Below, one piece after another: positions 1 through 64,000 of a DNA stretch of 64,000 bases. The notes beneath the pieces were generated by a model. It was not told where the DNA came from, ran no database searches, and saw nothing but the letters and a program-made list of their open reading frames with translations. The DNA is taken from positions 227,441 through 291,440 of the forward strand of contig JANQRH010000008.1 of assembly GCA_028284625.1 (NCBI GenBank), in the 5' to 3' direction. The stretch is from Afifellaceae bacterium (GTDB lineage: Bacteria > Pseudomonadota > Alphaproteobacteria > Rhizobiales > Afifellaceae). A program made the position numbers and the translations under genes. How positions within the stretch are numbered: the stretch's first letter is position 1; every line of letters begins with the position of its first letter.

Positions 1-915
1 GCCGCGAAGGCGATGTACTTCCCGCGACGCACTTGGCCGGCGCTCATGAAGGTGGTTGCCGGTCAGAGTGGGGTTGAGGCGGAGTTGGGTCGGCTAAAGG
101 CTTGGCTGCCGGGCGGCGCTGTCGACCAGAAGCGCGAAGACGCTCTTGAGATGCTCGCGGCGATGCGGGATGCGCCGGAACGAGCCGCATCGACGGCCAC
201 GGCTTTCCGGTTTGAACAAACGCGCTTCTGGGAGGATCTGGTGAGGCGCGAGGATCAGCGGCCAGTCTCGCCGGGCCTCGATGCCGATCAGGCTGGCGTG
301 CTTGAGGAGCTTCGGCTCCTAGGCCCTTCCGTCTTTCATTCAGTTGCGCGGAACGCTCTTCTGCGCGCACTGGCAGATTCGCCTTCAAGAGGGAGTGCTC
401 CGCTTCCAACCGAGTCAATAAGCGCCGCATCGGTCAGACTGAGAGAAACGCTGGGCCTCTTCACGCGTGAGCAACTCCAGACTTGGATGCTGGAGAACGA
501 TCTCGATCAACCGTCCTTCGACCGCTTGGTGGAGTCGGATGCGCGGCTCGCCATTTTGACGGAGAGCCTCGCCCAGACATCCAGCTCATATCTCTTGGAC
601 GAGATTCGCATATCCGGCCGCTACAAGAGTCTTGTTTGGCGCGCACAAGACAAAGCGGAGAAACTCGCCGGGCCGACTGGCGGCGCGTCCAGCTCAGAAC
701 CGATGCCTAACGGCGCGCAGTTGAGGCTCTGGTATTTCGAGCAGCGCCTGGAGCAATCCGTCCCGGACGATATCGCAGCTTTCACGCGCGCACTCGGATG
801 GGGCGGCGTGGCGGAATTTGACCGTGCGCTGGGCCGGGAATGGATGTATTCTCGGCTCACTGGGAGGAGCCCCGAACAGCGCGCTGAAGACGCCGACCGG
901 GAGCCGACTGCTTAA
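1..915 (+). CDS. hypothetical protein, 5'-truncated by window edge (possibly the C-terminal region of a larger protein; TfuA-like tail is a weak guess)
   Basis: Frame 1 is open from base 1 with no stop before the ATG at 13. It ends at TAA 913-915, 9 nt before the next gene. I see no catalytic motif. The N-terminal stretch YFPRRTWPAL...VDQKREDALEML only vaguely recalls the tails of TfuA-domain proteins, from memory. Confidence 0.5.
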   Translation, partial: AAKAMYFPRRTWPALMKVVAGQSGVEAELGRLKAWLPGGAVDQKREDALEMLAAMRDAPERAASTATAFRFEQTRFWEDLVRREDQRPVSPGLDADQAGVLEELRLLGPSVFHSVARNALLRALADSPSRGSAPLPTESISAASVRLRETLGLFTREQLQTWMLENDLDQPSFDRLVESDARLAILTESLAQTSSSYLLDEIRISGRYKSLVWRAQDKAEKLAGPTGGASSSEPMPNGAQLRLWYFEQRLEQSVPDDIAAFTRALGWGGVAEFDRALGREWMYSRLTGRSPEQRAEDADREPTA

Positions 916-924
916 GGGGCGCGA

Positions 925-2277
925 ATGGACTTTGGCGGCGGGGCGCGCACACGCTTTCGGTTGTTTCCGCAAGCGCCGTTTCTGCATCCGGAGCGGCCGC
1001 CCGAAATTGTCGGGATATCCAGTCCGCCCGGAACAATAGGCCCCGGACCGTCCGACCATCGGCTGTTTGTCATCGCACCGGTTGGCAAGCCCGATTCCTA
1101 CGGTATTGCCGAAGGCCCTTTCAGCACGCCCTATCTCAGCCTGCCGCCTTGGCGTGGTCCGATCCTGCCGCCCGTCAGGCCGGGTCTCGACGGACATTTC
1201 GATCACCTGCCGGTCGGTTCACCGGAGTTTCTGCAGGCGCATCTGTTCGGTGCGATCCGCTTCGTCCTGGAAGTGTGGGAGCGTTACCTCGGCGGCACGA
1301 TCCAATGGCACTTCGCGCGGCATTTCGATCGGCTGGAGGCCCTGATCTACCCGCCGCTCGACAATGCGCGCGTGGGCTACGGATACATGGAGGCGGGGTC
1401 GCACCAGAATGACGATGGGACGATTGCCGATTACGCGCTGAACTTCGACGTCATCGGGCATGAGATCGGCCATCTCATCATCTATTCGCTGATTGGCGTT
1501 CCAAGAGGGATCATCGAGCAGGAGGACTATTTCGGCTTTCAGGAATCCGCGGCCGACACGGCGGCGCTGATTGCGTCGCTGCATTTCGATTCCATGGTGG
1601 ATCAGCTTTTGGCCGACACGCGCGGCAACCTCTACGCAATGAACGAGCTAAACCGCTTCGCCGAGCTCACGACCAATGACCAGATACGGATGGCCAGCAA
1701 CTCGGTGACGATGGCTGAGTTCGCCTTCGGTTGGGACGATGAGCACGATCTTTCCGAACCGCTGACCGGCGCGATCTTCGATCTGCTGGTGGACGTCTTT
1801 CAGGAAATCTTGGTCGAGCGCGGCTTGATAACGCGCCAGATCGCGGAGATGTCCGACGCCATCCGCGAACGTCCCGATTACGAACCGATCATTCAATCGG
1901 CGTTCGACGCAGCGTTCGCCCGCCGGCCGCACCGTTTTCGAGACGCCCTGATTGAGACGCGGGACTATATGGGCGTGGCGATGGCGGAGACCTGGAAACG
2001 GCTGTCGGCGCAGTTCCTGAGCTACGATGATGTCGGCCGGATGCTGATTGCCGTCGATGGCGAGCTCACCGGCGGCCGCTATCGGCAAGAGATATTCGAG
2101 TGCTTCGATTGGCGCGGGATTGGCCGTATTCGCACGGGGCCACGGCTTGCACCGCCCGATGAATCCAGTCATGCCTACTCCACGCGCACGCTTGAACCAG
2201 AGACGGCGCCACGTCTTCCGGCCATGTCGTTCCAGGAGCAGGCTCTGCTTTCCAAGGCGCTGGCAGGCGTCAGATAA
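925..2277 (+). CDS. zinc metallopeptidase-like protein (HExxH ... E-x-x-x-D, gluzincin/thermolysin-like motif arrangement), family not recognised
   Basis: The 450-aa ORF carries HEIGH at 1459-1473 (res. 179-183). FQESAAD follows, with its Glu 24 residues after the second His, like the thermolysin-type NExxSD third-ligand motif. No signal peptide is evident. It is tightly packed between ORF1 (9-nt gap) and ORF3 (15-nt gap). Confidence 0.65.
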   Translation: MDFGGGARTRFRLFPQAPFLHPERPPEIVGISSPPGTIGPGPSDHRLFVIAPVGKPDSYGIAEGPFSTPYLSLPPWRGPILPPVRPGLDGHFDHLPVGSPEFLQAHLFGAIRFVLEVWERYLGGTIQWHFARHFDRLEALIYPPLDNARVGYGYMEAGSHQNDDGTIADYALNFDVIGHEIGHLIIYSLIGVPRGIIEQEDYFGFQESAADTAALIASLHFDSMVDQLLADTRGNLYAMNELNRFAELTTNDQIRMASNSVTMAEFAFGWDDEHDLSEPLTGAIFDLLVDVFQEILVERGLITRQIAEMSDAIRERPDYEPIIQSAFDAAFARRPHRFRDALIETRDYMGVAMAETWKRLSAQFLSYDDVGRMLIAVDGELTGGRYRQEIFECFDWRGIGRIRTGPRLAPPDESSHAYSTRTLEPETAPRLPAMSFQEQALLSKALAGVR

Positions 2278-2292
2278 ACAGGAGGAAATGCC

Positions 2293-2844
2293 ATGGCCAC
2301 ATCGCCAACGCAGTCGCAGCGGACGTCGCCGCCGGAATCATTGCTGACCGGATCAAGCGTCAAGCTTTACGGCCGTGTGGTCACAGGCGTGGCGTTGTCT
2401 GCGCCCGCCGGACCGGAGCTCGGCGACAACAAGTTCCTGCAGGCGCAGCTTAAGCGAAGCGACGCCAGGCTTGCGCGCATCTACGGCTTTGGTTTTGAGG
2501 GCACTTATTACGGCATGCCGCGCCCTGCGATCTTCCTGGTGCATGGCGACGGCCGCGAGGTCGACGTCGTGGATAAAGGCGACAAGCAGGCGGCCGATCT
2601 GAAGATGTGGGAATACGACAAGGCCGACTTCTCCATCCGGCTCGACACGGACACGGGGCCGTTCGAGCAGATCCTGCTTGCTGCGACGCTGACGGGCGGC
2701 GCGACCAGCGGCGCCAATCTTGGCAGCGGTGCCAATCTCGGAAGCGGCGCTAATCTCGGCGCCGGGGCCAATCTTGGCAGCGGAGCGAACCTGAGCAGTG
2801 GCGCCAACCTGACCAGCGGCGCAAACCTCACGGGCCGCCGCTAG
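2293..2844 (+). CDS. 183-aa protein with an unknown ~135-aa N-terminal domain and a C-terminal (S/A)GANL(G/S/T) x7 hexapeptide-repeat tail ending GRR
   Basis: A strong RBS (AGGAGGA, 2280-2286) lies 6 nt upstream of the ATG at 2293. The C-terminus reads SGANLG SGANLG SGANLG AGANLG SGANLS SGANLT SGANLT GRR*. Confidence 0.7.
   Translation: MATSPTQSQRTSPPESLLTGSSVKLYGRVVTGVALSAPAGPELGDNKFLQAQLKRSDARLARIYGFGFEGTYYGMPRPAIFLVHGDGREVDVVDKGDKQAADLKMWEYDKADFSIRLDTDTGPFEQILLAATLTGGATSGANLGSGANLGSGANLGAGANLGSGANLSSGANLTSGANLTGRR
2707..2832 (+). repeat. seven tandem in-frame 18-bp repeats encoding the SGANLx hexapeptide
   Basis: Read directly: agcggcgccaatcttggc / agcggtgccaatctcgga / agcggcgctaatctcggc / gccggggccaatcttggc / agcggagcgaacctgagc / agtggcgccaacctgacc / agcggcgcaaacctcacg. 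Confidence 0.9.
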
Positions 2845-3416
2845 GCTTCGCCGGTCCAGACCATTCTGAGACGCTCTTCGTCGCCGCCGTCATGGCGGAA
2901 GCCGAGCCGTTCGTAAAGCGCCTGGGCCCGGTTGCCTCGAATGACATTGAGGGCCAGCCGTCTCATGGAGGCGGCGGTGCATTCCTGCAGAGCACGAACG
3001 ATTTTCGTGCCGATTCCCCGGTTTCGGTGCCCGGTTATCAAGTGAATTTGATCGATGTGCACTTCTTCATCGGATTCAGACAATTGCAGCCAGCCAATAT
3101 CGCGCGGCGGGGCGGCGAGCATCTGTATCTGGTCCAACCTGAAGCTTTCGGTGAAGCGTGAGACGATCTTCGATTCGTCCCATCGGTCGAGCGCGATAAG
3201 CAGGGGCTTGGTGCTTTCCAGATAGAGTTCCAAGGCGAAATCGAAATCTCCGGCGCGAGAGGGCCGAAAGGACACCCCATCAATCGCGCACGTCTCGCCG
3301 ATCCCGCTCACAATGCTCTTTCTGGCCATCTTTGCTATGTTGATTGCTGCTCCGAATGGCAACCAAGCACCGCTGCTGGTGGCCAGCGAAATTGCTGAAT
3401 CAAGAACGAGCGGCAC
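2841..3416 (-). CDS. GNAT family N-acetyltransferase (start uncertain: GTG 3416 or ATG 3329)
   Basis: GNAT motif A-like HRNRGIGTKIVRAL and a C-terminal ALYERLGF. Starting at ATG 3329 gives a typical 162-aa GNAT. Its stop overlaps the stop of the 2293-2844 gene (CTAG, 2841-2844). Confidence 0.75.
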   Translation of the reverse strand: MPLVLDSAISLATSSGAWLPFGAAINIAKMARKSIVSGIGETCAIDGVSFRPSRAGDFDFALELYLESTKPLLIALDRWDESKIVSRFTESFRLDQIQMLAAPPRDIGWLQLSESDEEVHIDQIHLITGHRNRGIGTKIVRALQECTAASMRRLALNVIRGNRAQALYERLGFRHDGGDEERLRMVWTGEA

Positions 3417-3422
3417 CCTTTC

Positions 3423-5204
3423 ATGAACGAGCCCAGTGGGGAAGCAGAAGGTTTAGATCCGGGTCGTGCCGCGCGACGCCGACTGGCGGCGGTGATGTTT
3501 GCCGACATGGTGGGTTATAGCCGCCAACTGGAACAAGACGAAAGGCGCAACGCTCTCCAGGCGGAACGGTCGGTGGAGCTCTTTCGATCGCTTGTCGGCG
3601 ATTACGGCGGGGCGGTAGCAAATGTCGCCGGCGACGGCATCCTCGCCATCTTTGCGAGCGCGGACGAGGCGGTCCGCTTTGCGATTCAGGTCCAGTCGGA
3701 TTTCCAGGGACAGGCCGTATGGGGTGACGGCCAGCCGATCGAGTTTCGGATCGGCATCAATCTCGGCGAGATCACCGAATCGCAGGGGGATGTGCGCGGC
3801 CACTCGGTGAACGTGGCGGCGAGGCTGCAGCAAATCGCCGAGCCTGGGGCCATCGTCGTCTCCTCCGCCGTTCGCGATGCGGTCGGCGACCAGGCCGAGC
3901 TGTCGCTCCGTTCTCTCGGCCGGCCCACGCTCAAGAACATTCAAACATCTATCGAGGTCTTTTCGGTCGGGCGCGGCGAGCAAGAGCCGGAACTGGTCGT
4001 TCGCGATACGCGCCCAACGCCGACCGTCACGGCGCGACAGCCATCGATCGCCGTCCTGGCGCTGCAGAACCTCTCAGGCGATCCCTCTAACGACCATCTG
4101 TGCGAGGGCGTCGTTGAGGATGTGATTGCGAACCTCACACGGTTTCGCAGTCTTATGGTCATCGCCAGGCATTCGGCGTTTCTGTTCAGCCTCAAGTCCA
4201 GCACGGTGGGCGAGATCGGGCGCCGCTTGGGCGTGCGTTATCTGTTGGCCGGCAGTCTTCGCCGCTCAGGCAAGCGCGTGCGCATCGGCGTCGAGCTCAT
4301 CGACGTTGAAAGCGAAAGCGCGCTTTGGTCCGACGATTACCGCATTGACGTAGAGGAGCTGTTTGACCTGCAGGACGAGATCGCGGGGTCGGTGGCTGCG
4401 CGGCTGGCTGTGCAGATCGACTTTGCAGAGCGCCGGCAGGAATCGCATCATCCGCGCGACCTCTTGGCATATGGCCTTGTGCTTCGCGGCCAGCATCTCG
4501 TCGCCCTCTACACGAAGGAAGGGAACGCCCACGCGCGTCGGCTTTTCGATGAAGCAGCGTCGATCGCGCCCGATTACGGCCGCGTCTACAGTTCGTTGTC
4601 GCGCACGCATAACCTGGACTGGCGATATTCGTGGTCGGCGTCACCCGATGAGTCACTCGACGCCGCCGTAGCGCTTGCGCAGCGCGCCGTGGACCTCGAT
4701 CGGCTGGACGCCCGCGGGTTCAGCGAACTCGGCTTCGCACATCTCTATAAGAAGCAGCACGAAAAGGCGGTGGCGGAATATCGGCGTGCGCTGGCGCTGA
4801 ACCCCAACGACGCCGACATCATCGCCGAATATGCCGATGCGCTCGTTTATGCGGGGCGGCCGGAGGAATCGGTGGAGCTGCTTGAGCGCGCGATGCGGCT
4901 CAATCCGTACTATCCCGACTGGTATTTGTGGTACCTCGCCGACGCTTACATCACGTTGCGACGGCATTCCGATGTGATTGCCACCGTCCAGAAGATGCAG
5001 AAGCCCGACGAAGGTCGCCGCATGCTCGCCGCCAGCTATGCGCATCTCGGCAAGCTCGACGAGGCGCGGGCGGAGGCAGAAGCGGTGCTTCGCCTTCACC
5101 CGGATTTCACGATCAGCCGCTGGCGACAGCGGCCGCCTTATCAAGATGAGGAGGCGCTGGAGCACTTCATCGAAGGCATGCGCATGGCCGGGCTGCCTGA
5201 CTGA
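3423..5204 (+). CDS. class III adenylate/guanylate cyclase domain protein with C-terminal TPR repeats
   Basis: N-terminal cyclase motifs: FADMVGYS, GDGILAIF, RIGINLGE, GHSVNVAARL. The middle region is TolB-N-like (IAVLALQNLSGDP...). C-terminal TPR-like repeats: AVAEYRRALALNPNDA, ELLERAMRLNPYYP, AEAEAVLRLHPDF. Confidence 0.85.
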   Translation: MNEPSGEAEGLDPGRAARRRLAAVMFADMVGYSRQLEQDERRNALQAERSVELFRSLVGDYGGAVANVAGDGILAIFASADEAVRFAIQVQSDFQGQAVWGDGQPIEFRIGINLGEITESQGDVRGHSVNVAARLQQIAEPGAIVVSSAVRDAVGDQAELSLRSLGRPTLKNIQTSIEVFSVGRGEQEPELVVRDTRPTPTVTARQPSIAVLALQNLSGDPSNDHLCEGVVEDVIANLTRFRSLMVIARHSAFLFSLKSSTVGEIGRRLGVRYLLAGSLRRSGKRVRIGVELIDVESESALWSDDYRIDVEELFDLQDEIAGSVAARLAVQIDFAERRQESHHPRDLLAYGLVLRGQHLVALYTKEGNAHARRLFDEAASIAPDYGRVYSSLSRTHNLDWRYSWSASPDESLDAAVALAQRAVDLDRLDARGFSELGFAHLYKKQHEKAVAEYRRALALNPNDADIIAEYADALVYAGRPEESVELLERAMRLNPYYPDWYLWYLADAYITLRRHSDVIATVQKMQKPDEGRRMLAASYAHLGKLDEARAEAEAVLRLHPDFTISRWRQRPPYQDEEALEHFIEGMRMAGLPD

Positions 5205-5267
5205 GCCGTGCTACTTGAAGCGGCTCGGATGCGATCCAATTCCGCTGCACCGCAAGGAGGACTGTAA

Positions 5268-5804
5268 GTGCTTAAATCGTCTCTGATTGCAGCAACGATT
5301 ATCACCTGCAGTGGCCCAATGACGGCCTTAGCCGAAGCCCCAGTTCTTCAGTCGGGCACCCCGGTAATCTACCTGGCCGACAATCTTGATGAGAAAGATA
5401 AGCTTGGGTGGTGCATTGACACCGAAGGTCGAGGATTTGCCGAAACGTTGCAATCGCACTCCTGCAAGCCGGCGTCACCCGGCGGCACGGACACACAATT
5501 TTCCTACGACGACGCGAACGGCCAGATCCGGTCTGTGCCTTTCAATGACAAATGCATGACGCTCAGCGATCCGGACAGTGAGGAGTGGCCCTTTGGCCTC
5601 CTCGATTGCGTGAGCGACGAGCCCTCGCAGACATTCGTTTATGACGTCGCGTCGAAGGAAATCCGGATCGGCGGCGATCCGTCCAAATGCGTTGTCGTCG
5701 CGCCGACGAGCATTGCTGCCGGTCCCTTCATGTCACGCGACCTGATCTACGCCGATTGCGATTCGGTAGAGGAGAAGTTCAAGCAGTGGGTCGTGAAGAA
5801 CTAA
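5268..5804 (+). CDS. secreted ricin-type beta-trefoil lectin-like protein
   Basis: GTG start with RBS AAGGAGGA. Signal peptide MLKSSLIAATIITCSGPMTALAEA. Three internal pseudo-repeats show a C..C..Q(F/W)..D..G(Q/E)IR pattern (WCIDTEG/DTQFSYD/GQIRS; KCMTLSD/SQTFVYD/KEIRIG; KCVVVAP/KQWVV). Confidence 0.55.
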   Translation: MLKSSLIAATIITCSGPMTALAEAPVLQSGTPVIYLADNLDEKDKLGWCIDTEGRGFAETLQSHSCKPASPGGTDTQFSYDDANGQIRSVPFNDKCMTLSDPDSEEWPFGLLDCVSDEPSQTFVYDVASKEIRIGGDPSKCVVVAPTSIAAGPFMSRDLIYADCDSVEEKFKQWVVKN

Positions 5805-5895
5805 GCCGCCTGATGCACGAAGGTCAGGCGAGCCAAGTCCCGACCCCAGCAAGGGCCAATGGTCCTCACGCCTACCCGCGCCGTTTTTCGCGCGC

Positions 5896-6690
5896 TCACA
5901 CAGTGCCGCCGAGCGAGCCCTCCAGCTCCGCCAGTTCCTGACCGCCCGCCATCAGATCCTGCAGCTCGTCCGGCGTGATCTGGCCGCGCTGGGCGGTGCC
6001 TAGCGTCTTGCCGCGGTTCAAGACCGTGAATCGATCACCCACCGCCAGCGCGTGCCGGACGTTATGGGTGATGAACACAACGGCGATATCCTGCTTGCGG
6101 ACCTTATCGACAGTGGCCAGCACATTGGAGGTTTGGCGAACGCCAAGCGCTGAGGTCGGCTCGTCGAGGATCAGCACCTTGGCGCCGAAATGTACAGCAC
6201 GGGCGATGGCAACCGTCTGCCGCTCGCCGCCCGACAGCGTGCCGACCGCCTGGTCCGGGCCACGCAGGTTGATGCCCATCTTGCGCATCTCCTGCATGGT
6301 GATGCGGTCGGCATGCTCCTGATCGTAAAAGGGGATGCCGGCGATGCGCTTTATCGGCTCGTTGCCCATGAAGAAGTTGCGGGCAACGCTCATCAGCGGG
6401 ATCATCGCGAGGTCCTGATAGACGGTCGCGATGCCGGCGGCGATGGCCATGCGCGGGTCGGAGAAGCGCATCGGCTTGCCTTCAAAAAGGATCTCGCCGC
6501 TGGTTGGCTCGTGAACGCCCGACATCGTCTTGATGAAGGTCGATTTGCCGGCGCCATTATCGCCCAGAAGGCAATGGCATTCGCCCGGGTAGACGTCGAG
6601 CGATACGCCGGCGAGTGCGATGACGGAGCCGAAATGCTTCTCGATCTCCCGCATCTGGATGATCGGCTCGTGTTGGGTTCGCGTGTTCAT
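5896..6690 (-). CDS. sugar ABC transporter ATP-binding protein (single NBD)
   Basis: Walker A GDNGAGKST, signature LSGGERQ and Walker B LILDEPT. It is the last gene of the SBP-permease-ATPase operon. Confidence 0.9.
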   Translation of the reverse strand: MNTRTQHEPIIQMREIEKHFGSVIALAGVSLDVYPGECHCLLGDNGAGKSTFIKTMSGVHEPTSGEILFEGKPMRFSDPRMAIAAGIATVYQDLAMIPLMSVARNFFMGNEPIKRIAGIPFYDQEHADRITMQEMRKMGINLRGPDQAVGTLSGGERQTVAIARAVHFGAKVLILDEPTSALGVRQTSNVLATVDKVRKQDIAVVFITHNVRHALAVGDRFTVLNRGKTLGTAQRGQITPDELQDLMAGGQELAELEGSLGGTV

Positions 6691-6691
6691 G

Positions 6692-7816
6692 TCAGCGCTC
6701 CCCGGTGATCATGCGGCGGATATAGGTGTTCAGCACCACCGCGAAGAGCAGGATGACGCCGAGGAACACCCGGAACAGCGAGCTTTCCACGCCGGCGAAG
6801 AACAGGCCCTGCTGCACGACGCCGAAGATCAGCGCGCCAAGGGCGGCGCCGATGACGGAGCCGTAACCGCCGGTCAATAATGCACCGCCGATCACGACGG
6901 CGATGATCGCCTCGAATTCCTTGAGGAGCCCGCGGTCGGCGCCGGCGGAGCCGAATTCCATCACCTGGCAGGTGGCGAAGACGCAGGCGCAGAATGCGGT
7001 GAACATGAACATGAGGACCTTCACCCGGTTCACCGGCACGCCGACATAGCGCGCAGCCTGCGCGTCGCCACCGGCGGCGAATATCCAGTTGCCGAATTGC
7101 GTGCGCGTCAGCAGCAGATGGCCGACCAGCACCAGCACCAGCGCCCAGACGATCAGCATGGGAATGCCGTCGACCACGGGATCGCCGGCGCGCGAACCGC
7201 GCTCGAACGTACCGATGATGCCGGCGTCGCCCATCCATTGGAACAGGCCCTGCAGGATCTTGCCGCCGAATATGGGCGCCAGCCAGTCGCCTTCGGCGAT
7301 GTCGCGGATGCCGCCGATGATCGTCTTACGCTCCAGCGCCTGCGGCAGGTAGATGGTGAAGCCGCGCAGAATGAACAGGGAAGCCAGCGTCACGATGAAG
7401 CTGGGCAGCCCGGTGCGGATGACAATGAAGCCGTTGACTGCGCCAATGGCGATGCAGAGCGCAAAGGTGACGATGATCGCTATCCAGACCGGCCATCCCA
7501 GGGTGACGGAAAAGATCGCGATCATCATGCCGGAGAAGCCGATCATGGAGCCGACGGACAGGTCGAACTCGCCTGCGATCATCAAGAGGCAGGCGCCGAC
7601 GGCAATGATCATGAATTGTGCGGAAACGGTCGACCAGTTCAACACGCCTTGGCTGTTGAACATGCCGGAATCGAACGCAAACACGAAGAAACAGGCAAAA
7701 ACGACGATGGTTCCGCAGATGCCGCCGAGCTCCGGGCGGATCAGTGCCCGGCGGAGTGGCGACATCTCCTTGACGCGTTCGTCGGTTGCGGTTTGTTGCT
7801 GCGTCATCTCCGACAT
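6692..7816 (-). CDS. sugar ABC transporter permease (CUT2/RbsC-like); ORF track extends to a TTG at 7855
   Basis: Polytopic hydrophobic protein typical of ribose/fructose-type permeases. The ATG at 7816 has GGAGGG 7 nt upstream. The TTG at 7855 abuts a stem-loop. Alternative ATGs are at 7834 and 7807. Confidence 0.85.
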   Translation of the reverse strand: MSEMTQQQTATDERVKEMSPLRRALIRPELGGICGTIVVFACFFVFAFDSGMFNSQGVLNWSTVSAQFMIIAVGACLLMIAGEFDLSVGSMIGFSGMMIAIFSVTLGWPVWIAIIVTFALCIAIGAVNGFIVIRTGLPSFIVTLASLFILRGFTIYLPQALERKTIIGGIRDIAEGDWLAPIFGGKILQGLFQWMGDAGIIGTFERGSRAGDPVVDGIPMLIVWALVLVLVGHLLLTRTQFGNWIFAAGGDAQAARYVGVPVNRVKVLMFMFTAFCACVFATCQVMEFGSAGADRGLLKEFEAIIAVVIGGALLTGGYGSVIGAALGALIFGVVQQGLFFAGVESSLFRVFLGVILLFAVVLNTYIRRMITGER

Positions 7817-7855
7817 TAGCCGGCCCTCCGTCATGTCGCAGGAATGAGGATACAA

Positions 7856-7887
7856 GAAGGGCGGCCACCTTCTCGGGGCCGCCCTTC
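7856..7887 (-). terminator. intercistronic GC-rich stem-loop between the binding-protein and permease genes (attenuator / mRNA-stabilising hairpin)
   Basis: A perfect 11-bp stem, gaagggcggcc (7856-7866) paired with ggccgcccttc (7877-7887), with a 10-nt loop. Confidence 0.6.
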
Positions 7888-7895
7888 AGGATGTG

Positions 7896-8843
7896 TCAGC
7901 GGTATTCGCCGGCGAACATCTCAACCTTTTCAAGCCCGTCGGCAGTCACGAAGCCGGGGCCGGAGTTGATGTTGTTGCCAGGCAGCACGCCGTAGCGGTG
8001 ATAATTGGCCATGATCACCACAGGCAGATAGGCCTGCAGGAAGGGCTGCTGGTCGATGCCCCATTTGATCGTGCCCGCCTTGATGGCTTTGACGATCTCC
8101 TCGCCAAGGTCGAACGTGCCGAAGTAAATATCACCGGCCATGCCGTTCTCTTCCAGGGCCTGGATCGTCGGGTCGGCGGAAACCGGGCCGAGTGTCAGAA
8201 CGGCGTCGGTGTCCGGGTTGGTCGACAGGTAGGCCATCACCTTGTTCTTGACTTCGCCCGGGTCGGTGCCGCTGTCGAGCATGGATTCGCCAAGCTCAAC
8301 GCCAAGTCCATCGGCGAAGCCCTGGCAGCGCTCGACCAGCGAGGGCTGCTGGATGGTGTGGTTCACGCACAGGAACGAGGTGATGCCGTCGCCCTTGGCG
8401 CGCAGACCGGCGGCGTAGCCGGCGTCATATTCCGGCTGTCCGACATACATCAGAGCGCCCACTTCGCGGGCCTGATCGGCGGTGCCGGTGTTCATGATGA
8501 TGACGTCGACGCCGGAAGCGACCGCATCCATGATCGGACCGCTCAAGACGTCGTAATCGGCCAGCGTCGTGATGATGCCGTTGGGGCCGCTGGCGGCTGC
8601 CTGCTCGATGATGCGGGCCATGTCGGCGATGTCGCCGGTGGGCGGGTTGCGGTATTCGACCGAAACGCCCACCTGGTCGCCCGCCAGGGCGATGCCGTTC
8701 TTGATCGTGTTCCACCAGCTGTCGCTGTCAGGTGCGTGGCTTACCAGCACGTAGCTGAGGTCGTCCTGGGCCATTGCCGGCGCTGCAACCGGAGCGACAG
8801 CGAGCGCGGCGCCCACCGCCACAGATGCAATCAACGATCTCAT
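7896..8843 (-). CDS. periplasmic sugar-binding protein of ABC transporter (CUT2 type)
   Basis: Signal peptide MRSLIASVAVGAALAVAPVAAPAMA. Periplasmic-binding-protein type I features are present, and it is the first gene of the operon. Confidence 0.9.
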   Translation of the reverse strand: MRSLIASVAVGAALAVAPVAAPAMAQDDLSYVLVSHAPDSDSWWNTIKNGIALAGDQVGVSVEYRNPPTGDIADMARIIEQAAASGPNGIITTLADYDVLSGPIMDAVASGVDVIIMNTGTADQAREVGALMYVGQPEYDAGYAAGLRAKGDGITSFLCVNHTIQQPSLVERCQGFADGLGVELGESMLDSGTDPGEVKNKVMAYLSTNPDTDAVLTLGPVSADPTIQALEENGMAGDIYFGTFDLGEEIVKAIKAGTIKWGIDQQPFLQAYLPVVIMANYHRYGVLPGNNINSGPGFVTADGLEKVEMFAGEYR

Positions 8844-8934
8844 TCGTTCCTCCCGAATGGTGTTCAGTTCAAGTTTGAAGGGGGCGGTTCACCCACCTCT
8901 TCGTATGTAAGGAAACCACAGGTCCGGTTGTATC

Positions 8935-8946
8935 GCAATCGGTTGC
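8935..8946. promoter_or_regulatory. candidate LacI-family operator GCAATCGGTTGC upstream of the ABC operon
   Basis: The semi-palindromic GCAA-nCGn-TTGC core is identical to the cores at 9324-9335 (inverted) and 9396-9407. A LacI-family gene lies at 10708-11703. Confidence 0.4.
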
Positions 8947-9323
8947 GGTGGCGGCCTCAACGATGACGGAAGCATCTCTTTCTTGCTGAGTTCGGCGCTC
9001 TTTTTGGCTCCTGTCGATGTCTGGTCTACGGCTTTGCTGCTCTGTTCCCTACGCGGCGGAAGCGCCCTGGGGCGGTCAGCCCGGTGCTGCTTCGGTAGCT
9101 TTGCTCGCATCTGCGAAAGCCAGGCGCAGTGCCTGTTTCTGCCAACGCTGCCGGCGACGGGGTTCAGTTATCTTTGCCCCTGACCACCTAAGTCGGCGCC
9201 ATATTCGAGCGGGCGGGGTGGGTGGCGCTTTTCACCGAAGCGACTATGCCCTGCCAGCTTGATGGGCGACTGGCTTCTTGTTTCAATCCTCCGGGCCGAA
9301 CCCTTAGGGGATCGGCGGTTCGT

Positions 9324-9335
9324 TTGCAACCGATT
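9324..9335. promoter_or_regulatory. candidate LacI-family operator (TTGCAACCGATT, reverse complement of the 9396 site)
   Basis: Exact 12-bp reverse complement of 9396-9407. It lies in an AT-rich promoter region upstream of the gene starting at 9498. Confidence 0.4.
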
Positions 9336-9395
9336 TCTTTGTTTCGCATCAATGAATGATCTATCTATTTCATATTACTAGATTTATTGTCTAGC

Positions 9396-9407
9396 AATCG
9401 GTTGCAA
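9396..9407. promoter_or_regulatory. candidate LacI-family operator (AATCGGTTGCAA), nested with a second inverted repeat gatctatct/agatagatc (9358-9366 / 9408-9416)
   Basis: Read directly. It sits about 90 nt upstream of the ATG at 9498. Confidence 0.4.
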
Positions 9408-9497
9408 GATAGATCGTCTGCCGGCCCCCAGGGATCATCTGTGATGGGCGCGTGAGGCGGGGCCCGAGGTGGCATCAACGGTGAGGAGGAGCTTGGG

Positions 9498-10685
9498 ATG
9501 TTGGATCACCCAACGGCGTCAGACGCGGTCTGGTTGAACGATCAAGCGTGCGACCTCGCGGCGTTTGAAGCGCATGTAAGCCGCAACACGCAGCCGGCTG
9601 ACTATCCGTTGGCGGCGGAGATTGCGGACAACGTCCCTGTCTATGACGGCGCGACGCTTCGCGAGTGCTTTGCTTCAGAAGCGACGGCGCGGCAGGTCAG
9701 GGCGGAGTTCAATCGTGCGTTCAAGGACGGCCCTGGGATCGTCGTCATCCGCAACGGCCATCCTGATCACGCGTTGCTTGATGATGTGACTGCGGTGCTT
9801 GCCGAGATCATTGCGGAGGAGGAGGCGGGGAATGCCGGTAAAGGCGATCACTTCGCCGCGGCCGGCGCCAACAGCCGCTTGTGGAACGCGCATGAAAAGC
9901 TCTGCGTTCGTGCGCCGGAGCTTTATGCGCGCTACAACGCAAATGAAGTCATCCGTCGCGCCAGCGAGGCGTGGCTCGGACCGAACTACCAGCTCACCAC
10001 GCAGGTGAATGTGGTGCGCCCCGGCGGCAAGGCGCAGACGGCGCATCGCGATTACCACATGGGCTTTCAGACGGCCGACACGCTTGTCGGTTACCCCGCC
10101 TCGGCGCATGCGCTCTCCGCGGCGCTGACTCTGCAAGGCGGCGTGGCGCATTGCGATATGCCGGTGGAGGCGGGGCCGACGAAGCTCCTGCCTTATTCGC
10201 AAAGCTACGTGCCGGGCTACATCGCGGTGCTGCGGCACGAGTTCCGAGACTTCTTCGAGGCGCATTACGTGCAGCTGCCGCTCAACAAGGGCGATCTTCT
10301 GTTCTTCAATCCGGCGACTTTCCATGCCGCGGGGGACAATCGCACGACGGACGTTCAGCGCTTCGCCAACCTGATGCAGATCGGCTCCGGTTATGGGCGT
10401 TCAATTGAGATCGTCGATCGCAGCCGCATGACCAAGGCGGTCTACCCACATCTCCTCCGGTTGTCGGAAAGCGGTAACTTGAGCGCGCGCGAGGTCGACA
10501 ATGTGGTCGCGGCGACGGCGGAGGGTTATCCGTTTCCTGCCAATCTCGACATCGATTCACCCTTGAGCGGCATGGCGCCGCCGAGCCAACAGGACGTGCT
10601 GCGCCAAGCGCTGGCGGAAAGCTGGAGCGAGTCGCGGTTGGCGGCAGCCATCGACGAGCAGGATGGGCGCAAGCGGTCGCATTAG
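9498..10685 (+). CDS. phytanoyl-CoA dioxygenase (PhyH) family Fe(II)/2-oxoglutarate-dependent oxygenase
   Basis: RBS GAGGAGGA. The H-x-D motif (HRDYHMG) and a distal His (FHAAGDNRT) match the facial triad of PhyH-like oxygenases. Confidence 0.7.
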   Translation: MLDHPTASDAVWLNDQACDLAAFEAHVSRNTQPADYPLAAEIADNVPVYDGATLRECFASEATARQVRAEFNRAFKDGPGIVVIRNGHPDHALLDDVTAVLAEIIAEEEAGNAGKGDHFAAAGANSRLWNAHEKLCVRAPELYARYNANEVIRRASEAWLGPNYQLTTQVNVVRPGGKAQTAHRDYHMGFQTADTLVGYPASAHALSAALTLQGGVAHCDMPVEAGPTKLLPYSQSYVPGYIAVLRHEFRDFFEAHYVQLPLNKGDLLFFNPATFHAAGDNRTTDVQRFANLMQIGSGYGRSIEIVDRSRMTKAVYPHLLRLSESGNLSAREVDNVVAATAEGYPFPANLDIDSPLSGMAPPSQQDVLRQALAESWSESRLAAAIDEQDGRKRSH

Positions 10686-10707
10686 CGCAGACGCCTGCGG
10701 GCCATGA

Positions 10708-11703
10708 TCACTCCGACTTAAGCGTGTCGCGGTGAACGACCTCGCAGGGCAGGAGCCGCGTCTCAGGCGTCGCTTCCGGGTCCTTGATGAGCGATTGGAC
10801 GAGGTCGACGGAGGCGGCGATGATTTCGGGAAACGGCTGGCGGATCGTTGTCAGCCGGATGCCGCGCCAGGCCGCCATGTCCATGTCGTTAATGCCCATG
10901 ATGCCGACGTCGTCCGGCACCTTGAGCCCGGCTTTGGCGAGCGCGCTCATGGCGCCAATCGCGACGACGTCGTCGCCGCAGAGATAGGCTTCCGCTAGGT
11001 CGCCTTGGGCGATCAGGCGGGACATCTCCTCGTGTCCGGCATCGTAGCTGTAGGCTTTGGCGAAGCTTCTGGGGTAGTCCGGATCGCGCGGGCGGACGAC
11101 GCTATCGAAGCCGCGGATGCGGTCGGCGGTCGACGTTGCGCCCTTTGGGCCACCCAGGAATCCGATGCGCTTGTAGCCACGCTCAAAGAGCGTGTGCGCG
11201 GCGAGTTCGCCGCAATAAGCGTTGTCGACGCCGACGACGTGGGTGTGCGACTCGCCGGAATAGCGCCCGAAGCTGTGGACGACGGGCAGTCCGGCCTTCC
11301 GAAACGCGACGGCGAAACTCGTCGGCAGCGTGGAGGAGGCGACGATGACGCCGTCTACGGAATATTGCATCAGCATGCGCACCGACGATTCCGGTTCGGT
11401 CTCACCGGAGAGGTTCACCAGGAGGGGGCGAAACCCGCGCTCCTGAATAAGGCGCGTGAAGAGATCGAAGACGACCAGAAAGATCGGATTGCGGAAATTG
11501 TCGGCGACCAGTCCGATCAGCTTGGTGCGCCGCGTGGTCAGGCTGCTGGCCAGAACGTTGGGCCGATAGCCGAGCGCCTCTGCTGCGCGAAGGACCTTCT
11601 TGCGGGTCTTGTCGGAGATGGACGCGCCCTCCGTGAAGGTGCGCGAAACGGCTGAGCGCGACACTCCTGCCTTCGCCGCCACTTCCTTCAGCGTCACGCG
11701 CAC
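10708..11703 (-). CDS. LacI family transcriptional regulator (ORF track over-extends to 12201)
   Basis: The GTG at 11703 gives (M)RVTLKEVAAKAGVSRSAVSRTF, the canonical LacI HTH N-terminus. A periplasmic-binding-protein-like effector domain follows. Confidence 0.85.
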   Translation of the reverse strand: MRVTLKEVAAKAGVSRSAVSRTFTEGASISDKTRKKVLRAAEALGYRPNVLASSLTTRRTKLIGLVADNFRNPIFLVVFDLFTRLIQERGFRPLLVNLSGETEPESSVRMLMQYSVDGVIVASSTLPTSFAVAFRKAGLPVVHSFGRYSGESHTHVVGVDNAYCGELAAHTLFERGYKRIGFLGGPKGATSTADRIRGFDSVVRPRDPDYPRSFAKAYSYDAGHEEMSRLIAQGDLAEAYLCGDDVVAIGAMSALAKAGLKVPDDVGIMGINDMDMAAWRGIRLTTIRQPFPEIIAASVDLVQSLIKDPEATPETRLLPCEVVHRDTLKSE

Positions 11704-11872
11704 GGGTTCGACCAATCCGATAAAGCCCTTGGGAAACCCAGGTTTAGAGGGCGCGGGCCGGGGGTGGCAACAGGCAATCGGGAGATGCGTGCCACGTTGT
11801 CTCTTCTCCGCGAGCGGCAAGCGCTTTAGAGAAAGCGGTGAAGCGCCAGGGCGTAACAACCGGAGGCATCTC

Positions 11873-13324
11873 ATGTTGCAAAAGCTTGAATATAAGCGCG
11901 AAGCCAATCTCATTGGCGGCGAGTGGGTGGGTGCCGACAACGGCGCGACCATCGACGTGAACGATCCCGCGACGGGGGAGACGATCGGTTCGGTTCCCAA
12001 TTGCGGAACGGCGGAGACCCGGCGCGCCATCGAAGCCGCTGAAGCCGCGCAGCCCGGCTGGGCGGCGAAGACGGCCGCGGAACGCGCCGAGATTCTGCAT
12101 CGCCTGGCCGCGCTCATCCGCGAAAACCAGGAAGAGCTTGCCATGCTCCTCACCTTCGAGCAGGGCAAGCCGCTCGCCGAGGCGCGCGGCGAGGTGGGCA
12201 TGGGCGCTGCCTATATTCAGTGGTTCGCGGAAGAGGCGCGGCGCATCTACGGCGACATCATTCCCTCGCCATGGGCGGGACGGCAATTGTTGGTGCAGAA
12301 GCAGCCGGTTGGTGTGGTCGCGGCGATCACGCCATGGAACTTTCCAGCGGCCATGATCGCGCGCAAGCTTGGCCCGGCGCTGGCAGTTGGCTGCACGGTC
12401 GTTGTGAAGCCCGCCTCGCAGACGCCTTACTCGGGGCTCGCTTGGGGCGTGCTCTGCGAGAAGGCCGGCGTTCCGGCGGGCGTGGTCAATGTCGTGACGG
12501 GTTCGGCACGCGAGATCGGCGCTGAGATCTGCGCCAATCCGCTTGTGCGCAAGGTCTCCTTCACCGGCTCCACGGAGGTCGGCAAGGTACTGGTGGAGCA
12601 GGGGGCCGCCACGATGAAGCGCATGTCCATGGAGCTCGGCGGCAACGCGCCCTTCCTGGTGTTCGACGATGCCGACGTGGATGCGGCCGTGGAGGGTGCG
12701 ATGCTCGCCAAGTATCGCAATTCCGGCCAGACATGCGTTTGCACGAACCGGTTCTATGTGCAGACCGGCATCTATGAGGCGTTCGCCGAGAAACTCACCG
12801 ATGCGGTCAAGCGCCTCAAGGTGGGCGACGGGCGCCAGGACGGCGTGCAGCAGGGTCCGCTTATCGACGAACGTGCCGTCGACAAGGTGCAGCAGCATAT
12901 CGATGACGCGGTGAAAAAGGGTGGCACGGTGCTCGCCGGCGGCAAGCGTCATGCGCTCGGCGGCACGTTCTATGAGCCAACCGTTATCCGCGACGCGTCA
13001 CAGGACATGACCGTCGCACAGGAGGAAACGTTCGGTCCGCTCAGCCCGATCTTTCGCTTCGAGACGGAGGAGGAAGCCATCGCACGGGCAAATGACACGG
13101 ACTTTGGTCTGGCCTGTTATTTCTACACGCGCGATCTCGCGCGTGTCTTTCGTGTCTCGCAAGGTTTGAAATACGGGCTCGTCGGTGTGAATGCCGGTTT
13201 TCTGACATCCGAGGTTGCGCCGTTCGGCGGCGTCAAGGAATCCGGCATGGGCCGCGAGGGATCCAAGTACGGCTGCGACGACTATCTCGACATCAAATAT
13301 GTTTGCGTGGCTGGATTGGACTGA
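11873..13324 (+). CDS. gabD: succinate-semialdehyde dehydrogenase (NAD(P)+), aldehyde dehydrogenase family
   Basis: ATG at 11873 with a GGAGG RBS. The protein aligns along its length by eye with E. coli GabD: LIGGEWV..IDV.NPA.G..GSVP, EQGKPLAEA.GE, ITPWNFPAAMI.RK.GPALA.GC, ELGGNAPF.VFDDAD, EETFGPL.P.FRF, GREGSKYG..DYL.IKY. Confidence 0.9.
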   Translation: MLQKLEYKREANLIGGEWVGADNGATIDVNDPATGETIGSVPNCGTAETRRAIEAAEAAQPGWAAKTAAERAEILHRLAALIRENQEELAMLLTFEQGKPLAEARGEVGMGAAYIQWFAEEARRIYGDIIPSPWAGRQLLVQKQPVGVVAAITPWNFPAAMIARKLGPALAVGCTVVVKPASQTPYSGLAWGVLCEKAGVPAGVVNVVTGSAREIGAEICANPLVRKVSFTGSTEVGKVLVEQGAATMKRMSMELGGNAPFLVFDDADVDAAVEGAMLAKYRNSGQTCVCTNRFYVQTGIYEAFAEKLTDAVKRLKVGDGRQDGVQQGPLIDERAVDKVQQHIDDAVKKGGTVLAGGKRHALGGTFYEPTVIRDASQDMTVAQEETFGPLSPIFRFETEEEAIARANDTDFGLACYFYTRDLARVFRVSQGLKYGLVGVNAGFLTSEVAPFGGVKESGMGREGSKYGCDDYLDIKYVCVAGLD

Positions 13325-13345
13325 GTGCGGCAACCGAGTGTGAAG

Positions 13346-14515
13346 ATGAACATACCCTTTGATGCAGACGAACTGGATCGCTTGATGGAGGGGGAGGGGA
13401 TCGATCTCCTCCTCGCCACCTCGAAGCACAATGTCCAATATCTGCTCGGCGGCTATCGTTTCTTCTTCTTCGACTACATGGATGCGATTGGGCTCAGCCG
13501 TTATTTGCCCATTCTTGTCTACCCGCGCGGACGGCCGAATGACGCCGCCTATTTCGCAAATTCCATGGAGCCGATCCGGCCGGAGAACAATGCCGGCTGG
13601 CCGCCGCGCGTCTCAGCTGAGAATTGGGGCACGCAGGACTCCATGGCGCAGGCGATCGCGCACATCGAGAAGCTCGGCGTCGCGCCGCGAAAGATCGGGA
13701 TTGAGTCCGGCTTCCTGCCGACAGATGCCTTCAAGGTGTTGGAGGCGCGTTTCGGCAATACCCGCATTGAGGACGCGGTCGTGGTTCTGGAGCGGCTGCG
13801 CGCGGTGAAGACAGCGGAGGAAATTGCACATCTGCGGAGATCATCAGAAAACGTCGTGGATTCCATGCTGACAGTGTTCGCCGAACATGGGCCGGGCACG
13901 AAGAAATCCGAGCTGATCGATGCTCTACGGCTTGAGGAAACCAAGCGCGGCCTCATCTTCGAGTATTGCCTAGCGACGGTCGGGCGGAGCCTGAACCGCT
14001 CGCCAAACGACGATGTCTGGAACGACGGCGAGATCGCCTCGCTCGATTCAGGCGGCAACTACAAAGGCTATATTGGGGATCTCTGCCGCATGGCGGTGCT
14101 TGGCGAGCCGGACAGCGAGCTGCAGGACCTATTGGCCGAGGTTGACAGCGTGCAGCAAGCGGCGCGCAAGCCGATCCGGCCCGGCACAAATGGCGGCGAC
14201 ATCATCGCAGCCGGCTTGGCGGCGCTTAAGGACTGTCCGCACAAAGAGGTCATGCGTTACGTCGCCCACGGCATGGGGCTCGTAAGCCACGAAGCGCCGA
14301 GGCTAACGTCGCAGACGGACGTTCCGTATCCCGCGAGCGATGCTGACAAACCGCTCCAGGAGGGGATGGTGGTGTCGATTGAGACGACGCTGCCGCATCC
14401 AAAGCGCGGTTTCATCAAGCTGGAGGACACAGTGCTGGTCACCGCCGACGGCTGGGAAGGCCTTGGCGATGATGGTCGCGGCTGGACGGTCGCGGGAACA
14501 CGGGTGGTCGGCTAG
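13346..14515 (+). CDS. M24 family metallopeptidase (Xaa-Pro aminopeptidase / creatinase / ectoine-hydrolase-like)
   Basis: Creatinase-like N-domain plus a pita-bread C-domain (ASLDSGGNYKGYIGDLCR, HGMGLVSHEAP, VVSIETTL). ATG at 13346; the track uses a GTG at 13325. Confidence 0.8.
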   Translation: MNIPFDADELDRLMEGEGIDLLLATSKHNVQYLLGGYRFFFFDYMDAIGLSRYLPILVYPRGRPNDAAYFANSMEPIRPENNAGWPPRVSAENWGTQDSMAQAIAHIEKLGVAPRKIGIESGFLPTDAFKVLEARFGNTRIEDAVVVLERLRAVKTAEEIAHLRRSSENVVDSMLTVFAEHGPGTKKSELIDALRLEETKRGLIFEYCLATVGRSLNRSPNDDVWNDGEIASLDSGGNYKGYIGDLCRMAVLGEPDSELQDLLAEVDSVQQAARKPIRPGTNGGDIIAAGLAALKDCPHKEVMRYVAHGMGLVSHEAPRLTSQTDVPYPASDADKPLQEGMVVSIETTLPHPKRGFIKLEDTVLVTADGWEGLGDDGRGWTVAGTRVVG

Positions 14516-14524
14516 TCCGAGTTT

Positions 14525-14637
14525 GGGGGAGGGGTGGGCCACATTCCTCTAAGGATCAACCCGCTCACCCCCTCCCGAAAACCGCTGCGCAAGCACTTAC
14601 GGTTTTCGACCTCCCCTCAAGGAGGAGGTTGAGCGAA
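14525..14637. repeat. REP/MITE-like intergenic repeat, family 1 (partial left arm plus full right arm)
   Basis: The segment gatcaacccgctcaccccctcccgaaaaccgctgcgcaagcacttacggttttcgacctcccctcaaggaggagg closely matches both arms of the element at 23617-23772. Confidence 0.7.
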
Positions 14638-14677
14638 GCCCGCCGCTAGCGCGGGGCCCCCGATGGCAGCTAGGCGC

Positions 14678-15682
14678 CTAGAGCGCTTCCGCCTTGACCA
14701 GCGAATGGACATCTTCCACGCGCGCGGCGTCGAGGTCGTCCTCGGAGATATCGAAAGTCTCGCCGACGAGGTCCTCAATGCCCTTCACAAGCGCGAGTGC
14801 ATCGAGCCCGTAATAGCGCATCAAATAGGGGCGCGAGCCGCCATGGGCATAGGTGTCCTTCAGCCCCAGGCGGATCAGGCGCTTGCCGATTCCGGCACTG
14901 GCCATCGTCTCGGCGACGAGGCTGCCGATGCCGCCTTCGGTGACGTGATTTTCAAGCGTGATGACGCCATGTTTGACCGACCCGATATGATCGAGAAGCG
15001 ACTTCTCGTCGAAAGGCTTGATGGTGCTGAGGTGGAGATGCCGAATCGACAATCCGGCCTTCGCCAAAGCAGAGCGGGCGCGCATCGCTTCTTCGGTGCA
15101 GATGCCGGCGGTAACGACGAGAATATCGTCGCCGGTTGAGAGCTCGCGCATCTCGCCGACCTTGATCGGGCTGTCAAAGAGCCGCGGGACCGAGCCGCGT
15201 AGGATGCGGCACCAGACGGGGCCGTCGATGGAATCGGCGGCCTCGCAGATCGACTCCACCTCCGTTGCGTCTCCGGTTTCCAGGATGGTCATGTTGGGGA
15301 TGGAGCGCATCACGCTGATGTCCTCGATCGACTGATGGGTCATGCCACCGGGCGTGGTGACACCAGGGAGGAATCCCATCAGCCGCACCTTGCGGCGCGG
15401 ATACGCGATCGAGGCCATCAGCTGATCATACGGGCGGCGGTACATGAACACGCCGAACGTATGAATGAACGGGCGGTAGCCGGCGAGGCCGAGCCCGCCG
15501 GCGAAGCTCAACATGTTTTGCTCCGCCATGCCGAGTGAGACGAACTGGTCGGGATGGCGATCGCGGAAACCGTCGACCTCGCAGCTCGATGTCAAATCGG
15601 CCGAAAGGCACAGCACGTTTGGATGAGCGACGGCGTATTTCTCGAAAGCTGCCGCGTAGGGGCGAGAGACCATCTCAACCAT
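14678..15682 (-). CDS. transketolase, C-terminal (pyrimidine-binding) subunit
   Basis: 334 aa with the Pyr and C-terminal transketolase domains (GMAEQNM, FIHTFGVF). It lies 9 nt downstream of the N-terminal subunit gene. Confidence 0.9.
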   Translation of the reverse strand: MVEMVSRPYAAAFEKYAVAHPNVLCLSADLTSSCEVDGFRDRHPDQFVSLGMAEQNMLSFAGGLGLAGYRPFIHTFGVFMYRRPYDQLMASIAYPRRKVRLMGFLPGVTTPGGMTHQSIEDISVMRSIPNMTILETGDATEVESICEAADSIDGPVWCRILRGSVPRLFDSPIKVGEMRELSTGDDILVVTAGICTEEAMRARSALAKAGLSIRHLHLSTIKPFDEKSLLDHIGSVKHGVITLENHVTEGGIGSLVAETMASAGIGKRLIRLGLKDTYAHGGSRPYLMRYYGLDALALVKGIEDLVGETFDISEDDLDAARVEDVHSLVKAEAL

Positions 15683-15691
15683 ATTCGATCC

Positions 15692-16618
15692 TCAGTGCTG
15701 GTACTCGATAGGCTCAATGCCGAGATCGGCGGCGATGGAGACGTTCATGCGAGCGCGTTCGTCCTCCGACTTGAAGCGAACGTAGTGAAGGCGAGGGAAG
15801 CGCTCCTCAAGGATGCTCATCGCGTTGTACGGAGACGTATGCGCCAGGATGATCAGCGGCTTGCCGGCATGCGTCTCATTCATCGCATCGCGCATGGCGC
15901 TGAGGTCGTGACCGTCGATCTCCACGCAATGGGCGCCGAAGACGCGGAACTTTTCGGCGATGTCGCGGACCTCCATCACCGAGGCCATGGCGCCGTCGCA
16001 TTGCTGCTTGTTGACGTCCATGATGGCGTAGAGGTTGTCGATGCCGTGATGGGCGCAGGCCTGAACCGCCTCCCAGGTCTGGCCCTCCTGCACCTCGCCG
16101 TCGGACATGAACACCCAGGTGCGCCCGGGCTCGCCGCGACGCTTTCGGCCGTATGCGAGGCCCGCGCCGGTCGACAGGCCGATGCCCAGCGTGCCGTTGT
16201 GCACCTCCATGCCGGGGCTGTGCTCCGCCCCGATCATCTCAACGCTGGACCCGTCCTTGTTGAACATGTCCAGCCCTTCAGGTGCCATGCGGCCGACCTC
16301 GATCAGCGTGGCATAGGCGACCAACGCATAATGCGCCGGCGCGATGAACAGTCGGTCGAATTCGGGGGCGGCGGGGCCGTTGTAACCGGCGCCGGTGTGG
16401 TAATCTGTGTTGGTGGGCGAGGGCACGCCAGCGAACGGCGCGGGGATCGGCGGAAGCGTCGGGTCGCCGAGTTTCAGTTCCTCGTTATAGAGCCAGGCCA
16501 GTTGCTCGGCGGCTGAACAGGCCTGCGAAAGGTAGCCGCCATTGTTGCGGATCGAGTGCTCGAACACTCGGCGACGGATCCCAAGTGCGACGTCTTCTGT
16601 TGCCCGCTGGTTTCGCAT
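15692..16618 (-). CDS. transketolase, N-terminal (TPP-binding) subunit (ORF track over-extends to 16813)
   Basis: ATG at 16618 with a GGAG RBS. TPP-binding motif SDGEVQEGQTWEA and the GHSPGMEVHNGTLGIG region. Confidence 0.9.
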   Translation of the reverse strand: MRNQRATEDVALGIRRRVFEHSIRNNGGYLSQACSAAEQLAWLYNEELKLGDPTLPPIPAPFAGVPSPTNTDYHTGAGYNGPAAPEFDRLFIAPAHYALVAYATLIEVGRMAPEGLDMFNKDGSSVEMIGAEHSPGMEVHNGTLGIGLSTGAGLAYGRKRRGEPGRTWVFMSDGEVQEGQTWEAVQACAHHGIDNLYAIMDVNKQQCDGAMASVMEVRDIAEKFRVFGAHCVEIDGHDLSAMRDAMNETHAGKPLIILAHTSPYNAMSILEERFPRLHYVRFKSEDERARMNVSIAADLGIEPIEYQH

Positions 16619-16637
16619 CCGACCGGTCTCCTTCGAT

Positions 16638-16669
16638 GAACATATGACATTTTGTTTTACATATGTAAA
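16638..16669. promoter_or_regulatory. operator site A: GAACATATGACAT-n5-TTTACATATGTAAA, between the divergent transketolase and molybdoenzyme genes
   Basis: TTTACATATGTAAA (16656-16669) is a perfect 14-bp palindrome. The same half-site family recurs at 19194-19226 and 31570-31602. Confidence 0.5.
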
Positions 16670-16710
16670 GGTGGCTGGATGAGGCGCCAATATGTGATAA
16701 GGCTCCGCCC

Positions 16711-19008
16711 ATGGCAAATCGACTGACCGCGGCGCATTGGGGCAGCTACACGATTGCCGGCCGCCCAGACGATCCCGAACTGCAGAACGACCCCAACGAT
16801 CCGGCGCCGTCACGCATCGGGCGCGGCTGGCTGTCGGCGGCGCGCGATTCCAGGCTGCGCATTCGCAATCCGTCCATCCGCAAGGGCTGGCTGGACGGCG
16901 ACAAAGGGGCGGCGCGGAACGACGACAGCTTTGTTGAGGTGTCGTGGGAGAAGGCCTCCGATCTGGCGGCTGAGGAGCTCGCCCGTGTCATCCGTGCGCA
17001 CGGCAATGGTGCGATCTTCGCCGGTTCGTATGGCTGGGCGAGCGCCGGGCGGTTTCATCATGCCCAGTCGCAGCTCAGGCGGTTCTTGAATCTGATCGGC
17101 GGCTATACGGCAGCGCGTGACACCTACTCGCATGCGGCGGCCGAGGTGCTCCTGCCGCATATCGTCGGGATGACCAACAGCGAATACCAGGAGCGCATGA
17201 CGAGCTGGCCGCTGATTGCGGAGCATTGCAGCCTGCTCGTCGCGTTCGGCGGCATATCGGGCCGCACGGCGCAGATCGCGTCGGGTGGAACGTCGGCGCA
17301 TGAGGTTGAGCATTGGCTGAAGCGGGCGGCGGAGAACGGCACGGCGATCGTTAACATCTCGCCGCAGCGCGGCGACATGTCGGCGGTGCCCTCGGCGGAG
17401 TGGCTGGCGATTCGTCCGGGCACCGACACGGCGCTGATGCTTGCGCTGGCCTTCGAGCTCTTGACCAATGGGTGGCACGACGCAGCGTTCTTGGACCGCT
17501 ACACGAGCGGCTGGCCGCAGTTCGAAGCCTATCTGACGGGAACCAGCGACAATCAGCCGAAATCGCCCAATTGGGCATCGCCCATCTGCGACGTGCCGGC
17601 TGATGCAATTCGTAGCTTAGCGGCGCGTATGGCGCGTGAGCGTGTGATGATCACCGCGACATGGGGCCTGCAGCGCAGCGATCATGGCGAGCAACCGCTT
17701 TGGGCAGGGCTGACGCTCGCCGCCATGCTCGGCCAGATCGGCAAGCCGGGCACCGGCTTCGGCTTCGGCTATGGTTCCACCACACCGGTCGGCCGTCCGA
17801 AGCGCTTCATCCGGTGGCCGTCAGTGCCGCAGGGGCGCAATACGGTAGCCGATTTCATCCCGGTGGCGCGGATCGCCGACATGCTTCTGTCGCCGGGCGA
17901 GCCCTACACCTATGACGGGGAGGCGCGGCGCTACCCCGACATCCGGTTGGTCTATTGGGCGGGCGGTAACCCGTTTCATCATCATCAGGATTTGAACCGC
18001 CTGTCGGACGCCTGGACGCGGCCGGAAACGGTGATCGTCAACGACCATAGCTGGACGGCGACGGCGCGCCGCGCCGACATCGTCCTGCCGTCGACGACGC
18101 CGCTGGAGCGCGACGACATCATGATCAATCGCCGCGACCCGGCGCTGATCTATATGAGCCGCGCGATGGCGCCGCTCGGTGGCGCGCGCGACGACCACGC
18201 GATTTTTGGCGCGCTTGCCGAGCGCATGGGCGTCGCTGACGCATTCCACAAGAACCGCAGCGTCGACGAATGGCTGCATTGGCTATGGGCGGGCTGCCAG
18301 GGCGTCGCGCAAGTGGAGGGTTTTGCGCTGCCGGAGTTTGAGCGTTTCCGCGAGATGGGGCGCGTCGACATCCCCGACCAGGATGAAGTCCGCATCCAGA
18401 TGGGGGATTTCGTCGCTGACCCACAGACCAATCGGCTTCGCACCGAAAGCGGCAAGATCACGATCTTCAATGAGCGTATCGCGGCCATGGCGCTTGCCGA
18501 TTGTCCGGGGCATCCGACCTGGATCGCGCCGACGGAATGGCTGGGCGCGGCGCAGCCCGATCAACTGCATCTGATCTCGCCGCAGCCGGACACGCGGCTG
18601 CATGGCCAGTTGGACAACGGGGCTGTGTCGCAGGCGAGCAAGATCAGCGGCCGCGAACCGTGTCTTCTGCATCCAGATACTGCCGCACGCCATGGCCTGG
18701 GCGAGGGCGATGTCCTGCGGATCTTCAATGAACGCGGCGCGTGTCTTGCCGGCGTGCGATTGAGCGAGAGCATCCGGCCGGACTGCATCGCGCTTGCGAC
18801 CGGCGCTTGGTACGATCCGCAGATTGTCGACGGTGCGGCGTTGGAGGTGCACGGCAATCCGAATGTGCTCACCATCGACAAGGGCGCGTCGGGGCTTTCG
18901 CAGGGCAATATCAGTCACACTGCTCTGGTGCGGATTGAGAAATGGCAGGGCCCGCTGCCGCCGCTTCGGGTGAGCGGCCCGCCGGCGATCGTGCCGGCTG
19001 AAAGCTGA
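16711..19008 (+). CDS. bisC: molybdopterin-dependent S-/N-oxide reductase, biotin sulfoxide reductase-like (cytoplasmic, no Tat signal)
   Basis: Extensive by-eye collinearity with E. coli BisC: TAAHWG, SWDEA/SWEKA, IFAGSYGW, GTD.ALMLA...NGWHD.AFL, GEQ..W....LAAMLGQIG.PG.GFG, FHHHQD.NRL..AW..PE, DCPGHP.W..P.EW. Confidence 0.8.
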   Translation: MANRLTAAHWGSYTIAGRPDDPELQNDPNDPAPSRIGRGWLSAARDSRLRIRNPSIRKGWLDGDKGAARNDDSFVEVSWEKASDLAAEELARVIRAHGNGAIFAGSYGWASAGRFHHAQSQLRRFLNLIGGYTAARDTYSHAAAEVLLPHIVGMTNSEYQERMTSWPLIAEHCSLLVAFGGISGRTAQIASGGTSAHEVEHWLKRAAENGTAIVNISPQRGDMSAVPSAEWLAIRPGTDTALMLALAFELLTNGWHDAAFLDRYTSGWPQFEAYLTGTSDNQPKSPNWASPICDVPADAIRSLAARMARERVMITATWGLQRSDHGEQPLWAGLTLAAMLGQIGKPGTGFGFGYGSTTPVGRPKRFIRWPSVPQGRNTVADFIPVARIADMLLSPGEPYTYDGEARRYPDIRLVYWAGGNPFHHHQDLNRLSDAWTRPETVIVNDHSWTATARRADIVLPSTTPLERDDIMINRRDPALIYMSRAMAPLGGARDDHAIFGALAERMGVADAFHKNRSVDEWLHWLWAGCQGVAQVEGFALPEFERFREMGRVDIPDQDEVRIQMGDFVADPQTNRLRTESGKITIFNERIAAMALADCPGHPTWIAPTEWLGAAQPDQLHLISPQPDTRLHGQLDNGAVSQASKISGREPCLLHPDTAARHGLGEGDVLRIFNERGACLAGVRLSESIRPDCIALATGAWYDPQIVDGAALEVHGNPNVLTIDKGASGLSQGNISHTALVRIEKWQGPLPPLRVSGPPAIVPAES

Positions 19009-19034
19009 GGTTTGGGCCGGCGGATTGGCCAATT

Positions 19035-19136
19035 GTCGTCATGCCCGGACTTGATCCGGGCATCCATTCCTGAGCCGCTCGACTTGGCGAAGCGCCAGCG
19101 GAATGGATTGCCGGGTCCAAGCCCGGCAATGACGAC
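19035..19136. repeat. palindromic MITE/REP-like element, family 2 (two ~36-bp inverted arms, each itself a hairpin)
   Basis: Left arm: gtcgtcatgcccggacttgatccgggcatccattcc (19035-19070). It matches the reverse complement of ggaatggattgccgggtccaagcccggcaatgacgac (19100-19136). Confidence 0.6.
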
Positions 19137-19193
19137 AGATATAAGGACCACGCCAATGGGTCCGATGCACGCCGCGGCGACAGGCGGGCTGAA

Positions 19194-19226
19194 TTTACAA
19201 ATGTCAATCATTATGTCATATGTAAC
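19194..19226. promoter_or_regulatory. operator site B: TTTACAAATGTCA-n6-TGTCATATGTAAC, upstream of the kinase/ADH/aldolase/SorC operon
   Basis: Read directly. It lies 24 nt upstream of the start at 19250. Its half-sites match sites A and C. Confidence 0.5.
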
Positions 19227-19249
19227 ACCAACGAAGTAGGGAATACGGC

Positions 19250-20758
19250 GTGGAGGAATTGTGGCTGGGTGTCGATATCGGCACCACGATGATCAAGGCC
19301 GCCGCCTACCGTCCTGACGGCACGCAGGCCGCATATGCGGAGGCGTCGGTCCCGGTTCAGCGGACCGGCGAGGGTTGGGCGGAGCAGGATATGCATGCCG
19401 TGTGGAGCGGCGTGTGCGCCGTCCTGCGCGCCGTGGCTAAAGACGTCGACACGGCCGTGATCAGCAGTATCGGACTCGCCGCTCAAGGCGACGGGCTGTG
19501 GATGCTCGACGATGCCGGGCAGCCCAACGGCCCGGCCATGCTGTGGAACGACACACGCGCCGGCCGCGACGTTGAGGCGCTGATCGCCGACGGTCGCGCA
19601 GCCGCTGTCGGCCGCGCCTGCAACACATCGAACTGGCCGGGCACGAGCGGTAGCCTCTATGGCTGGCTGAAGCGTAACGACCCGGCGCGTGCGGCCAAGA
19701 CGGCGCGTGTTCTCTACTGCGCCGATTGGGTCGGCTATTGCATGACCGGCGTTGTCGCGACGGATCTTGCCGACGCGTCAATCCCGTTTTTCGACCTTCA
19801 GACCAAGAGTTGGTCGGACGCCGCCCTGGCGGCTCTCGACTGCGAAGACTTGAAGGCGAAGCTGCCCAATCCGCAGCCCGCCGATACGATCCTGGGGCGT
19901 GTGACCAAAGACGCGGCAGAGGCGACCGGTCTGCCCGAAGGGCTTCCCGTCTCAACCGGCACGCTCGATCTCGGCGCCATGATCGTCGGCATGGGCATGG
20001 ATCAATCCGGTCAGACGATGATGATCCTGGGCACCACCGCGGTGGTCAACATTCTCACCGACCGGATTGAGCCGGCGGATGCGCCTGTCGGGGCGACGAC
20101 GTTTCATTCCACCGCCGACCTCAAGATCCGCATCCTTGCGCCGTCGACCGGTGCGGCGGCGTTCGATTGGTTCACAGCACTTCACCCGCAGTCGCTCGGC
20201 GGCGACAGTCCCGGCGAAGTTGCCGAGAAGCTGAACGCGCTGGCGCGCGACGTGCCGCCCGGATCGCGCGGCGTTCTGTTCCTGCCTTATCTCAACGGCG
20301 AGCGGGCGCCCTTTGTCGCGCCGTTGGCGCGCGGCTCGTTCCATGGCCTGACCAGCGACACATCGAAAGCGGAGATGGGCCGTGCGGTCATGGAGGGCGC
20401 CGCATTCAGCCTGCGCCACTGCTTTGAAGCTGAGGGCGCGACGCCGAGCGAGCCTGTGCAGCTCACCGGCGGCGGGGCGCGGAACGCGCTTTGGTGCGAC
20501 ATCGTCGCGGACGTGCTCGGCGTGCCGGTGATCGTGAGCCCGCTCAGCGATCACGGCTTATGGGGTGCGGCGTGCATTGGTGCGGCTGCCGCCGGCAAGG
20601 GCAATGCGTGCCGGTTGGCAGCGCGGGACGAGCATGGCTGGACGCATGAGCCGGATGCGGAGCGACACGCCGTCTACAATGGCGCCTTCAAGCGCTACGC
20701 GGCGGTGTCGGAGGCAAGCCGGCCGATCTGGGCGGCCATGCGTGATGAGGACGAGTGA
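19250..20758 (+). CDS. FGGY family carbohydrate kinase (xylulokinase/ribulokinase-like)
   Basis: N-terminal LGVDIGTT motif, then GLAAQGDG, LPYLNGERAP and GGGARN motifs. Confidence 0.85.
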   Translation: MEELWLGVDIGTTMIKAAAYRPDGTQAAYAEASVPVQRTGEGWAEQDMHAVWSGVCAVLRAVAKDVDTAVISSIGLAAQGDGLWMLDDAGQPNGPAMLWNDTRAGRDVEALIADGRAAAVGRACNTSNWPGTSGSLYGWLKRNDPARAAKTARVLYCADWVGYCMTGVVATDLADASIPFFDLQTKSWSDAALAALDCEDLKAKLPNPQPADTILGRVTKDAAEATGLPEGLPVSTGTLDLGAMIVGMGMDQSGQTMMILGTTAVVNILTDRIEPADAPVGATTFHSTADLKIRILAPSTGAAAFDWFTALHPQSLGGDSPGEVAEKLNALARDVPPGSRGVLFLPYLNGERAPFVAPLARGSFHGLTSDTSKAEMGRAVMEGAAFSLRHCFEAEGATPSEPVQLTGGGARNALWCDIVADVLGVPVIVSPLSDHGLWGAACIGAAAAGKGNACRLAARDEHGWTHEPDAERHAVYNGAFKRYAAVSEASRPIWAAMRDEDE

Positions 20759-20764
20759 GGGCAG

Positions 20765-21826
20765 ATGGCCGAAATGATGAAAGCTGCGGTCTATTACGCG
20801 CTTGACGATATCCGCATTGAGGATCGTCCGATCCCCAAGATCGGCCGCGACGAGATGCTCTTGAAGACGCTGGCCTGCGGTCTGTGCGGCGGCGAGACCA
20901 TGGCCTGGTATAAGAAGGCAGAGCCGAAGGTCATCGGGCATGAACCGATCGGCGAGGTGGTCGAGGTCGGCTCGGACGTCAAAGACTACAAGGTCGGCGA
21001 CCGTCTCTTCGTCAACCATCATGTCGGGCGGATCGACAGTCATCTGTCGCGCCGCGGGCATTTCACGCGCGACCCGTTCTATTCGCAGATGAAGCTCGAT
21101 CCCGGCGGCGTCTGCGAGTTCTACCGCGTCACCGCACAGCATCTGCGGATGGACGCGCACAAGCTTCCCGACAGCATCAGCACTGAAGCGGCGGTCACGA
21201 TCGAGCCCTGGTCGTGCGTCATGAGCGGGCTGAAAGTGTGCAACATCCAGCCCGGCGATGCGGTCGCCGTGGTCGGCGCCGGCTTCATGGGGCAGGGGTT
21301 CGTGCATCTGTCATCGCTCTTCGGCGCGGGGAAGGTGGTGGCGCTCGATTTCTCAGACTGGCGGCTGGCGCGCGCACGGGAGTTCGGTGCGACCCATACG
21401 ATCAACCCCAAAAACGAGGATGCCGTTGCCGCCTTGCGTGCGGCCAACAACGGTCGGCTCGCCGATACGGTGATCGTCATCGCGCCGTCGACGGCCGCTT
21501 GGGCGCAAGCTTTGGCGCTTGTGGAGGTCGGCGGCACGCTTCATCTTGGCGCGCCGCTGCCGCCCGACACCGATTGGGTGAGAGACGGCAACGCCGCCTA
21601 CTTCGACCAGATCAGTGTGACCTCGCGGTACAGCTCCGATCACACCGACACCTACAGCTATATCCGCCTGCTTGAGGCCGGCCGCATCAAGGCCGATCAG
21701 GCGATCTCGCACCGCTTCGACATTGCCGACGCGGCCGAGGCGTTCGAGATGCTGGTCAAGGCGGAGAAGTCTTTGAAGATCATCGTCTACCCCCACGGCG
21801 TGCCGGAAGGAGCGGGACATGCTTGA
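20765..21826 (+). CDS. zinc-dependent alcohol/polyol dehydrogenase (MDR superfamily)
   Basis: GHEPIGEVVEVG zinc motif, catalytic Cys (ACGLCGGE) and a Rossmann GAGFMGQG motif. Confidence 0.85.
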   Translation: MAEMMKAAVYYALDDIRIEDRPIPKIGRDEMLLKTLACGLCGGETMAWYKKAEPKVIGHEPIGEVVEVGSDVKDYKVGDRLFVNHHVGRIDSHLSRRGHFTRDPFYSQMKLDPGGVCEFYRVTAQHLRMDAHKLPDSISTEAAVTIEPWSCVMSGLKVCNIQPGDAVAVVGAGFMGQGFVHLSSLFGAGKVVALDFSDWRLARAREFGATHTINPKNEDAVAALRAANNGRLADTVIVIAPSTAAWAQALALVEVGGTLHLGAPLPPDTDWVRDGNAAYFDQISVTSRYSSDHTDTYSYIRLLEAGRIKADQAISHRFDIADAAEAFEMLVKAEKSLKIIVYPHGVPEGAGHA

Positions 21827-22484
21827 GGCGCTGAAGGAAGAAGTTTGCGAGCAGAATCACGAACTCCCGCGCAATGGGCTGGTGGTCGGCTCGGGCGGCA
21901 ACGTCTCAGGGCGTGACCCGGAGAGCGGACTGATCGTGATCAAGCCGTCGGGCGTGAAGTTCGCCAAGCTGACGCCGGACACCATGGTGGTCGTCGACAT
22001 CGACGGCAATGTCGTTGACGGTCATATGAAGCCGTCGGTCGATACCGGCATTCACCTCTACATCTACCGCAAGCGTGACGATGTCTTCGGCATCACGCAC
22101 ACGCACTCTCCCTATGCCACGAGCTTTGCCGCGCGCGGCGAACGCATCCCCGCGGTGCTCACGCCGATCACCCATATGCTGGGGCGCGACATTCCATGCT
22201 CACGTTATGCCACGCCGGGCGAAGTGGATACCGGCGAAGCCATTCTGGAGGCGGCCGACGGCGGGTATGCCGTGCTGGTCAAGGCGCATGGCGTGTTCAC
22301 CATGGGTGGCTCCGCCAAAGAGGCGACCTCGATCGCCATGTATTTGGAAGAGGCGGCGATGACCACGCATCTTGCGATGCTCCATGGGCCGGTGGAGGAG
22401 CTGCCGCAGGAAGAGATCGACCGGTGCTACCGGTGGTTCCGCAAGAATTACGGCCAGTCCGGCGCAAAGGCGGTCAACGCGTGA
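21819..22484 (+). CDS. class II aldolase/adducin family protein (L-ribulose-5-phosphate 4-epimerase-like)
   Basis: GNVSGRD, IKPSG, HTHSPYAT and KAHGVFT motifs. It overlaps the upstream gene by 8 nt. Confidence 0.85.
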   Translation: MLEALKEEVCEQNHELPRNGLVVGSGGNVSGRDPESGLIVIKPSGVKFAKLTPDTMVVVDIDGNVVDGHMKPSVDTGIHLYIYRKRDDVFGITHTHSPYATSFAARGERIPAVLTPITHMLGRDIPCSRYATPGEVDTGEAILEAADGGYAVLVKAHGVFTMGGSAKEATSIAMYLEEAAMTTHLAMLHGPVEELPQEEIDRCYRWFRKNYGQSGAKAVNA

Positions 22485-22581
22485 TGCCATTCGCTCCGGC
22501 CCAAATCATCGGCTAAAACTGTTACCCTGCTCGCCGAATCTCGGCGCGGCGTCGCCTGGATTGAGGCTGGAGACGAAAACA

Positions 22582-23589
22582 ATGGCCGCAAGACCGCGTC
22601 CGGACAACAAACGAAAAAGCGATGCCGATGTTCCGAGCGTCCTGAACCAGCGCGACAGCGTCCTGGCCAATGTCGCACTGCTCTATTACGGCGAGGGCCT
22701 GACCCAGTCGGAAATTGCGAAGCGTATGAAGGTGTCGCGCGCAACGGTGATCAACCAGCTGCGCGAAAGCCGCGAACTCGGCATTGTCGACATCCGCATT
22801 CGCGGCGAAGCGCTTGCCGTGTCGAGCCTGTCGCGGGCGCTGTGTGAGCGGTTCGGGCTGGATGACGCCTATGTCGCCTATGGCGCGGGGAACGGCGCGG
22901 CGCTTCTTCGAAATACGGCGCGCGTTGCGGCCATGGCCGTGCTCGACATCATCGAGCCGGGCGATCAGGTGGGTGTGTCCTGGGGCGAGACGCTGAAGAG
23001 CGTTGCCGACAGTCTGCCGAGCCAGCGGGTCGACGATGTGGCCATCTCGCAGGTTATTGGCTCAATGGACACGGCCCGGCTGCCTGCTGCGGAAACCTGC
23101 GCCATCCGTATCGCCAATCGGCTGCATGCGCATTGCTACACGCTGCACGCGCCGGCGCGGCTTTCAACCGAAGCGCTGGCGAAATCCATCAGCGCCGAAC
23201 CGGCCATCAAGCGTCAGCTGGCGCGTTTCGACAAGCTTGACCTCATTCTCTACTCCATCGGCGACGTCTCCGCGCAGACGCATCTGGTCGCCTCCGACAT
23301 TGCGACGGCGGAGGAACTCAGGCGCGCCATCGACAACGGCGCGTGCGGCATCGCCTGCGGCCGCTACTACGATCGTGGCGGCGCACATGTTTCCGATCCG
23401 CTCGATGATCGGCTGATCGCCATCACGATCAAGCAACTCAAGGCCGTTCCGAAACGATTCCTGGTCGCAGCCGGCCGCAGCAAGCGGACGGCAACGCTGG
23501 CGGCGCTTGCCGGTGGAATGGTCAGCCATCTTTGTGTCGATCAGGAGCTTGCCGAGTGGCTGCTTGAGGCGTTGGTCGAGGAGGTGTGA
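22582..23589 (+). CDS. SorC family sugar-binding transcriptional regulator (ORF track over-extends to 22372)
   Basis: The ATG at 22582 gives an N-terminal HTH (LYYGEGLTQSEIAKRMKVSRATVINQL). A SorC/DeoR-type sugar-binding domain follows. Confidence 0.85.
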   Translation: MAARPRPDNKRKSDADVPSVLNQRDSVLANVALLYYGEGLTQSEIAKRMKVSRATVINQLRESRELGIVDIRIRGEALAVSSLSRALCERFGLDDAYVAYGAGNGAALLRNTARVAAMAVLDIIEPGDQVGVSWGETLKSVADSLPSQRVDDVAISQVIGSMDTARLPAAETCAIRIANRLHAHCYTLHAPARLSTEALAKSISAEPAIKRQLARFDKLDLILYSIGDVSAQTHLVASDIATAEELRRAIDNGACGIACGRYYDRGGAHVSDPLDDRLIAITIKQLKAVPKRFLVAAGRSKRTATLAALAGGMVSHLCVDQELAEWLLEALVEEV

Positions 23590-23616
23590 CGCCGCTCCCG
23601 CGGCGGGCACGGATTA

Positions 23617-23772
23617 ACCTCCCCCTTGAGGGGAGGTCGAAGTTTGCGGAACGTAAGTGCACGCAAACTTCGGGAGGGGGTGAGCGGTTGATCAGCGTAG
23701 GAACGTCGCTCACCCCTCCCCGAAATCGGCTCGCAAAGCTCACCGATTTCGACCCTCCCTCAAGGGGAGGGT
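23617..23772. repeat. REP/MITE-like composite palindrome, family 1 (two ~68-bp inverted arms)
   Basis: Left arm: cctcccccttgaggggaggtcgaagtttgcggaacgtaagtgcacgcaaacttcgggagggggtgagcg. After a loop comes the right arm: cgctcacccctccccgaaatcggctcgcaaagctcaccgatttcgaccctccctcaaggggaggg. It shares the family of 14525-14637. Confidence 0.75.
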
Positions 23773-23812
23773 TAGGCCGAGTCTCGAGCGTGATCTAAAA
23801 CCCGATAGGGCG

Positions 23813-25186
23813 CTATTGCGTGACGATTTCCGGCCCCATGAGGAAGGTCGGCAAGGCCGTCGATAGAGGCGGCACGTAGGTCACCAGGATCAGGAACAGG
23901 AACATGATGCCGACCCAGGGGAGGGCGGCGCGCACGACGCTTGTCACCGACATTTTAGCCACGCCGGCCGTCACGAACAGATTGAGGCCAACCGGTGGCG
24001 TGATCATGCCGATCTCCATGTTCACGACCATGATGATGCCCAGGTGGATCGGATCGATCCCCAACTCCATGGCGATCGGAAACACCAAAGGCGCGACGAT
24101 GACGAGGAGGCCGGATGGCTCCATGAACTGGCCGCCGATCAAAAGCAGCACATTGACCACAACGAGGAACATGATTGGCCCGAGGCCTGCCGCCAGCATG
24201 GCTTCGGTAATCAATTGCGGAATGCGCTCCTCCGTCAGCACGTGCTTTAGAATCAGCGCATTGGCGATGATGAACAGCAGCGTAATGGTCACCATGCCGG
24301 CCTGGATCAGCGTCTCGCGGGTGTCGGAATGGAACCACGCTGTGATCAAGGCTTGCGGCTGCCGCAGCAGCGATTTGGGTTCGCCGTCGGTCGATTTCAG
24401 CGGGCCCATGTCGCGATAGACGAAGTTGGCGATGAAGAACGCATACATGGCCGCGACCGCAGCGGCCTCGGTGGGCGTGAACACGCCGCCATAGATGCCG
24501 CCGAGGATGATGACGATCAGAGCCAGTCCCCAGATGGCGTCACGGGCGGAAGCAAGCACCTCGCGAAACGACGCGCGTGGCTGCGACGGCAGGCCTTTAA
24601 CCAGTGCCACCACCAGGATGCCGGCCATCAGCATCAAGCCGGCGACGATGCCGGGAAAGACGCCGGCCAAGAACATGCGGCCCACGGAGACATCCACCGA
24701 CGCTGCGTAGACGACCATGACGATGGAGGGCGGGATGAGGATGCCCAGCGTGCCAGCGTTACAGATGACACCGGCGGCGAATTCCTTCTTGTATCCGACC
24801 TGCCGCATACCGGCGATGACGATGGTGCCGATGGCGACGACCGTCGCCGGCGACGAGCCGGAGAGCGCAGCAAACAGCATGCAGGCGAAGACGCTGGCGA
24901 TCGCCAGACCGCCGGGGAGGTGTCCGACGGTGGCGATGGCGAAACGGATGATGCGCTGCGCCACGCCGCCGGTCGACATGAAGGCGGAGGCGAGGATGAA
25001 GAAGGGGATCGCCAGCAGCGTGAAGTGGCCGGCGAAGGCGTTGAAGAGCGTCTGTGCGATGGAGGCAAGCGAGGCGTCGGAATAGACGATCAGAAAGATG
25101 ATCGATGACAGGCCGAGGCTGACCGCGATCGGAACGCCGAGGAAAAGAAAGCCGATGATGAGGACGAAGAGGAGAACGACCGACAT
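23813..25186 (-). CDS. dctM: TRAP transporter large permease subunit
   Basis: 457-aa polytopic protein with typical DctM sequence character. It lies downstream of the dctQ-like and dctP-like genes. Confidence 0.9.
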   Translation of the reverse strand: MSVVLLFVLIIGFLFLGVPIAVSLGLSSIIFLIVYSDASLASIAQTLFNAFAGHFTLLAIPFFILASAFMSTGGVAQRIIRFAIATVGHLPGGLAIASVFACMLFAALSGSSPATVVAIGTIVIAGMRQVGYKKEFAAGVICNAGTLGILIPPSIVMVVYAASVDVSVGRMFLAGVFPGIVAGLMLMAGILVVALVKGLPSQPRASFREVLASARDAIWGLALIVIILGGIYGGVFTPTEAAAVAAMYAFFIANFVYRDMGPLKSTDGEPKSLLRQPQALITAWFHSDTRETLIQAGMVTITLLFIIANALILKHVLTEERIPQLITEAMLAAGLGPIMFLVVVNVLLLIGGQFMEPSGLLVIVAPLVFPIAMELGIDPIHLGIIMVVNMEIGMITPPVGLNLFVTAGVAKMSVTSVVRAALPWVGIMFLFLILVTYVPPLSTALPTFLMGPEIVTQ

Positions 25187-25189
25187 GGA

Positions 25190-25858
25190 TCAATCGGCCT
25201 TGTATGAGACTTCGGACAGCTCCTCGAGCGCGTCTTCCGCCTCATGTCCGGCGATGATGCGGTCCTGCCGGCCGGTATAGACGGCCCAGCCGGCCTGGGC
25301 GAAGCGGATGCACAGAAGCGTCATGCCGAGCGGCAGAGCAAAATATGGAATGAAGCGGGGGAGCTTTTCCCATCGTTCGCCCTCGTTCAGCGAGTCCTTC
25401 AGGAACTGTAGGAACTCCGGCATGTAGATGTCGTTGACTTCGTACCAGGCCTGCGGGCCGGCGAATAAGCCCCAATATTGCCAGGAGCCCACGGCGATCA
25501 GGCCGGCATAAGCAAGGCTTGCCGCGACGGCGGCCAGTCCGACAATGCGCCGCGCGGTGTGCGGCAAAGCGGCAATCAGAACGTCGACACCAAGATGAGC
25601 GTTTTTCTTCACCGCATAAGAGGCGCCGATAAGCACAAGCCAGGCGAACAGGAAGACCGTCGCTTCAAGCGCCCACAATATGTTTGAGTTGAAGCCGTAG
25701 CGGACAACGACATTGGCGAAGGTGATCAGCGTCATCAGGCCGAGAAGGATTGCGATCAGCAATTCTTCGACCAGGTCGGTCCACCGTCTTGGCGCTGGCG
25801 TGTCCATGCTCCCCCCGTTGCCCGTCTTTTTAGGGCCGTCTTCTTGTTGCGCGACCAA
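25190..25858 (-). CDS. dctQ: TRAP transporter small permease subunit (start uncertain: TTG 25858 or ATG 25807)
   Basis: Four predicted TM segments and a position between the dctP-like and dctM-like genes. Both candidate starts have a short SD spacing. Confidence 0.8.
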   Translation of the reverse strand: MVAQQEDGPKKTGNGGSMDTPAPRRWTDLVEELLIAILLGLMTLITFANVVVRYGFNSNILWALEATVFLFAWLVLIGASYAVKKNAHLGVDVLIAALPHTARRIVGLAAVAASLAYAGLIAVGSWQYWGLFAGPQAWYEVNDIYMPEFLQFLKDSLNEGERWEKLPRFIPYFALPLGMTLLCIRFAQAGWAVYTGRQDRIIAGHEAEDALEELSEVSYKAD

Positions 25859-25888
25859 TGCCTCCGTTGGTGGGGGCTTAGCGCGATG

Positions 25889-25925
25889 GCCCTGCCGCCG
25901 ATCCGGTTCGTGCCGGCGGCAGGGC
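25889..25925 (-). terminator. intercistronic stem-loop between dctP and dctQ
   Basis: A perfect 12-bp stem, gccctgccgccg (25889-25900) paired with cggcggcagggc (25914-25925), with a 13-nt loop. Confidence 0.6.
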
Positions 25926-25944
25926 TTGTTCGGCGAATGGCCGT

Positions 25945-26949
25945 CTAGTTCATCACATTATAGGACAAAGCGGCTTCGATCACGTCGCGGCCGATATCCT
26001 TTTCGAACTTCTCCCAGACCGGCTGCATGGCCTCAACCCAGGCCTGGCGCTGCTCCGGCGTCAGCTGGCGGATGGTGCCGCCGGCGTCGATGATGAGCTG
26101 CTTGGCTTGGTTGTTGACCGCGGTCGACTCTGCGTTGCGCAGCTCCGTTACCTCGGTGAAGATCGTGGAAAGCTGGCTGCGGACGTCCCCGTCGAGCCCT
26201 TCCCACCAATCGACCGACGTCACGACGAGGTAGTCGAGAATGCCGTGGTTGGTCTCGGTGACGCCGTCCTGCACCTCGAAGAACTTCTTGCCGTAGATGT
26301 TGGACCAGGTGTTCTCCTGGCCGTCGACGACCTTGGTCTGCAGGGCGCCGTAGACCTCCGAAAACGCCATCTTCTGCGGGCTGGCGCCGAGCGCCTCAAA
26401 CTGCGCAACCAGCACATCGGAGGGCTGCACGCGGAACTTCAGGCCCTGAGCGTCCTCAGGCGTCATCAGCGGACGGTTGGCCGACATCTGCTTCATGCCG
26501 TTGTGCCAGAAGCCGAGTCCGAGCAGGCCCTTGCGCTTCATCGAGGTGAGAAGTTTCTGGCCGTCTTCCGATGTCTGGTAGCGATCGACGGCGTCGACAT
26601 CGGTGAACACGAAGGGCAGGTCGAACAGCCGGAACTTCTTGGTGAAGGTCTCGAACTTCGACAGCGACGGCGCCGCCATCTGCACGTCGCCGCGCAGCAT
26701 GGCCTCAAGCACCTGGTCGTCGTTGTAGAGGCTGGAGTTTCCAAACACCTCCACACACGCCTTGCCGTCCATCTCGGCGTTGACGCGCTCGGCGAAAAGC
26801 GAGGCGGCGATGCCCTTGGGGTGCTTGTCGGTGTTGGTGACGTGGCTGAACTTGATGACCGTTTCGCCGGGGTCGCAAGCTGCCTGCGCATTGGCGGCGA
26901 GCGCGCCGACGAGGCCGACAGCAACGGCCAGGGTCTTGATGTGTTTCAT
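25945..26949 (-). CDS. dctP: TRAP transporter substrate-binding protein (C4-dicarboxylate DctP family)
   Basis: ATG at 26949 with a GGAGGA RBS. Signal peptide MKHIKTLAVAVGLVGALAANAQA. DctP-family character throughout. Confidence 0.9.
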   Translation of the reverse strand: MKHIKTLAVAVGLVGALAANAQAACDPGETVIKFSHVTNTDKHPKGIAASLFAERVNAEMDGKACVEVFGNSSLYNDDQVLEAMLRGDVQMAAPSLSKFETFTKKFRLFDLPFVFTDVDAVDRYQTSEDGQKLLTSMKRKGLLGLGFWHNGMKQMSANRPLMTPEDAQGLKFRVQPSDVLVAQFEALGASPQKMAFSEVYGALQTKVVDGQENTWSNIYGKKFFEVQDGVTETNHGILDYLVVTSVDWWEGLDGDVRSQLSTIFTEVTELRNAESTAVNNQAKQLIIDAGGTIRQLTPEQRQAWVEAMQPVWEKFEKDIGRDVIEAALSYNVMN

Positions 26950-27163
26950 GGGTTCCTCCATTCAGCGGTTAATCTCGATCCCGCGCAATTCTTACGGGTT
27001 GCACCTCGCGTCTCACTGGCAGCGCGGAGATGCAATGCAAAAAACGCGGCTGTGCGGCATTATGCGCAGAGACGTTTGCGGGGGTGGGTGGAAAGCGACA
27101 CATCGGCGCGTGTCACGTGGGTCGAACGCGACCCATTTCCGCAGAAATCGCAGCTTTGGCGCT

Positions 27164-28519
27164 TCAGCCGTCCGGTCCGTCGTCGCGGTAATCTTCGCGA
27201 TTAAGGCCGTGCTTGCGCATCTTCTCGTATAGCGATTTGCGCGACAGGCCGAGCGATTTGTAAGTCTCGTTCAGCCGGCCGCTCTGTGCGGCAAGTTCCG
27301 CGACGATGAGGTCGCGCTCAAACGCCTCCATCTTCTGCGCCAACGATCCGGCCTCGTCGCTCTCGTCCTCGACACCGTCGCCGTCGATGCCGAGCCCGAG
27401 CGCAAACCGGTCGGCGGCATTTCTCAGCTCACGGACATTGCCCGGCCAGGCGCGCGTGGCGAGCACGGATAGCGTGCTTGCCGGGATGTCCGGCGGCGCT
27501 TTGTGGGACCGGGCCGCGGCTTCCGCAACAAGTTGCGTGAACAGGCGCGGCACGTCGGCGACGCGCTGCTCCAGGGTCGGCATGCGCAGCGTCACGACGT
27601 TGAGGCAATACAAGAGATCGCTGCGAAAACGGCCTTCGGCCGCCTCTTGCTCAAGGTCAGCCTTGCTTGCGGCAACAAAGCGAACGTCGAGCGGGATCGG
27701 ATCGTTGGAGCCGAGGCGCGTCACGCTGCGCTCCTGCACGACCCGCAAGAGCTTGACCTGCAGATTGATCGGCATGCTCTCAATCTCGTCGAGGAACACC
27801 GTGCCGCCGCGTGCATGCTCAAACTTGCCGTAGCGCCCCTTGGTGGCGCCGAGAAATGCACCGGCCTCATGGCCGAAGAGCTCGTTCTCGATGAGATCGG
27901 CCGGCAGCGCTCCGCAATTGATGGCCACGAACGGCTCGCCGGCCCGCGGGCTTATGGCGTGCAGCGCGCGCGCCGCCACCTCTTTGCCGGTTCCGGTGGC
28001 GCCGACAATGAGAACGTCGGCATCGGTTGGGGCAACGGCCCGAATCTGGCGTCGGAGCTCGACCATGACATCGGTGCGGCCGGTCAGCCGCGCCTCCAAC
28101 TCGTCGCGCCGCGCCACGACGGAGCGCAGCTCGCGGTTCTCCAGCGTTAGGCGCCGCTTGTCGATGGCGCGTCTGACAACGTCGATGAGGTGATCGGAGG
28201 CGAAAGGCTTCTCGATGAAATCGTAGGCGCCGGCGCGCATGGCCTCCACGGCGAGCTGCACGTCGCCGTGGCCGGTCACTAGGACGATCGGAAGCTCCGG
28301 ATCGATGGCAAGAGCGCGCTGCATGAACGCCATACCGTCCAAGTTGGGCATGCGCATGTCGGTGACGAGCACGCCGTCATAGTCGCGATCGAGCAGATCG
28401 AGCACGGCTGATGCGTTTGAGAAGCACTCAGCTTGCAGATCGGCCAGGTCGAAGGCTTGCCTGGCCGCTAGGCGGATGTGCTCTTCATCGTCGATGAAGA
28501 TGACCTGCGCGCTGCTCAT
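27164..28519 (-). CDS. dctD: sigma-54-dependent response regulator (NtrC/DctD family)
   Basis: Receiver domain (VTDMRMP), AAA+ sigma-54 interaction domain (GATGTGKE, GAFLGA GAFTGA-like loop, FLDEIE) and a C-terminal Fis-type HTH. Confidence 0.9.
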   Translation of the reverse strand: MSSAQVIFIDDEEHIRLAARQAFDLADLQAECFSNASAVLDLLDRDYDGVLVTDMRMPNLDGMAFMQRALAIDPELPIVLVTGHGDVQLAVEAMRAGAYDFIEKPFASDHLIDVVRRAIDKRRLTLENRELRSVVARRDELEARLTGRTDVMVELRRQIRAVAPTDADVLIVGATGTGKEVAARALHAISPRAGEPFVAINCGALPADLIENELFGHEAGAFLGATKGRYGKFEHARGGTVFLDEIESMPINLQVKLLRVVQERSVTRLGSNDPIPLDVRFVAASKADLEQEAAEGRFRSDLLYCLNVVTLRMPTLEQRVADVPRLFTQLVAEAAARSHKAPPDIPASTLSVLATRAWPGNVRELRNAADRFALGLGIDGDGVEDESDEAGSLAQKMEAFERDLIVAELAAQSGRLNETYKSLGLSRKSLYEKMRKHGLNREDYRDDGPDG

Positions 28520-30369
28520 TCGGCAGCTTCCACCGCGCGGTCGGCGGCGTTCAGCTCGATCGTGAACTCAGCGCCTCCGCCAGGCCGGTTGGCGGCGTTC
28601 AGAGACCCGCCGAAGTCCTTGATGATGTTGTAGGAGACCGAAAGGCCCAGGCCGAGACCTTCGTTGATCCCCTTGGTGGTGAAGAACGGGTCGAAGATCA
28701 GGTCGAGATGCTCTTCGGCGAGCCCGCGGCCGTTGTCGCTAACAACGATCAAAACGCGATCGTCCTGGCGTTCCGCGCGGATGGTGATCTCCGGCGCCCG
28801 CTCGCTCTCCGGCACGGCGTCAAGCGCGTTGCCGATCAGATTGACCAGCACCTGTTGGAGGCGGACCTGACCGCCGACAACCAAGAGTTCTTCTTCGCCC
28901 AGGTCGACATGCACATTTGCGTCGCCGGAACGAAGCCGGCCGGCGAGAAGCTGCAGCGCGTCGTTGACGGCCGTCGCAACCGCGACTGTGCCGATCCGCT
29001 GCTGCGGCTTGCGTGCAAAGTTGCGGAGGTGGTTGCTGATCTCCGCCATGCGGTCGACCAGCTCCGATATCCGCGTGATGTTGTCCTGCGCCTCGCCGGT
29101 GCGCTGGCGGTCGAGATAGGCGTTGGCGTTCTCCGCATAGGACTTCATGGCGGCGAGCGGCTGATTGAATTCGTGCGACAGGGCGGCCGACATCTGGCCA
29201 AGCGCGGCGAGCTTTCCGGCCTGAACGAGGTCGGCTTGCGACTTGCGAAGGCGTCGCTCCGCGTCCGTGCGCTCACGGATTTCCAGCGTGAGCTGCTTGT
29301 TGGCCGCATCGAGGTCGATGGTTCGTTCGTTGACGCGCTGTTCAAGCTGCGCCTGCGCCTCGCGTTGCGCCTCCAGCCGCTCGTTCAACCGCACGCGCCG
29401 CTGCAAGAGGTAGGCCGCTGCAAGAGCGGCGACCATGATCGTGAGAATGGCCGCGACGAATGCGGAGGTCGCCTGCGCCGTCGCGGCGGCCCTCGGCGTC
29501 AAAAGGTGGATGGTCCACGCGGCCTCCGGCATGTCGAGCTCGGTCATCACGAAAGCTTCTGATGCGCCGGCTGTTTGAACAGTCATGAGGCGTGCCGTGG
29601 CCCCAAGCGCCTCGAAGCCGACGTCAAGGGGCTCCAGGCTCTCCAACGGGTACTGCTTGAACGTCTCGATCGCCTCCAGCGCTGCGGCGTCAAGCGGCGC
29701 AAGCGTCTTAAAATGCCACGCGTCGCGGCTCGACATGAAGATCACGCCGTTCTCGTCGGTGACGATCAGTTGGCTGTCGCCCCAGCGCCAAGCAGCTTCC
29801 AGGTCGTCGACGCTCACCTTCACGGCCACGACACCGACAATCGTGTCGTCGCTGCGGACCGGCGCCGCGAAGTAATAGCCGCGCTTCAGCGATGTCGTGC
29901 CCAGCGCGAAGTAGCGCCCGAGCTCGCCTTCCGCTGCGGCCTGGAAGTAAGGGCGATAGCTGAAAGCACGTCCGATGAAGGAAGTGTCGCTATCGAAATT
30001 GCTGGCGGCGAGGGTCACGCCGGCCGGGTTCATCACATAGATGTCCGAGGCGCCGACATCGGCTGCGATGCGCTTCAGTTCGCGGTTGGTGCGATCGATC
30101 CGATTATCCGACGCCAGCGTGAGGAGCGCTTTGATGTCCATCTTGTCGGCGATCAGGCCGGGCAGCGGCTCGTAGCGCATCAGCGCGCCGCGCAAGCCGG
30201 CGGCAGCCAGTCGCAATGTGCCTTCGCTCTGCTCGGCGGCGCGGTTCAGGAAGAATCGTTCCGTGGCGCCGAAGCCGAACCACCCGGCCAGTGCGAGCAC
30301 AAGCGCTGCCATAAGGAGCGCTGCCCAGAATCTCGACCAACGTCTTTTCACGCAACGATTATCGCGCAA
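28516..30369 (-). CDS. dctB: sensor histidine kinase (DctB-like: periplasmic sensor domain, HisKA, HATPase)
   Basis: Two TM segments flank a ~270-aa periplasmic domain. It has an H-box (SHEFNQPL) plus N, G1 and G2 boxes (GNALDA, DNGRG, GLGLGL). It overlaps dctD by 4 nt. Confidence 0.85.
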   Translation of the reverse strand: MRDNRCVKRRWSRFWAALLMAALVLALAGWFGFGATERFFLNRAAEQSEGTLRLAAAGLRGALMRYEPLPGLIADKMDIKALLTLASDNRIDRTNRELKRIAADVGASDIYVMNPAGVTLAASNFDSDTSFIGRAFSYRPYFQAAAEGELGRYFALGTTSLKRGYYFAAPVRSDDTIVGVVAVKVSVDDLEAAWRWGDSQLIVTDENGVIFMSSRDAWHFKTLAPLDAAALEAIETFKQYPLESLEPLDVGFEALGATARLMTVQTAGASEAFVMTELDMPEAAWTIHLLTPRAAATAQATSAFVAAILTIMVAALAAAYLLQRRVRLNERLEAQREAQAQLEQRVNERTIDLDAANKQLTLEIRERTDAERRLRKSQADLVQAGKLAALGQMSAALSHEFNQPLAAMKSYAENANAYLDRQRTGEAQDNITRISELVDRMAEISNHLRNFARKPQQRIGTVAVATAVNDALQLLAGRLRSGDANVHVDLGEEELLVVGGQVRLQQVLVNLIGNALDAVPESERAPEITIRAERQDDRVLIVVSDNGRGLAEEHLDLIFDPFFTTKGINEGLGLGLSVSYNIIKDFGGSLNAANRPGGGAEFTIELNAADRAVEAAE

Positions 30370-30397
30370 ACAAACGGCGCGGCATAGGTGGGTGTCT

Positions 30398-30477
30398 CAG
30401 AGCCCATTGGAGGCTCTGTTTCTTTATTGGAGCATGATCTTATCCGAAAACCGGTTCCCACTTTTCGGGATCATGCT
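30398..30477. repeat. REP-like palindromic repeat, family 3, abutting the stop codon of the PfkB kinase gene
   Basis: The reverse complement, agcatgatcccgaaaagtgggaaccggttttcggataagatcatgctccaataaagaaacagagcctccaatgggctctg, aligns with 37453-37554. Confidence 0.75.
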
Positions 30478-31421
30478 TAGTCCAGGCGCTCCGCCTGGCG
30501 CATGAATTGTTGCGTCGCGGCAAGGTCCACGACACCGGCGTCAGAGCCGAGGCCGGTGGCGACCAAAGCGGACGTCGCCGTGCCGAGCTCGCAGGCCTCG
30601 CGCACGCCAAGGCCCATCGCCAGCCCGGCAACGAAGCCGCCGCAATAGGAATCGCCGCAGCCCGTCGTGTCCGATACGGCGACCTTGTAGGCTGGCAGCC
30701 GATACTCTTCGTCCGCCGTCTTTACGAACGATCCCTTGGCGCCCCATTTAAAGACGCAGGCGCCGGCGCCCAATTCCATGAAGAAGGCGGCCATGTCGCG
30801 CGGCTCGCTGCGGCCGGAAAGAAACGCCGCTTCCTCCATCGACGGCATGAAGTAGTCGACATGCGGGAGCGTATCCTTCAGCAGCGTCACGGTCTGGTCG
30901 TTGGGGGCGATGAGGTCGAAGGTGACGGTCAGGCCTTTGGCTTTGGCGTGTGCCAGCAAAGCAGCGCTCGGCCCGGCATCCATGGCGTTCATCAGGCCGG
31001 TGCCGCCGTGATGCAGGATGCGCGCATCGCAGACGCGATCGAAGTCAGCTTCTTTCACCTCCAGGAAGTCGGACGCGCCGCGCTGGTGGAGGGCAGGGCG
31101 CTCGCCGTTGGGGCGTATCGTCAGAATGGTGGCGGAGGTCGGTGCGGAATCCGTGCGCTGCACCATGGAGCAATCGATGCCCATGCCGGCATATTGATTG
31201 AGGATGAAATCGCCTTTCTCGTCGTTGCCTACACAGGCGATCGTGGCGGTGCTGATACCGAGCTTGGCGGCATTCATGACGGCGCCCGCCGCAGTTCCGG
31301 CCGGGTTCATGCGGATCTCTTCGATGAACTCCACGCCGCCGCCATCGGGGATCTTCGACACCGGGCGTCCGGCGATATCGAGAATGGTCAGTCCGACGAA
31401 GACGGCATCGAAGTTCGGCAT
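30477..31421 (-). CDS. PfkB family carbohydrate kinase (ribokinase/2-keto-3-deoxygluconate kinase-like)
   Basis: 314 aa with the C-terminal PfkB signature DTTGCGDSYCGGF and an N-terminal GG dipeptide region. Confidence 0.85.
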   Translation of the reverse strand: MPNFDAVFVGLTILDIAGRPVSKIPDGGGVEFIEEIRMNPAGTAAGAVMNAAKLGISTATIACVGNDEKGDFILNQYAGMGIDCSMVQRTDSAPTSATILTIRPNGERPALHQRGASDFLEVKEADFDRVCDARILHHGGTGLMNAMDAGPSAALLAHAKAKGLTVTFDLIAPNDQTVTLLKDTLPHVDYFMPSMEEAAFLSGRSEPRDMAAFFMELGAGACVFKWGAKGSFVKTADEEYRLPAYKVAVSDTTGCGDSYCGGFVAGLAMGLGVREACELGTATSALVATGLGSDAGVVDLAATQQFMRQAERLD

Positions 31422-31569
31422 GGCGGCGCTTCCTTAGTTCTGTCCTTGCTCATGTGCAGCCCGCCTCCTGAACAGGCGGCGTGATCATTCTCTGGCACTC
31501 TCCTCCCGCTGGCGCCAGGCGCTGTGCGGTTTTGTGCGGCCGGCTCCTAAACCGCTATTTGTACGTAGA

Positions 31570-31602
31570 TTTACATATGACGTTCGAATTGACATTTGTA
31601 AA
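31570..31602. promoter_or_regulatory. operator site C: TTTACATATGAC-n7-TTGACATTTGTAAA, between the divergent PfkB kinase gene and the ABC/RLP operon
   Basis: Read directly. The inverted-repeat half-sites match sites A and B. Confidence 0.5.
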
Positions 31603-31672
31603 TCGGGATTTAGGATAGAGACGGGAAGCCGTGCGTGTTCTGTACCGACGACGCGGCGAGATGGAGGAGCTT

Positions 31673-32650
31673 ATGTGGGGAATAGTGAAAGCAGTCGCCG
31701 TCGGAACGCTGGTATCGACCGCGTTCGTCGCGACAGCGCAGGCCGACGGGCATCTGTCGCTTGAAGGCAAGCGGATTGGCGTCGCCGTGGTCGGCACGCA
31801 GCATTTCTGGGATCGCGAAGCGTTTACCGGCGCCATCGAAACGGTGGAGAAGCTTGGCGGCGAGGTCGTTCAGGTGGATGGCGGCCGCGACAACCAAGTG
31901 CACGCCGACAATCACGACGTCCTCTTAGCGAACGAGGTGGACGCGGTGATTTCCATCCTCGGCGATGCCGCTGTGGAACCCAAGTTCGAAGCGCTGAAGA
32001 ACGCCGGGATTCCGGTCTTCACGGTCGACCATCCGTCGCCGCATGCGATCAACAACACGACCTCCGACAATTACTACATGGGCACGACGATCGGCCGCTA
32101 CATGGCGGATGCGATCGGCGGCTCCGGCAAGGTTGCGGTGTTCAACGCCTTTGAAGGCGCGCTGCGCATCTGCGGTATCCGTACGGGCCTGTGGAAATAC
32201 GTGCTGAGCGATTATCCGGAGATTGAGATTCTTCAGCCGGAGCTGGCGGAAGAGTTCGCCAACGCGCCGGAGGATGCACGCAAGCAGACACTCGATCTTC
32301 TCAGCCAATATCCGGAAGGCACGATCGACGCGATCCATGTGGGCTGCTGGGACCAGCCGGCGATCGGCGTGGTGCAGGCGCTTGAAGAGGCCGGCCGCAC
32401 CGATGTCGTGGTGACCGCGCTCGATGGCGGTCCCGATACGCTCGAGATCATGGCTGAAGAGGGGAGCCCCTTCGTCGCCAATGTCGCACAGCAGCCACGA
32501 CTGATCGGGTCGACATCCGCCATGAACGTGGCGCGGCATTTTGCGGGCGAGACCCTGTTGCCGCAGACTTATGTCGATGTCGTGCCGGTCAACGGAGCGG
32601 AGGAGGCGAAAGCCGCCTACCAGAATCTCGGCTACGGGACGCTCGAATAG
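31673..32650 (+). CDS. periplasmic sugar-binding protein of ABC transporter (CUT2 type); track start 31631
   Basis: ATG at 31673 preceded by GGAGGAG. Signal peptide MWGIVKAVAVGTLVSTAFVATAQA. Confidence 0.85.
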   Translation: MWGIVKAVAVGTLVSTAFVATAQADGHLSLEGKRIGVAVVGTQHFWDREAFTGAIETVEKLGGEVVQVDGGRDNQVHADNHDVLLANEVDAVISILGDAAVEPKFEALKNAGIPVFTVDHPSPHAINNTTSDNYYMGTTIGRYMADAIGGSGKVAVFNAFEGALRICGIRTGLWKYVLSDYPEIEILQPELAEEFANAPEDARKQTLDLLSQYPEGTIDAIHVGCWDQPAIGVVQALEEAGRTDVVVTALDGGPDTLEIMAEEGSPFVANVAQQPRLIGSTSAMNVARHFAGETLLPQTYVDVVPVNGAEEAKAAYQNLGYGTLE

Positions 32651-32666
32651 TCCGCCTCAACGATTG

Positions 32667-32692
32667 GAGGGCGCCGGTGCTTCGGCGCCCTC
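32667..32692 (+). terminator. stem-loop just downstream of the binding-protein gene
   Basis: A 10-bp stem, gagggcgccg paired with cggcgccctc, with a 6-nt loop, followed by tctcattt. Confidence 0.55.
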
Positions 32693-32786
32693 TCATTTGG
32701 TGTCGGCGCGTGCCATGATGGCCGGGTTCGCCGGCAATCCACACCGGCAAGACGTGTGAGCTTTTTGGGGAAGGAGCCATTTGGGG

Positions 32787-34328
32787 ATGGCCGGTCCTGT
32801 CTTGCAGATGCGCGACATCGTCAAGACCTTTCCCGGCGTGCGCGCGCTGGATGGCGCTTCCATAAGCGTATCTGAAGGCGAGATTCACGGCCTTGTCGGT
32901 GAGAACGGCGCTGGCAAGTCGACGGTCATCAAAGTGCTCGCCGGCGTCTACGGCGCCGACAGCGGCTCCGTTACGCTGGACGGCCAGCCGCTCACCGCCA
33001 TCACGCCGGCGAATGTCCACGACGCGGGCATCCGCTTCATCCATCAGGACCTTCATCTCGTTCCGCATTTTACGGTCACCGAATCGGTGTTCATGGGGCA
33101 GGAAGTGGCCGGGCGGTTCGGTCTTTCCAAGCGCCAGATGCGCAATATGGCGGAGCGCTTCTTCCGCGAGGTTCTCGACATCGAGATCGGCTGCGGCCGT
33201 CTGATCCGTGATTTGACCACAGCGGAGCGTAAGCTTGTGCAGATTGCGCGTGCGCTCATCGACGACAAGGCGCGACTGGTGGTGTTCGACGAGCCGACTG
33301 CGCCTTTGGCCATCGGCGAGATCGAAAAGGTGTTTGCCGCCATTCGCCGACTGAAGGCGCAGGGCATCGCGATGATCTACGTGTCGCACTATCTTTCCGA
33401 GATCACCGAGATCTGTGATCGCGTCACCGTGTTCCGCAACGGCAAGGACGTCGCGGTCTTCGACAAGATCAGCGACGACAGCGCCGAGGACATCATCAAG
33501 GCCATGGTGGGGCGCGAGCTGGGGCAGCTCTATCCCAACCGCACGCACGCGGCGGGCGAGCCGCTCCTTTCGGTGCGTGGCTTGTCGGACGGGAACCGAT
33601 TCTTCGACGTTGATCTGACGCTGCGGCGCGGTGAGATTCTCGGCATCGCCGGCTTGATCGGCTCGGGCCGCGAGGAACTGGTCGATACGCTTTACGGATT
33701 GCGCAAGGCGAAGTCCGGCACGATCGAGCTCGCCGACTTGCCGCTCAAGCTTTCCAAACCGGCCGATGCCGTCGGCAAGGGCGTGGTGCTGGTGCCGCGC
33801 GACCGCCGCGGCGACGGGTTGGTGCTCGCCATGAACGTGATGGAGAATATCAACCTCGCGTCGCTGGAGGAGGTCTCCAAGCTCGGCTGGGAGATGCGCG
33901 GCGCGGCGCGTAAGCGTGCGGAGAAGCTGATCGGCGACCTCGACATTCGCCCGACTAATCCTGACGCCATCGGGCAGACGCTAAGCGGCGGTAATCAGCA
34001 GAAGGTGGTGCTTGGTCGCTGGCTCGCCATCGATGCGCGGGTGTTCATTCTCGACGAGCCGACAGCGGGCGTGGATGTCGGCGCCAAGGTGGAGATCTAT
34101 CAGCTCATTGAGGATCTCGCCGCCAAGGGCGCCGGCATCGTGGTCTCGTCGTCGGACCCCGGCGAGCTGATCGGCCTCTGCGACCGCATCCTTGTGATGA
34201 TGCGTGGCCGCATCAATCACGAGATCGGAACGCAAGGGCTGAGCATCGACCAACTCGTGGCGATGACCACCGGCGCGGCGGATTTCAGCACGGCAGGGGG
34301 CACGGCGAGGAGCGCTCATGCCGGATAG
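32787..34328 (+). CDS. sugar ABC transporter ATP-binding protein (tandem NBDs, RbsA/MglA-like)
   Basis: Two NBDs. NBD1 has GENGAGKST, a degenerate signature (LTTAERK) and VVFDEPT. NBD2 has a canonical LSGGNQQK and FILDEPT. ATG at 32787; the track uses a TTG at 32781. Confidence 0.9.
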   Translation: MAGPVLQMRDIVKTFPGVRALDGASISVSEGEIHGLVGENGAGKSTVIKVLAGVYGADSGSVTLDGQPLTAITPANVHDAGIRFIHQDLHLVPHFTVTESVFMGQEVAGRFGLSKRQMRNMAERFFREVLDIEIGCGRLIRDLTTAERKLVQIARALIDDKARLVVFDEPTAPLAIGEIEKVFAAIRRLKAQGIAMIYVSHYLSEITEICDRVTVFRNGKDVAVFDKISDDSAEDIIKAMVGRELGQLYPNRTHAAGEPLLSVRGLSDGNRFFDVDLTLRRGEILGIAGLIGSGREELVDTLYGLRKAKSGTIELADLPLKLSKPADAVGKGVVLVPRDRRGDGLVLAMNVMENINLASLEEVSKLGWEMRGAARKRAEKLIGDLDIRPTNPDAIGQTLSGGNQQKVVLGRWLAIDARVFILDEPTAGVDVGAKVEIYQLIEDLAAKGAGIVVSSSDPGELIGLCDRILVMMRGRINHEIGTQGLSIDQLVAMTTGAADFSTAGGTARSAHAG

Positions 34329-35304
34329 CGTCGCGACACGCCCCGGTGGGTTCGATCTGCGCCGCGCGGTCGGCATGGCGCCGGTGGCGATCTTTGTCGC
34401 CATGCTCATCTATATCGGCTTCAACGCGCCGAACTTTCTGACCTGGAGCACGATCCAGCTTGTTCTGAGCCAGAGCGTGCCGGTGGTGGTCGTTTGCCTC
34501 GGGCTTTCGGTCGTCGTCATGGCGGGTGGCGACGATGTCGTCTCCGGCGGTATCGACCTTTCCGTGCCCGCCACGGCGATCCTCTGTGCGGGCATCATCG
34601 CGCAGCAGGTGACGCTGGCCGAGCAGCCGCTCTTCCTGGCGGCGATGCTGGCGTTCGGCGCGGCGCTTATCGTAGGCGCGCTTAACGGCTTTCTCGTCAC
34701 ACGCATCGGCATGACGCCGCTCCTGACGAGCCTGGCGATGTTCGTGGCGGTCGTTGGCGTCAACAATGTCATCACCGCCAGCCGCCGTATCGACATCGAC
34801 GCACCGTTGATTCTGTTCCTGCGCGACGATCGAATCGTCGGGCTGCCGGCCGGTGTGGCGATCGCGCTGGTTCTGTGCGTGGTGTTCGTGTTCGCCATCC
34901 ACCACACGAAGTGGGGGCTGAACCTTCAAGCCGTAGGCGGCAGCCGGGAGGCGGCCGAGGTCTCCGGCCTCCGCCCCAGCCACTTCCTCTTCTGGTCCTT
35001 CGTCATCGCCGCCTTCGCCGGCTTCTTGGCCTCGTTCTTTGTGCTTGCGCGCGGCTCCGGCTCTTCGCCGGGGACGGAGGACAATTTGCTGCTTGAGATG
35101 GTGCTTGCGACGTTTCTCGGCGCATCGTTTTCGCCGCGCCGTGTTGTGACGGTCTGGGGCGCGGTTCTCGGCGCGGTGCTCGTCGCCGCCTTATCGATCG
35201 GCTTCAAGTCGATGGGCGTCAACGTCTTCTGGACCGGGCTCATCAAGGGCTCACTCATCTTGATCGTCGTCGCACTCGGCGCGGCCTCTCAAAGGATGCG
35301 CTGA
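34318..35304 (+). CDS. sugar ABC transporter permease 1 (RbsC-like)
   Basis: Polytopic protein that overlaps the ATPase gene by 11 nt. Confidence 0.85.
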   Translation: MPDSVATRPGGFDLRRAVGMAPVAIFVAMLIYIGFNAPNFLTWSTIQLVLSQSVPVVVVCLGLSVVVMAGGDDVVSGGIDLSVPATAILCAGIIAQQVTLAEQPLFLAAMLAFGAALIVGALNGFLVTRIGMTPLLTSLAMFVAVVGVNNVITASRRIDIDAPLILFLRDDRIVGLPAGVAIALVLCVVFVFAIHHTKWGLNLQAVGGSREAAEVSGLRPSHFLFWSFVIAAFAGFLASFFVLARGSGSSPGTEDNLLLEMVLATFLGASFSPRRVVTVWGAVLGAVLVAALSIGFKSMGVNVFWTGLIKGSLILIVVALGAASQRMR

Positions 35305-36284
35305 TGGCCGATAGCGTCGCCGGATCGGAACAGGCCACGGGTACGCGCTGGACGCTGCCAGTGCGTTACGGCTTTCTCGTCCTTATCGCCGCGTTTGTGG
35401 TGTTCTTCGCCACAATGAACCCGGTCTTCCTCCACGGCGGCAATCTGATGAACATCGTGGAGGGCTCTGCGATCCTTCTGATCGTGGCACTCGGCATGAC
35501 GTTGATCGTCTCCACAGGCGGCATCGATCTTTCTGTGGGGATCGCACTTGATTTCGGCGCCGCCTTCGCCGTCGTCGCGATGAAGGAATTCGGCGTGGAC
35601 TGGTATACGGCCGCGCTGATCGGCATCGCCGGCGGAAGCCTTGTCGGTCTCTTGAATGCCGGCTTGGTGGTCGGCCTGAAGGTCAGCCCGTTTCTGGCAA
35701 CGCTCGGCACCTTCTTCATCGGCTCGTCCGTGCAGCGCATCTTCACCAATGGCGGCGGTCCGATCTCGCATCGCCGTATGCCGCAGGAATATCGCGACCT
35801 GGCAGTCGGCGACATTTTCGGCATTCCGACAGAGGTGGTGATCGCGGGCGTCATCTGCCTCATCTATTTCGTCGTGCTGGAGCGCTCCATCATCGGGCGG
35901 CGCGTGCACGCGCTTGGTATGCAGCGCTCGGCGGCGAACGTCGCCGGCCTGAAAGTGAACCGCTACCTCATCGCCTGCTTCATCGTGGCGTCGATGACTT
36001 GTGCGGTCGGCGGTTTGATCGCATCCGCCAATATCCGCATGTTCACGCCGCTGTCGGGCTTCGCCTATCTGCTTGACGCCATCGCAGCGGTGTTCATCGG
36101 CGCAGCACTGCATCCGCGGGGGCGGCCCAACGTGCCCGGCACCCTCGTTGCGGTGCTGTTCCTGAGCGTCGTCACAAACGGGCTCAATTTGATGGGGCTG
36201 AACTTCAACACCAAGGACGCGCTGTCGGGCATCATCCTCGTCTCGGTCCTGGCGCTGGCCGTGGCGCAGCGCAAGCTGCGTTGA
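35304..36284 (+). CDS. sugar ABC transporter permease 2 (RbsC-like)
   Basis: Polytopic protein. Its start overlaps the previous stop by 1 nt. Confidence 0.85.
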   Translation: MADSVAGSEQATGTRWTLPVRYGFLVLIAAFVVFFATMNPVFLHGGNLMNIVEGSAILLIVALGMTLIVSTGGIDLSVGIALDFGAAFAVVAMKEFGVDWYTAALIGIAGGSLVGLLNAGLVVGLKVSPFLATLGTFFIGSSVQRIFTNGGGPISHRRMPQEYRDLAVGDIFGIPTEVVIAGVICLIYFVVLERSIIGRRVHALGMQRSAANVAGLKVNRYLIACFIVASMTCAVGGLIASANIRMFTPLSGFAYLLDAIAAVFIGAALHPRGRPNVPGTLVAVLFLSVVTNGLNLMGLNFNTKDALSGIILVSVLALAVAQRKLR

Positions 36285-36301
36285 GAAAAGGCGAGGGTTC
36301 T

Positions 36302-37459
36302 ATGACCGAGCGTTTTTCCGTTCTTTACCTCATCTTTGCCGCGAACCGTGCGGAGGCGGAGGCGCGCGCGGAGGGCATTGCGCGGGAGCAGACCGTCGAA
36401 GTGCCGCGCGATGTCGTGCCGGCGGGCTATATAGAAGACGTGATCCTCGGCCAGGTCGCGGCCGTGACCGAGGACGGCGAGGGGACGTTTCGCGCCGAGA
36501 TCACCTATTCGCCGGATTCCGTCGGCACCGACCTGCCGCAGCTCATCAACGTGATCTTTGGCAATTCCTCCATCCAGAAGGGGCTGAAGGTTATCGACTT
36601 CAAGGCGTCGCCGGCATTGAGGACGCTGTTTCCAGGCGCGCGCTTCGGCATCGACGGTATTCGCCGCCTGAGCGGCCGCGAGACCGGCGGCTTCGTCTGC
36701 CCCGTCATCAAGCCGCAGGGATCGACGGCGGAGCGACTGGCGGAGATCAGCTACATGGCGGCGCGCGCCGGCGCCGATATCATCAAGGAGGATCACGGGC
36801 TGTCGAACCAGCCGGCCGCGCCGTTTCGTGAGCGGGTGTCGATCATGGCGCGTGAAGTGGCGCGTGCCAATGCGGAGCGCGCCGAAGCCGGCGACACGGC
36901 GTGCGCTCTCTATTTCGCCAATCTCTGCGGGCCGGGTCTCGCCATCCGCGACTATGCGATGCACGCCAAAGAGGCGGAAGCGCATGGCGTTCTCGTCATG
37001 CCGGGGCTCTTCGGTTTCGACGCGATCAATCAGCTTGCCGCGGATGACGATTTCGGTTTGCCGATCATGGCTCACCCGTCGCATCTGGGGCCCTATGTTC
37101 TGTCGCCCGATACCGGCTATTCCCACGGCGTGATGTTTGGCGCGCTGATGCGGCTGGCCGGCGCCGACATCTCCGTCTTTCCCAATGTCGGCGGCCGCTT
37201 CGGATTCACTGAAGCGGAATGCCTCGACATCACCGACCAGTGCAGGGCCGCTGATGGCTACGGCAGGCCGATCCTGCCGAGCCCCGGGGGCGGCATGACG
37301 ATGGAGCGCATGCCGGACATGATGCGCATGTACGGCCCGGACTGCGTGTATCTGCTCGGCGGTGGCCTGCTGCGCTACGGCGATCGCATCGGCGAGGCCA
37401 TCGGCGATATGCGGCGGGCGCTCGACACCGACATGCCTGGTTCGGCTGCCAGAGCATGA
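36302..37459 (+). CDS. RuBisCO large-subunit family protein, form IV RuBisCO-like protein (RLP)
   Basis: VIKPQGSTAERLAE...AGADIIKEDHGLSNQPAAPFRERV aligns by eye with RuBisCO TIKPKLGLS...[24 protein letters not shown]. ATG at 36302 with a GAGG RBS, 17 nt after the permease stop. Confidence 0.85.
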   Translation: MTERFSVLYLIFAANRAEAEARAEGIAREQTVEVPRDVVPAGYIEDVILGQVAAVTEDGEGTFRAEITYSPDSVGTDLPQLINVIFGNSSIQKGLKVIDFKASPALRTLFPGARFGIDGIRRLSGRETGGFVCPVIKPQGSTAERLAEISYMAARAGADIIKEDHGLSNQPAAPFRERVSIMAREVARANAERAEAGDTACALYFANLCGPGLAIRDYAMHAKEAEAHGVLVMPGLFGFDAINQLAADDDFGLPIMAHPSHLGPYVLSPDTGYSHGVMFGALMRLAGADISVFPNVGGRFGFTEAECLDITDQCRAADGYGRPILPSPGGGMTMERMPDMMRMYGPDCVYLLGGGLLRYGDRIGEAIGDMRRALDTDMPGSAARA

Positions 37460-37554
37460 TCCCGAAAAGTGGACACCATCTTTTCGGGTAAGATCATGCT
37501 CAGACAAAGAGACAGAGCCTCCATTCTGATTCAATCAGAATGGACAAGGCTCTG
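37453..37554. repeat. REP-like palindromic repeat, family 3, overlapping the RLP stop codon
   Basis: The sequence agcatgatcccgaaaagtggacaccatcttttcgggtaagatcatgctcagacaaagagacagagcctccattctgattcaatcagaatggacaaggctctg. Its first 20 nt are identical to the inverted copy at 30398-30477. Confidence 0.75.
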
Positions 37555-37682
37555 GCTGAGGCTGCCTGCGCCGGCCTGATCGCTGCAAACGCGCGGCCAA
37601 CTCGTTTCTCCCGTCATTCTTGTGGCAAAGCATTGCCACGATGTCGTCTATTGTCGGCGGCGATTTAAAGTGGGGGACAGGC

Positions 37683-38849
37683 ATGACAGCGAATGGCGAG
37701 CGGCCGGGTGAGAGCGCCGTGGCGAGCGGGCTGAAGATCACGGACGTCCAGGGGCTCTATCTCCGCCTGCCGGAGATCAAGGCACGCACGGACAGCTCGC
37801 AGGATGCGCTTATCGTGCGCATCGAGACCGATGCCGGCATCACCGGCTGGGGTGAGGTCGACGGTTGTCCTCTGGTGACGAAGGCCGTCATCGACGCGCC
37901 TATGTCTCATAATCTGGTGTCGGGTCTGCGTGTCCTGTTGCTTGGCGAAGACCCGTTCGACATCGCGCGCCTGTGGCGCAAGATGTATGAAAGCACGCTT
38001 TATTTCGGGCGCGAGGGCGCGGTGATCCAGGCCATGGCGGGGATCGACATTGCGCTGTGGGACATCAAGGGCAGGGCGCTCAGCCAACCGATCTGGAAGC
38101 TGCTCGGCGGCGCCTTTCGCGACAAGCTTCGGGTCTATTCCTCCAACATGTTCCAGTTCACGCCAGAGGCGACCGCCGATCGGGTTCGCCAGGCGAAGGA
38201 CGAGGGCTTTACTGCGGCGAAGTTCGGCTGGGAGCCGTTCGGGCGCGACGCGGCGACGGACTGCGCCTATCTCGACGCTCTGCGCAAAGCGGCGGGGGAC
38301 GATTTCGACCTGATGCTCGATGTCGGGCTCGTGTGGGATGCGACGACCACCATCCAGCGCGCCAAGCTGTTTGAGCCCTATGGCCTCTACTGGATCGAAG
38401 AGCCGCTCCACCCCGACGATCTCCGTGGCTATGGCGCGGTCAGTCGCGCCATCTCACAGCGCCTGGCCGCCGGCGAGGAAGAGTGCACCTATCGCGGCTT
38501 CCAACGGCTGATCGATGAGGGCGGCATCGGTCTCGCGCAGATCGACATGACGCGCTGCGGCATCAGCGAGGCGATGAGCATCGCCAGCTATGCGGCGAAG
38601 CGCGGCGTGATGGTCGCCAACCACAACTTCACGACCGACATCAACACGGCCGCGTCGCTGCATTTTCTCGCCGCCGTGCCCAATGCGCTGGTGCTGGAAT
38701 ATTGCGTCGAGCCGTCTGAGATATCGCGCAATCTGGCGCGCAATCCGTTCCGTCAAGAAGACGGGTTCATGCGCGTGCCGGATGCGCCCGGGCTTGGCTT
38801 TGAGCCCAATATGGAGACGATTGAGCGGTTCCTGGTGAGGGACAATTAG
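37683..38849 (+). CDS. enolase superfamily enzyme (mandelate racemase/muconate lactonizing family; acid-sugar dehydratase-like)
   Basis: N-terminal capping domain plus a barrel with metal-ligand contexts (LMLDVGLVWD, YWIEEPL, AAGEEE). The ATG at 37683 is preferred over the track start at 37620. Confidence 0.8.
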   Translation: MTANGERPGESAVASGLKITDVQGLYLRLPEIKARTDSSQDALIVRIETDAGITGWGEVDGCPLVTKAVIDAPMSHNLVSGLRVLLLGEDPFDIARLWRKMYESTLYFGREGAVIQAMAGIDIALWDIKGRALSQPIWKLLGGAFRDKLRVYSSNMFQFTPEATADRVRQAKDEGFTAAKFGWEPFGRDAATDCAYLDALRKAAGDDFDLMLDVGLVWDATTTIQRAKLFEPYGLYWIEEPLHPDDLRGYGAVSRAISQRLAAGEEECTYRGFQRLIDEGGIGLAQIDMTRCGISEAMSIASYAAKRGVMVANHNFTTDINTAASLHFLAAVPNALVLEYCVEPSEISRNLARNPFRQEDGFMRVPDAPGLGFEPNMETIERFLVRDN

Positions 38850-38925
38850 GCGCCGTCTGTTCGATTTAGGCGCGGATCGAGCCCTTCATGATGCCTGACT
38901 CATCGGGTGGCGGCTGTTGTGCGCC

Positions 38926-40824
38926 TCAAATCAGCGTGGCAGCGTATTGGCGCTGAACGTCTTCGCACCAATTTCCGACATTCCACTGGCCGTAGGCGCC
39001 CATCCCGCCGGCGGGCGCGTCGCCGAAATAGACCGGGACGTGGACCAGGCTGAGACCGCGATGCGCTTTGGCTTGCTCCAGGGAGTGGGTGAGGGAGGCG
39101 CGATCGAAACCGCCCGAAAGTGCGAGCACGCCTTTGACGGCGCTGGCGAGCTGGACGTAGTCGACCGCCACATTGTCTGACGTGCGGTGGTCGTGACCAT
39201 ATTGCGCAATCTGCAATTGGCTGATCGCGGCCATGCGTCGGTTGTCGAAGAGCACAATGGTGGCGTGCACGCCGTGCTCCACACCGTCGAGGAGCACTTG
39301 CGGGTTCATCATGAAGGACCCGTCACCGGTGAAAGCGACGGCGTAGCGCCCCTCGTGGGCGATCGCTCCGGCAAGCAGCGCGGAGACGGCAAAGCCCATA
39401 TAGGATGCGCCGGCCTCGGTGAACGTTTCGCCGACCTCATCGTCCTCGACGATCTGAAAGCCGTTGGCCTGAACGTCGCCGGCATCGAAGAATTTCGTCG
39501 CACCGACGCTCTTGCAGAAATCGGCGGCGATCTTGATTGCCTGCGGCTGCGTCAGGACGGGGCGCTGCCAGACCGCATCGACTGGGCGCTCCGCGTCATA
39601 TTGCGCGACCTTGAAGGCGGACCATTCGGTTTTCTTCTCCGCGCAGCGTGTCAGCCATTCCACTTTGGCCGGAGATGGCGCCGACTGTTCGGCGGCGAGA
39701 CGCCCGCTCAGGCGATTGAGGATCACGCCGGCGTCGCCGCGCAAAGCGAGCGTGCGATTGTAATGCTCAACGTCCGTCGGGTCGGCGTTGATGTTGACGA
39801 CGTTCTGCACATTCGGCCAGCCGATCCCGGAGCAGTCGCTTTGGCAGACGGCGCGGCTGCCGACGACGACAAGAAGCTCCGCCTCCTGCATGGCGAAATT
39901 GCCGCTGATCGACCCCTTCGATCCACCGACATGCATGTTTTGCGGATGGGCGTCGGGAAGCACGCCGGTGGAACCGGGGCTGAGCACAACGGCCGCCCCG
40001 CACGCTTCTGCGAAACGTCTGAGCTCCGCGCCGAACGAGCGTGTGCCGCCCCCAGCCTTTATGGCAATTCGATTGTGCTCGGCGAGCAGCGCCGCAGCAT
40101 CGCTGTAGGCTTGCTCATCGGCCGGCACGGCGGGCGACATGCGCGGCGCGCAGGGCAGGGCGTCGATGCGCAGGGTCAGCATTTCAGGCTGCGTGTTGAG
40201 CGGCAGGTTCAGGAAGAACGGCCCCGGCCGCCACGGGTGGAACACGGCCGCCGCGCCTTTGCGCAGCGCGTCACGAACGGCGCCCGGCGTGTGCAGCGTG
40301 TAGGACTGGCCCATGAGCGCGGTGATCTGGCCGAACAGGCCCTGCGCCGGCTTCGGCACCTGCTGCATGTTGTAGCCTTCGCCGTGCGTCGTCTCATCGC
40401 CATAGATGTGATAGACGCCGATCCCGTTGGACGCGGCGGCCAGCGATCCCGCCATCGCCTGCAATGCGCCCGGCCCGATCGAGGTGACCACCGCGCAGGT
40501 CTCGCCATAAACCCAGCGAAGCGCCGTGCCGGCGTGGGCCATCTCCACCTCGTTGCGAAACTGCCAGCTCCGGACAAGGCCGTGCGCCTCGTAGTGCCGC
40601 AGCACTTCGCCGATCGCCGTGGAGCCGTGGCCGAGCACGACCAGATATTTGGTGACGCCCTGCCGCATCAATCCGAGCACCAGCGCCTCGGCGAGCGGCA
40701 GGGTGATCGGCTCGCTCAGGAGGCCGGCTTCGATGGCCGCTTCGAGCCCGCCGGCCTCTTTCAGCCAGGCGGCGCGCGCTGCCGTTGACTGGGGAACCGG
40801 TTGCGCGGGATCGGTTTTAAGCAT
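38926..40824 (-). CDS. thiamine-pyrophosphate-dependent enzyme (acetolactate synthase / IolD-like)
   Basis: TPP-binding motif GDGSFMMNPQ...N and a three-domain length (632 aa). The ATG at 40824 lies 20 nt after the upstream gene's stop at 40844; the track over-extends to 40902. Confidence 0.8.
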   Translation of the reverse strand: MLKTDPAQPVPQSTAARAAWLKEAGGLEAAIEAGLLSEPITLPLAEALVLGLMRQGVTKYLVVLGHGSTAIGEVLRHYEAHGLVRSWQFRNEVEMAHAGTALRWVYGETCAVVTSIGPGALQAMAGSLAAASNGIGVYHIYGDETTHGEGYNMQQVPKPAQGLFGQITALMGQSYTLHTPGAVRDALRKGAAAVFHPWRPGPFFLNLPLNTQPEMLTLRIDALPCAPRMSPAVPADEQAYSDAAALLAEHNRIAIKAGGGTRSFGAELRRFAEACGAAVVLSPGSTGVLPDAHPQNMHVGGSKGSISGNFAMQEAELLVVVGSRAVCQSDCSGIGWPNVQNVVNINADPTDVEHYNRTLALRGDAGVILNRLSGRLAAEQSAPSPAKVEWLTRCAEKKTEWSAFKVAQYDAERPVDAVWQRPVLTQPQAIKIAADFCKSVGATKFFDAGDVQANGFQIVEDDEVGETFTEAGASYMGFAVSALLAGAIAHEGRYAVAFTGDGSFMMNPQVLLDGVEHGVHATIVLFDNRRMAAISQLQIAQYGHDHRTSDNVAVDYVQLASAVKGVLALSGGFDRASLTHSLEQAKAHRGLSLVHVPVYFGDAPAGGMGAYGQWNVGNWCEDVQRQYAATLI

Positions 40825-40843
40825 GCCTGCGGTCAGCTTTCCG

Positions 40844-41917
40844 TCACGCGTCGATCGTGACGGTTTTGCCCGTGCGGGCCGATTCCTCTGCGGCGAGCGC
40901 AAAGCGAAGGACTTGCCGTCCCTCCGCTGCCGTCAGGACCGGCGGGCTGCCGTTGGCGATGGCGTTGAGGAAATGGCGGGTGGAGAGGATGAAGCTTTCC
41001 TCCCAGCCGGTCGGCATCTCATCATAGGTGGTGAAGCTGCCGTCGCGATAGAGCGCGACGGGCGGTGGATTGCCCAGTCGCCCATGGCCGCAATTGATCC
41101 AGAGGACGCCTTTCGAGCCGGTGATCTCGACGCGGTCATCCTGTGCGTAATGCTGGGTCGCGATCTCCAGTTCCGGCGAATAGACGACCTCAAGGTTGCC
41201 GATCCGATTGTCCGGGAAACGGAACGACACGATGGACTGCGCGTCGAGCCACGAGCCGTCATCAAGCGTGGTCTTGCCGATGAAGGCGTGGACGTCGCTC
41301 GGGTTTCCCATGAAGTGCCAGGCCAGCGCGAATTTGTGGTGCCCGTCGTCGAAGACCAGCGGGCCGCCGCCGGATTTCGACCGGTCCTGCCGCCATGCGG
41401 TCGCTCCTTTGGGGATCGCCCAGGCGGTTTGGCTCGTTCCGGCGTTGCTCTTGATCCTGATGGAGAGCGGCGTGCCAATGGCGCCGTCGTCGATTAGTTG
41501 CCGCGCGCGGAGTACTGGCGGGTAGAAGACGAAATTCTCGAAGATCTTGACCGGCCGATCGGCGGCGTCCGCGGCGGCGACAAGCCGGTCCGCCTCGTCC
41601 AGAGACACGCACATCGGCTTCTGCAGCGAGACGATCTTGCCGGCAGCAATCGCCTTCAACGCCGCCTCAAGATGAAGGTGGTGGGGCAGCAGAATCTCCA
41701 CCAGATCGACATCGGGGCGCGCCAACAATTCATCCAGATCGTCGGTGATTGCGACCTCGGTCAGTCCCCAGGCGGCGGCGCGACCTTCGGCCAACGATGC
41801 GTCGCGGTCGCACAACGCCACGATACGCCCGTCGGCGCTTTGCAAATATTCGATGGCGTGGAGGTCGGAGATGCGGCCCGTCCCCACAATGCCGACCCCG
41901 ATGGGCGCGCGGCTCAT
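40844..41917 (-). CDS. Gfo/Idh/MocA family oxidoreductase
   Basis: N-terminal Rossmann IGVGIVGTGRISDLH and an EKP-like motif (LQKPM). Confidence 0.85.
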   Translation of the reverse strand: MSRAPIGVGIVGTGRISDLHAIEYLQSADGRIVALCDRDASLAEGRAAAWGLTEVAITDDLDELLARPDVDLVEILLPHHLHLEAALKAIAAGKIVSLQKPMCVSLDEADRLVAAADAADRPVKIFENFVFYPPVLRARQLIDDGAIGTPLSIRIKSNAGTSQTAWAIPKGATAWRQDRSKSGGGPLVFDDGHHKFALAWHFMGNPSDVHAFIGKTTLDDGSWLDAQSIVSFRFPDNRIGNLEVVYSPELEIATQHYAQDDRVEITGSKGVLWINCGHGRLGNPPPVALYRDGSFTTYDEMPTGWEESFILSTRHFLNAIANGSPPVLTAAEGRQVLRFALAAEESARTGKTVTIDA

Positions 41918-42708
41918 GGGCTGCCTTCCTGCCAGGTATCGTTGGAGACGCCGCGGACGATCTCGCCGAGCTCGGCCAAGCGCTCGTCGTCGATGCGGAC
42001 CGTCGGGCCAGACAGGCCAACGGCAGCGATCATCGCACCCTCCGCGTCATAGATGGGGCGTGCCACGCAGCGGATGCCGGGCGCGAATTCCTCGTCGTCG
42101 ATGGCGTATCCGCGCGCATGTGTGGCGCGCATCTCATCGCGCAGCTTGGCCGGGGAGGTGATGGTTTTTGGCGTGAACGCTTCCAGCGGTTCAACCGACT
42201 CGGCCGCGCCAAAGGCGATGAAGGCTTTGCCCAAGGCCGTGCAATGAAGCGGCGCCAGCGAGCCGATCGGATGGTCGACCTTGAGCGGGCGGGTGGAATC
42301 GATCTTGTCGATGTACCAGACGCGGGACTTCACCAGGACCGCGAGGTGCGAGCATTCGCCCGTCGCATCGACCAGCGTCTCCAGGATTGTGCGCCACGCC
42401 TCTTTGCAGGCGACGATCTCCTCCAACGAATGCTGCTTTCGGCCGGAGGCGAGGACCTTGTCGGTCGCCAAATAACGGCGCCCGGAATCCTGCTCGGCGT
42501 AGCCGGCCGCCACCAGCGTCTTGAGGATGTGAGAGGCGTTGGACTTCTCAACGCCGAGCGCGCCGGCGACGTCCGTCAGCCGCACGGGGGTGCCTTGTTC
42601 GCCCAGATAGTCCAGGGCCGTCAGACCACGGGACAGTGATTGCAGCAGTCGCATTTGGGCGCGTCCTTGTTCCTTGAGTTTACCGATGCTGTATAATTCG
42701 TCCAACAT
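41914..42708 (-). CDS. IclR family transcriptional regulator (start 42708 or 42654)
   Basis: The N-terminal wHTH (LQSLSRGLTALDYL...VRLTDVAGALGVEKSNASHILKTL) is followed by an IclR effector domain. It overlaps the downstream gene by 4 nt. Confidence 0.85.
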   Translation of the reverse strand: MLDELYSIGKLKEQGRAQMRLLQSLSRGLTALDYLGEQGTPVRLTDVAGALGVEKSNASHILKTLVAAGYAEQDSGRRYLATDKVLASGRKQHSLEEIVACKEAWRTILETLVDATGECSHLAVLVKSRVWYIDKIDSTRPLKVDHPIGSLAPLHCTALGKAFIAFGAAESVEPLEAFTPKTITSPAKLRDEMRATHARGYAIDDEEFAPGIRCVARPIYDAEGAMIAAVGLSGPTVRIDDERLAELGEIVRGVSNDTWQEGSP

Positions 42709-42865
42709 AAGTAAACCAAGTGCCCCTCAAAGGGCTCACAACCTGAAATCTTCATATTTTTTTCGATTATGCAATACTTTTTGTTGACTCTCGGCAATGA
42801 TCTGCCAGAGACTGCCTCATCCGGCATCAAAAGTGCAAAATATGCGAACTGTAAGGGAGGAGCAC

Positions 42866-44137
42866 ATGCCCATTCTCAACAGGCGTACCCTGCTTGCGAC
42901 CGCTATCGCCGCCCCGGCGCTCGTGTTGGGAGCGGGGTCGTGGGCGCAGGAGGGCGAGGTCACGATCAGCCACTACTTCACCGGCGATCTCGGCCTCGGC
43001 GGATTGAAAGAGATTTTTGCGACGTTCGAGGCGGAGACCGGCCTCAAGGTGAAGGACAGCCCGATTGGCCATGAGGATTTCAAGACCGGCATTCTCGTGC
43101 GCGCCGCCGGCAACAATCTGCCGGACGTGTTCAGCTATTGGGCCGGCGCACGCACGCAGTTCGTGATCGATTCAAACAGTCTGCAGCCGATCGACGACAT
43201 GTGGAGCGCGGCCGGACTGGACGAGATCGTCGCCAAGTCGGTGGCCGACGGCGCAACGCTCTATGGCGGCAAGCGCTACCTGGTGCCGTTCGGCTATCAT
43301 TATGCGGGAATGTTCTACAACAAGGCCGTCTTCGCCGATGCGGGCATCACCGACATGCCGAAGACCTGGGACGAATTCCTGGCGCTTGCCGAAACGCTGA
43401 AAGGCAAGGGCGTGACGCCGATCGCGCTGGGGTCGAAGGACCGCTGGCCGGCGCAGTTCTGGTTCGACTATCTGCTGCTTCGCACGGCAGGGCCGGATTA
43501 TCGCGCCAAGCTCATGAGCGGCGCGGCGTCCTACGATGATCCTGAGGTCAAGGCCGCGATGGCGCTGTGGAAAGATCTCACCGACAAAGATTATTTCGTG
43601 CCCAACGCCAACGCCGATGGATGGACCGACGCATCCGACAAGGTGGCGCGCGGCGACGCGGCCATGACGCTGATGGGCACATGGATCACCGGCTATTGGA
43701 ACGGCATCGGCCTCAAGCCGGGCGAGGATTACGACTTCTTCCCGTTCCCGGAGATCGAAAGCGGAATCGCCAACGCCGTGGTCGGCCCGGTCGACGGTCT
43801 CGTCGTCTCTGCCAACGCCGCCAACAGCGAAGGAGCGGAGAAGCTTCTCACGTTCATGGTCTCCAATGCCGACGTGCAGGCGAAATGGGCTGGCATCCAG
43901 GGTGCGCTGTCTGCCAACGTGAATGTCGATCCAGCGAACTACACGTCAGTCATGCAGAACGCGCTGGCGACTGTGGCCGCGGCGGATACGTTCGTCTTCA
44001 ATTACGATCTGGCGACGCCCCCGCCGGTGGCGGAAGTGGGGCTTTCGATGTTTGCGCGTTTCATGGATGATCCGAGCAAGATCGACGAGATACTCGCCAA
44101 CGCGGCGGCCGACGCCAAGGAGGCGTTCAACGAATAG
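42866..44137 (+). CDS. extracellular solute-binding protein, CUT1-type ABC transporter
   Basis: ATG at 42866 with a GGGAGGAG RBS. Tat-like signal MPILNRRTLLATAIAAPALVLGAGSWAQ. Confidence 0.85.
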   Translation: MPILNRRTLLATAIAAPALVLGAGSWAQEGEVTISHYFTGDLGLGGLKEIFATFEAETGLKVKDSPIGHEDFKTGILVRAAGNNLPDVFSYWAGARTQFVIDSNSLQPIDDMWSAAGLDEIVAKSVADGATLYGGKRYLVPFGYHYAGMFYNKAVFADAGITDMPKTWDEFLALAETLKGKGVTPIALGSKDRWPAQFWFDYLLLRTAGPDYRAKLMSGAASYDDPEVKAAMALWKDLTDKDYFVPNANADGWTDASDKVARGDAAMTLMGTWITGYWNGIGLKPGEDYDFFPFPEIESGIANAVVGPVDGLVVSANAANSEGAEKLLTFMVSNADVQAKWAGIQGALSANVNVDPANYTSVMQNALATVAAADTFVFNYDLATPPPVAEVGLSMFARFMDDPSKIDEILANAAADAKEAFNE

Positions 44138-44204
44138 CCGTTCGCGCAAGGCGTAAGATACGGGGTCGCCGGGCGTCCGGCGGCCTCCGGTCGGAGGGCG
44201 GTTC

Positions 44205-45086
44205 GTGGAGCGGCAGACGCGTTTTTGGCAGGTCGCGTTACTCGCGCTTCCGCTGACCGTCTTTGCCGTCCTGGTCATCTGGCCGCTGGCCAGTTCGTTC
44301 TATTACGGCTTCACCAATTGGAACGGGTTCAGCTCCGATTACGATTTCGTCGGCCTCGCCAATTTCACGAAAATCTACACCGACGACTTGTTCCGCAACG
44401 CCATCTTCAACACGATCATCTGGATGGTGGCGGCGATCCTGCTGCCGACCTTGCTCGGGCTCGGGTTGGCGCTTCTGATCGACAGCCGCATTCCCGGCGG
44501 AGCAATGTTCAAGTCGATCTTCTATCTGCCGATCTGTCTGTCGGCGATCGTCGTCGGCCAGATCTGGGTGTGGATCTACCAGCCGGATTGGGGGCTCCTG
44601 AATACCGTCATCGCCACGGTTCGCGGCGAGGCGATGAACTTCGCTTGGCTCGCCAAGCCCGACACAGCGCTCGGTTCGGTCATTGTCGCGTGGTCGTGGC
44701 AGCAGACCGGGCTTTCCATGGTGATCTACCTTGCCGGGCTGACGGCGATCTCAGAGGACCTCCTGGAGGTCTGCGAGATGGACGGCGCGTCGACCTGGCA
44801 GCGGCTTCGGCTCGTGGTCATCCCGCTTCTGACGCCGGCGACCGTGGTGGTCGTTGCGCTCAGCGTCATCAACTCACTGAAAGGTTTTGACATCCTCTTC
44901 ATCATGACGGGCGGCGGGCCGTTCAACAGCTCCGATACGCTCGCCATGCATATGTACAACGAGTCGTTCAAGAAGTACCTGATGGGTTATGGCAGCGCGA
45001 TATCGGTCGTTCTCTTCCTCATCGCGCTCACCATCATCAGCATCTATTTCCGGCAGCTCAAACGGGTCGACGAGATCTATGGCTGA
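44205..45086 (+). CDS. CUT1 ABC transporter permease (MalF/UgpA-like)
   Basis: Six TM segments and an EAA-like loop (EVCEMDGASTWQRLRLVVIPLL). Confidence 0.85.
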   Translation: MERQTRFWQVALLALPLTVFAVLVIWPLASSFYYGFTNWNGFSSDYDFVGLANFTKIYTDDLFRNAIFNTIIWMVAAILLPTLLGLGLALLIDSRIPGGAMFKSIFYLPICLSAIVVGQIWVWIYQPDWGLLNTVIATVRGEAMNFAWLAKPDTALGSVIVAWSWQQTGLSMVIYLAGLTAISEDLLEVCEMDGASTWQRLRLVVIPLLTPATVVVVALSVINSLKGFDILFIMTGGGPFNSSDTLAMHMYNESFKKYLMGYGSAISVVLFLIALTIISIYFRQLKRVDEIYG

Positions 45087-45963
45087 CGCGCGCGCCATCT
45101 CGACCCGCGACACCGCCATACCGGATGCGGCGGACAAGCCGTTCGATCCGTGGCCTGTGGTGATCTTCATCGCGCTGGTCTGTCTTGCGGTGCTGTTCTT
45201 GACGCCGACGGTCGGCGTGCTCCTGTCGTCGGTAAAGACGACGCGCGAGATTGCGCTTGGCGAGCTGTGGTCGATCCCGTCCGCGCTTTATCTGGGCAAC
45301 TTCACCGAAGTGCTGAACAACCCGGCGGTTCACCGCTATCTGGTCAACACGCTGCTCGTGACGGCCCCGGCGACGATCGCGTCGATCGCGCTTGGCGTGC
45401 TTGCCGGCTATGTCTTCGCCAAGCTGCCGTTTCGCGGCAGCAATCTGCTTTTCCTGGTGATCGTGTCGGGGATGTTCTTCCCGCCGCAGGTCATCTTGAT
45501 CCCGCTCTTCAGGCTGTTCAATGCGGTCGGTCTGATCGACACGCTGTGGCCGATTATTCTGGTCCACACTGCGCTTGGCATTCCGATTTGCACGTTGTTG
45601 ATGCGGAACTTCTTCGCCACCGTGCCGACGGCGCTCCGCGAAGCGGCTATCATCGAGGGGGCCAACGAGTGGCAGGTGCTGACGAAGGTCGCGCTGCCGA
45701 TCAGCCTGCCGGCGCTAGCAGTCTTGGCGACGCTTCAGTTCACGTGGATCTGGAACGACTTTCTCTGGCCGCTGATCTTCACGCAATCGGACGAGAAGCG
45801 CACCATCATGCTGGGGCTCGTCAATATGAAGGGCCAGTATTCGGTGGCGTGGGGCGTGCAGGGCGCGCTGTCGCTGATCGCCAGCCTGCCGACGCTGATC
45901 GTCTTCCTCTTCTTCCAGCGCTATTTCATCAAGGGCATGACGATGGGCGCGGTGAAGGGCTGA
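45079..45963 (+). CDS. CUT1 ABC transporter permease (MalG/UgpE-like); track over-extends to 44989
   Basis: The ATG at 45079 overlaps the upstream stop (ATGGCTGA). EAA loop EAAIIEGANEWQVLTKVALP. Confidence 0.85.
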   Translation: MADARAISTRDTAIPDAADKPFDPWPVVIFIALVCLAVLFLTPTVGVLLSSVKTTREIALGELWSIPSALYLGNFTEVLNNPAVHRYLVNTLLVTAPATIASIALGVLAGYVFAKLPFRGSNLLFLVIVSGMFFPPQVILIPLFRLFNAVGLIDTLWPIILVHTALGIPICTLLMRNFFATVPTALREAAIIEGANEWQVLTKVALPISLPALAVLATLQFTWIWNDFLWPLIFTQSDEKRTIMLGLVNMKGQYSVAWGVQGALSLIASLPTLIVFLFFQRYFIKGMTMGAVKG

Positions 45964-46011
45964 GACTCACGAGCCGCTGCATGTCGTTGTCGCCGTGACA
46001 TTTTTTGCCGC

Positions 46012-46800
46012 CTATTCCGGCTCGATCGAGAGATTACCGCCCTCCGGCAATATCTGGCCGCCGTCCACGATGATTGTCGTGCCGGTGACATAGGCGCCGA
46101 GATCGGATGCCAGGAACAGGCACGCCTTACCGATGTCATGCGGCGTGCCGAGCCGGCCAAGCGGGATGGAGGCCTCCATCTGCTTGATGAAGGTGTCGCT
46201 GCGTGCTTCCTTCATACCCTCGGTGAGGATGTTGCCCGGCTCAACGCCGTTGACGGTGATTCCCCATTGCGCGAATTCCAGCGCGGCGGCCCGGATGAAC
46301 CCGTTGATGCCGGCCTTTGACGCCGAATAATGCCCGTGTCCGGGGCTGGAGACGCGCGGGCCGGTGATCGATGAGGTGAAGACCATTCGCCCGCCACCGC
46401 GTGAGCGCATGGCCGGCAGGCAGGCCTGCGCGGAGACGAAGCAGCCACGCAGGTTCACCGCGAGCACGTTGTCCCATTCGTCGACGGAGATGTGCTCGAT
46501 CGTCGTCCACGGAAAGATGCCGGCGTTCTGCACCAGGATGTCGACTCCGCCGAACGCGTCTTCGGCTTGCTTCACGGCCGCTTCGCATTGCGCCTTGTCG
46601 GAAACGTCGAGTGCTGCGGATATGTGGTCGGCGCCGAGCCGTGCGGCCGTTTCTTTGGCCTTGTCGCCGTCTCGGTCGGCGACGAGAACACGCGCGCCTG
46701 CTCCGGCAAAGATCTCCGCGATACCGGCGCCGATGCCGCGCGCTGCGCCGATGACGATTGCTGATTTGCCCTTCAGAAGTGCGTCCACGTTTCTGCCCAC
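46012..46800 (-). CDS. SDR family oxidoreductase
   Basis: GAARGIG cofactor motif, NAG and the YSASK catalytic motif. Confidence 0.85.
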   Translation of the reverse strand: MGRNVDALLKGKSAIVIGAARGIGAGIAEIFAGAGARVLVADRDGDKAKETAARLGADHISAALDVSDKAQCEAAVKQAEDAFGGVDILVQNAGIFPWTTIEHISVDEWDNVLAVNLRGCFVSAQACLPAMRSRGGGRMVFTSSITGPRVSSPGHGHYSASKAGINGFIRAAALEFAQWGITVNGVEPGNILTEGMKEARSDTFIKQMEASIPLGRLGTPHDIGKACLFLASDLGAYVTGTTIIVDGGQILPEGGNLSIEPE

Positions 46801-46827
46801 CCGTCTCTTTCTGTCGCTCTTCGTTCG

Positions 46828-48030
46828 TTAGTCAGGCCACGCCAACCGCCGCGCCATGGCGCTTTGCCTTAGCTCGGTGAGCGTTTGCTCGCCAGCGTCT
46901 GATTCTCCGGCGCCTTCGGCCTCCTGCCGCAATCGTTCGGCGACAATCTCCGCTTCGCCCTGATGCAAATTGCAGGGGTCGAGCTCAAAGCAGTTTCGAT
47001 CGAGAAACTCGTTGCGCACGATCACCGGCGGGTCGCCTTGAGCGAGCCGGGCGGCGAATGTCGCAGCCGCATTGCTGTCGCCCTGAAACTCCAGGCGTAA
47101 CCGCTGGATCGGATTGTCGGTCGGGTCGTCGATCAGATGGGTCTTGATGGCGTTGTACGGCGCCACGGCCTCGCGCCAGAGCGTAACCGCATGCTGCTGC
47201 GCGACCCACTCGGCTTGGGCGTCGCGTGTGGCCCAGGCCTCAAGCGCGGCGATTGTGCCGGCGATCCCCTCCTTGCCGACTTTCATGCCACGGCCTATGC
47301 CGGCGCTTTGCAGATAAGCGGCGCGCACCAGCGGCTTCTTGCCGGCAACGATACCACCGGTCATGCCGCCGAGCGCCTTGTGGGCGCTGTAAATCGCAAT
47401 ATCGGCGCCATCGGACAGGAAGCCGCTGAGGTCCATTTCCGCCGCCGCATCCACAATGACCGGCACATTGGCGGCCCGACAGATGCGGACGCATTCGCTG
47501 AGCGGAATCTGGCCGTGCTGGATGGTCTGATGGGAGACGACGAAGAGCATCGCGGCGATGCTTTCATCCAATGCAGCGGTTAGTTGGTCGGGCCGCGCCT
47601 CGTTGACGCTGCCGATCGTTTTGATCCGCGCGCCGGTCAGCCGCACCGCCTGATCGATCGGCGCGCTGTAATGACAAAGGTGCCCGAGTTGAACGACGAC
47701 CATGTCGCGCAATCCGGTTGTGTCGGGGAGAGCCTCAATCGCGGCGAGGTTCGCGCCGGTCATGGCGCCTGCGACGCTGATCGACACACCGGCGGACGCG
47801 CACGCGGTGACGCATCCCGCCTCCGCGCCGGTGGCTTTGGCAATCGCCTGGCTCGCCCGCCGCTGCAGGTCGTCGATCTCGACGAAGTGCGGAAGAATCT
47901 CCGCCACGGCTTCAATCACCTCCGGTTTGGCGATCGAGGCGCCGAGGCTTGTCATGTTTCCGGCGACATTGATGACGCGCCGCACGCCAAGCTTGTCGCG
48001 GGGGTCGGTCGGCGATACGCGAGGTTGCAC
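46828..48030 (-). CDS. SelA-like PLP-dependent enzyme (D-glucosaminate-6-phosphate ammonia-lyase DgaE-like family)
   Basis: RVINVAGNMTSLG, VPVIVDAAAE, the YSAHKALGG lysine motif and GIGRGMKVGKE are typical of the SelA-related family as I recall it. Confidence 0.6.
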   Translation of the reverse strand: MQPRVSPTDPRDKLGVRRVINVAGNMTSLGASIAKPEVIEAVAEILPHFVEIDDLQRRASQAIAKATGAEAGCVTACASAGVSISVAGAMTGANLAAIEALPDTTGLRDMVVVQLGHLCHYSAPIDQAVRLTGARIKTIGSVNEARPDQLTAALDESIAAMLFVVSHQTIQHGQIPLSECVRICRAANVPVIVDAAAEMDLSGFLSDGADIAIYSAHKALGGMTGGIVAGKKPLVRAAYLQSAGIGRGMKVGKEGIAGTIAALEAWATRDAQAEWVAQQHAVTLWREAVAPYNAIKTHLIDDPTDNPIQRLRLEFQGDSNAAATFAARLAQGDPPVIVRNEFLDRNCFELDPCNLHQGEAEIVAERLRQEAEGAGESDAGEQTLTELRQSAMARRLAWPD

Positions 48031-48148
48031 TTGTGCCGTCCTTTCGCTGTCAGTCGTCAGGACATCTTACTTCAAATGCCTGGCAGCGCGCTTTGTAAGA
48101 TGCTCAAATCCCATGTTCGCGTTTGGCCGAGCGGCCGGGGAGGGGAGC

Positions 48149-49570
48149 ATGGACGCCTTTGGTTCGTATGATGCGCTGGGCCTGGCGGCCCTGGTCAAGG
48201 CCGGGGAGGTGACGCCTCTGGAACTGGTCGACATGGCCATTGAGCGTATCGAGGCGATCAATCCGCAGCTCAATGCGGTGGTCCAGAAATATTATGACGA
48301 AGCAAGGCGGCAGGCGGCGGAGGGTGTGCCGGACGGTCCCTTCAAAGGCGTGCCCTATCTCATGAAAGAGGTCGCAACGACCTGGGCCGGCGTGCCGCAG
48401 ACCAATTGCAGTCCGTTCTTCAAGGATAATGTGGCGTCCGCCGATTCTGAGATCGTGGCGCGGATCAGGCGCGCCGGCTTCATCCTTGTCGGCTCCACCA
48501 ACGCGCCGGAGCTTGGCTGGGCTCTGACCAGCGAATGCGATTTGTTCGGGCGGGCGAGCAATCCTTGGCGTGAAGGGATATCGCCGGGCGGCTCAAGCGG
48601 CGGCGCCGCATCGGCGGTCGCTTCGCGCATGGTTCCGCTTGCCGAAGCAAGCGACGGCGCCGGCTCCATTCGCTGTCCGGCGTCGCAGTGCGGTCTGTTC
48701 GGGCTGAAGCCGGCGCGTGGGCGCATGACGGTCGGTCCGGTGAATGCCGATTTCACCTATGGCGGCGTGTACTTTCTTTGCGTGACGCGCACCGTTCGCG
48801 ATAGCGCGGCGTTTCTCGATGCGACGGCAGGTGCGCTGCCGGGCGAGCCCTACAATACGCCGCCGCCGGCTCGGCCCTGGCTGGAGGAGGTCGGCGCCGA
48901 TCCCGGCCGCCTGCGTGTCGGGTTCACAGTGACGGCGCCGCACGGCGTGCACGAAGAGGCGGCGACCGCCGTCAAGAACACCGCGCGGCTTCTTGAAGAG
49001 CTCGGGCATGACGTGGAGGAGCACGACCTTGCCATCGACATTGACGCGGCGTGGCGCGCCTATTCGCAGGTCATTGTCGTGCAGATGGCGGGCTGGCTGA
49101 GCGACCGGGCCGAGGAGCTCGGCCGCGATCCGACCGTGGACGACGTGACGGCGACCACGCTTGCCACGCTTCAGCGCGGCCGGGCGATGAGCGCGGTGGA
49201 ACACGCGCGGGACGTCGAAACGATCCGCCGCTTCTCGCGGGCGATCGCTATGGATCTCTCCGATTACGACGTGTTCCTTACGCCGACCTTGACGCATCCG
49301 CCGAGGCCATTCGGCCATTGGGACATGTCGGAGCCCGACCTTGATCGCTATCACGCCATATGGAGCGACGGCTCGTATCTGTTCCTGTTCAACGTGTCGG
49401 GCCAGCCGGCCATGTCGGTGCCGTTGCATTGGTCGGCGGATGGTCTGCCCGTCGGCGTCCAGTTCGTCGGGCGCCCCTGCGATGAGGCGACGCTGATCCG
49501 TGTCGCGGCGCAGGTGGAGGCGGCACAGCCGTGGATCGACCGGCGGCCGCCGATCTGCGCTTTGCCGTGA
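48149..49570 (+). CDS. amidase (amidase-signature family); track over-extends to 47702
   Basis: ATG at 48149 with a GGGGAGGGGA RBS. AS signature GGSSGGAASAVAS and the catalytic Ser context GSIRCPAS. Confidence 0.85.
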   Translation: MDAFGSYDALGLAALVKAGEVTPLELVDMAIERIEAINPQLNAVVQKYYDEARRQAAEGVPDGPFKGVPYLMKEVATTWAGVPQTNCSPFFKDNVASADSEIVARIRRAGFILVGSTNAPELGWALTSECDLFGRASNPWREGISPGGSSGGAASAVASRMVPLAEASDGAGSIRCPASQCGLFGLKPARGRMTVGPVNADFTYGGVYFLCVTRTVRDSAAFLDATAGALPGEPYNTPPPARPWLEEVGADPGRLRVGFTVTAPHGVHEEAATAVKNTARLLEELGHDVEEHDLAIDIDAAWRAYSQVIVVQMAGWLSDRAEELGRDPTVDDVTATTLATLQRGRAMSAVEHARDVETIRRFSRAIAMDLSDYDVFLTPTLTHPPRPFGHWDMSEPDLDRYHAIWSDGSYLFLFNVSGQPAMSVPLHWSADGLPVGVQFVGRPCDEATLIRVAAQVEAAQPWIDRRPPICALP

Positions 49571-49595
49571 TCAGCGCTGGCTTGGTTGAAGGCCT

Positions 49596-51170
49596 TTAGC
49601 CGAAGGCTGTGTCCGCAACAGCGAAGATTTCGTGTTCGTCGCGGACGTTGCGCAATTTGCGCACGCCAAGGGAGCTGAGGTTAGCCGGCGCGCGGCCGGC
49701 GATCTCACCTGAAAGCAGCAGAGACTGGCCGAGCTCCTTGCATAACGCGCTAAGCCTGGCGGCGACGTTTGCGGCTTGACCTGTGACCGTGAAATCAAGC
49801 CGTCGCGAAGCGCCGACATTGCCGTACATGAGGTCACCGAAATGCACGCCGATGGCGCATTGGACCGAAATCCCGTCGGCGCGCGGCGGAACGGCCGCGA
49901 TTTCGGCAATGATGGCTTCGGCTGCGGCGCGCGCCTTGCTGCAGGCGGAGCAAATGGCATCCTCGCTGGCCTCGGCGTCTTCCAGCGGAAAGATCGCCAG
50001 CACTGCGTCGCCGATGAATTTCAGCACCTCGCCACCACCGGCAAGTACCGGCTCCACTGTGCGCTCAAAGAAGTCGTTGAGGAGCTCCAGATAGTTTTGG
50101 CGCGATAGGGCTTCAGCCAGGGACGTGGAGTCGCGAAGGTCGCAATAGAGCACCGCAGCCCGGATCACCTGACCTGCTCCGCGTTGCGTCCGCCCACCGA
50201 GGACCTGTCGGCCGGTGCGTTCACCGAGATAAGTGTCGAATAGCACGGAGGCGTCGCGCCTCAGTGTCATCACCTCATAGAAGCGACCCAGTACGGGAAA
50301 CGATTCAAACGCCTGACCGAGTTGGGCGGTGGTGAAGCCGTCCGGATGGTCGGTGGCCATGGTCATGGTTTGAAAGCGGCCATCGGAGAAGGGCAGCGGA
50401 ATGGCGACGTAGTCGGTTCCACCGCTGGCGCGAAGCTGTTCAAGGATCGGGAAGCGAAACTCCGGTTCCTCGACGTCCAAACGCTGGCGAACGCCGCCGA
50501 GGCCTTCGCTGACAAAGCGAACCGGACTGTTGCGGTAGGCGGGGCTTTGCAGGATGCCGTGCGGCGTGTCGCTTTCCTCCACCACGCCGGTGTCGCGCGT
50601 CCACGAGAAGCGTTGGCCAGCTATCTCCGGGTGGAGCGTCCAAAGATTGATTGTGAAGCGCCAAAGCGGAACGCCGGCGGCGAGGAGTTGTTTAGCAAAC
50701 TCTGCTGTCAGCTCGGCGGGCGTCTTGCATTGCCACGCCTTCAGCATCAGCCAATCGACCAGCGGCCGCCCGCCCACGAACTCAACCGGGGCCGGCGGCA
50801 GTGGCGGCTCTGCATGGACTTCAGTGAAGCGGTTATCGAAGGTGACATGACCGCCTACGCCTGCCGCTTCCGACAACGGCTTTTCGTAGCTCCAAGCTGC
50901 GTTTTCAATCGTGCCGCCCGGGAGCGTGAGGTGCCAGTGGCTCGCAGTGCCCTTGAAGGGACAGAACGTGCGGTAGTCAGAGGCAACGAGGAGGCCGTCC
51001 GCCACGTCAGATTTGGGGACGTAATAAATCGGAGGAAAATAGGTTTCGCTCAGCAGCATTGCGGCCGAACTGTCGGCGATCGTTTGGCCACCAGCGGTTA
51101 CGCGCACGCGCCGCTCTGCCGGTTTGATGGCGATGCGGTAGTTCTGGTCGTGCTCGCTCGCTCGCTGCAC
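49596..51170 (-). CDS. DUF427 domain - regulatory domain - class III adenylate/guanylate cyclase fusion protein
   Basis: The N-terminus carries DUF427-like motifs (YYVPKSDV, FCPFKGTASHW, AAWSYE). The C-terminal cyclase carries VLYCDLRDST, GDAVLAIFP, IGVHFGDLMYGNVG and FTVTGQAANVAARL. Confidence 0.75.
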   Translation of the reverse strand: MQRASEHDQNYRIAIKPAERRVRVTAGGQTIADSSAAMLLSETYFPPIYYVPKSDVADGLLVASDYRTFCPFKGTASHWHLTLPGGTIENAAWSYEKPLSEAAGVGGHVTFDNRFTEVHAEPPLPPAPVEFVGGRPLVDWLMLKAWQCKTPAELTAEFAKQLLAAGVPLWRFTINLWTLHPEIAGQRFSWTRDTGVVEESDTPHGILQSPAYRNSPVRFVSEGLGGVRQRLDVEEPEFRFPILEQLRASGGTDYVAIPLPFSDGRFQTMTMATDHPDGFTTAQLGQAFESFPVLGRFYEVMTLRRDASVLFDTYLGERTGRQVLGGRTQRGAGQVIRAAVLYCDLRDSTSLAEALSRQNYLELLNDFFERTVEPVLAGGGEVLKFIGDAVLAIFPLEDAEASEDAICSACSKARAAAEAIIAEIAAVPPRADGISVQCAIGVHFGDLMYGNVGASRRLDFTVTGQAANVAARLSALCKELGQSLLLSGEIAGRAPANLSSLGVRKLRNVRDEHEIFAVADTAFG

Positions 51171-51334
51171 GTTGTCCTCAGCCGTCGTCGGAAGCTGATG
51201 CGCTATATGGCGCGCTTCACTGAGATTCCCAACAGAATCTCAACCGATCCGCGACAATCCGACGGAAGCTTTAAGGTTAAGCCCCCAGTTCGTTTGATTA
51301 TTTCGGAAGGAGATGGCTAACCAAAGCAATCCGT

Positions 51335-52597
51335 ATGCGGCGGAGGTGCGACCTGGTGAAGAGCTCTCAACAGGTGGATTGCTTCAATTCCCGACCAGCT
51401 GTGCTGCTGTTGGGAAACTATCGGCCAACATTGGCGATTGCGCGCGCGCTTCAGCCGCTCGGATATTCTATCGTGGTGGCGGGTGAAGGCGGAGAGGGCG
51501 CAGCGGAGCATTCCCGCCACGTCGATCGCATCATGCCGGCCGGCGACCTTGAACGCGGCGCCCTGCCGGCTTGGCTTACCGACGGCGCGAAGCTGTCGAA
51601 GGCTGGCATCGACATGGTGATTCCCGTGACGGAGGCCGCCTCGCGCAAACTCGCAGCAAACGCGTCATCTCTCAGCGCCGATATCACATGGGTGACGCCG
51701 TCGGCGGAGGCCGTGCAGGCGTGCCTCGACAAGCCGGGCATGTTTGCCCGCTGCCAATCGCTGGGCGTACCCACGGAGCCGTTCGCCAACACGACCAGCC
51801 GAGACCTTTCGGACGCAATCGACTCCGTCGGCCTGCCATGCGTCATACGTCCGTTGGATTCTACGCGCCGCATCGGCGGCGAGAAGGCGATCTTCGTTGA
51901 GACGCGCGCCGACCTTGAGGCCGAGGCGCTCAACGCGTTGCCGCCGAGCGAGCCGCTGGTCTTGCAGCGCAAGGCCTCCGGCACGCGCCACAATCTTTAT
52001 TTCGCCTCCGCTGAAGGCCGGTTGGTGGGTGTCTGCGAGGCGCGCATCGACCGCACTGACCGGGCGGATGGAAGCGGGTTGGCGGTTGAGGGCGTCACGC
52101 TTGCGCCCAACGCCGATCTCGTCCGTTGGACAGAGGCGCTGACGCAGTCGCTCGCCTATACCGGGATCGGCTGTGCGCAGTTTCTCGTCGATGCCCGGTC
52201 GGGCGCGACCATGTTTCTGGAAATCAATCCGCGCGTTCCCGGCAACCACGCGATTGCCGAAGCGGCCGGTCTGCCTCTGGCGCGGCTGAGTGTCGATCTG
52301 GCGAGCGGGCGGGCCATGCCGGAGGAGCCGATCGTTGGCCGGGCCGGCCTGCGCTTTGCGTGGACTTATGGCGATCTGCGTGGCTTGCGCGAAGCCATCC
52401 GCAGCCGAAGCATCACCTTCGGTGCGGCGCTCACCTGGCTTGCACGGGCCGGTGCCATGGCGCTTAAGGCCGATATTCACATGACCTGGTCTTGGTCAGA
52501 CCCGCGGCCGACTTTGGTGTTGTTTGCGCGGCAATTGGGCGGCTTGCGGCTGATGTCGCGTCGCAGGGCGGCGCTCATCATGGATGGGGCTCCCTGA
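51335..52597 (+). CDS. ATP-grasp domain protein (carboxylate-amine ligase-like)
   Basis: ATP-grasp hallmarks: PCVIRPLDS, LVLQRKASG and LEINPRVPGNH (E-x-N-x-R). Confidence 0.7.
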   Translation: MRRRCDLVKSSQQVDCFNSRPAVLLLGNYRPTLAIARALQPLGYSIVVAGEGGEGAAEHSRHVDRIMPAGDLERGALPAWLTDGAKLSKAGIDMVIPVTEAASRKLAANASSLSADITWVTPSAEAVQACLDKPGMFARCQSLGVPTEPFANTTSRDLSDAIDSVGLPCVIRPLDSTRRIGGEKAIFVETRADLEAEALNALPPSEPLVLQRKASGTRHNLYFASAEGRLVGVCEARIDRTDRADGSGLAVEGVTLAPNADLVRWTEALTQSLAYTGIGCAQFLVDARSGATMFLEINPRVPGNHAIAEAAGLPLARLSVDLASGRAMPEEPIVGRAGLRFAWTYGDLRGLREAIRSRSITFGAALTWLARAGAMALKADIHMTWSWSDPRPTLVLFARQLGGLRLMSRRRAALIMDGAP

Positions 52598-52599
52598 CC

Positions 52600-53715
52600 A
52601 TGGCCACGGCAACCGCTCCAGCGCTGGTCAGCGACACGTACGACCTGGCGATTCCGGCTGCCAGAGCCGGCGTTGCGCTGACGATCGTGCCGCACGAGAC
52701 CTGGGATAGTGAGCTCTCGCAATTTGCCGACGCAAGCTACGACCAGACGGCTGCCTTCGCGGCGGCCAAGCGGGGCAGTGAGCGCGTGGTTACGTGCCAG
52801 GTTCACCAGCGCGGCACCCTTATCGGCGGTGCGGTGGCGACGCGGTTTGCTCTGCCTGGGCTCCGGACCGGCCTTTACTACGTCAAGTTCGGTCCGGTGT
52901 GGCGTCGCGCCGGCGAAGCGGAATCGTGGACGACCTACACGCACGTTGTCCGCGCCTTGCGCCGTGAGTTTTGCGATCGGCGCGGCAGCCTTCTGACCAT
53001 TGTGCCGCGGCCGAATCCCGAATTTGCTTCTCGCGAAGCGGAGATTCTGGAAGCAGAAGGGTTCAATCGCGATCTCTACGCACCCGACCCCAACCGGTAT
53101 CTGGTCGATCTCAAAGGCCCGCTCGATGCGGCTGCCGGGTTTTCGCAGAAATGGCGGTACAATCTCAAACGCGCTCGCAAGACCGGGCTCAAAGTCGTCG
53201 AGCACGAGGTGAGTGAGGCATACGCGACCTTTGCCGAGTTGCATCGCGTCATGGTGGAGCGGAAGCGCTTTCAGTGTGATGACGCTGTCGAGGCCGTGCC
53301 GCAGCTCGCAGACGTTCTGCCGCGTGCAATGTCTCCCAAGATCTATCTCGCCTATGAGGGTGATCGTGCGGTCGCGGGCGCCGTTATCGGCACGCATGGC
53401 GACATGGCGTGCTACCTCTACGGCGCAAGCAGCGAGGGCGGCGCGGCGCGCAACGCCGGATACCTCCTGCAATGGCATATCATCGAGCAGCTCCGGCAAG
53501 GCGAGCAGCGCTGGTACGATCTCGGCGGTGAAGCGCTCGACCCGGGGCTCCGGCAGTTCAAGCGCGGCCTGGTCGGCCGGCAGGGCGAGATCTTCGCAAC
53601 GCCGGGCGAGTTCAGTTGCTGGACAAGCCCGGTGGCGCGGATGTTCGGCGTCGCGACCTATGCAGCGCGGAGCGCGCGCCTGGCGATGCGGAGCCTTCCA
53701 GGCCGCGGGAAATGA
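52600..53715 (+). CDS. FemAB-family / GNAT-fold aminoacyl(peptidyl)transferase-like protein; track over-extends to 52492
   Basis: The ATG at 52600 lies 2 nt after the upstream stop. FemAB-like features include QKWRYNLKRARKTGLKV, YLAYEGDRAVAGAV and YLYGASS..G....AGYLLQW. Confidence 0.65.
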   Translation: MATATAPALVSDTYDLAIPAARAGVALTIVPHETWDSELSQFADASYDQTAAFAAAKRGSERVVTCQVHQRGTLIGGAVATRFALPGLRTGLYYVKFGPVWRRAGEAESWTTYTHVVRALRREFCDRRGSLLTIVPRPNPEFASREAEILEAEGFNRDLYAPDPNRYLVDLKGPLDAAAGFSQKWRYNLKRARKTGLKVVEHEVSEAYATFAELHRVMVERKRFQCDDAVEAVPQLADVLPRAMSPKIYLAYEGDRAVAGAVIGTHGDMACYLYGASSEGGAARNAGYLLQWHIIEQLRQGEQRWYDLGGEALDPGLRQFKRGLVGRQGEIFATPGEFSCWTSPVARMFGVATYAARSARLAMRSLPGRGK

Positions 53716-55034
53716 ACGGGCTGAAGTCCATCTGGCATCTCGGCAGCCGCGCCGGCTCGCTCTTTTCAGCACGCATGGCCGCGGCCCTGTTTGGAGTCGG
53801 CGTTCAGCTGCTGCTTGCCCGGCTGCTCGGCCCGGAACAGCTCGGTCAGTTCTTTCTTGCGACGAGCCTGGCGACGGTCGGTGCCGTCGTAGCCGCCGGC
53901 GGCTACCCCAACATCGTCCTCAAGATGGTCGCGATGAGCCGCAATGGCGAGTTTCGCGGACGCGCGCTGGCGCGCGTTGCCCTCATCGACAGCGCTGCCG
54001 TCGGCTTTGCGATCGCCATTGTCATGGCGGCCGCTGCCTTATTGTTGTCCGGTCACGCGGCGCTTCTGGCGGCAGCGATTGCGGTTCCGGTGATCGCCTT
54101 CGGCCGGTTGCTGAGCGCCTATGCGATGGCGCGGCGGCACCCGATGATCGCCAATTTGCCGGATCTCTTGACCCGGCCGGTCGTGTTGGCGTCGGGGCTG
54201 GTGGTGCTGCTTCTCACTGGCGTGCGCATCGACGCGACGGACGCCGTGTGGCTCTTCACCGTCGGCGCTGTGCTGACGCTCCTACTGCTGGCGGTTAGCG
54301 TGGTGCGCGCCGGTATCCTGCCGCGCGTTGAGCCCCGCGTCGACCGACGGATACGTCGCCGGTTGCGGCTGACGGCGCTGCCGCTCGTCAGCGTGTCGGT
54401 GCTGTCGGCGTTCTTCGGTGATCTCGCCATCATTGTCTCAAGCCTGTTCCTGTCGCCGGCGGCGCTGGGCGTCTTTGCGCTGTCGCTGAAGATCGCGCTT
54501 CTCGTCGGGTTCGCCATCCAGGCGCTTTATCAGATCGAACTCCCACGCATCGCGGCTGCTCATGGGCGGGCGCTCGGCGATGAGGTCAGGCTCATCATCG
54601 GCCGGCTCAACCGGACTGCCGTTCTGGCAACGGGAGGCGCAGCACTCGTTCTGGCGCCGCTCGCGCCGCAGGTGCTGGCGTTGTTCGGCGATGCCTTTGT
54701 TGCCGGTGCGCCGGTGCTCGCCATCCTTGTCGTCGTGCAGGTCGGGCGCGCGTGCTGTGGCCCGTCCGTCCAGGCCCTGACGCTTCTGTCGGCGCAGCGG
54801 ACGAGCAGCCTCCTGTCGCTCGTGTCTGCGCTGGTGCTGCTTGCCGGCTGCGCTGTGCTCGCCGTCAGTTTCGGTCCAACCGGCGCAGCAATAGCAACGG
54901 GTGTTTCCATGCTGACTTGGTACGGGCTTGCTGCCCATTTCGCCGCGCGCTACGGGCTGGCCACCTTTGGCCTCGGCATTGCGCATAACGAGATCGTCCC
55001 ATGGCGCGCTGCGCTCCGCTGGAGGTCACCATGA
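53712..55034 (+). CDS. polysaccharide/oligosaccharide flippase-like membrane protein (MOP/Wzx superfamily); track over-extends to 53616
   Basis: ATGA start/stop overlap at 53712-53715. The 440-aa protein has about 12 TM segments, and its N-terminus is typical of polysaccharide biosynthesis proteins (LFSARMAAALFGVGVQLLLARLLGPEQLGQF). Confidence 0.65.
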   Translation: MNGLKSIWHLGSRAGSLFSARMAAALFGVGVQLLLARLLGPEQLGQFFLATSLATVGAVVAAGGYPNIVLKMVAMSRNGEFRGRALARVALIDSAAVGFAIAIVMAAAALLLSGHAALLAAAIAVPVIAFGRLLSAYAMARRHPMIANLPDLLTRPVVLASGLVVLLLTGVRIDATDAVWLFTVGAVLTLLLLAVSVVRAGILPRVEPRVDRRIRRRLRLTALPLVSVSVLSAFFGDLAIIVSSLFLSPAALGVFALSLKIALLVGFAIQALYQIELPRIAAAHGRALGDEVRLIIGRLNRTAVLATGGAALVLAPLAPQVLALFGDAFVAGAPVLAILVVVQVGRACCGPSVQALTLLSAQRTSSLLSLVSALVLLAGCAVLAVSFGPTGAAIATGVSMLTWYGLAAHFAARYGLATFGLGIAHNEIVPWRAALRWRSP

Positions 55035-55726
55035 GCTATCCTGGAACCATCCGGACATCCGCAAGCGCCACGACCCCGGATCGCGCGGGCGGTTCAGCTC
55101 AACAAACCGATCGGCCGGCCATGGGTATCGCGATTGCAGTCGGGGTCGGTTTCACGGCCTCGGTCGTTGCGGTCGCCATCGGGTTTGCGCATCTGAAGGG
55201 CATCAGCGTCGCCAATCTGACGCGCGACCCCGCAGCGGTTCTCGGCGGGCCTGCCTATATCGGCTTTGCCTCGCATACAGGCGTGGTGTTGTGGATCGCC
55301 GCGTCGGCCATTGCCTTCTTCGGCGGTCTCCTGGCGTCACAGATGCGTCTGCCGAATAACCGGTTCCTCTATGTCGCTGGTGCTCTGTCGCTGCTTCTTG
55401 GCCTCGACGATCTCATGATGCTGCATGAGGACATCCTGCCGCGTATCGGTATTCCTCAGATGCTGGTGCTTCTGGCTTATGCCAGCTTCGCAATGGTGTT
55501 TGTCTTGCGCTGCTACCGGGAGATTCTGTCGGGGTCGTATGTCCTTTTCTCGCTGGCCGCACTTTGCCTCGGCACATCGTTGCTGATTGATTTGGCGCTC
55601 CCCTACAGCGAACTGGAAGCTGCGGTTGAGGATTGCGCCAAGCTGTTCGGCATCACGTTCTGGTTCCTCTATATCTTGAGCGAAACTACGGCGCTGGTGC
55701 GCCGGGTCCCCAGCGCACGCCAATAA
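55031..55726 (+). CDS. integral membrane protein, unknown function
   Basis: ATGA start/stop overlap at 55031-55034. About 6 TM segments. No family recognised. Confidence 0.55.
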   Translation: MSYPGTIRTSASATTPDRAGGSAQQTDRPAMGIAIAVGVGFTASVVAVAIGFAHLKGISVANLTRDPAAVLGGPAYIGFASHTGVVLWIAASAIAFFGGLLASQMRLPNNRFLYVAGALSLLLGLDDLMMLHEDILPRIGIPQMLVLLAYASFAMVFVLRCYREILSGSYVLFSLAALCLGTSLLIDLALPYSELEAAVEDCAKLFGITFWFLYILSETTALVRRVPSARQ

Positions 55727-55960
55727 CCGGCGGGCCGGCGCCGGACGCCTCAGACAGGTTGCGCCGCGGAAAATTGCGCCGTCGGCGGCCGGCTCTCAGC
55801 CCATGCGTGTGCGGTGCGTTGTGGGTGCTGTCCTTCAGCTCCCCGCAAGAAAGCGGCCATTTTCGGCGATTGCGTTGCATCCGACCGGTCGGCCTGTTAC
55901 TATTTTAGTGTATTCACACAAATAAGAACATTTGAGCTTCACAACCCAAGCTAGGGCGAC

Positions 55961-56755
55961 ATGCTGGAAAAACGGCTTCATGCCAAGCAGCGCGAAGACC
56001 TGATCCTCGACATTCTCAAGACGACGGGATTCGTGACGGTCTCGGAGATCGCCAAGCGAAGCGGCGTGACGGAAATGACCGCGCGGCGCGATCTCGACCA
56101 ACTCGCAACGCGTGACCGCCTCATACGTATCCATGGTGGCGCGCTGCACCCAGACAATCGCGACAGCTCGGAGTTCGCCGCCATTGAACCGGCGGTCAAC
56201 GAGCGTGCCAACATCAATCTCGCCGGCAAGCGGGCGATTGCTCAACGCGCTCTGCAACACGTCGCCGCCGGTGAGATGATCGCGCTTGATCTCGGCTCCA
56301 CGATGCAGACCTTCGCGCAGCTTCTCGGCGATCTCGATGTCAGGGTGATCACGTGCAGCCTGCCGGTCGCCAGCCGGTTGGCGCATTCGCGCACGGAAGT
56401 CTATCTGCCTGGCGGCCGGATTGCCGGACTGGAGCCGTCGGTCTCAGGCCCGATCGCCATTGAGCATCTCAACGAATATTGGATCGACACGTTCTTCCTT
56501 GGTTGCTCGGGCGTCTCGACAGAAGGCTTCTTCGACTATTCGCCGGAAGACACGCAGATCAAGAAGGCACTCATCCGGCGCTCTAAGCGCAAGATCGCGC
56601 TGGTCGATGCGTCCAAGTTCGGGCGCGCGTCGGTCGCCCATATTGCACCGCTTTCCGGCTTTGACGCCATCATTACCGATGCCAATCCCGGCAAGGATCT
56701 TGAGGCACACCTGAAGGCGAACAACGTCGCCCTGGAGATTGCCGCCGGCAGCTAG
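55961..56755 (+). CDS. DeoR family transcriptional regulator
   Basis: The N-terminal HTH (REDLILDILKTTGFVTVSEIAKRSGVTEMTARRDLDQL) is followed by a DeoR C-terminal sensor domain. Confidence 0.85.
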   Translation: MLEKRLHAKQREDLILDILKTTGFVTVSEIAKRSGVTEMTARRDLDQLATRDRLIRIHGGALHPDNRDSSEFAAIEPAVNERANINLAGKRAIAQRALQHVAAGEMIALDLGSTMQTFAQLLGDLDVRVITCSLPVASRLAHSRTEVYLPGGRIAGLEPSVSGPIAIEHLNEYWIDTFFLGCSGVSTEGFFDYSPEDTQIKKALIRRSKRKIALVDASKFGRASVAHIAPLSGFDAIITDANPGKDLEAHLKANNVALEIAAGS

Positions 56756-56818
56756 AGCCGGGCCAAGGTTCATCCTCCCAAGACGCCGCAATCAGCAGCA
56801 AGAGCATGGAGCTTCGAT

Positions 56819-57592
56819 TTGGATGCGCTTGAGAAGTTCAGACTGACGGGGAAGACGGCCGTCGTCACGGGTGGTGCGCGCGGCATCGGATATGCCGTGG
56901 CGGAGCTTTTGGCGGGCGCCGGCGCCGATATCGTGCTTGTCGACCGGGAGGAAGCGCTTGGACGGGAATCCGCTGAGCGGCTTGCCAACGGCGGGCGAAA
57001 GGCCACCTTCCACCATGCCGATCTGACGGACCCGGCAGAGTCGACGCGCGTCGCGGCTGAAGTCGAGAAGGCATCCGGGCCAGCGGGCGTCCTGGTGAAT
57101 TGTGTCGGTATCTGCCCGAACACTGATGTTCTCGACATCCCGCCGGACGAATGGCGCGAGGTCATGGATGTCAACGTCAATGCGCAGTTCTACGTTGCGC
57201 AGGCTTTCGCGCGACAGATGGCGGCGAATGGCGGCGGCGCCATTGTGTGCATCGGATCGAATTCCGGCTTCACGGTGGACCGGCCGCAGCCGCAGGCGCA
57301 TTACAATGCCAGCAAAGCCGCGGTTCATCAGATGGTCCGCTCGCTCGCCGCGGAGCTGGCGCTCAAGAATGTCCGCGTCAACGCGGTGGCGCCTGGGTAC
57401 ACGTTGACGGACATGACCAAGCGCGGGCTGAGCAATCGCGAATGGGCCGAGATCTGGCGCGACATGACGCCGATGCGCCGTTTCGCGGAGCCATCGGAGA
57501 TCGCGCACGCCGTGCTTTATCTGGCGAGCGATGCGGCCAGCTATGTCACCGGCACGGTGCTTCTGGTGGATGGCGGCTATAGCTGCTGGTAA
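56819..57592 (+). CDS. SDR family oxidoreductase
   Basis: TGGARGIG, NCVG and YNASK motifs. Confidence 0.85.
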   Translation: MDALEKFRLTGKTAVVTGGARGIGYAVAELLAGAGADIVLVDREEALGRESAERLANGGRKATFHHADLTDPAESTRVAAEVEKASGPAGVLVNCVGICPNTDVLDIPPDEWREVMDVNVNAQFYVAQAFARQMAANGGGAIVCIGSNSGFTVDRPQPQAHYNASKAAVHQMVRSLAAELALKNVRVNAVAPGYTLTDMTKRGLSNREWAEIWRDMTPMRRFAEPSEIAHAVLYLASDAASYVTGTVLLVDGGYSCW

Positions 57593-57598
57593 GCGCGC

Positions 57599-58663
57599 TC
57601 AGAAAACGTGGGCGTGCGCCAAATCGGGGGCCAAGGCCACACGCTCGCCGACAGCGGCTTTGAAGCCGGGATCGGTCAGCACGCGATAGGCATCGCCCGC
57701 CTCCGATTGGAGGATGATCACCGTTTCCTTGCCGAGATGCTCAACGGCATAGACTTCCATGTTGATGCCGCTTTCGGCGCCGGCTTCAACGATGCGAATG
57801 TGCTGGGGGCGGATGCCGACCGATGTGAGAGCTTCGACCGATCCGTCCAGTTTCGCCCGTAGGGCATCGGGGACGGGGAGGGCGGTGTCGCCGGTGTGGA
57901 ACGTCAGTCGATCGTTCTCCGACTTGAATGCGCCCTCAAAGAAGTTCATCGGCGGCGATCCGATGAAGCCGGCGACGAACTTGGTCTGTGGATTGTTGTA
58001 GATGTCGTCCGGCGAGCCGACCTGTTCGACGTTGGCGTTGTTCATGACAACGATGACGTCGCCCATGGTCATCGCCTCCACCTGGTCGTGGGTGACGAAG
58101 ATGGTGGTGACGTTGAGCGTTTTCTGCAGATGCACGAGCTCGGCGCGGAGCGAGTTGCGAAGCGCCGCGTCGAGCGCGGAAAACGGCTCGTCCATCAGGA
58201 ACACCGAAGGCTCGCGGACGATCGCCTTGGCGAGCGCGACGCGCTGGCGTTCGCCGCCGGAAAGCGCGCTCGGCCGCTTCTCGAGCAAATGGTCGACGCG
58301 CAGCATGCCGACGACGCTGGCAACGCGCGACTTCACCTGATCGGCACTCATGCCGGAATGGCGCAGGCTCATCTCGATATTGGCGCGCGCGCTCAGATGC
58401 GGATAGAGCAGCGCCGACTGGAACACCATCGCGATGTTGCGCGAATGGGGCGGCAGGCTCGTCACGTCGGTGTCGTCAAAGAGCACGCGGCCGCTGGTCG
58501 GTGCCTCCAAACCGGCGATGCAATTGAGCGTCGTGGTCTTGCCGCAACCGGAGGGCCCGAGCAGCACCACGAACTGGCCTTCGGCGACATCGAGCGTCAG
58601 ATCGGCGACGGCGACATGCTGGCCGAACGTCTTCTTGAGATTCTTGAGGTGGATGCTGGCCAT
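57599..58663 (-). CDS. ABC transporter ATP-binding protein (MalK/UgpC-like, with C-terminal regulatory domain)
   Basis: GPSGCGKTT, LSGGERQRVALA and FLMDEPFSALD motifs plus a TOBE-like C-terminus. Confidence 0.9.
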   Translation of the reverse strand: MASIHLKNLKKTFGQHVAVADLTLDVAEGQFVVLLGPSGCGKTTTLNCIAGLEAPTSGRVLFDDTDVTSLPPHSRNIAMVFQSALLYPHLSARANIEMSLRHSGMSADQVKSRVASVVGMLRVDHLLEKRPSALSGGERQRVALAKAIVREPSVFLMDEPFSALDAALRNSLRAELVHLQKTLNVTTIFVTHDQVEAMTMGDVIVVMNNANVEQVGSPDDIYNNPQTKFVAGFIGSPPMNFFEGAFKSENDRLTFHTGDTALPVPDALRAKLDGSVEALTSVGIRPQHIRIVEAGAESGINMEVYAVEHLGKETVIILQSEAGDAYRVLTDPGFKAAVGERVALAPDLAHAHVF

Positions 58664-58672
58664 CGATTGTCC

Positions 58673-59530
58673 CTAGCGAACCGGTTCCACGAGGTTCATT
58701 TCGCCGATATGGCGCTGCAGCAGAAAGGCGACGAGCGCCGGCGGCAGGATCGTCAGCGCCAACGCCGCGGCCATGTGCTGCGGTTCGGGATGCTGAAAAA
58801 GGAAGCCGCTGATGGCGGTCGGCAGCGTGTTGGCCGTGGTGCCGTTCACCAGGATCAGCGCATAGGTGTATTCATTCCACGCGAATAGGAACGCGATGAC
58901 GGCCGCGACCGCCAAGCCACTGCGGCTCATGGGCAGCATGACGTAGACGAAGGTTCCCATCCGCGAGAAGCCGTCGATGCGGGCCAGCCGTTCGATTTGC
59001 GGCAGATTGCGGAAATAGCCGATCAGCATCCACGTGACGAAGGGTATGGTGATCGTCAACGTAACGATCACGAGGCCGAGAATCGTGCCATTCAAGCCCA
59101 GCTGCACATACATCGAATAGAACGGGATCAACGTGGAGACCGGCGGCAGCGCCACGGCCAGGAGAATGGCGAAGAGCAGCTTGTTCTTGTGGGCGAAGTC
59201 GAGCCTGGCGAACACGTAAGCCAGCGGCGCCACAACGAAGAGCGTCAACACCGTCACGATGATGGAGACGATCACAGAGTTCTGCAGGCCGCGAATGATC
59301 TGGTTGGCCTGGCCGGAGGCGCGCCGCGTGATGCCGTTCGACAGCTCATAGTCGAAGCCGAAAATGTTGAAGTAGGCGGCCGGCTGCGGCTCAAGCGGAT
59401 AAAGCGGCGGCGGAAAGCGCGCGATCTCGTCCGGCGTGAGCAGGGAGATTTTCAAGAACCAGTAGATGGGAAGGAGGGTCCAGATCAGGATCACGGCGAG
59501 CGCAATCCGCGACCATATCGTGCCGGTCAT
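58673..59530 (-). CDS. CUT1 ABC transporter permease
   Basis: Six TM segments. It overlaps the upstream permease gene by 4 nt. Confidence 0.85.
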   Translation of the reverse strand: MTGTIWSRIALAVILIWTLLPIYWFLKISLLTPDEIARFPPPLYPLEPQPAAYFNIFGFDYELSNGITRRASGQANQIIRGLQNSVIVSIIVTVLTLFVVAPLAYVFARLDFAHKNKLLFAILLAVALPPVSTLIPFYSMYVQLGLNGTILGLVIVTLTITIPFVTWMLIGYFRNLPQIERLARIDGFSRMGTFVYVMLPMSRSGLAVAAVIAFLFAWNEYTYALILVNGTTANTLPTAISGFLFQHPEPQHMAAALALTILPPALVAFLLQRHIGEMNLVEPVR

Positions 59531-60432
59531 TCGTTGCTCGCCTCCCGGCGTCCCCAGATGAAGTAGAGCAGCAGCGTCGAGCCGAGGATCATGGCGAGCA
59601 GATAGAACGACATGGCCGCGCCATAGCCGAGGTCGAGGTCCTTAAAGCTCTCCTTGTAGATCTGGTAGGTGAGCACCGCCGACGTGGTTCCCGGACCGCC
59701 GCCGGAGAGCACGAAGATGAAGTCGAAGAGCTTCATCGACAACACGGTGGTGATGCAGGTGAAGACGAACAACGTGAAACGCAGCGGCGGCAGCGTGACG
59801 TTGAAGAATGTCTCAAGCGGCGACATGCGGTCGATGGCCGCCAGATCGTAGAGCCGGGTGGGGATGGTCTTCAAATTAGCCAGAAGGAAGAAGGCGACGA
59901 GCGGCGTCATGTTCCAGGCATTGCCGATCGCCAGAACCTGGATGACCCAATCGCGGTTGACGAAGTTGACCGCATCCGTGCCGCCGAGCGCCGCTGCAAT
60001 CGCGGTGCCCAAGCCGGTCTGACCTTTGGCGAGCTGCGAGAACATGATGCCGGTGCCGTAGAGCGACACGCACCAGGGCAGAATGACCAGCGTGCGAACC
60101 AGGCCGGCGAAGCGCATCGGCCGATTCAGGATCAACGCCAGAATAAGCCCCATGACCATGGCCAGCACCACCGACTGCACGGTGAAACTTGCTGTCACGC
60201 GGACCGACTTCCAGAATTTCTTGCTGTCCCAGATGTCGGCGAAATGTTCCAGGCCGACATACTCGGCCTTGTAGCCTCCGAAGAAGCTGATCTCATGCGT
60301 GCTCATCCACAGCGCGTAGCCAAGCGGATAAGCAACCACCAGAAGCAGGAACACCAGAACGGGCAGCGCCAAGATCAGCGCGAAGCTGAAATTGGAGAGC
60401 TCGTTGGTGCGTGCGGACGGAGAGAAAGCCAT
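59527..60432 (-). CDS. CUT1 ABC transporter permease
   Basis: Six TM segments and an EAA-like loop (LAAIDRMSPLETFFNVTLPPL). Confidence 0.85.
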   Translation of the reverse strand: MAFSPSARTNELSNFSFALILALPVLVFLLLVVAYPLGYALWMSTHEISFFGGYKAEYVGLEHFADIWDSKKFWKSVRVTASFTVQSVVLAMVMGLILALILNRPMRFAGLVRTLVILPWCVSLYGTGIMFSQLAKGQTGLGTAIAAALGGTDAVNFVNRDWVIQVLAIGNAWNMTPLVAFFLLANLKTIPTRLYDLAAIDRMSPLETFFNVTLPPLRFTLFVFTCITTVLSMKLFDFIFVLSGGGPGTTSAVLTYQIYKESFKDLDLGYGAAMSFYLLAMILGSTLLLYFIWGRREASNE

Positions 60433-60448
60433 GAGATGCGTCAGGTCA

Positions 60449-60477
60449 GCGGCGCCGGCTTTCTGCGCCGGCGCCGC
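60449..60477 (-). terminator. intercistronic stem-loop between the binding-protein and permease genes
   Basis: A perfect 11-bp stem, gcggcgccggc (60449-60459) paired with gccggcgccgc (60467-60477), with a 7-nt loop. Confidence 0.6.
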
Positions 60478-60486
60478 CTGTCGATC

Positions 60487-61827
60487 TTAGCCGAGGTCGT
60501 ATTTGTCGTTGAGGTCGGTGATCTTCTCGTTGATCTCCTCGATCGTCTCAACGATGTCGCCGTCATCGAGCAGGTAGTTCTGCAGCGTCTCCTTGAGCCA
60601 GGAGTTGAACTCCTCCGCCCAGATCACGTTCCACACGCCCTTCGGATAGGGGGTGGCGGCGTAGACGCCGAGGACAGCTTCGATGTCCTGCTCGCGGGCC
60701 AAGGCGTTGCGCATGCGCTCGGCCGCAGCCTCGCTCTCCATCACCGACTTGTAGCCGGAGAAGAGCATCGATTCCTGCATCCAGCGATTACCGACGAAGA
60801 CGTTGCCCTCGTGGTTCTGATAACCGTACCAGTTGGCGAACCGCTTGACGTCATCGGTGTGCGCATCGGAGCGCTCGCGGCTGGTCATCAGATAGACGGC
60901 GGAGTCCAGGAGGCCCCAGCTCTGGCCCTGATAGGGCAGGAGCGACGCGTAGCCGGCGATTTGCGAGCGGTCTTCGCGGTTGAAGGTCTCCAGATCGTAG
61001 AGCTGCTGCGGGCTGTAGACGTAGCGGCCCGACGCGTAGGCATCGATGTAGCTGCTCTCGTTGTAGGTCAGCACCTCTTCAGGAACGAGACCGTCGTTCC
61101 AGATGCGCTTCCACGCGGCGAGCGTCTTGTAGGCCGGACCGTCCTCGTCCGTCGTCAGGAGCGGTGTATGGGACTCCGCTTCTGCGACTTCGCCGCCGCG
61201 GTTCATCACCTCAAAGACGAACGCCCAGGAAATGCCGTACCATTCGTTGATCCAGTGCGGCAGGAACGGCTGGTCGACGCCTTTTTCCTTCAGCACGTAG
61301 AGGTGATCGTAGAGCTCATCCCAGTTCTTGGGGAAGTCGGCATCGCTCATGCCGTGCTCTTCGTACTTCTTCAGGTTGACGTGCATGACGCCGCGCGTGC
61401 TGACGAAGTAGGAGAGCCCCAGAAGCTTGCCCTTGTAGCTCCACGCCTCAAGGATGTTGGGATACATGTCGGCCTTGATGGCGTCGATGTTCGGCAGCTC
61501 TTCCGCAGGCATGATCCATCCGCCGTCATAGTAGCGACCGGCCTGCGACGGGTTGGCGTAAAGCACATCGAGCTCAGCGCCAGCCATCAGGTTCTGTTCC
61601 ATGATGGCGGGGTAGTCGCCGGTCACCGTGGCGTAGTCGACCTGGCCTTTCTGGCCGGAATTATATTGGTCGACGTTGTCCTGGACGATGTCGGTTTTGT
61701 ACTGCCAGCCGCGGAAGAAGACGGTCTCTCCGCTGGTCGCCATCATATCCTCGGCGATCGCGGTCGACATGAGTGCCGACAGCGCCACCGACGCAACGAG
61801 TGCGGTTGTTAAACGCGTTGATTTCAT
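60487..61827 (-). CDS. extracellular solute-binding protein, CUT1-type ABC transporter; track over-extends to 62217
   Basis: ATG at 61827 with a GGGAGG RBS. Signal peptide MKSTRLTTALVASVALSALMSTAIA. Confidence 0.85.
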   Translation of the reverse strand: MKSTRLTTALVASVALSALMSTAIAEDMMATSGETVFFRGWQYKTDIVQDNVDQYNSGQKGQVDYATVTGDYPAIMEQNLMAGAELDVLYANPSQAGRYYDGGWIMPAEELPNIDAIKADMYPNILEAWSYKGKLLGLSYFVSTRGVMHVNLKKYEEHGMSDADFPKNWDELYDHLYVLKEKGVDQPFLPHWINEWYGISWAFVFEVMNRGGEVAEAESHTPLLTTDEDGPAYKTLAAWKRIWNDGLVPEEVLTYNESSYIDAYASGRYVYSPQQLYDLETFNREDRSQIAGYASLLPYQGQSWGLLDSAVYLMTSRERSDAHTDDVKRFANWYGYQNHEGNVFVGNRWMQESMLFSGYKSVMESEAAAERMRNALAREQDIEAVLGVYAATPYPKGVWNVIWAEEFNSWLKETLQNYLLDDGDIVETIEEINEKITDLNDKYDLG

Positions 61828-61928
61828 TTCATCAAACCTCCCAGGTCTGCTTTGCAACTGAGCGCCCCCTTGGACGCCGACTCTCATGAACTTCCTCAGA
61901 ACTTCGGAACCCCGGATGCCCCGGATTG

Positions 61929-62723
61929 TCACGCCATATAGACTCCTCCGGTGACGTTGATGGCTTGCCCGGTCATGAAACGGGCAGCGTCCGACGCCAG
62001 GAACAGGACGACATCCGCTACGTCGTCCGGTTCGGCCAGGCGGCCAAGCGGCGTCTGGTCGATCCAGGACTGGCGGACGGCGTCGGGCGTCTTGCCGCTG
62101 AGTTCCGCCTCCCAGACGATCTCTCGTGACTGCATGGATGTGCGCACGAATCCCGGGCATACGGCGTTGATGCGGATGCCGTGCGGGGCAACCTCTCGCG
62201 CCAGCGCCTGCGTCCATCCAAGGACGGCGAACTTGCTCGCCGAGTAATGCGCCAGATAAGGCGCACCGACCTTAGAGGCGAGCGAGGCGGTGTTGATCAC
62301 GCAGCCCTTGTTCTTCTCACGCAGGAAGTGCCGCACCGCGACTTGATTGGTCAGGAACACGCCCTTGGCGTTGACGTCGAAATTGAAATCCCAGTCCTCG
62401 TCGGTCAGGTCCAGCGCGTGCTTCATGCTGGAGACGCCGGCATTGGCGACAAGGCAATCGACGCGTCCGAAGGCCTCGATTGCCTGATCGAAAGCGCTCT
62501 CCACCGACTGCCGGTCGCGGACGTCGCAGACGATGGTGATTGTGCGCTCATCAAATTCCGCAGCGGTCTCCGCAAGCGCGTCCGCATCGCGGTCGACCAG
62601 GGCGAGGGTCGCACCCGCTTTGTGAAGCGCCTCAGCTATCGCGCGGCCAATACCGGCCGCGGCGCCCGTTACGAGAACCACTCGATCGCGGAACACGGGG
62701 GTCACCTCTCGTCCGAAATTCAC
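61929..62723 (-). CDS. SDR family oxidoreductase (polyol/sugar dehydrogenase-like)
   Basis: TGAAAGIG, NAG and YSASK motifs. GTG start. Confidence 0.85.
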   Translation of the reverse strand: MNFGREVTPVFRDRVVLVTGAAAGIGRAIAEALHKAGATLALVDRDADALAETAAEFDERTITIVCDVRDRQSVESAFDQAIEAFGRVDCLVANAGVSSMKHALDLTDEDWDFNFDVNAKGVFLTNQVAVRHFLREKNKGCVINTASLASKVGAPYLAHYSASKFAVLGWTQALAREVAPHGIRINAVCPGFVRTSMQSREIVWEAELSGKTPDAVRQSWIDQTPLGRLAEPDDVADVVLFLASDAARFMTGQAINVTGGVYMA

Positions 62724-62734
62724 GACACATTACA

Positions 62735-62746
62735 AACATTAATGTT
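62735..62746. promoter_or_regulatory. perfect 12-bp palindrome AACATTAATGTT in the divergent promoter region (candidate operator)
   Basis: Read directly. It lies in an AT-rich stretch between the SDR gene (minus strand) and the BtpA/SgcQ-like gene (plus strand). Confidence 0.35.
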
Positions 62747-62984
62747 GAAAATGCAACAAGCTGGTGTTTGATTATTTGCGTTTGGTTGCTATTGGAAAAC
62801 CTTAAAAAGGCGCGCCGAGTGCTTGGCGCCAAAGGAGGGGTTGGCGGACGACGGGCCGGGCGCTTGTGCCAAGACGCCCCGCTTGTCGGATCACCATAAA
62901 GGCACCTGGCGCGCGATTGCGACGCGGCCAGAGGGGCAGGCCGGTCGCTTCCTAGTGCGCGCCGGCAGGCGAGAGGATGCTTAA

Positions 62985-63794
62985 ATGTCTGTCGAGTTGC
63001 TTGCCAAGGGAGCCAAGACCATCGTCGCGATGGCGCATATCGGCGCGCTGCCCGGGTCGCCGCTCTACGATGCCGATGGCGGCGTGGAGAAGCTCATCGA
63101 AGGCGTGATGGCGGATATTGAGGCGCTGCAGGCGGGCGGGGTCGACGCTATCATGTTCGGCAACGAGAACGATCGGCCGTACCTGCTGAAGGCGACGCCG
63201 GAGAGCATCGCGGCGATGACGGCCGTCGTTACCGCCACGAAGCCGGCGCTCGATGTGCCCTTCGGGGTGAACTATTTGTGGGACCCGGAAGCCAGTGTGG
63301 CGATTGGCTGTGCCACCGGCGCGTCCTTTGTGCGGGAAATCTTCACTGGCGTCTTCGCATCCGACATGGGGATATGGGCTCCCGATTGCGCGAAGGCCGC
63401 CAGGCTGCGCCGCGATCTCGGGCGGCCCGACATGAAGATGTTGTTCAACATCAACGCGGAATTTGCCCATTCGCTCGATCAGCGGCCGATAGAGCTGAGG
63501 GCGCGGAGCGCTGTGTTCTCGTCGCTTGCCGACGCCATTCTGGTCTCCGGGCCGATCACCGGCCAATCGGCCGACGCCTCCGATCTCAGGAAGGTCTGCG
63601 AGGCGATCCAGGACGTTCCGGTGCTCGCCAATACCGGCACCAATATCGACAACATCCGCGACGTGCTCTCCGTCGCCGATGGCTGCGTCATCGGCACGCA
63701 TTTCAAGGTCGATGGCGATACGTGGAACCCGGTCGACGCGGATCGCGTGAAGCGGTTCATGGATGTCGTCAACGCCATCCGGGCGGCGTCGTGA
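62985..63794 (+). CDS. BtpA/SgcQ family protein
   Basis: The N-terminus IVAMAHIGALPGSPLYD......GVDAIMFGNENDRPY is characteristic of the BtpA/SgcQ TIM-barrel family. Confidence 0.7.
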   Translation: MSVELLAKGAKTIVAMAHIGALPGSPLYDADGGVEKLIEGVMADIEALQAGGVDAIMFGNENDRPYLLKATPESIAAMTAVVTATKPALDVPFGVNYLWDPEASVAIGCATGASFVREIFTGVFASDMGIWAPDCAKAARLRRDLGRPDMKMLFNINAEFAHSLDQRPIELRARSAVFSSLADAILVSGPITGQSADASDLRKVCEAIQDVPVLANTGTNIDNIRDVLSVADGCVIGTHFKVDGDTWNPVDADRVKRFMDVVNAIRAAS

Positions 63795-63842
63795 CCAAGG
63801 CGGTTGGCATGGCGTCGCGGAAACCCGGTCCCGTGTAGCGCC

Positions 63843-64000
63843 ATGGCTTGCTTCCTCGGCGTCGATATCGGCACGACCTCCACAATCGGCATTGTGATCG
63901 CGCTGCCGAATCGCATTCTCGCGACGGCATCGAAGCCAGTAACGTTCTCAGCGCCGCATTCGGGATGGGCGGAAGAGGACCCGCAAGAATGGTGGGACAA
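63843..64000 (+). CDS. FGGY family carbohydrate kinase, 3'-truncated by window edge
   Basis: The ATG at 63843 gives MACFLGVDIGTTSTIGIVIA...HSGWAEEDPQEWWD, a canonical FGGY kinase N-terminus. It is not in the ORF track because it runs off the window. Confidence 0.75.
   Translation, partial: MACFLGVDIGTTSTIGIVIALPNRILATASKPVTFSAPHSGWAEEDPQEWWD

Follow-up and report, generated by a model that had tools for sequence, protein, structure and literature searches.

The window, a stretch of 64,000 nucleotides from an Afifellaceae contig (JANQRH010000008.1), opens with three closely packed genes on the same strand (Table 1), and the sequence confirms the gaps of 9 nt (ORF1/ORF2) and 15 nt (ORF2/ORF3) given in the earlier sequence-only reading. 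ORF1 is open in frame 1 from base 1 to a stop codon at 913–915, so that the gene extends beyond the start of the window. It is followed by genes for a protein of 450 aa with a zinc-binding motif (ORF2) and for a protein of 183 aa with a repetitive C-terminus (ORF3). Among the genes checked, ORF3 has the strongest ribosome-binding site, an AGGAGG compared with AAGGGG alone in front of ORF2, again as first read. Further downstream, the window encodes a GNAT N-acetyltransferase and a nucleotide cyclase with TPR repeats. The GNAT gene is convergent with ORF3, the two stop codons overlapping in CTAG, and is annotated on an identical public contig from a later ATG (window 2844–3329, 162 aa). As described below, they make up the downstream half of a gene cluster that is conserved in bacteria, beginning with ORF1 and ending with ORF3.

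Table 1. Features at the start of the window and on the identical public contig L001.
Feature	Position	Strand	Basis or remark
ycaO	L001 1683–2954		PF02624 E 4e-75; TIGR00702 197 bits, exceeding cut-off; just 5' of window base 1
tfuA, full gene	L001 2951–4336		PF07812 E 2e-47; NF033432 209 bits
tfuA-like gene, 3' part (ORF1)	1–915	+	residues 158–461 of a 461-aa protein
End of TfuA domain	about 4–171	+	followed by C-terminal extension of about 245 aa
Cytoplasmic zinc metallopeptidase, thermolysin/fungalysin fold (ORF2)	925–2277	+	predicted fold and invariant zinc ligands
HEIGH motif	1459–1473	+	within peptidase gene
E207 codon, third zinc ligand	1543–1545	+	within peptidase gene
AGGAGG ribosome-binding site of precursor gene	2280–2285	+	7 nt 5' of ORF3 ATG; read from sequence
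Putative precursor gene (ORF3)	2293–2844	+	183 aa
Folded N-terminal domain ('leader')	2293–2706	+	residues 1–138; fold predicted
Tandem-repeat tail ('core')	2707–2844	+	seven SGANLx units at 2707–2832, then GRR and stop codon
GNAT N-acetyltransferase	2841–3416	-	PF00583 E 9e-9
Class III nucleotide cyclase, middle domain and TPR repeats	3423–5204	+	593 aa; Guanylate_cyc E 2.6e-7 and several TPR families

The locus could be extended upstream on the public contig L001, which matches the window over 5577 bp with 0 mismatches. Directly 5' of the peptidase gene, this contig encodes not housekeeping proteins but a YcaO and a TfuA protein, with the start of tfuA overlapping the stop of ycaO. By sequence, ORF1 is the C-terminal part of this TfuA, as its residues 2–57 match positions 155–210 of 211 of the NCBIfam model NF033432 (E 1.2e-5); the faint resemblance to TfuA proteins noted in the sequence-only reading was right. 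The C-terminal extension of TfuA is weakly SurA-N-like and matches TIGR04500, ‘putative peptide maturation system protein’, in 24/40 orthologues (best E 7.5e-9). With a YcaO, an adjacent TfuA and a putative precursor of conserved leader and variable core, the locus has the composition of a YcaO-TfuA cluster. The best NCBIfam matches of both enzymes are to the pair responsible for thioamidation of a glycine in McrA (TIGR03266 for YcaO and NF033432 for TfuA), and the SagD model of azoline-forming enzymes scores lower on YcaO (132 bits vs 208 bits for TIGR03266). However, both scores lie below the equivalog cut-offs (208 vs 365 bits and 209 vs 235 bits), the host appears to be an alphaproteobacterium without McrA, TfuA carries the extra domain, and the operon encodes a repeat-tailed protein of its own as the presumed substrate.

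The ORF2 protein contains HEIGH at residues 179–183, followed by GFQESAAD with E207 and D211, and the residues H179, E180, H183, E207 and D211 are invariant across 46 homologues. No Pfam or NCBIfam family was found for it (Pfam scan up to E 1). Its AF2 model (pLDDT 88, pTM 0.90) is nevertheless matched by Foldseek to M36 and M4 proteases in the PDB, with E-values down to 3e-7 for the M36 structure 7z6t, a probability of 1.0 also for thermolysin, vibriolysin, aureolysin and LasB, and a target TM of 0.52–0.63. The zinc motif had been called thermolysin-like from the sequence, and the predicted fold and the invariant ligands agree with this. The protein thus combines the HExxH and E-x-x-x-D motifs of the M4/M36 families with a predicted two-lobed thermolysin fold, but it is only 9–14% identical to the solved enzymes, falls outside the Pfam sequence model, and differs from their secreted zymogens with signal peptide and propeptide. 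The link to the Pfam M36 model is transitive only, through a Bacillus mycoides protein (39% identity, E 5e-101) that exceeds the M36 threshold (29.1 bits vs a cut-off of 23.3). Hydropathy analysis revealed no hydrophobic N-terminus or membrane segment (by this measure alone, a maximum Kyte-Doolittle value of 0.92 over 12 residues in the first ~40), and the Pfam scan no propeptide domain. Since it has neither signal peptide nor propeptide domain, the peptidase is apparently cytoplasmic. Another difference from the known M4/M36 enzymes is that its gene lies within an operon for peptide modification. Among the proteases acting on RiPPs (ribosomally made and post-translationally modified peptides), a 2023 review names M1, M16, M50, M61, M79 and M103, and no thermolysin type.

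The 183-aa protein belongs to a family of 648 clusters at 50% identity, present in 223 species-representative genomes, for which there is no Pfam or NCBIfam model. Its N-terminal domain has invariant residues including E15, G27, H84, W106, Y108, D112 and R116. AF2 predicts residues ~20–110 with 10-residue block means of about 76–94, except for a loop at 91–100 (59), and residues 110–138 with lower means (58–70). Foldseek retrieved no PDB relative of this domain (best E 0.14), and the NHLP and Nif11 leader models of Pfam and NCBIfam gave no match to the protein. The leader domain is also shared by a distant subfamily from Sinorhizobium and Rhizobium (hhalign probability 96%, E 4.6e-9), in which the tail is one stretch of about 20 aa without repeats; its genes again adjoin those of YcaO and the peptidase, with TfuA listed in 2/3 loci.

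The tail of ORF3 consists of seven hexapeptide units at residues 139–180, in the order SGANLG (three times), AGANLG, SGANLS and SGANLT (twice), and ends in GRR; seven SGANLx repeats and the GRR end had already been noted. Tandem Repeats Finder reports a period of 18 with 6.5 copies and 76% matches for this region. Across the family, the tails are hypervariable: the unit is 4–8 residues long, occurs 1–10 times in tandem and comes in at least 92 types, and there are members with just one unit or no unit at all; the variation of repeat number between genomes, which the sequence-only reading had raised, is thus real. The repeat is not a chance feature, because the architecture recurs in hundreds of homologues. 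We considered whether the protein might simply be a common beta-helix protein built of pentapeptide or hexapeptide repeats, whose gene just happens to lie beside those of YcaO and TfuA. Homologues with 5-residue units (SGANL, SGANV) fit the pentapeptide-repeat consensus, and some of them carry a match to PF00805 (Pfam Pentapeptide) and bear the name ‘pentapeptide repeat-containing protein’. An ANLSG unit also fits that consensus, A(D/N)LXX. The window protein itself, with its unit of 6 residues, has no PF00805 match, and its Hexapep (PF00132) match is weak (E 0.041, 14.1 bits vs a cut-off of 27 bits). The tail is predicted to be disordered (AF2 pLDDT <50), and neither the quadrilateral beta-helix of PF00805 nor the left-handed beta-helix of PF00132 is supported for it. 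In about half of the tails with repeats, the period is 4, 6, 7 or 8, which is impossible for a strict 5-residue helix. The arrays are very short, with only 2–10 units, and a beta-helix would not explain why three other genes are so strictly syntenic with this one. Altogether, such a protein is a most improbable explanation, and the repeat does not appear to be an ordinary fold element.

When adjacent units were compared within genes from 57 loci, synonymous differences numbered 853 and identical codons 622, and an amino acid was changed in only 77 cases; in the window gene, the corresponding numbers are 20, 12 and 4. Within-gene differences being mostly synonymous, selection acts on each repeat copy. 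Gly is present in most units, which is a further likeness to the McrA-glycine system. No residue is universal, however, and SRADLS-type units carry Arg in place of Gly, so that the modification site cannot be named. The sequence-only reading had pointed to a Ser and to backbone Gly/Ala in each repeat as modifiable; Ser is not a general site, because many units do without it.

Next, we analyzed the gene order in 81 loci, of which 68, each from a different species genome, offered at least 4.6 kb of upstream sequence. Among these 68, YcaO was present in 65, TfuA in 65, the peptidase in 67 and the cyclase in 64. The genes for YcaO, TfuA, the HExxH protein and the repeat protein are collinear in 64/68 genomes, which bears out the suspected co-occurrence of the last two, and the peptidase gene lies directly 5' of the repeat-protein gene in 67/68 loci. 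No further gene is conserved widely across the loci, where we found no conserved exporter, no conserved gene for immunity and no conserved sulphur carrier of the ThiS type; all cluster proteins look cytoplasmic. YcaO enzymes are known to act on protein substrates as well (PMC13063428), and with McrA and the ribosomal protein uL16 as precedents, the tail could be thioamidated and kept attached, where it might, for instance, bind soft metals or resist proteases, with the peptidase serving another role. The similarity of YcaO and TfuA to the McrA-modifying pair and the large, strongly conserved N-terminal domain of predicted fold would suit such a protein. In contrast, a single function in place would not predict that unit length, copy number and sequence are free to vary, and neither the dedicated peptidase gene at its side nor the predicted disorder of the tail favors it. 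We therefore regard a permanently attached thioamidated tail as quite improbable.

The genes downstream of ORF3 had been described as an islet with a GNAT, a cyclase-TPR protein and a secreted lectin. The first two recur in the system, whereas the lectin is not conserved. GNAT occurs in the same position in 30/81 loci (24/68 with full flank) and is an accessory component of about a third of the loci. A cyclase-domain relative was found within the fetched flanks of 74/81 loci in two architectures, since in some loci the cyclase-TPR protein gives way to a longer cyclase-STAND-TPR protein (about 1100 aa) encoded 5' of YcaO. The window cyclase matches TIGR04510, ‘peptide modification system cyclase’, with E 2e-8 (33 bits vs a cut-off of 400), and the long cyclase of another locus (L015) matches positions 266–1265 of TIGR03903 with 450 bits (cut-off 706, kinase part absent). 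Judged by these scores, both are related in architecture to TIGR04510/TIGR03903 but are not members. Conservation reaches at least 90% for several cyclase motif residues at positions that we interpret as catalytic. Of all parts of the protein, the TPR region is conserved best, with a mean pairwise identity of 0.54 vs 0.43 in the cyclase domain.

Five loci (L073, L077, L082, L083 and Rhizobium etli p42c) have no adjacent YcaO-TfuA pair but keep the cyclase, the peptidase and the repeat protein, with the cyclase gene leading the same-strand run. Most of the 116 Rhizobium plasmid matches resemble the p42c gene (about 48–50% identity), which suggests that variants without YcaO-TfuA are common on these plasmids. 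As they retain the trio, thioamidation is not essential to the core of cyclase, peptidase and repeat protein. One possible explanation could be an intracellular proteolytic switch, in which the peptidase cleaves the repeat protein, the TPR region reads the leader or the cleavage state and controls cyclic-nucleotide synthesis, and thioamidation serves only to adjust how readily the tail is cleaved or how stable it is. Besides the reduced loci, the recurrence of the cyclase in two architectures, its conserved motif residues, the cytoplasmic look of all proteins and the lack of a conserved exporter are in line with this idea, and the stronger conservation of the TPR region is easier to reconcile with a ligand that is itself conserved, such as the leader, than with a hypervariable peptide. 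However, a switch does not explain why units vary so strongly between lineages and are so alike within one protein, and the cyclase/kinase-STAND fusions that accompany other YcaO peptide clusters, to which the 450-bit TIGR03903 match relates the long cyclase, are taken as regulators (PMC2887384). Overall, we consider a switch of this kind rather unlikely.

The comparative evidence instead leads us to favor, as the probable explanation, that the 183-aa protein is a RiPP precursor with a structured leader and a multi-copy core, thioamidated by YcaO and TfuA and cut by a dedicated cytoplasmic protease. The pairing of a precursor with a maturation protease, one of the options initially put forward, is supported by synteny, by the leader/core anatomy and by the predicted folds. 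The folded N-terminal domain of ~135 aa would be the recognition part, and the disordered tail would present several copies of one short core unit. YcaO and ATP would activate backbone amides of the tail and TfuA would deliver sulphide, giving thioamides, while the TIGR04500-like extension of TfuA probably holds the leader. The peptidase might then free the tail from the leader or cut it at every unit; the latter would release several identical thioamidated peptides of 4–8 residues per precursor. Where present, GNAT may N-acetylate the released peptide, and the cyclase-TPR protein may couple the system to cyclic-nucleotide signalling as a regulator or sensor. Counting against this explanation are the loci without an adjacent YcaO-TfuA pair, the cytoplasmic look of all proteins with no conserved exporter, immunity gene or sulphur carrier among them, a repeat unit in which no residue is universal, and the PF00805 matches of members with 5-residue units. 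We found no paper describing this peptide-making system in the literature.

The closest precedent is provided by the thiovarsolins, N-acetylated thioamidated tripeptides that derive from a repeating core by the action of YcaO and TfuA in Streptomyces varsoviensis (varA/varY/varT), with related clusters ranging from non-repeating cores to five repeats (PMC6511847). Both systems share the YcaO-TfuA pair and a precursor core of short repeats. However, the thiovarsolin cluster is actinobacterial, has a short precursor with an ordinary leader, and contains no protease or acetyltransferase gene, so that host enzymes have been invoked (PMC6511847). The cluster described here has a folded leader of ~135 aa, always a peptidase of M36/M4 fold, often a GNAT and a cyclase-TPR protein alongside. 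NHLP and NHLP-Burk TOMM clusters likewise combine a large structured leader with a variable core and YcaO-family enzymes (PMC2887384, PMC12537861), and the latter have a large regulator of the cyclase-STAND-TPR type beside the cluster (TIGR03903). In contrast to these, YcaO is partnered here by TfuA and not by C/B proteins, the double-Gly transporter is absent, the leader has neither a match to their models nor a PDB fold relative, and the cyclases score under the family cut-offs.

Thousands of YcaO-TfuA clusters have been mined in Proteobacteria, whereas all characterised thioamidated RiPPs come from Actinobacteria (PMC8120280). For one proteobacterial YcaO-TfuA group, a likely substrate family can now be named; with 150–420 aa, its precursors are unlikely to be flagged by short-peptide finders. 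Its hosts include Leisingera, Hoeflea, Pelagibius, Nitratireductor and Mesorhizobium, many Rhizobium plasmids carry it too, and as these bacteria are culturable, the family is testable. It adds new parts to such systems, namely a structured leader fold without solved relative and a cytoplasmic peptidase of predicted thermolysin/fungalysin fold. The recurrent pairing with a nucleotide cyclase may point to a connection of modified peptides with cyclic-nucleotide signalling. In an unlikely version of this connection, the cluster would be a complete circuit from peptide to second messenger: the TPR region of the cyclase would read the many identical thioamidated peptides released from a precursor, or the freed leader, and evoke cAMP, cGMP or another cyclic nucleotide. 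If true, this would be a RiPP with a dedicated cyclase receptor and a Gram-negative counterpart of TPR-based oligopeptide sensing, and the diversity of units between lineages would represent a specificity code. If the repeat protein is indeed the substrate, the family would also constitute a natural library, in which a single set of enzymes accepts 92 or more different short sequences.

At the start of the window, three genes lie on one strand with gaps of 9 nt (ORF1/ORF2) and 15 nt (ORF2/ORF3), and both the tight packing and the truncated first gene described in the sequence-only reading were recovered. The ORF1 frame is open from base 1, so the gene is already under way on entering the window. 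Exact look-up of ORF2 and ORF3 retrieved the public contig L001, which matches the window over a 5577-bp overlap without a difference (window base 1 is L001 base 3422). The gene order in L001 is FGGY kinase, YcaO (PF02624, E 4e-75) and TfuA (PF07812, E 2e-47), with the TfuA start overlapping the YcaO stop, and ORF1 is the 3' end of this TfuA gene; its window portion aligns to the TfuA model NF033432 (final 56 model positions). The TfuA assignment guessed for ORF1 was thus correct, and extension upstream, suggested as a search for maturase genes, places both YcaO and TfuA directly before the window.

Coordinates of the features discussed in the text
Feature	Sequence	Position	Strand	Remark
FGGY sugar kinase	L001	238-1713		upstream flank of cluster
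ORF1, 3' part of TfuA gene	window	1 to stop 913-915	+	frame 1 open from base 1
ORF2, HExxH peptidase	window	925-2277	+	450 aa
ORF3, repeat-tailed protein	window	2293-2844	+	183 aa
GNAT	window	2841-3416	-	convergent with ORF3
Cyclase-TPR protein	window	3423-5204	+	
Lectin-domain protein	window	5268-5804	+	178 aa
Sugar ABC transporter	window	5896-8843	-	ATPase, permease, binding protein
FGGY paralogue	window	19259-20551	+	
Second cyclase-domain homologue	window	49617-50159	-	28% identity to cluster cyclase domain
Repeat-tail change	L043	7983-8648		
YcaO-less variant, R. etli CFN42 p42c	L086	7025-11309		RHE_RS23830 to RHE_RS23815
Remote-subfamily cluster, Rhizobium phaseoli pRphaN831b	L087	1844-9934		
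Peptidase homologue, Nostoc sp. UHCC 0302 plasmid	L088	5400-14369		

The top NCBIfam matches of YcaO and TfuA are the McrA-glycine thioamidation pair (208 and 209 bits, under the equivalog cut-offs), and the SagD cyclodehydratase model follows below the thioamidation model at 132 bits. Azoline chemistry is generally unlikely, since the enzymes score nearer to thioamide-forming than to SagD-type YcaOs. The TfuA protein has 461 aa, including about 245 extra C-terminal residues that are found in most orthologues. This extension matches TIGR04500 ("putative peptide maturation system protein") in 24/40 orthologues (best E 7.5e-9), three extensions weakly match SurA_N_3, and no meaningful sequence relative was found among solved structures. 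A short TfuA (~230-270 aa) without the TIGR04500-like part occurs in nine fetched loci, including Hoeflea, Nitratireductor and Anderseniella (L038, L040, L046, L047, L052, L065, L025, L043 and L039), indicating that the extension is dispensable or supplied elsewhere.

The 183-aa product of ORF3 belongs to a family without a Pfam or NCBIfam model, which comprises 648 clusters at 50% identity (E up to 1e-3; 501 at E up to 1e-10) and proteins of 149-420 aa. Its leader domain, ~135 N-terminal residues long, is well conserved and carries the motifs ETLLxPSxIKLYGR, LARIYGFSFEGxYYxLPKPAIFLVHGxG and WEYDKGDFSIRLDxExGPFEQILL. Means over 10-residue blocks of the model are ~76-94 for residues ~20-110, with one loop at 59, and 58-70 for residues 110-138; Foldseek found no fold relative of the leader in the PDB (best E 0.14). 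The tail reads SGANLG three times, AGANLG, SGANLS, SGANLT twice and a final GRR, confirming the seven SGANLx-type hexapeptide units seen earlier, and is predicted to be disordered (pLDDT below 50). A structural family with the repeat as an ordinary fold element, raised as an alternative, is not borne out by this disordered tail and by a leader lacking a PDB fold relative. Likewise, a hexapeptide/pentapeptide beta-helix was discarded on three grounds: Hexapep stays below threshold, periods of 4-8 residues occur, and disorder is predicted for the tail.

Behind the conserved leader, the tail is hypervariable among lineages. Among 194 tails, unit lengths of 4, 5, 6, 7 and 8 residues were found in 2, 52, 39, 50 and 6 cases, respectively, and ~21 showed a single unit or no clear repeat; the number of copies ranges from ~2 to 10, so repeat number does vary across genomes, as had been asked. 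At least 92 distinct consensus units occur among 248 tails, for example SGANL, SGAGV, SGARV, SGAKV, GMNAR, GANAR, GQQAR, SGADLR(S), SRADLS, SGGKAY, GYNV, SGAHARV and SGQGLDxR. Gly is common in units, not universal, and in almost every unit one residue is hydrophobic or Ala. Ser is unlikely to be a general (azoline) modification site, because many units lack it (GMNAR, GANAR, GQQAR, GYNV). Under the tail of ORF3, the DNA repeat (period 18, 6.5 copies) matches at only 76%, and adjacent units at 57 loci differ by 853 synonymous and 77 amino-acid differences, next to 622 identical codons. The copies are thus near-identical as peptide, not as DNA, which argues that each is kept by selection on the peptide rather than by recent slippage. 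In L043, one of the fetched loci, the tail turns Arg/Gly-rich and out-of-frame-looking after two units (VSGAGVSRRGGQRRRRQ...), which probably marks either a pseudogene or a frameshift introduced into the array during assembly.

ORF3 also has the strongest ribosome-binding site among the genes checked, in line with the sequence-only reading: AGGAGG stands 7 nt before its start, compared with the weaker AAGGGG at ORF2. Its stop codon overlaps that of the convergent GNAT gene in CTAG (2841-2844), and since both genes end on the same four bases, no space is left for a terminator between them. GC content falls to 0.56 across the GNAT gene.

Profile search with the 183-aa family turned up relatives in 223 species-representative genomes, from which 80 loci were fetched, mainly of Alphaproteobacteria (Hyphomicrobiales, Rhodobacterales, Rhodospirillales/Kiloniellales) with a minority labelled Gammaproteobacteria, Burkholderiales, Rokubacteria or Chloroflexota. 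Where at least 4.6 kb of upstream sequence is available (68 loci), the HExxH peptidase accompanies the repeat protein in 67/68, as the proposed co-occurrence predicts; YcaO and TfuA are each present in 65/68, a cyclase-domain protein in 64/68 and GNAT in 24/68, and the order YcaO-TfuA-peptidase-repeat protein is collinear in 64/68. All-against-all ORF clustering revealed no further widely conserved gene in these loci, and no transporter or immunity gene. A local ThiS-like sulphur carrier ORF and an exporter were sought, and none is conserved; without a conserved exporter, an extracellular role is unsupported. PADLOC returned only generic cyclase matches, to PycC, and a known anti-phage defence system was rejected. 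The 178-aa protein downstream of the cyclase gene begins with a hydrophobic, signal-like stretch and contains a lectin domain of the ricin-type beta-trefoil kind (PF00652, E 9e-9). It had been counted as a member of the islet, but lies beside the cluster only in the identical contig L001 and in 0/80 other loci; it was rejected as a system part and is probably unrelated cargo. The FGGY kinase, seen in only 2/81 loci, was rejected as well. As neither this kinase nor the sugar ABC transporter downstream is conserved with the cluster elsewhere, the ~7.5-kb module appears to have been inserted into a carbohydrate-use locus.

In the ORF2 peptidase, HEIGH spans residues 179-183 and GFQESAAD residues 203-210, and H179, E180, H183, E207 and D211 are invariant in its homologues. 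It has no Pfam or NCBIfam family and no meaningful sequence relative of solved structure, and almost all of its at least 826 homologues are unnamed. The AlphaFold2 model (pLDDT 88, pTM 0.90) matches M36 fungalysins and the M4 enzymes vibriolysin, thermolysin, aureolysin, LasB and ProA by Foldseek (E down to 3e-7, probability 1.0, target TM 0.52-0.63, identity 9-14%), so that the thermolysin-like zinc motif proposed earlier is supported by both fold and invariant residues. A Bacillus mycoides homologue (39% identical, E 5e-101) exceeds the Pfam M36 threshold and thereby provides a sequence bridge to this family. In contrast to M4/M36 enzymes, ORF2 has neither a propeptide domain nor a hydrophobic N-terminus, and a membrane-like segment is absent from all cluster proteins. 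On plasmids, the peptidase was found in 129 records, 116 of them from Rhizobium. On the Nostoc plasmid, a 43% identical homologue lies in another putative biosynthetic context, beside a vanadium-chloroperoxidase-like protein, two ferritin-like proteins, a radical SAM enzyme and an FAD-binding protein; no repeat-protein gene was seen in this region.

The cyclase partner occurs in two forms, a downstream cyclase-TPR protein of ~590 aa, as in the window, and a cyclase-STAND(AAA_16)-TPR protein of ~1100 aa directly upstream of YcaO. The latter scores 450 bits against TIGR03903, the "TOMM system kinase/cyclase fusion" model, and lacks the kinase part of that model. The AD, GDG..F, FR.G and N.A.R motif residues are conserved to at least 90% among 49 orthologues of the short form; we tentatively read them as the two metal-binding Asp and the transition-state Asn and Arg of class III cyclases. 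The TPR is the most conserved region of the protein, and its identity is slightly higher in pairs sharing a unit (0.73 vs 0.70 and 0.81 vs 0.76 in two bins, with small numbers and confounded by phylogeny). Given this conservation and no clear co-variation with unit type, the leader is a likelier TPR ligand than the variable peptides, if any is bound.

A common variant without adjacent YcaO-TfuA combines cyclase-TPR, peptidase and repeat protein with an ORF of ~112-123 aa, the L077 copy of which has no Pfam or PADLOC family. It is carried by Rhizobium sp. 18055 (L077), by three further loci (L073, L082, L083) and by R. etli CFN42 p42c, and the rhizobial repeat protein ends in SGGLSRSGGALSRSGGVMSRSGGFIPRRSGDGD. 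The invariant core thus consists of cyclase, peptidase and repeat protein. Its persistence without adjacent YcaO-TfuA speaks for an intracellular proteolytic switch feeding the cyclase, an explanation that we nevertheless consider improbable. In Sinorhizobium meliloti and Rhizobium, a remote subfamily is tied to the family by a leader that hhalign scores as homologous (probability 96%, E 4.6e-9). Its members end in one tail of ~20 residues without repeats and sit behind YcaO and the peptidase; TfuA is listed in 2/3 loci, the gene table of the third being incomplete there. Loci of this subfamily (L087 of R. phaseoli, L090 and L091) encode cyclase-STAND, YcaO, short TfuA, peptidase and the leader-domain protein of ~160-230 aa with its unrepeated tail. 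A convergent GGDEF diguanylate cyclase gene lies just downstream of the R. phaseoli cluster.

Altogether, judged from sequence, the 183-aa protein fits a structured-leader, multi-copy-core precursor of a RiPP (ribosomally made, post-translationally modified peptide). This reading draws on the conserved recognition domain with its hypervariable C-terminal core, whose units vary freely in length and number under selection on each copy, on the close association, within one operon, with YcaO and TfuA of the thioamide type, on the dedicated peptidase and on the strongest ribosome-binding site, among the genes checked, on the substrate gene. In thiovarsolin, the closest precedent, the substrate of YcaO and TfuA is a core made of repeats, which yields N-acetylated thioamidated tripeptides, with protease and acetyltransferase supposed to be host-derived (PMC6511847). 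Here, by contrast, the peptidase is always encoded with the cluster and GNAT in roughly one locus in three. More than 1000 proteobacterial YcaO-TfuA clusters are counted in a global survey, which is silent on repeats, cyclases and TPR proteins; the leader proteases of RiPPs were reviewed in 2023, and several metalloprotease families are covered there, the thermolysin type not among them. In the mostly open-access literature covered, no description of the precursor family, the peptidase or the Rhizobium genes was found. RiPP clusters that combine thioamidation with a repeating core are a known kind; what appears new here is the fold of the leader, a cytoplasmic M36/M4-like protease dedicated to the cluster, the extension of TfuA and the partnership with a cyclase. 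The thiovarsolin precedent, together with the cluster-encoded peptidase and GNAT, leads us to propose four steps: every unit would be thioamidated, the thermolysin-fold enzyme would then cleave (speculatively, the hydrophobic or Ala residue in the units would suit a thermolysin-type P1' preference), N-acetylation might optionally follow, and the system may be linked in some way to cyclic-nucleotide signalling.

Follow-up and report, generated by a model that had tools for sequence, protein, structure and literature searches.

Three 33-bp palindromic sites predicted to place split transketolase, sugar kinase and ABC transporter genes of an Afifellaceae bacterium under one SorC-family repressor

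Genes and palindromic sites in the window

The 64-kb stretch of DNA analysed here, called the window, contains a split transketolase operon and, divergent from tktN, a gene for a BisC-like molybdoenzyme, followed by an operon in which an FGGY kinase, a polyol dehydrogenase and an AraD-like enzyme precede a SorC-family regulator, the last gene, separated from the AraD-like gene by 97 nt (Table 1). Further on, a PfkB-family kinase gene faces an ABC transporter operon that ends with a RuBisCO-like protein (RLP). The transketolase operon is transcribed away from site A, across which the BisC-like gene diverges from it.

Table 1. Features of the window, in order of position, with the models, scores or sequences that define them.
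Feature	Position	Strand	Basis or remark
Split transketolase	14678-16618	-	tktN 15692-16618, tktC 14678-15682; NCBIfam transketolase halves
Operator copy A	16637-16669	.	TGAACATATGACAT-TTTGT-TTTACATATGTAAA; 32.6 bits
BisC-family molybdopterin S/N-oxide-reductase-like enzyme, 765 aa	16711-19008	+	TIGR00509 bisC_fam 871 bits (cutoff 1017, not reached)
Structured palindromic REP/MITE-like element	19034-19138	.	241-bp BisC-FGGY spacer; MFE -69 kcal/mol, z = -5.45
Operator copy B	19194-19226	.	TTTACAAATGTCAA-TCATT-ATGTCATATGTAAC; 39.5 bits
FGGY sugar kinase	19250-20758	+	xylulokinase model 289 bits vs cutoff 380
Zn-dependent alcohol (polyol) dehydrogenase	20765-21826	+	
Class II aldolase / L-ribulose-5-P 4-epimerase-like (AraD-like) protein	21819-22484	+	PRK06557 epimerase subfamily 248.9 bits vs cutoff 251
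SorC/DeoR-subfamily transcription regulator, 335 aa	22582-23589	+	Pfam Sugar-bind PF04198 E = 3.3e-57; N-terminal HTH
PfkB-family sugar kinase	30477-31421	-	divergent from ABC operon
Operator copy C	31570-31602	.	TTTACATATGACGT-TCGAA-TTGACATTTGTAAA; 41.6 bits
ABC operon	31673-37459	+	SBP, ATPase, two permeases, RLP
CUT2-type sugar-binding protein (SBP)	31673-32650	+	
ABC ATPase	32781-34328	+	
ABC permeases	34318-35304 and 35304-36284	+	
RuBisCO-like protein (RLP)	36302-37459	+	17 nt past permease stop

The scan of the source genome, which covered 64 kb, yielded exactly three 33-bp AT-rich sites, A, B and C. The decamer TTTACAWATG occurs five times in the 64 kb against 0.02 expected, a count attained in none of 100 shuffles, and TTTACAWATGWCA at up to two mismatches retrieves only the six half-sites and a single degenerate match within the dctM coding region (24758). 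The six half-sites quoted in a preliminary description of this DNA all lie where it had placed them and, as it had claimed, no further site was found in the other intergenic regions of the window. The pairing that it described is indeed present, but each element of a pair is not a simple half-site: it is a 14-bp imperfect palindrome, TTKACAWWTGTMAA, one at either end of each site. Their ACAWWTGW cores are exactly 19 bp apart in three sites out of three, so that each site constitutes one 33-bp unit. When spacings of 10 to 39 bp were tried, box pairs of at least 25 bits occurred only at a spacing of 19 bp, and exactly three times in the window. A weight matrix trained only on sites of other genomes gave the three copies the scores listed in Table 1, the next best position in the window reaching -4.0 bits and the top score in 200 first-order Markov random windows being 10.7 bits. 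This matrix had been seeded with the window's sites, so the scores of the external sites themselves are partly circular. Positions C5, A6 and G10 show little or no variation, being present in 63-64 of 64 external half-sites.

All three sites lie close to start codons or promoter-like sequences. Site A is separated by 18 nt from the start codon of tktN and by 41 nt from that of the BisC-like gene, and relative to a minus-strand promoter-like match (16717-16689), a consensus match only, it would span roughly +13 to +45 of the tkt transcript. Between the end of site B and the start codon of the FGGY kinase are 23 nt. The reverse complement of site B is identical to site C at 26 of 33 positions and is oriented like the single site found in the FGGY-SBP spacer of Devosia and Yoonia loci. 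Site C lies between two ATGs, ending 70 nt short of that of the SBP gene and beginning 148 nt from that of pfkB. A TTGACA in its right box matches the -35 hexamer, and TTGACA-16-TAGGAT over the site shows 10 of 12 consensus matches. The same scan, in which promoter assignments are consensus matches only, found no canonical plus-strand promoter for the BisC-like or FGGY genes. In orthologous loci the BisC-FGGY spacer measures 20-40 bp and holds no site; the long spacer of the window, and with it site B, is specific to this lineage.

Recurrence of the site with the gene set and the regulator

The same site precedes the transketolase, kinase and ABC-transporter orthologues of about 30 loci (Rhodobacterales, Devosia-like, Salaquimonas), about 20 of them having it at the centre of tktN/Mo-enzyme spacers of just 79-97 bp; the motif is conserved upstream of orthologous operons, a point on which its earlier reading as an operator had been made to depend. 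It also stands 5' of SBP genes (L027, L029, L030, L032, L035, L036), and sites both in the FGGY-SBP spacer and upstream of the transketolase occur in the Devosia-like L030 and L036, Yoonia L032 and the Tara scaffold L035. Three sites were located on the Marinovum plasmid pMaD5; the RNA contigs over the Marinovum locus were fragmentary. Alignments of FGGY-SBP spacers showed that nothing is conserved other than the site and a short C-rich stretch beside FGGY, which we read as a putative ribosome-binding site of that gene, and this conservation is a phylogenetic footprint of the site. The motif does not occur at many unrelated positions either, an outcome that the preliminary description had named as refuting its reading: across 722 kb (the window and 34 related loci), every match of at least 15 bits is 5' of tktN, FGGY/SBP, sulfatase or SsuA-type binding-protein genes, and no off-target match was found. 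A strict-pattern scan of a metagenome collection returned a single match, which was rejected as a true site and read as chance, since the contig is AT-rich and the match falls inside an open reading frame.

The genes accompanying the site are well conserved. Both tktN and tktC are 76-90% identical to orthologues carrying the same upstream site, the SBP has orthologues at 83-93% identity that are common in roseobacters, and the gene order of the kinase operon is kept in more than 25 loci. One contiguous cluster is formed in Yoonia L032 and in the metagenome scaffolds L035 and L036, the latter two including PfkB and the RLP. In both scaffolds, the RLP gene is directly 3' of tktC under the same kind of site, while the PfkB gene is the last of the aldolase-ADH-FGGY operon in L036 and adjoins the SBP gene in L034. 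These clusters support the single regulon proposed earlier, in which PfkB and the RLP had been grouped with the other units, although that proposal left out the BisC-like molybdoenzyme. The latter is a core member of the predicted regulon, its orthologue being the first gene of the kinase operon, with FGGY following after only about 20-40 bp. PfkB is a probable member, under putative control by site C, and in roseobacters the predicted regulon takes in a sulfatase, FGE and an SsuA-type transporter as well.

The regulator of the window is homologous over its full length to B. subtilis DeoR (8R7Y), SorC (2W48) and LsrR (4GO1). As previously noted, it is the only regulator inside the units, and a SorC-family protein is likewise the only conserved regulator among orthologous clusters. 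The site nearly always adjoins a SorC-family gene, and the full site was not found in the three clusters with no SorC gene in view (L028, L033, L034). Compared with its positional orthologues, the window protein shows about 85-90% identity in the DNA-binding domain and 51-53% over the whole protein; it is the most divergent of its group and 45% identical to an ABC-linked paralogue, and its effector domain may have changed.

Comparison with known systems

SorC-family repressors act as a dimer of dimers on two half-operators and come off the DNA in response to a sugar or phosphosugar effector (PMC11229326). The best structural relative by sequence is B. subtilis DeoR (PDB 8R7Y), aligned full-length and with the same domain plan of a short N-terminal HTH and a C-terminal sugar-binding domain. 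Its dra-nupC-pdp operator consists of two halves, each bound by one dimer of a tetramer, and overlaps the promoter of a sugar-catabolic operon from which a pathway phosphosugar releases the repressor (PMC11229326). The window protein is nevertheless no DeoR orthologue, as the NCBIfam DeoR model gave 168 bits against a cutoff of 420. The recognition helices differ in the alignment (SRATVINQL against SRPTVSRLL), as do the boxes, the left box of DeoR (ATTGAACAAAATTTCAAT) having TTGAA/TTCAA arms about 11 bp apart; the DeoR operator is asymmetric and 39 bp long, whereas that of the window measures 33 bp, with boxes of the form TTKACAWWTGTMAA and overall dyad symmetry, and the target genes are unrelated. 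B. subtilis CggR is similar in geometry: its gapA operator has two palindromic half-operators with a 20-bp repeat, as counted from the quoted operator sequence, against 19 bp in the window, and on it two dimers assemble with C2 symmetry overall, as predicted here. As is expected of sorC, the CggR gene lies within the operon it controls, and its operator can sit past the transcription start, a position that site A may also have for tkt. By contrast, the DNA-binding domain of CggR is a winged helix of about 100 residues, the two proteins align in the sugar-binding domain only, and its 45-bp operator sequence (CGGGAC...GTC) is different.

Among alphaproteobacteria, the SorC-family repressor EryD (Ochrobactrum/Brucella-type) represses an erythritol route in which an FGGY kinase and an ABC transporter both take part; it binds a 29-bp operator between -35 and -10, from which a polyol of the pathway dislodges it (PMC10190533). 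By description, it resembles the window system in family and in the presumed polyol route, its own operator being single, about 29 bp long and inside the promoter, but the enzymes differ, since the window has a split transketolase, a BisC-like molybdoenzyme, an AraD-like enzyme, PfkB and an RLP. Another likeness lies in the D-apiose clusters that Carter et al. 2018 reportedly described, with the RuBisCO-like OiaC/OiaX and an apulose-4-phosphate split transketolase. As in the window, a CUT2-type ABC binding protein, sugar kinases, a split transketolase and an RLP are found together. Yet the window RLP does not reach the cutoff of the OiaX model (56.9 bits against 700), and with equivalog models neither transketolase half nor either kinase attains any curated cutoff. 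We know of no BisC-like molybdoenzyme in apiose routes, and the D-apiose likeness is a resemblance only, not membership.

Predicted repression by the SorC-family protein and alternative readings

The three 33-bp sites are predicted to be operators of the SorC/DeoR-subfamily repressor encoded in the window, a reading to which we assign a probability of about 0.8. If binding follows the solved DeoR-DNA and CggR-DNA structures, each 14-bp box, with box centres 19 bp apart, would take up one dimer of DNA-binding domains, and the sugar-binding domains would hold two such dimers together as a tetramer. The operators would overlap or directly adjoin core promoters, or lie shortly after the transcription start, where a bound tetramer would block transcription; we thus infer repression rather than activation. 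Four units would be repressed: the split transketolase, the BisC-like molybdoenzyme, the FGGY/polyol dehydrogenase/AraD-like/SorC operon and the ABC/RLP operon. Because sorC belongs to the repressed kinase operon, the repressor would be autoregulated, the gap upstream of sorC making autoregulation by read-through uncertain. Release would be brought about by a sugar, polyol or phosphosugar of the pathway, the product of the FGGY kinase being the likeliest candidate effector.

Alternatively, the sites could be SorC-type operators of which site C, and possibly others, is mainly bound by another SorC paralogue, whose gene lies beyond the 64-kb window. The transporter/RLP operon would in that case belong to one regulon and the kinase/transketolase genes to another, with cross-talk between the two. 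Such a paralogue is found beside the ABC transporter in some roseobacters, with a similar site and a recognition helix nearly identical to that of the window SorC, so it could act on site C. In the uncultured Roseobacter L027, the binding-protein orthologue and a SorC-family gene of its own point away from each other across a site of the same design, and the same assembly (GCA_947493125.1) also has a transketolase-linked SorC (L019). We consider this unlikely, however, as the FGGY operon holds the sole SorC gene of the Yoonia L032 cluster, which has sites in the FGGY-SBP spacer and upstream of the transketolase; in the window pfkB, which is no regulator, occupies the position beside the SBP gene, and the agreement between sites B and C means that one protein should bind both.

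Binding by a regulator of another family is less probable still. LacI-type (about 10708-11700), IclR (41914-42708) and DctD regulators are encoded within the window, and two TGTCA pentamers in site B bear a faint likeness to a Pho box, which would suit a global regulator such as PhoB; but none of the three genes accompanies the cluster in other genomes, and the TGTCA repeat has a period of 12 bp, not 11, and is missing from most orthologous sites. Moreover, a LacI operator is one palindrome of some 20 bp centred on CG, and DctD acts via upstream activator sites at sigma-54 promoters, both of which count against these binders. We give least credence of all to the idea that the AT-rich elements are merely sigma-70-type promoter elements (TTGACA/TTTACA as -35, TATG-rich as -10), selected for promoter strength with no dedicated factor. 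The boxes do contain TTGACA- or TTTACA-like hexamers, and the promoter scan put a -35 inside site C and a minus-strand promoter-like match over site B. Promoters, however, require neither dyad symmetry nor a fixed 19-bp box spacing, nor C5, A6 and G10 kept constant in the two arms; this 33-bp palindrome is found in divergent and in non-divergent settings alike, for instance between permease and tktN in L030 and L036, and the element was not found in any other promoter region of the 722 kb.

Under the preferred reading, that of operators of the window SorC protein, the gene set would be a single conserved catabolic unit, contiguous in other bacteria, which in the coral-associated source genome, a metagenome-assembled one, would have been broken into three pieces, each with an operator copy that it retained or acquired. 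Sites B and C resemble descendants of the single divergent FGGY-SBP site of the Devosia-like and Yoonia loci. The 33-bp motif and its predicted regulon are previously undescribed. The sites would very probably join sugar-alcohol-type breakdown, a split transketolase, a molybdenum enzyme, an ABC transporter and an RLP of unknown function into one gene set, and this gene set recurs among marine alphaproteobacteria.

Anatomy and specificity of the proposed operator sites

The six half-sites from which the preliminary description had proposed an operator shared by transketolase, a kinase operon and a cluster encoding an ABC transporter and a RuBisCO-like protein (RLP) were all found in the window sequence, each where it had been placed. 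In the 64-kb window, the decamer TTTACAWATG is present five times as against 0.02 times expected from shuffles, and a search of the same stretch for TTTACAWATGWCA with up to two mismatches returned just one further match, a degenerate one within the dctM coding region. Since a distance of exactly 19 bp separates the ACAWWTGW cores at each of the three places, the true unit is a 33-bp site, present in the window as sites A, B and C. When spacings of 10-39 bp were tried, high-scoring pairs appeared in the window at 19 bp only, and there were exactly three of them. Each end of a site is a 14-bp imperfect palindrome (box) of the form TTKACA-WW-TGTMAA, perfect in one box of site A (TTTACATATGTAAA); five AT-rich bases lie between the boxes, and the whole site has dyad symmetry too, with mostly TTTACA as outer and TGWCA as inner arms.

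Proposed operator sites, genes and other elements of the window
Feature	Position	Strand	Remark
LacI-family regulator gene	about 10708-11700	-	in block 10708-14515
tktC (split transketolase)	14678-15682	-	
tktN (split transketolase)	15692-16618	-	beside site A
Site A	16637-16669		33 bp; tktN/BisC-like spacer
BisC-family molybdoenzyme gene	16711-19008		other side of site A; no signal peptide
Compound palindrome	19034-19138		molybdoenzyme-kinase spacer
Site B	19194-19226		33 bp; ends 23 nt 5' of the FGGY kinase start codon
FGGY kinase gene	19250-20758		first gene 3' of site B
SorC gene	22582-23589	+	after a 97-nt gap
TRAP transporter and DctB/DctD block	23813-30369		operator-free
PfkB kinase gene	30477-31421	-	divergent from the ABC operon over site C
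Site C	31570-31602		33 bp; between pfkB and the ABC operon
Sugar-binding protein (SBP) gene	31673-32650		ABC operon, followed by ATPase, two permeases and RLP
RLP start codon (ATG)	36302		17 nt past the permease stop
Enolase-superfamily gene	37620-38849		after RLP
Separate sugar-type cluster	38926-45963		
IclR-type regulator gene	41914-42708	-	in the separate sugar-type cluster

A protein search with SorC, limited to one genome per species, gave 25 loci, mostly from Rhodobacterales/Paracoccaceae and one from Salaquimonas. About 20 loci share one gene order, in which tktC-tktN and Mo-enzyme-FGGY-ADH-AraD-like-SorC flank a spacer of 79-97 bp, and the motif is kept upstream of these orthologous operons as a 33-bp site in the middle of the spacer between tktN and the molybdoenzyme gene. 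As the kinase gene follows only 20-40 bp downstream in the orthologues, the molybdoenzyme gene opens the operon and counts among the core members of the regulon. In most roseobacter loci, a sulfatase gene is preceded by a second site of this design and diverges from the genes of an SsuA/NMT1-type ABC transporter or from an aldehyde dehydrogenase gene (for example L006 10890-15398; L010 10935-13536; L026 3085-5762 and 14768-17839), and most of these loci have a gene for the sulfatase-maturing enzyme FGE directly after sorC; neither these genes nor those of the SsuA-type transporter and the aldehyde dehydrogenase belong to the regulon of the window. Three sites were found on the Marinovum algicola plasmid pMaD5, which was also the sole match of a megablast search against plasmids (79.6% identity over the ADH and epimerase genes). 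The window SBP has many homologues, 83-93% identical, in roseobacters and in a Devosia metagenome-assembled genome.

Two half-operators, each with dyad symmetry and set 19 bp apart from centre to centre, about two helical turns, make up all three window sites and 32 distinct external sites. Among the 64 external half-sites, positions C5 and G10 of the box are invariant and A6 is kept in 63. A matrix built from the external sites only, these having originally been located with a matrix seeded by the window's own sites, picked out exactly sites A, B and C in the window at 32.6-41.6 bits, with the next best match at -4.0 and a random maximum of 10.7. Nor does the motif stand at unrelated genes: throughout 722 kb (the window and 34 loci), every match of at least 15 bits was upstream of tktN, FGGY/SBP, the sulfatase gene or an SsuA-type SBP gene, and none was found elsewhere. 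The motif scan of the source genome covered 64 kb, the source being a coral metagenome. Exact-match searches with the SorC and SBP sequences of the window returned no recorded contig. A strict-pattern scan of metagenome contigs, which serves as a specificity control, gave one match and no new loci; this match, which we attribute to chance, falls within a reading frame of a contig rich in AT.

The SorC-family regulator and its proposed mode of action

The SorC gene is the sole regulator gene that travels with the cluster; the other regulators encoded in the window are of LacI type and IclR type, together with DctD. The C-terminal effector domain of the SorC protein (PF04198 / IPR007324, E = 3.3e-57) extends over residues 81-329 and covers the full profile, effector domains of this type having about 250 residues in the SorC family, and a Sigma70_r4-like HTH match is found at residues 34-56 of the N-terminus. 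Members of the SorC/DeoR subfamily combine an HTH of 50-60 residues with a beta-linker, and those of the CggR subfamily have a winged helix of about 100 residues (PMC11229326). Over the full length of the window protein, DNA-binding domain included, alignments were obtained with B. subtilis DeoR (8R7Y; from residue 11), K. pneumoniae SorC (2W48) and LsrR (4GO1), and over the effector domain only with CggR; the protein therefore belongs to the SorC/DeoR subfamily in the sense of that study (PMC11229326), and the window system shows the membership features of this subfamily that concern the effector domain, the HTH and the two-part operator. Orthology to DeoR or LsrR is excluded by the curated cutoffs, the scores being 168 bits against 420 for the DeoR equivalog (NF053881) and 95.9 bits against 486 for the quorum-sensing AI-2 repressor LsrR (NF011947). 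Identity with the positional orthologues amounts to about 85-90% in the DNA-binding region (LANVALLYYGEGLTQSEIAKRMKVSRATVINQLRESRELGIVDIRI), as against only about 52% for the whole proteins, which fits the shared DNA motif. No full site was found in three loci (L028, L033 and L034) that have the orthologous enzymes and no SorC gene in view.

From a structural point of view, DeoR/CggR-DNA complexes present the SorC-family repressors as dimers of dimers, in which each DNA-binding-domain dimer reads one palindromic half-operator and the effector domains couple the two dimers through a joint that the pathway sugar or phosphosugar loosens (PMC11229326). Effectors on record are dR5P and FBP/DHAP (PMC11229326) and erythritol (PMC10190533). 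Two 14-bp palindromes 19 bp apart fit the dimer-of-dimers model directly, and by analogy with DeoR, CggR and EryD we propose the same mode of working here: SorC would bind the operators with tetramer stoichiometry, would be released by a sugar or phosphosugar, and would regulate its own gene. The operator measures 33 bp as against 39 and 45 bp in the prototypes DeoR and CggR, and its half-operator repeat 19 bp as against 20 bp in CggR, counted from the quoted operator sequence. In EryD, an alphaproteobacterial member of the family compared here by operator length and position only, the operator measures 29 bp and lies between -35 and -10 (PMC10190533). The design of regulator and operator is ordinary for the SorC family. 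The searchable literature was examined for the motif, the gene combination and a SorC motif in Rhodobacterales, and no description of the motif or the regulon was found.

Repression is argued from the position of sites A-C, 18-70 nt from start codons, and from promoter-like matches. Between site A and the tktN start codon lie 18 nt, and by a consensus promoter match at 16717-16689 the site would span about +13 to +45 of the tkt transcript; in site C, the right box includes TTGACA and, with TAGGAT, agrees with a promoter at 10 of 12 positions, as a consensus match. A conserved AAAAGTCAAG flanks the operator directly to the right of the tktN/molybdoenzyme site in L001-L022 (e.g. L010 4406-4415), and on the tkt strand of the roseobacter loci it reads CTTGAC, abutting the site. 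CTTGAC is the alphaproteobacterial -35 consensus. By this consensus match, the operator of the roseobacter loci would contain both the -10 region and the start of transcription of tkt. The RNA contigs that public runs gave for the Marinovum locus were fragmentary and of low depth, and offered no 5' ends that could be used. A low-depth contig from a variant strain (L017 2119-2341; run X6, tentatively RNA) begins inside the Marinovum operator and enters the molybdoenzyme gene; it is too thin a basis for placing a transcript start. An Rfam search of positions 14000-39000 found no riboswitch or other known RNA, and a terminator scan of the spacers found none.

Promoter-like matches of this kind raise the question of whether promoter elements alone explain the sites, a reading to which we give next to no weight: dyad symmetry and fixed spacing speak against it, positions outside the hexamers are invariant, and sites also occur in non-divergent contexts. 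Binding by a transcription factor of another family is very improbable, as no such regulator accompanies the cluster and the sites are built unlike the LacI, DctD or Pho types; a Pho-box reading of site B in particular was rejected, the period being 12 bp rather than 11 and the repeat unconserved. It is unlikely, to a lesser degree, that site C is served by a SorC paralogue encoded beyond the 64-kb window. This reading draws on an uncultured Roseobacter (L027 8790-9948), in which the orthologous SBP gene has its own divergent SorC gene and a site of the same design, TTTACACATGTAAA-ATTAT-TTGACTTTTGTAAT, between the two, and in which the same assembly also holds a transketolase-linked SorC (L019). 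The paralogue is 45% identical to the window SorC and has a nearly identical recognition helix. At the corresponding place in another locus (L029 9222-10001), 780 bp without a called gene lie upstream of the SBP gene; this stretch may be a decayed regulator gene, and the operator persists at 9917-9949. Control of all three sites by the SorC protein of the window remains the preferred reading.

Proposed break-up of the gene cluster in the window

The units that the preliminary description had joined by their motif, together with PfkB and RLP, form one physical cluster in other genomes. In Yoonia (L032), the order is SorC-aldolase-ADH-FGGY (-) / SBP-ATPase-permease-permease (+) / Mo-enzyme-ADH (-) / tktN-tktC (+), with sites in the FGGY/SBP spacer and upstream of tktN. 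Two Devosia-like loci (L030 and L036) have FGGY (-) / SBP...permease-tktN-tktC and two near-perfect sites, L036 having in addition RLP after tktC and PfkB after the aldolase, and a Tara scaffold (L035) has FGGY (-) / SBP-ABC (+) / Mo-enzyme (-) / tktN-tktC-RLP (+), again with two sites. In an alignment of four FGGY/SBP spacers, the conserved parts were the site and a short C-rich stretch adjoining FGGY, which we read as a ribosome-binding site. In both of the metagenome scaffolds L035 and L036 (8997-11140), the RLP gene abuts tktC, beginning on the final base of the tktC call (coordinate 10001 in both), so that the two genes may be translationally coupled. RLP follows an ABC permease gene in the window, unlike in these two loci; the enolase-superfamily gene that comes after it has no counterpart seen after RLP in L035.

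One divergent site serves both the FGGY and the SBP operons in the Devosia-like, Yoonia and Tara loci, whereas these operons are 12 kb apart in the window. There, the FGGY kinase gene is followed by genes for a Zn-dependent dehydrogenase, an AraD-like class II aldolase/epimerase and SorC, and the reverse complement of site B is identical to site C at 26 of 33 positions, both being oriented alike with respect to FGGY and SBP. On the simplest reading, which we infer from these arrangements, a rearrangement split the cluster and every piece kept a copy of the operator, so that the regulon is intact and the gene cluster is not. The BisC-FGGY spacer measures 241 bp in the window as against 20-40 bp elsewhere, and it contains a REP/MITE-like compound palindrome (GTCGTCATGCCCGG...CCCGGCAATGACGAC; -69 kcal/mol, z = -5.45; single copy in the window), which may terminate transcription between the molybdoenzyme gene and the kinase operon or insulate the one from the other.

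The genes of a TRAP transporter (dctPQM) and of DctB/DctD, a two-component system of sigma-54 type, separate the SorC operon from pfkB; this block looks like an unrelated insertion amid the pieces of the split cluster. In the block directly adjoining tktC, the LacI-family gene is divergent from an aldehyde dehydrogenase (SSADH-like) gene and an M24 peptidase/creatinase-like gene, and this block has no SorC-type site. In the separate sugar-type cluster, the genes for a TPP-dependent enzyme, a GFO/IDH/MocA oxidoreductase and the IclR regulator are divergent from those of another ABC transporter, of SBP_bac_1 type.

Pathway reading and significance

None of the enzymes reached a curated NCBIfam equivalog cutoff, and the models thus assign no substrate. 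Xylulokinase was rejected as an assignment, the score being below the NCBIfam cutoff. The window RLP scored 56.9 bits against a cutoff of 700, over residues 71-193 only, with the model of OiaX, the RLP of the oxidative D-apiose pathway (NF042437); the best-scoring RLP model was that of the DK-MTP-1-P enolase MtnW, at 184 bits against a cutoff of 409. With both scores below cutoff, the D-apiose and methionine-salvage readings are unsupported.

Tentatively, and with a joint probability of about 0.3 for the whole reading, the operator may mark an uncharacterised catabolic pathway widespread in marine alphaproteobacteria (roseobacters, Devosia-like bacteria and coral associates). Such a pathway would comprise a CUT2-type ABC transporter, one or two polyol dehydrogenases, FGGY and PfkB kinases, an AraD-like enzyme, a dedicated split transketolase, a cytoplasmic BisC-family molybdoenzyme and a form-IV RLP, the latter catalysing a new reaction on a ketose (bis)phosphate supplied by the two kinases. 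The sulfatase, FGE and SsuA-type transporter of the roseobacters hint that the substrate may be a sugar or polyol from algae or corals in sulfated or sulfur-oxidised form.

The locus would offer a clean example of a regulon outliving the break-up of its gene cluster by retaining or copying the operator, and the repressor-operator pair is possibly compact enough for use in synthetic biology, with EryD as a precedent. Judged from sequence, a highly specific 33-bp site and conserved gene clustering would group an RLP, a molybdoenzyme, a split transketolase and two sugar kinases as a single inducible unit. Cultured bacteria have this unit too (Marinovum algicola pMaD5, Yoonia and Mameliella), and through it the function of the RLP clade becomes experimentally tractable.

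Follow-up and report, generated by a model that had tools for sequence, protein, structure and literature searches.

A RuBisCO-like protein behind importer genes as a likely mark of an undescribed methylthioadenosine/5-deoxy-sugar salvage branch

Three gene units of the window

The window, the whole 64-kb stretch of Afifellaceae DNA that was analysed, contains an ABC importer operon whose last cistron encodes a RuBisCO-like protein (RLP). Pfam and NCBIfam searches confirm the genes and families that a preliminary description had assigned by position:

30477..31421, minus strand: PfkB-family kinase, YdjH-like (Pfam PfkB; best PDB match E. coli YdjH, 3H49)
31673..32650, plus strand: CUT2 periplasmic solute-binding protein (SBP), polyol-binder-like (Pfam Peripla_BP_4)
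about 32787..34328, plus strand: ABC importer ATPase with two fused ABC domains (Pfam, NCBIfam)
34318..35304 and 35304..36284, plus strand: two BPD_transp_2 ABC permeases (Pfam, NCBIfam)
36302..37459, plus strand: form IV RLP, transketolase-linked clade, final cistron of the importer operon (Pfam RuBisCO_large)
37455..37560, plus strand: two stable hairpins at the operon end (RNA fold -49.3 kcal/mol, z = -7.1)
37684 (or 37620)..38849: enolase-family protein, MR_MLE_N/C (Pfam/NCBIfam)

The PfkB gene is divergent from the SBP-ATPase-permease-permease-RLP genes, an arrangement that recurs on a 7-kb contig of identical sequence obtained from a different sample. The 17-nt spacing previously given for the second permease and the RLP is exact (stop TGA 36282-36284, RLP ATG 36302); the gap contains a GAGGG Shine-Dalgarno-like motif, RLP homologues begin at the same Met (alignment A1), and a scan of the gap found neither a promoter-like nor a terminator-like site. 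Co-transcription of the RLP with the importer genes, as judged earlier, is thus likely. The SBP best matches 3L49 (241 bits) and 4WT7 (220 bits) in the PDB, the latter being an Agrobacterium vitis SBP with bound allitol (PMC10318746). The enolase-family gene, starting 224 nt 3' of the RLP and past both hairpins, is a neighbour outside the unit because of this gap, the very stable hairpins and the absence of an operator copy; it is also found beside RLP homologues in 0/80 genomic loci, and its proposed membership in the pathway has to be given up: it is outside the system.

Two further units of the window, together with the copies of a common operator and a candidate regulator, are as follows:

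14678..15682, minus strand: tktC, split transketolase C-terminal subunit with pyrimidine-binding and C-terminal domains (Pfam Transket_pyr + Transketolase_C)
15692..16618, minus strand: tktN, atypical split transketolase N-terminal (ThDP-binding) subunit (Pfam Transketolase_N)
16640..16669, plus strand: operator copy 1, between tktN and the divergent Mo-oxidoreductase gene (pattern match)
16711..19008, plus strand: cytoplasmic BisC-family molybdopterin S-/N-oxide reductase (Pfam Molybdopterin + Molydop_binding)
19194..19223, minus strand: operator copy 2, 5' of the FGGY operon (pattern match)
19250..20758, plus strand: FGGY-family, xylulokinase-like sugar kinase (Pfam FGGY_N/C)
20765..21826, plus strand: Zn-dependent alcohol/polyol dehydrogenase (Pfam ADH_N + ADH_zinc_N)
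21819..22484, plus strand: class II aldolase/epimerase-family protein, DrdA/AraD-like (Pfam Aldolase_II)
22582..23589, plus strand: SorC/DeoR-type sugar-binding transcriptional regulator (Pfam Sugar-bind), start codon picked by comparison with locus L068
31573..31602, plus strand: operator copy 3, between the PfkB and SBP genes, overlapping the -35 box of the importer promoter

The operator is a 30-bp bipartite motif, ACATATGAC-N7-TTKACATWTGTAAA, with exactly three copies in the 64 kb and 0 expected (100 shuffles). Copy 3 overlaps a promoter-like site, TTGACA-16-TAGGAT (TTGACA at 31589), so that the PfkB gene does diverge from an operator-bearing promoter region as first described; and since copies also lie at tktN and at the FGGY operon, the suggested co-regulation of the transketolase has a real sequence basis. 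A related motif is found 5' of tktN in many related loci and is conserved 5' of the relatives' ABC genes. The SorC-type regulator, of a family with members in 41-45 related loci, probably binds the common operator.

Several family models score below their cut-offs: the Mo-reductase reaches 871 bits against TIGR00509 bisC_fam (cut-off 1018), the FGGY kinase 289 bits against TIGR01312, and the class II aldolase 248.9 bits against NF005123 (cut-off 251). The best PDB match of the aldolase is 6BTD (125 bits; AraD, 120 bits), the 5-deoxyribulose-1-P aldolase DrdA (PMC6079011). The link of the PfkB kinase recurs, its orthologues (68-71% identity) adjoining tktNC-RLP in L068, L095, L108, L109 and L116; PfkB<>SBP-ATPase-permease-permease-tktN-tktC-RLP is a single operon in L095 and L116. 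The FGGY kinase likewise adjoins tktNC-RLP in L012, L020, L036, L044, L068, L086 and L104, Zn-dehydrogenase orthologues (53-83% identity) are found in L012, L068, L104 and L116, and at least 13 related loci have the Mo-reductase gene and tktN in divergent orientation. A TPP enzyme, a Gfo oxidoreductase and an IclR regulator show no co-occurrence with RLP homologues in related loci. Neither mtnK nor mtnA lies within the 64-kb window.

The RLP and the split transketolase among their relatives

The form IV assignment stands, the RLP being without the RuBisCO residues K177, E204 and R295. Its closest PDB relative is 3QFW (E = 6e-53, 34% identity), clearly better than 2ZVI or 2OEM, and the characterised family of 3QFW is the MTRu-1P 1,3-isomerase (PMC5893883). 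Invariant in alignment A1 are N88, K137-P-Q139, K162-E-D164-H165 and H258, and the RLP and 3QFW have in common FGN88SS, K137-P-Q, K162-x-D-H165 and AH258P. In a neighbour-joining tree, which carries no support values, the RLP falls in a separate clade, large and uncharacterised, that is sister to the 5-methylthioribulose-1-P 1,3-isomerases. The RLP probably catalyses the known 1,3-isomerisation, although its reaction could differ, identity to the characterised isomerase clade being only 33-42%.

The best PDB match of tktN is 6YAK, a split transketolase, whose conserved GHP His has no counterpart in the alignment. In a MAFFT alignment with E. coli TktA, Tyr replaces the first catalytic His; this Tyr is invariant in the family, together with the rest of G27-G28-Y29 and with E132-H133. 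No transketolase subfamily model matched the window transketolase. The ThDP/Mg motif (GDG...N) and the cofactor-activating Glu are retained, as are counterparts of R358, S385, E411, H473 and R520, while counterparts of His100 and His26 appear to be missing and that of Asp469 appears to be Gly, in a comparison with TktA in which the N-terminal alignment is weak. In the yeast and E. coli enzymes the retained set includes substrate-phosphate binders, and His100 and His26 contact the donor C1-OH; their absence would fit a donor C1 bearing S-methyl or H rather than OH.

Very strongly conserved neighbourhoods, together with the shared operator, support a functional as well as a regulatory link of the RLP to the split transketolase. 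Among genomic loci with enough flank, the gene directly 5' of the RLP homologue is 75-92% identical to the window tktC in 58/66, ending -4 to +26 nt before the RLP; a reciprocal scan seeded with tktN places an RLP right after tktC in 35/45 metagenome loci with room, and 7 of the 10 exceptions share the Mo-reductase<>tktNC layout of the window. Nearly all loci have the genes in the order tktN-tktC-RLP, and the transketolase subunits are 75-92% conserved across taxa whose RLPs share only 55-69% identity. Neighbourhoods of RLP homologues include mtnA in 54/74 loci and mtnK in 46/74, both exceeding curated equivalog cut-offs (TIGR00512, 425 vs 279; TIGR01767, 465 vs 275), and some other loci combine a nucleoside phosphorylase, a deaminase and mtnA. 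PGAP-annotated mtnK-mtnA-tkt-tkt-RLP operons are carried by Brucella anthropi pOANT04 and by Pararhizobium and Ensifer plasmids; Ponticoccus alexandrii has the Mo-reductase within the operon (PNP-amidohydrolase-mtnA-Mo-reductase-tktN-tktC-RLP). About 40 loci co-encode aldolases, and in many loci an aldolase of class II or a bifunctional aldolase/SDR is encoded. No paper describing a split transketolase + RLP module was found in the literature.

Proposed route and its alternatives

5-Methylthioribose and 5-deoxyribose are sugar remnants of S-adenosylmethionine use. Because its clade nearly always stands behind a split transketolase, and usually beside mtnK/mtnA, the RLP most likely marks an undescribed methylthioadenosine/5-deoxy-sugar salvage branch, and not a new acid-sugar pathway with the enolase-family gene. 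The acid-sugar framing is not supported. The orthologues stand in mtnK-mtnA-tktN-tktC-RLP operons, and the chemistry is therefore most likely of the methionine-salvage/5-deoxypentose type. We favour, with moderate confidence, the reading that RLP and split transketolase form a conserved module for ketopentose phosphates from 5-methylthioribose and/or 5-deoxyribose. In most genomes the sugar would be taken up by a ribose-type ABC importer and converted by MtnK and MtnA to 5-X-ribulose-1-phosphate, which in some genomes may come instead by way of a nucleoside importer, deaminase, phosphorylase and MtnA. The RLP would then shift the carbonyl, like its nearest characterised relatives, to give 1-X-D-xylulose-5-phosphate, and the atypical transketolase would split C2-C3 to glyceraldehyde-3-phosphate and a ThDP-bound two-carbon fragment.

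The window would represent a rearranged form of this module in which tktNC has been relocated beside the BisC-like S-oxide reductase, so that the RLP stands directly behind the importer genes, and in which three units (tktNC<>Mo-reductase; FGGY-ZnADH-aldolase-SorC; PfkB<>ABC-RLP) share one operator. Without MtnK/MtnA, the substrate would probably enter as a ketose or in a polyol-like form, be bound by the polyol-type SBP, and reach that same ketose phosphate by way of the Zn-dehydrogenase plus a PfkB or FGGY ketose kinase. A sulfur-bearing substrate is suggested by the S-oxide reductase. The earlier proposal that both substrate and reaction may be new holds in a changed form: the RLP reaction is probably a known one, and it is the step of the transketolase and the entry by a polyol-type route that appear undescribed. 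An argument against this reading is that the co-encoded aldolases of many loci could also cleave that ketose-1-phosphate, leaving no evident need for RLP plus transketolase.

Since the window has neither mtnK nor mtnA and its SBP resembles an allitol binder (PMC10318746), the substrate of this variant might be a sulfur-free sugar. In the general form of this alternative, which is essentially the preliminary view minus the enolase, the Zn-dehydrogenase would oxidise an imported ordinary polyol or sugar, the PfkB or FGGY kinase would phosphorylate it, and the RLP and transketolase would perform new chemistry on the hexulose phosphate or pentulose phosphate. Zn-ADH, FGGY, PfkB and an AraD-like epimerase are indeed classic parts of polyol pathways. 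This is nevertheless unlikely: the same transketolase (75-92%) and RLP (55-69%) occupy mtnK-mtnA operons in most genomes, which makes a different substrate class improbable, in L009 a single RLP and a single transketolase are surrounded by both importers as well as by mtnK/mtnA, and the S-oxide reductase recurs with the window-type variant.

The order from RLP to transketolase in the salvage route is itself inferred. The reverse, in which the RLP tautomerises or isomerises a product made by two-carbon transfer onto aldolase-released methylthioacetaldehyde/acetaldehyde or by direct ketose-1-phosphate cleavage, agrees with the prevailing gene order and with the co-encoded, aldehyde-supplying aldolases. 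We consider it still less probable, however, since RLP substrates are phosphorylated and the common variant has no kinase for the transketolase product, and since the product of the sister-clade RLP has the D-threo 5-phosphate configuration required of a transketolase donor (PMC5893883).

That the RLP is an MtnW-type 2,3-diketo-5-methylthiopentyl-1-phosphate enolase of canonical methionine salvage is highly improbable: its best NCBIfam match is that enolase (NF007095), and mtnK and mtnA lie near the relatives' RLPs, but the 184 bits fall far short of the required 409, Asn stands where MtnW has its catalytic Lys (FGKLS) and KEDH where it has KDDE, 3QFW is the clearly better structural match, and mtnB, mtnX and mtnD were not seen in related loci. 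The analogy with D-apiose catabolism (RLP as decarboxylase/transcarboxylase on 3-oxo-isoapionate-4-phosphate, with an apulose-4-phosphate transketolase), prompted by a split transketolase and RLP in one regulon, is effectively refuted by family scores (the match to OiaX model NF042437 reaches 56.9 of the required 700 bits and covers residues 71-193 only), by the absence of a DUF1537 kinase, apionate oxidoisomerase and lactonase, and by the relatives' mtnK and mtnA.

Comparison with known systems

Among the closest known systems is the DeepYkr clade, including Rhodospirillum rubrum RLP and Rhodopseudomonas palustris RLP1 (3QFW), whose members are 5-methylthio-D-ribulose-1-phosphate 1,3-isomerases of the MTA-isoprenoid shunt (PMC5893883). 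Shared are the short form IV (about 375-385 aa), the best PDB match, the motifs FGNSS, KPQG, K-x-D-H and AHP, and, near the relatives' RLPs, makers of methylthioribulose-1-phosphate (MtnA with MtnK or a phosphorylase). The window RLP differs in belonging, by a simple tree, to its own sister clade; the DeepYkr partner is a cupin 1-methylthioxylulose-5-phosphate methylsulfurylase (PMC5893883), whereas that of the window clade is the split transketolase, and the frequent linkage of the latter clade to ABC importers points to use of an external substrate.

The DHAP shunt and 5-deoxyribose salvage (MtnK or MtnP, MtnA and the class II aldolase Ald2; DrdK-DrdI-DrdA) have the same first two steps and cluster type, sometimes including sugar transporters (PMC6079011; PMC13474568), and the window aldolase is nearest DrdA; here RLP and transketolase would supplement or substitute for the aldolase, and the window has the Zn-ADH, FGGY and PfkB enzymes in place of MtnK/MtnA. 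The MtnW/YkrW enolase of Bacillus is of the same superfamily and the second-best match group, but differs in its catalytic Lys, its metal-site motif and its mtnB/mtnX/mtnD context. In apiose catabolism, which is likewise linked to an ABC importer, RLP (OiaX etc.) and split transketolase belong to alternative pathways, unlike the translationally coupled partners of the window clade, and the sequence families do not match. Canonical and split transketolases (E. coli TktA; Carboxydothermus 6YAK) share with the window enzyme the fold, the ThDP/Mg motif, the Glu and the phosphate-binding Arg/Ser counterparts, and differ from it in the GHP His, in the first catalytic His, here the invariant Tyr, and in Asp469, here Gly.

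The importer operon and its shared operator

Every gene that the preliminary description listed from the PfkB kinase to the MR/MLE protein was found in the window by family search, as follows.

30477-31421, minus strand: PfkB kinase
31673-32650, plus strand: CUT2-type solute-binding protein (SBP)
ending at 34328, plus strand: double-domain ABC ATPase
34318-35304 and 35304-36284, plus strand: ABC permeases
from the ATG at 36302, plus strand: RuBisCO_large-family protein, the RuBisCO-like protein (RLP)
ending at 38849, plus strand: MR/MLE protein

The RLP ATG, which is preceded by a GAGGG motif and encodes the methionine at which the aligned homologues also start, lies 17 nt beyond the second permease stop (36282-36284). 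Site prediction found neither a promoter-like nor a terminator-like site in this gap; the proposed co-transcription of the RLP with the importer is likely. An independent sequencing run gave an identical contig with PfkB divergent from SBP-ATPase-permease-permease-RLP. Just 3' of the RLP stop (37455-37560) are two adjacent, very stable hairpins (-49.3 kcal/mol, z = -7.1, no T-tract), which may act as a terminator or else belong to a repeated palindromic element, and the MR/MLE gene begins 224 nt past the RLP, beyond them. Between the SBP and ATPase genes (32666-32693) there is also a GC-rich hairpin of 12 bp followed by a T-rich tail, a position in which a hairpin is the usual device raising the binding protein over the membrane components.

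The PfkB-SBP intergenic region carries ACATATGAC-N7-TTGACATTTGTAAA, overlapping a promoter-like TTGACA-16-TAGGAT, and the pattern ACATATGAC-N7-TTKACATWTGTAAA has exactly three matches in the 64 kb, with none expected by chance. The second copy lies between tktN (15692-16618, minus), which with tktC (14678-15682, minus) encodes a split transketolase, and a divergent BisC-family molybdopterin S/N-oxide reductase (16711-19008, plus). The other is directly 5' of an operon of FGGY kinase, Zn-dehydrogenase, class II aldolase/epimerase and SorC-type regulator (19250-23589). Because the same operator pattern stands at tktN and at the importer, the earlier suspicion that the transketolase is co-regulated with the RLP operon is well founded. 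Operator-related motifs are also found 5' of tktN or importer genes in many related loci, and as repressor we infer the SorC protein, which is the most evident candidate.

Two operator-sharing units are separated by an insertion (23813-30369) that encodes a DctP/Q/M TRAP transporter (minus) and, as a sigma-54-dependent two-component pair, a histidine kinase (28516-30369) and an NtrC-type regulator (27164-28519). Directly left of the tkt genes, the stretch 9498-14515 encodes a PhyH-family dioxygenase, a LacI-type regulator, an aldehyde dehydrogenase and an M24 creatinase/prolidase-like protein, and has no operator copy. A further CUT2 ABC importer occupies 5896-8843; its SBP (7896-8843, minus) best resembles a rhizopine-catabolism binding-protein model (265 bits vs a cut-off of 420). 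Adenylate/guanylate-cyclase-domain proteins, one of them fused to DUF427, are encoded at 49596-51170 and 3423-5204.

Family placement of the RLP and the regulon proteins

The RLP scores 58 bits against PF00016 (cut-off 30) and has 98 RuBisCO/RLP matches in the PDB, of which the best is 3QFW (E = 6e-53, 184 bits, 34% identity), followed by MtnW enolases, with Photo/NonPhoto RLPs and true RuBisCOs far lower. The carboxylation of RuBP requires K177, E204, R295, H327 and K334 (spinach numbering). The window RLP carries K-P-Q139 for K-P-K, K162-E-D-H165 for K-D-D-E and H258-P for H-R, the counterparts of H327 and K334 being approximate placements by motif alignment. By its sequence it is a form IV protein lacking the residues needed for RuBP carboxylation. 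The motifs FGN88SS (FGNSSIQ), K137-P-Q139-G, K162-E-D164-H165 (IK(D/E)DHGL) and A-H258-P, together with FPNxGGRF, GG(G/S)LL and the glycine-rich phosphate loops, correspond one-to-one with those of 3QFW, which we take to be R. palustris RLP1, and the set is invariant in 20 family members. RLP1 has been shown to be a 5-methylthioribulose-1-P 1,3-isomerase that acts with an adjacent cupin (PMC5893883). In a neighbor-joining tree (no support values) the transketolase-linked RLPs, 38-65% identical among themselves, group in a single clade; 3QFW lies outside it as the sister, and MtnW is the outgroup.

Other identities were considered and rejected. An MtnW/YkrW (DK-MTP-1P) enolase is argued against by the family scores (NF007095, 184 vs 409; TIGR03332, 141 vs 514) and by Asn88 at the catalytic Lys position, MtnW having FGK and KDDE. 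The proposed analogy to D-apiose catabolism fails on a partial match of 56.9 bits to the OiaX (3-oxo-isoapionate-4-phosphate decarboxylase) model NF042437, which has a cut-off of 700. The RLP of Rhizobium etli / R. phaseoli, reported to be needed for biotin-independent growth and to have "ribose transport" neighbours (PMC8914248), is of a distant other type (~31% identity over 64% of the query). A carboxylase is likewise rejected.

The two transketolase subunits together comprise the N-terminal ThDP, pyrimidine-binding and C-terminal domains (Pfam), and reach the threshold of no NCBIfam transketolase equivalog. In alignment to E. coli TktA, the GDG-x-N and Glu cofactor counterparts are kept, as are those of Arg358, Ser385, Glu411, His473 and Arg520. 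Among the catalytic histidines (E. coli numbering), counterparts of His66, His473 and, uncertainly, His261 are present, His100 (the GHP histidine) has none, and His26, the first catalytic histidine, is an invariant Tyr; Asp469 is replaced by Gly. The window PfkB is closest in the PDB to E. coli YdjH, which phosphorylates C1 of 2-ketoses. For the class II aldolase the nearest match is DrdA, a 5-deoxyribulose-1-P aldolase (PMC6079011), with AraD nearly equal; the SBP is nearest to 3L49 and to 4WT7, an allitol-bound binding protein (PMC10318746).

Neighbourhoods of related loci

Scanning a single genome for each GTDB species yielded 566 stretches with RLP relatives. The best 80 of these (55-69% RLP identity, 69% being the highest to the window among species representatives) are nearly all from Rhodobacterales and Hyphomicrobiales. 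Within these 80 loci tblastn and clustering of neighbouring ORFs identified the split transketolase as the dominant RLP neighbour, 75-92% identical to the window copy, which is 20 kb from its RLP. The gap from tktC to the RLP is -4 to +26 nt in 58/66 loci with enough upstream sequence, a spacing that indicates translational coupling. Reciprocally, metagenome contigs were scanned with a tktN alignment; where 1.5 kb or more lies beyond tktN, tktC and then the RLP follow in 35/45 loci, and seven of the ten exceptions have the window's arrangement of Mo-reductase divergent from tktNC. No small cupin family recurs in the best 80 of 566 loci.

The commonest companions are an IF-2B-family protein (54/74 loci) and an APH-family kinase (46/74), which exceed the equivalog cut-offs for S-methyl-5-thioribose-1-phosphate isomerase (mtnA; 425 vs 279 bits) and S-methyl-5-thioribose kinase (mtnK; 465 vs 275 bits), respectively. 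Such loci also have a ribose-type ABC importer, an RbsD/FucU mutarotase and a SorC regulator. RefSeq operons of mtnK-mtnA-transketolase-transketolase-RLP occur on Brucella anthropi ATCC 49188 pOANT04, Pararhizobium qamdonense p3 and an Ensifer plasmid, with a SorC regulator, a bifunctional aldolase/SDR and an importer alongside. In Frigidibacter, Oceanicola and Ponticoccus entry is by a purine-nucleoside phosphorylase, a TRZ/ATZ amidohydrolase resembling 5'-deoxyadenosine/MTA deaminase, and mtnA. On Ponticoccus alexandrii p-SCP4, a plasmid of an alga-associated roseobacter (locus L083, 4614-13137), a single operon, PNP-amidohydrolase-mtnA-Mo-oxidoreductase-tktN-tktC-RLP, is divergent from a BMP-family nucleoside ABC importer. 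On the basis of these companions across loci, the transketolase-RLP module is predicted to be embedded in the metabolism of sugars derived from methylthioadenosine and 5'-deoxyadenosine, via three entry routes. The 64-kb window itself has no mtnK, mtnA, phosphorylase or deaminase gene elsewhere.

The bifunctional protein, a class II aldolase/short-chain dehydrogenase of 680-730 aa, adjoins the SorC regulator within mtnK-mtnA-tkt-RLP loci, namely on pOANT04 (L082, 1678-3732), in L084 and L085 and in 26-27/80 genomic loci. One copy (L014) passes the NCBIfam "rhamnulose-1-phosphate aldolase/SDR" equivalog threshold, and the protein may represent a DHAP-shunt aldolase fused to an aldehyde reductase/dehydrogenase. 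Cohaesibacter celericrescens (L004, 17321-19095) encodes, 6 kb from the RLP, a second split transketolase that is very divergent (27-33% identity) and lies among sugar-nucleotide-type genes (DegT aminotransferase, SIS, epimerase).

To judge from gene order, the window represents a rearranged form of one of the module's rarer variants. Among its closest relatives (75-76% RLP identity) is a TARA ocean scaffold with FGGY (minus) divergent from SBP-ATPase-permease-permease (plus), then Mo-reductase (minus) divergent from tktN-tktC-RLP (plus). Two other loci (L095 and L116) have PfkB divergent from one operon, SBP-ATPase-permease-permease-tktN-tktC-RLP, which in L116 is adjoined by SorC-PfkB-aldolase-ZnADH; in a third (L068), FGGY-ZnADH-aldolase-PfkB-SorC-tktN-tktC-RLP-Mo-reductase all run in one direction. 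The window's sole difference from these layouts is that tktNC is beside the Mo-reductase, which leaves its RLP directly behind the second permease. In an Ensifer MAG (L009) the RLP closes the operon of the common importer, tktNC is divergent from ZnADH-Mo-reductase and a window-type importer is next door, so that both importers seem to supply a single transketolase/RLP pair. Five other loci also have PfkB with the module; the FGGY/ZnADH/aldolase trio recurs in several and the Mo-reductase in at least 13.

Beyond the hairpins, 37684-42708 is a separate cluster, with all family scores far below equivalog cut-offs, in which the MR/MLE acid-sugar-dehydratase-like gene (plus) converges on the following unit; an SBP_bac_1 ABC system begins at 42797.

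38926-40902, minus strand: TPP enzyme (IolD/acetolactate-synthase-like)
40844-41917, minus strand: Gfo/Idh/MocA oxidoreductase
41914-42708, minus strand: IclR regulator

The preliminary description had the enolase-family (MR/MLE) gene in the pathway. This gene and the three others are rejected as members, since none is near the RLP in any of the best 80 of 566 loci, none has an operator copy and the hairpins intervene. An inositol-like variant, considered because PfkB, the TPP enzyme and Gfo weakly resemble IolC, IolD and IolG, was rejected likewise. In L083 an MR/MLE gene lies 3 kb beyond the operon in an unrelated-looking cluster.

A proposed route and its relation to known ones

Given how the regulon is built, how tightly transketolase and RLP are coupled and that they are associated with mtnK/mtnA, a reaction sequence may be proposed. 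By analogy with its sister clade, the RLP would convert a 5-substituted ribulose-1-phosphate to a 1-substituted D-xylulose-5-phosphate. The product would match a transketolase donor in its D-threo 5-phosphate configuration but have a non-hydroxyl C1, which fits a transketolase lacking C1-hydroxyl-binding residues. The transketolase would then release glyceraldehyde-3-phosphate and retain a two-carbon fragment, for which transfer, release as an aldehyde and methanethiol elimination are candidate fates. In the window variant an imported polyol- or ketose-like derivative probably reaches the same intermediate by way of the Zn-dehydrogenase and a ketose kinase. Handling of sulfoxide forms is suggested by the BisC-like reductase and speaks for a methylthio substituent. 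Many loci additionally encode an aldolase that could cleave the same ketose-1-phosphate.

A bolder reading, which we consider unlikely, is that the split transketolase is a new C-S-releasing ThDP enzyme providing, with the RLP, an O2- and glutathione-independent methylthioribose route. Cleavage of 1-methylthio-D-xylulose-5-phosphate would give glyceraldehyde-3-phosphate, the ThDP enamine would expel methanethiolate, and the acetyl-ThDP formed would yield acetate or acetyl-phosphate. Precedents for ThDP enzymes are the dehydration by phosphoketolase and the loss of fluoride from fluoropyruvate. If true, the sulfur of methylthioribose (as methanethiol) and all of its carbon would be recovered, and window-like variants with S-oxide reductase and polyol-type importer would scavenge oxidised or reduced environmental derivatives.

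The broader proposal of a transketolase-RLP module, of interest to the RLP and SAM by-product salvage fields, rests entirely on genomic inference. The module occurs in several hundred species of alphaproteobacteria, of which many are marine, and suggests that marine and rhizosphere alphaproteobacteria scavenge external SAM-derived sugars, possibly in sulfoxide or polyol form. To our knowledge few RLPs have an assigned function; the module would give a whole RLP clade a concrete substrate hypothesis and points to an unusual ThDP enzyme. It is directly testable, since the culturable type strain Brucella anthropi ATCC 49188 carries it on pOANT04.

The window RLP appears to work most like the DeepYkr isomerases, with which it shares the active-site motif set, although its clade lacks their cupin partner, one of the context features that define them, and is separate from 3QFW. 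No account of the module was found in the full-text literature, an earlier mention in subscription papers being possible, and transketolase is unmentioned for methylthioadenosine in reviews up to July 2026 (PMC13474568, PMC6302742). The three bacterial fates covered there are the oxygen-dependent canonical pathway, the DHAP shunt and the RLP-cupin isoprenoid shunt (PMC13474568, PMC6302742). Beside these, a coupled module that accompanies mtnK/mtnA and dedicated importers, and for which the genome scan gave 566 matching stretches, points to a possible fourth methylthioadenosine route.
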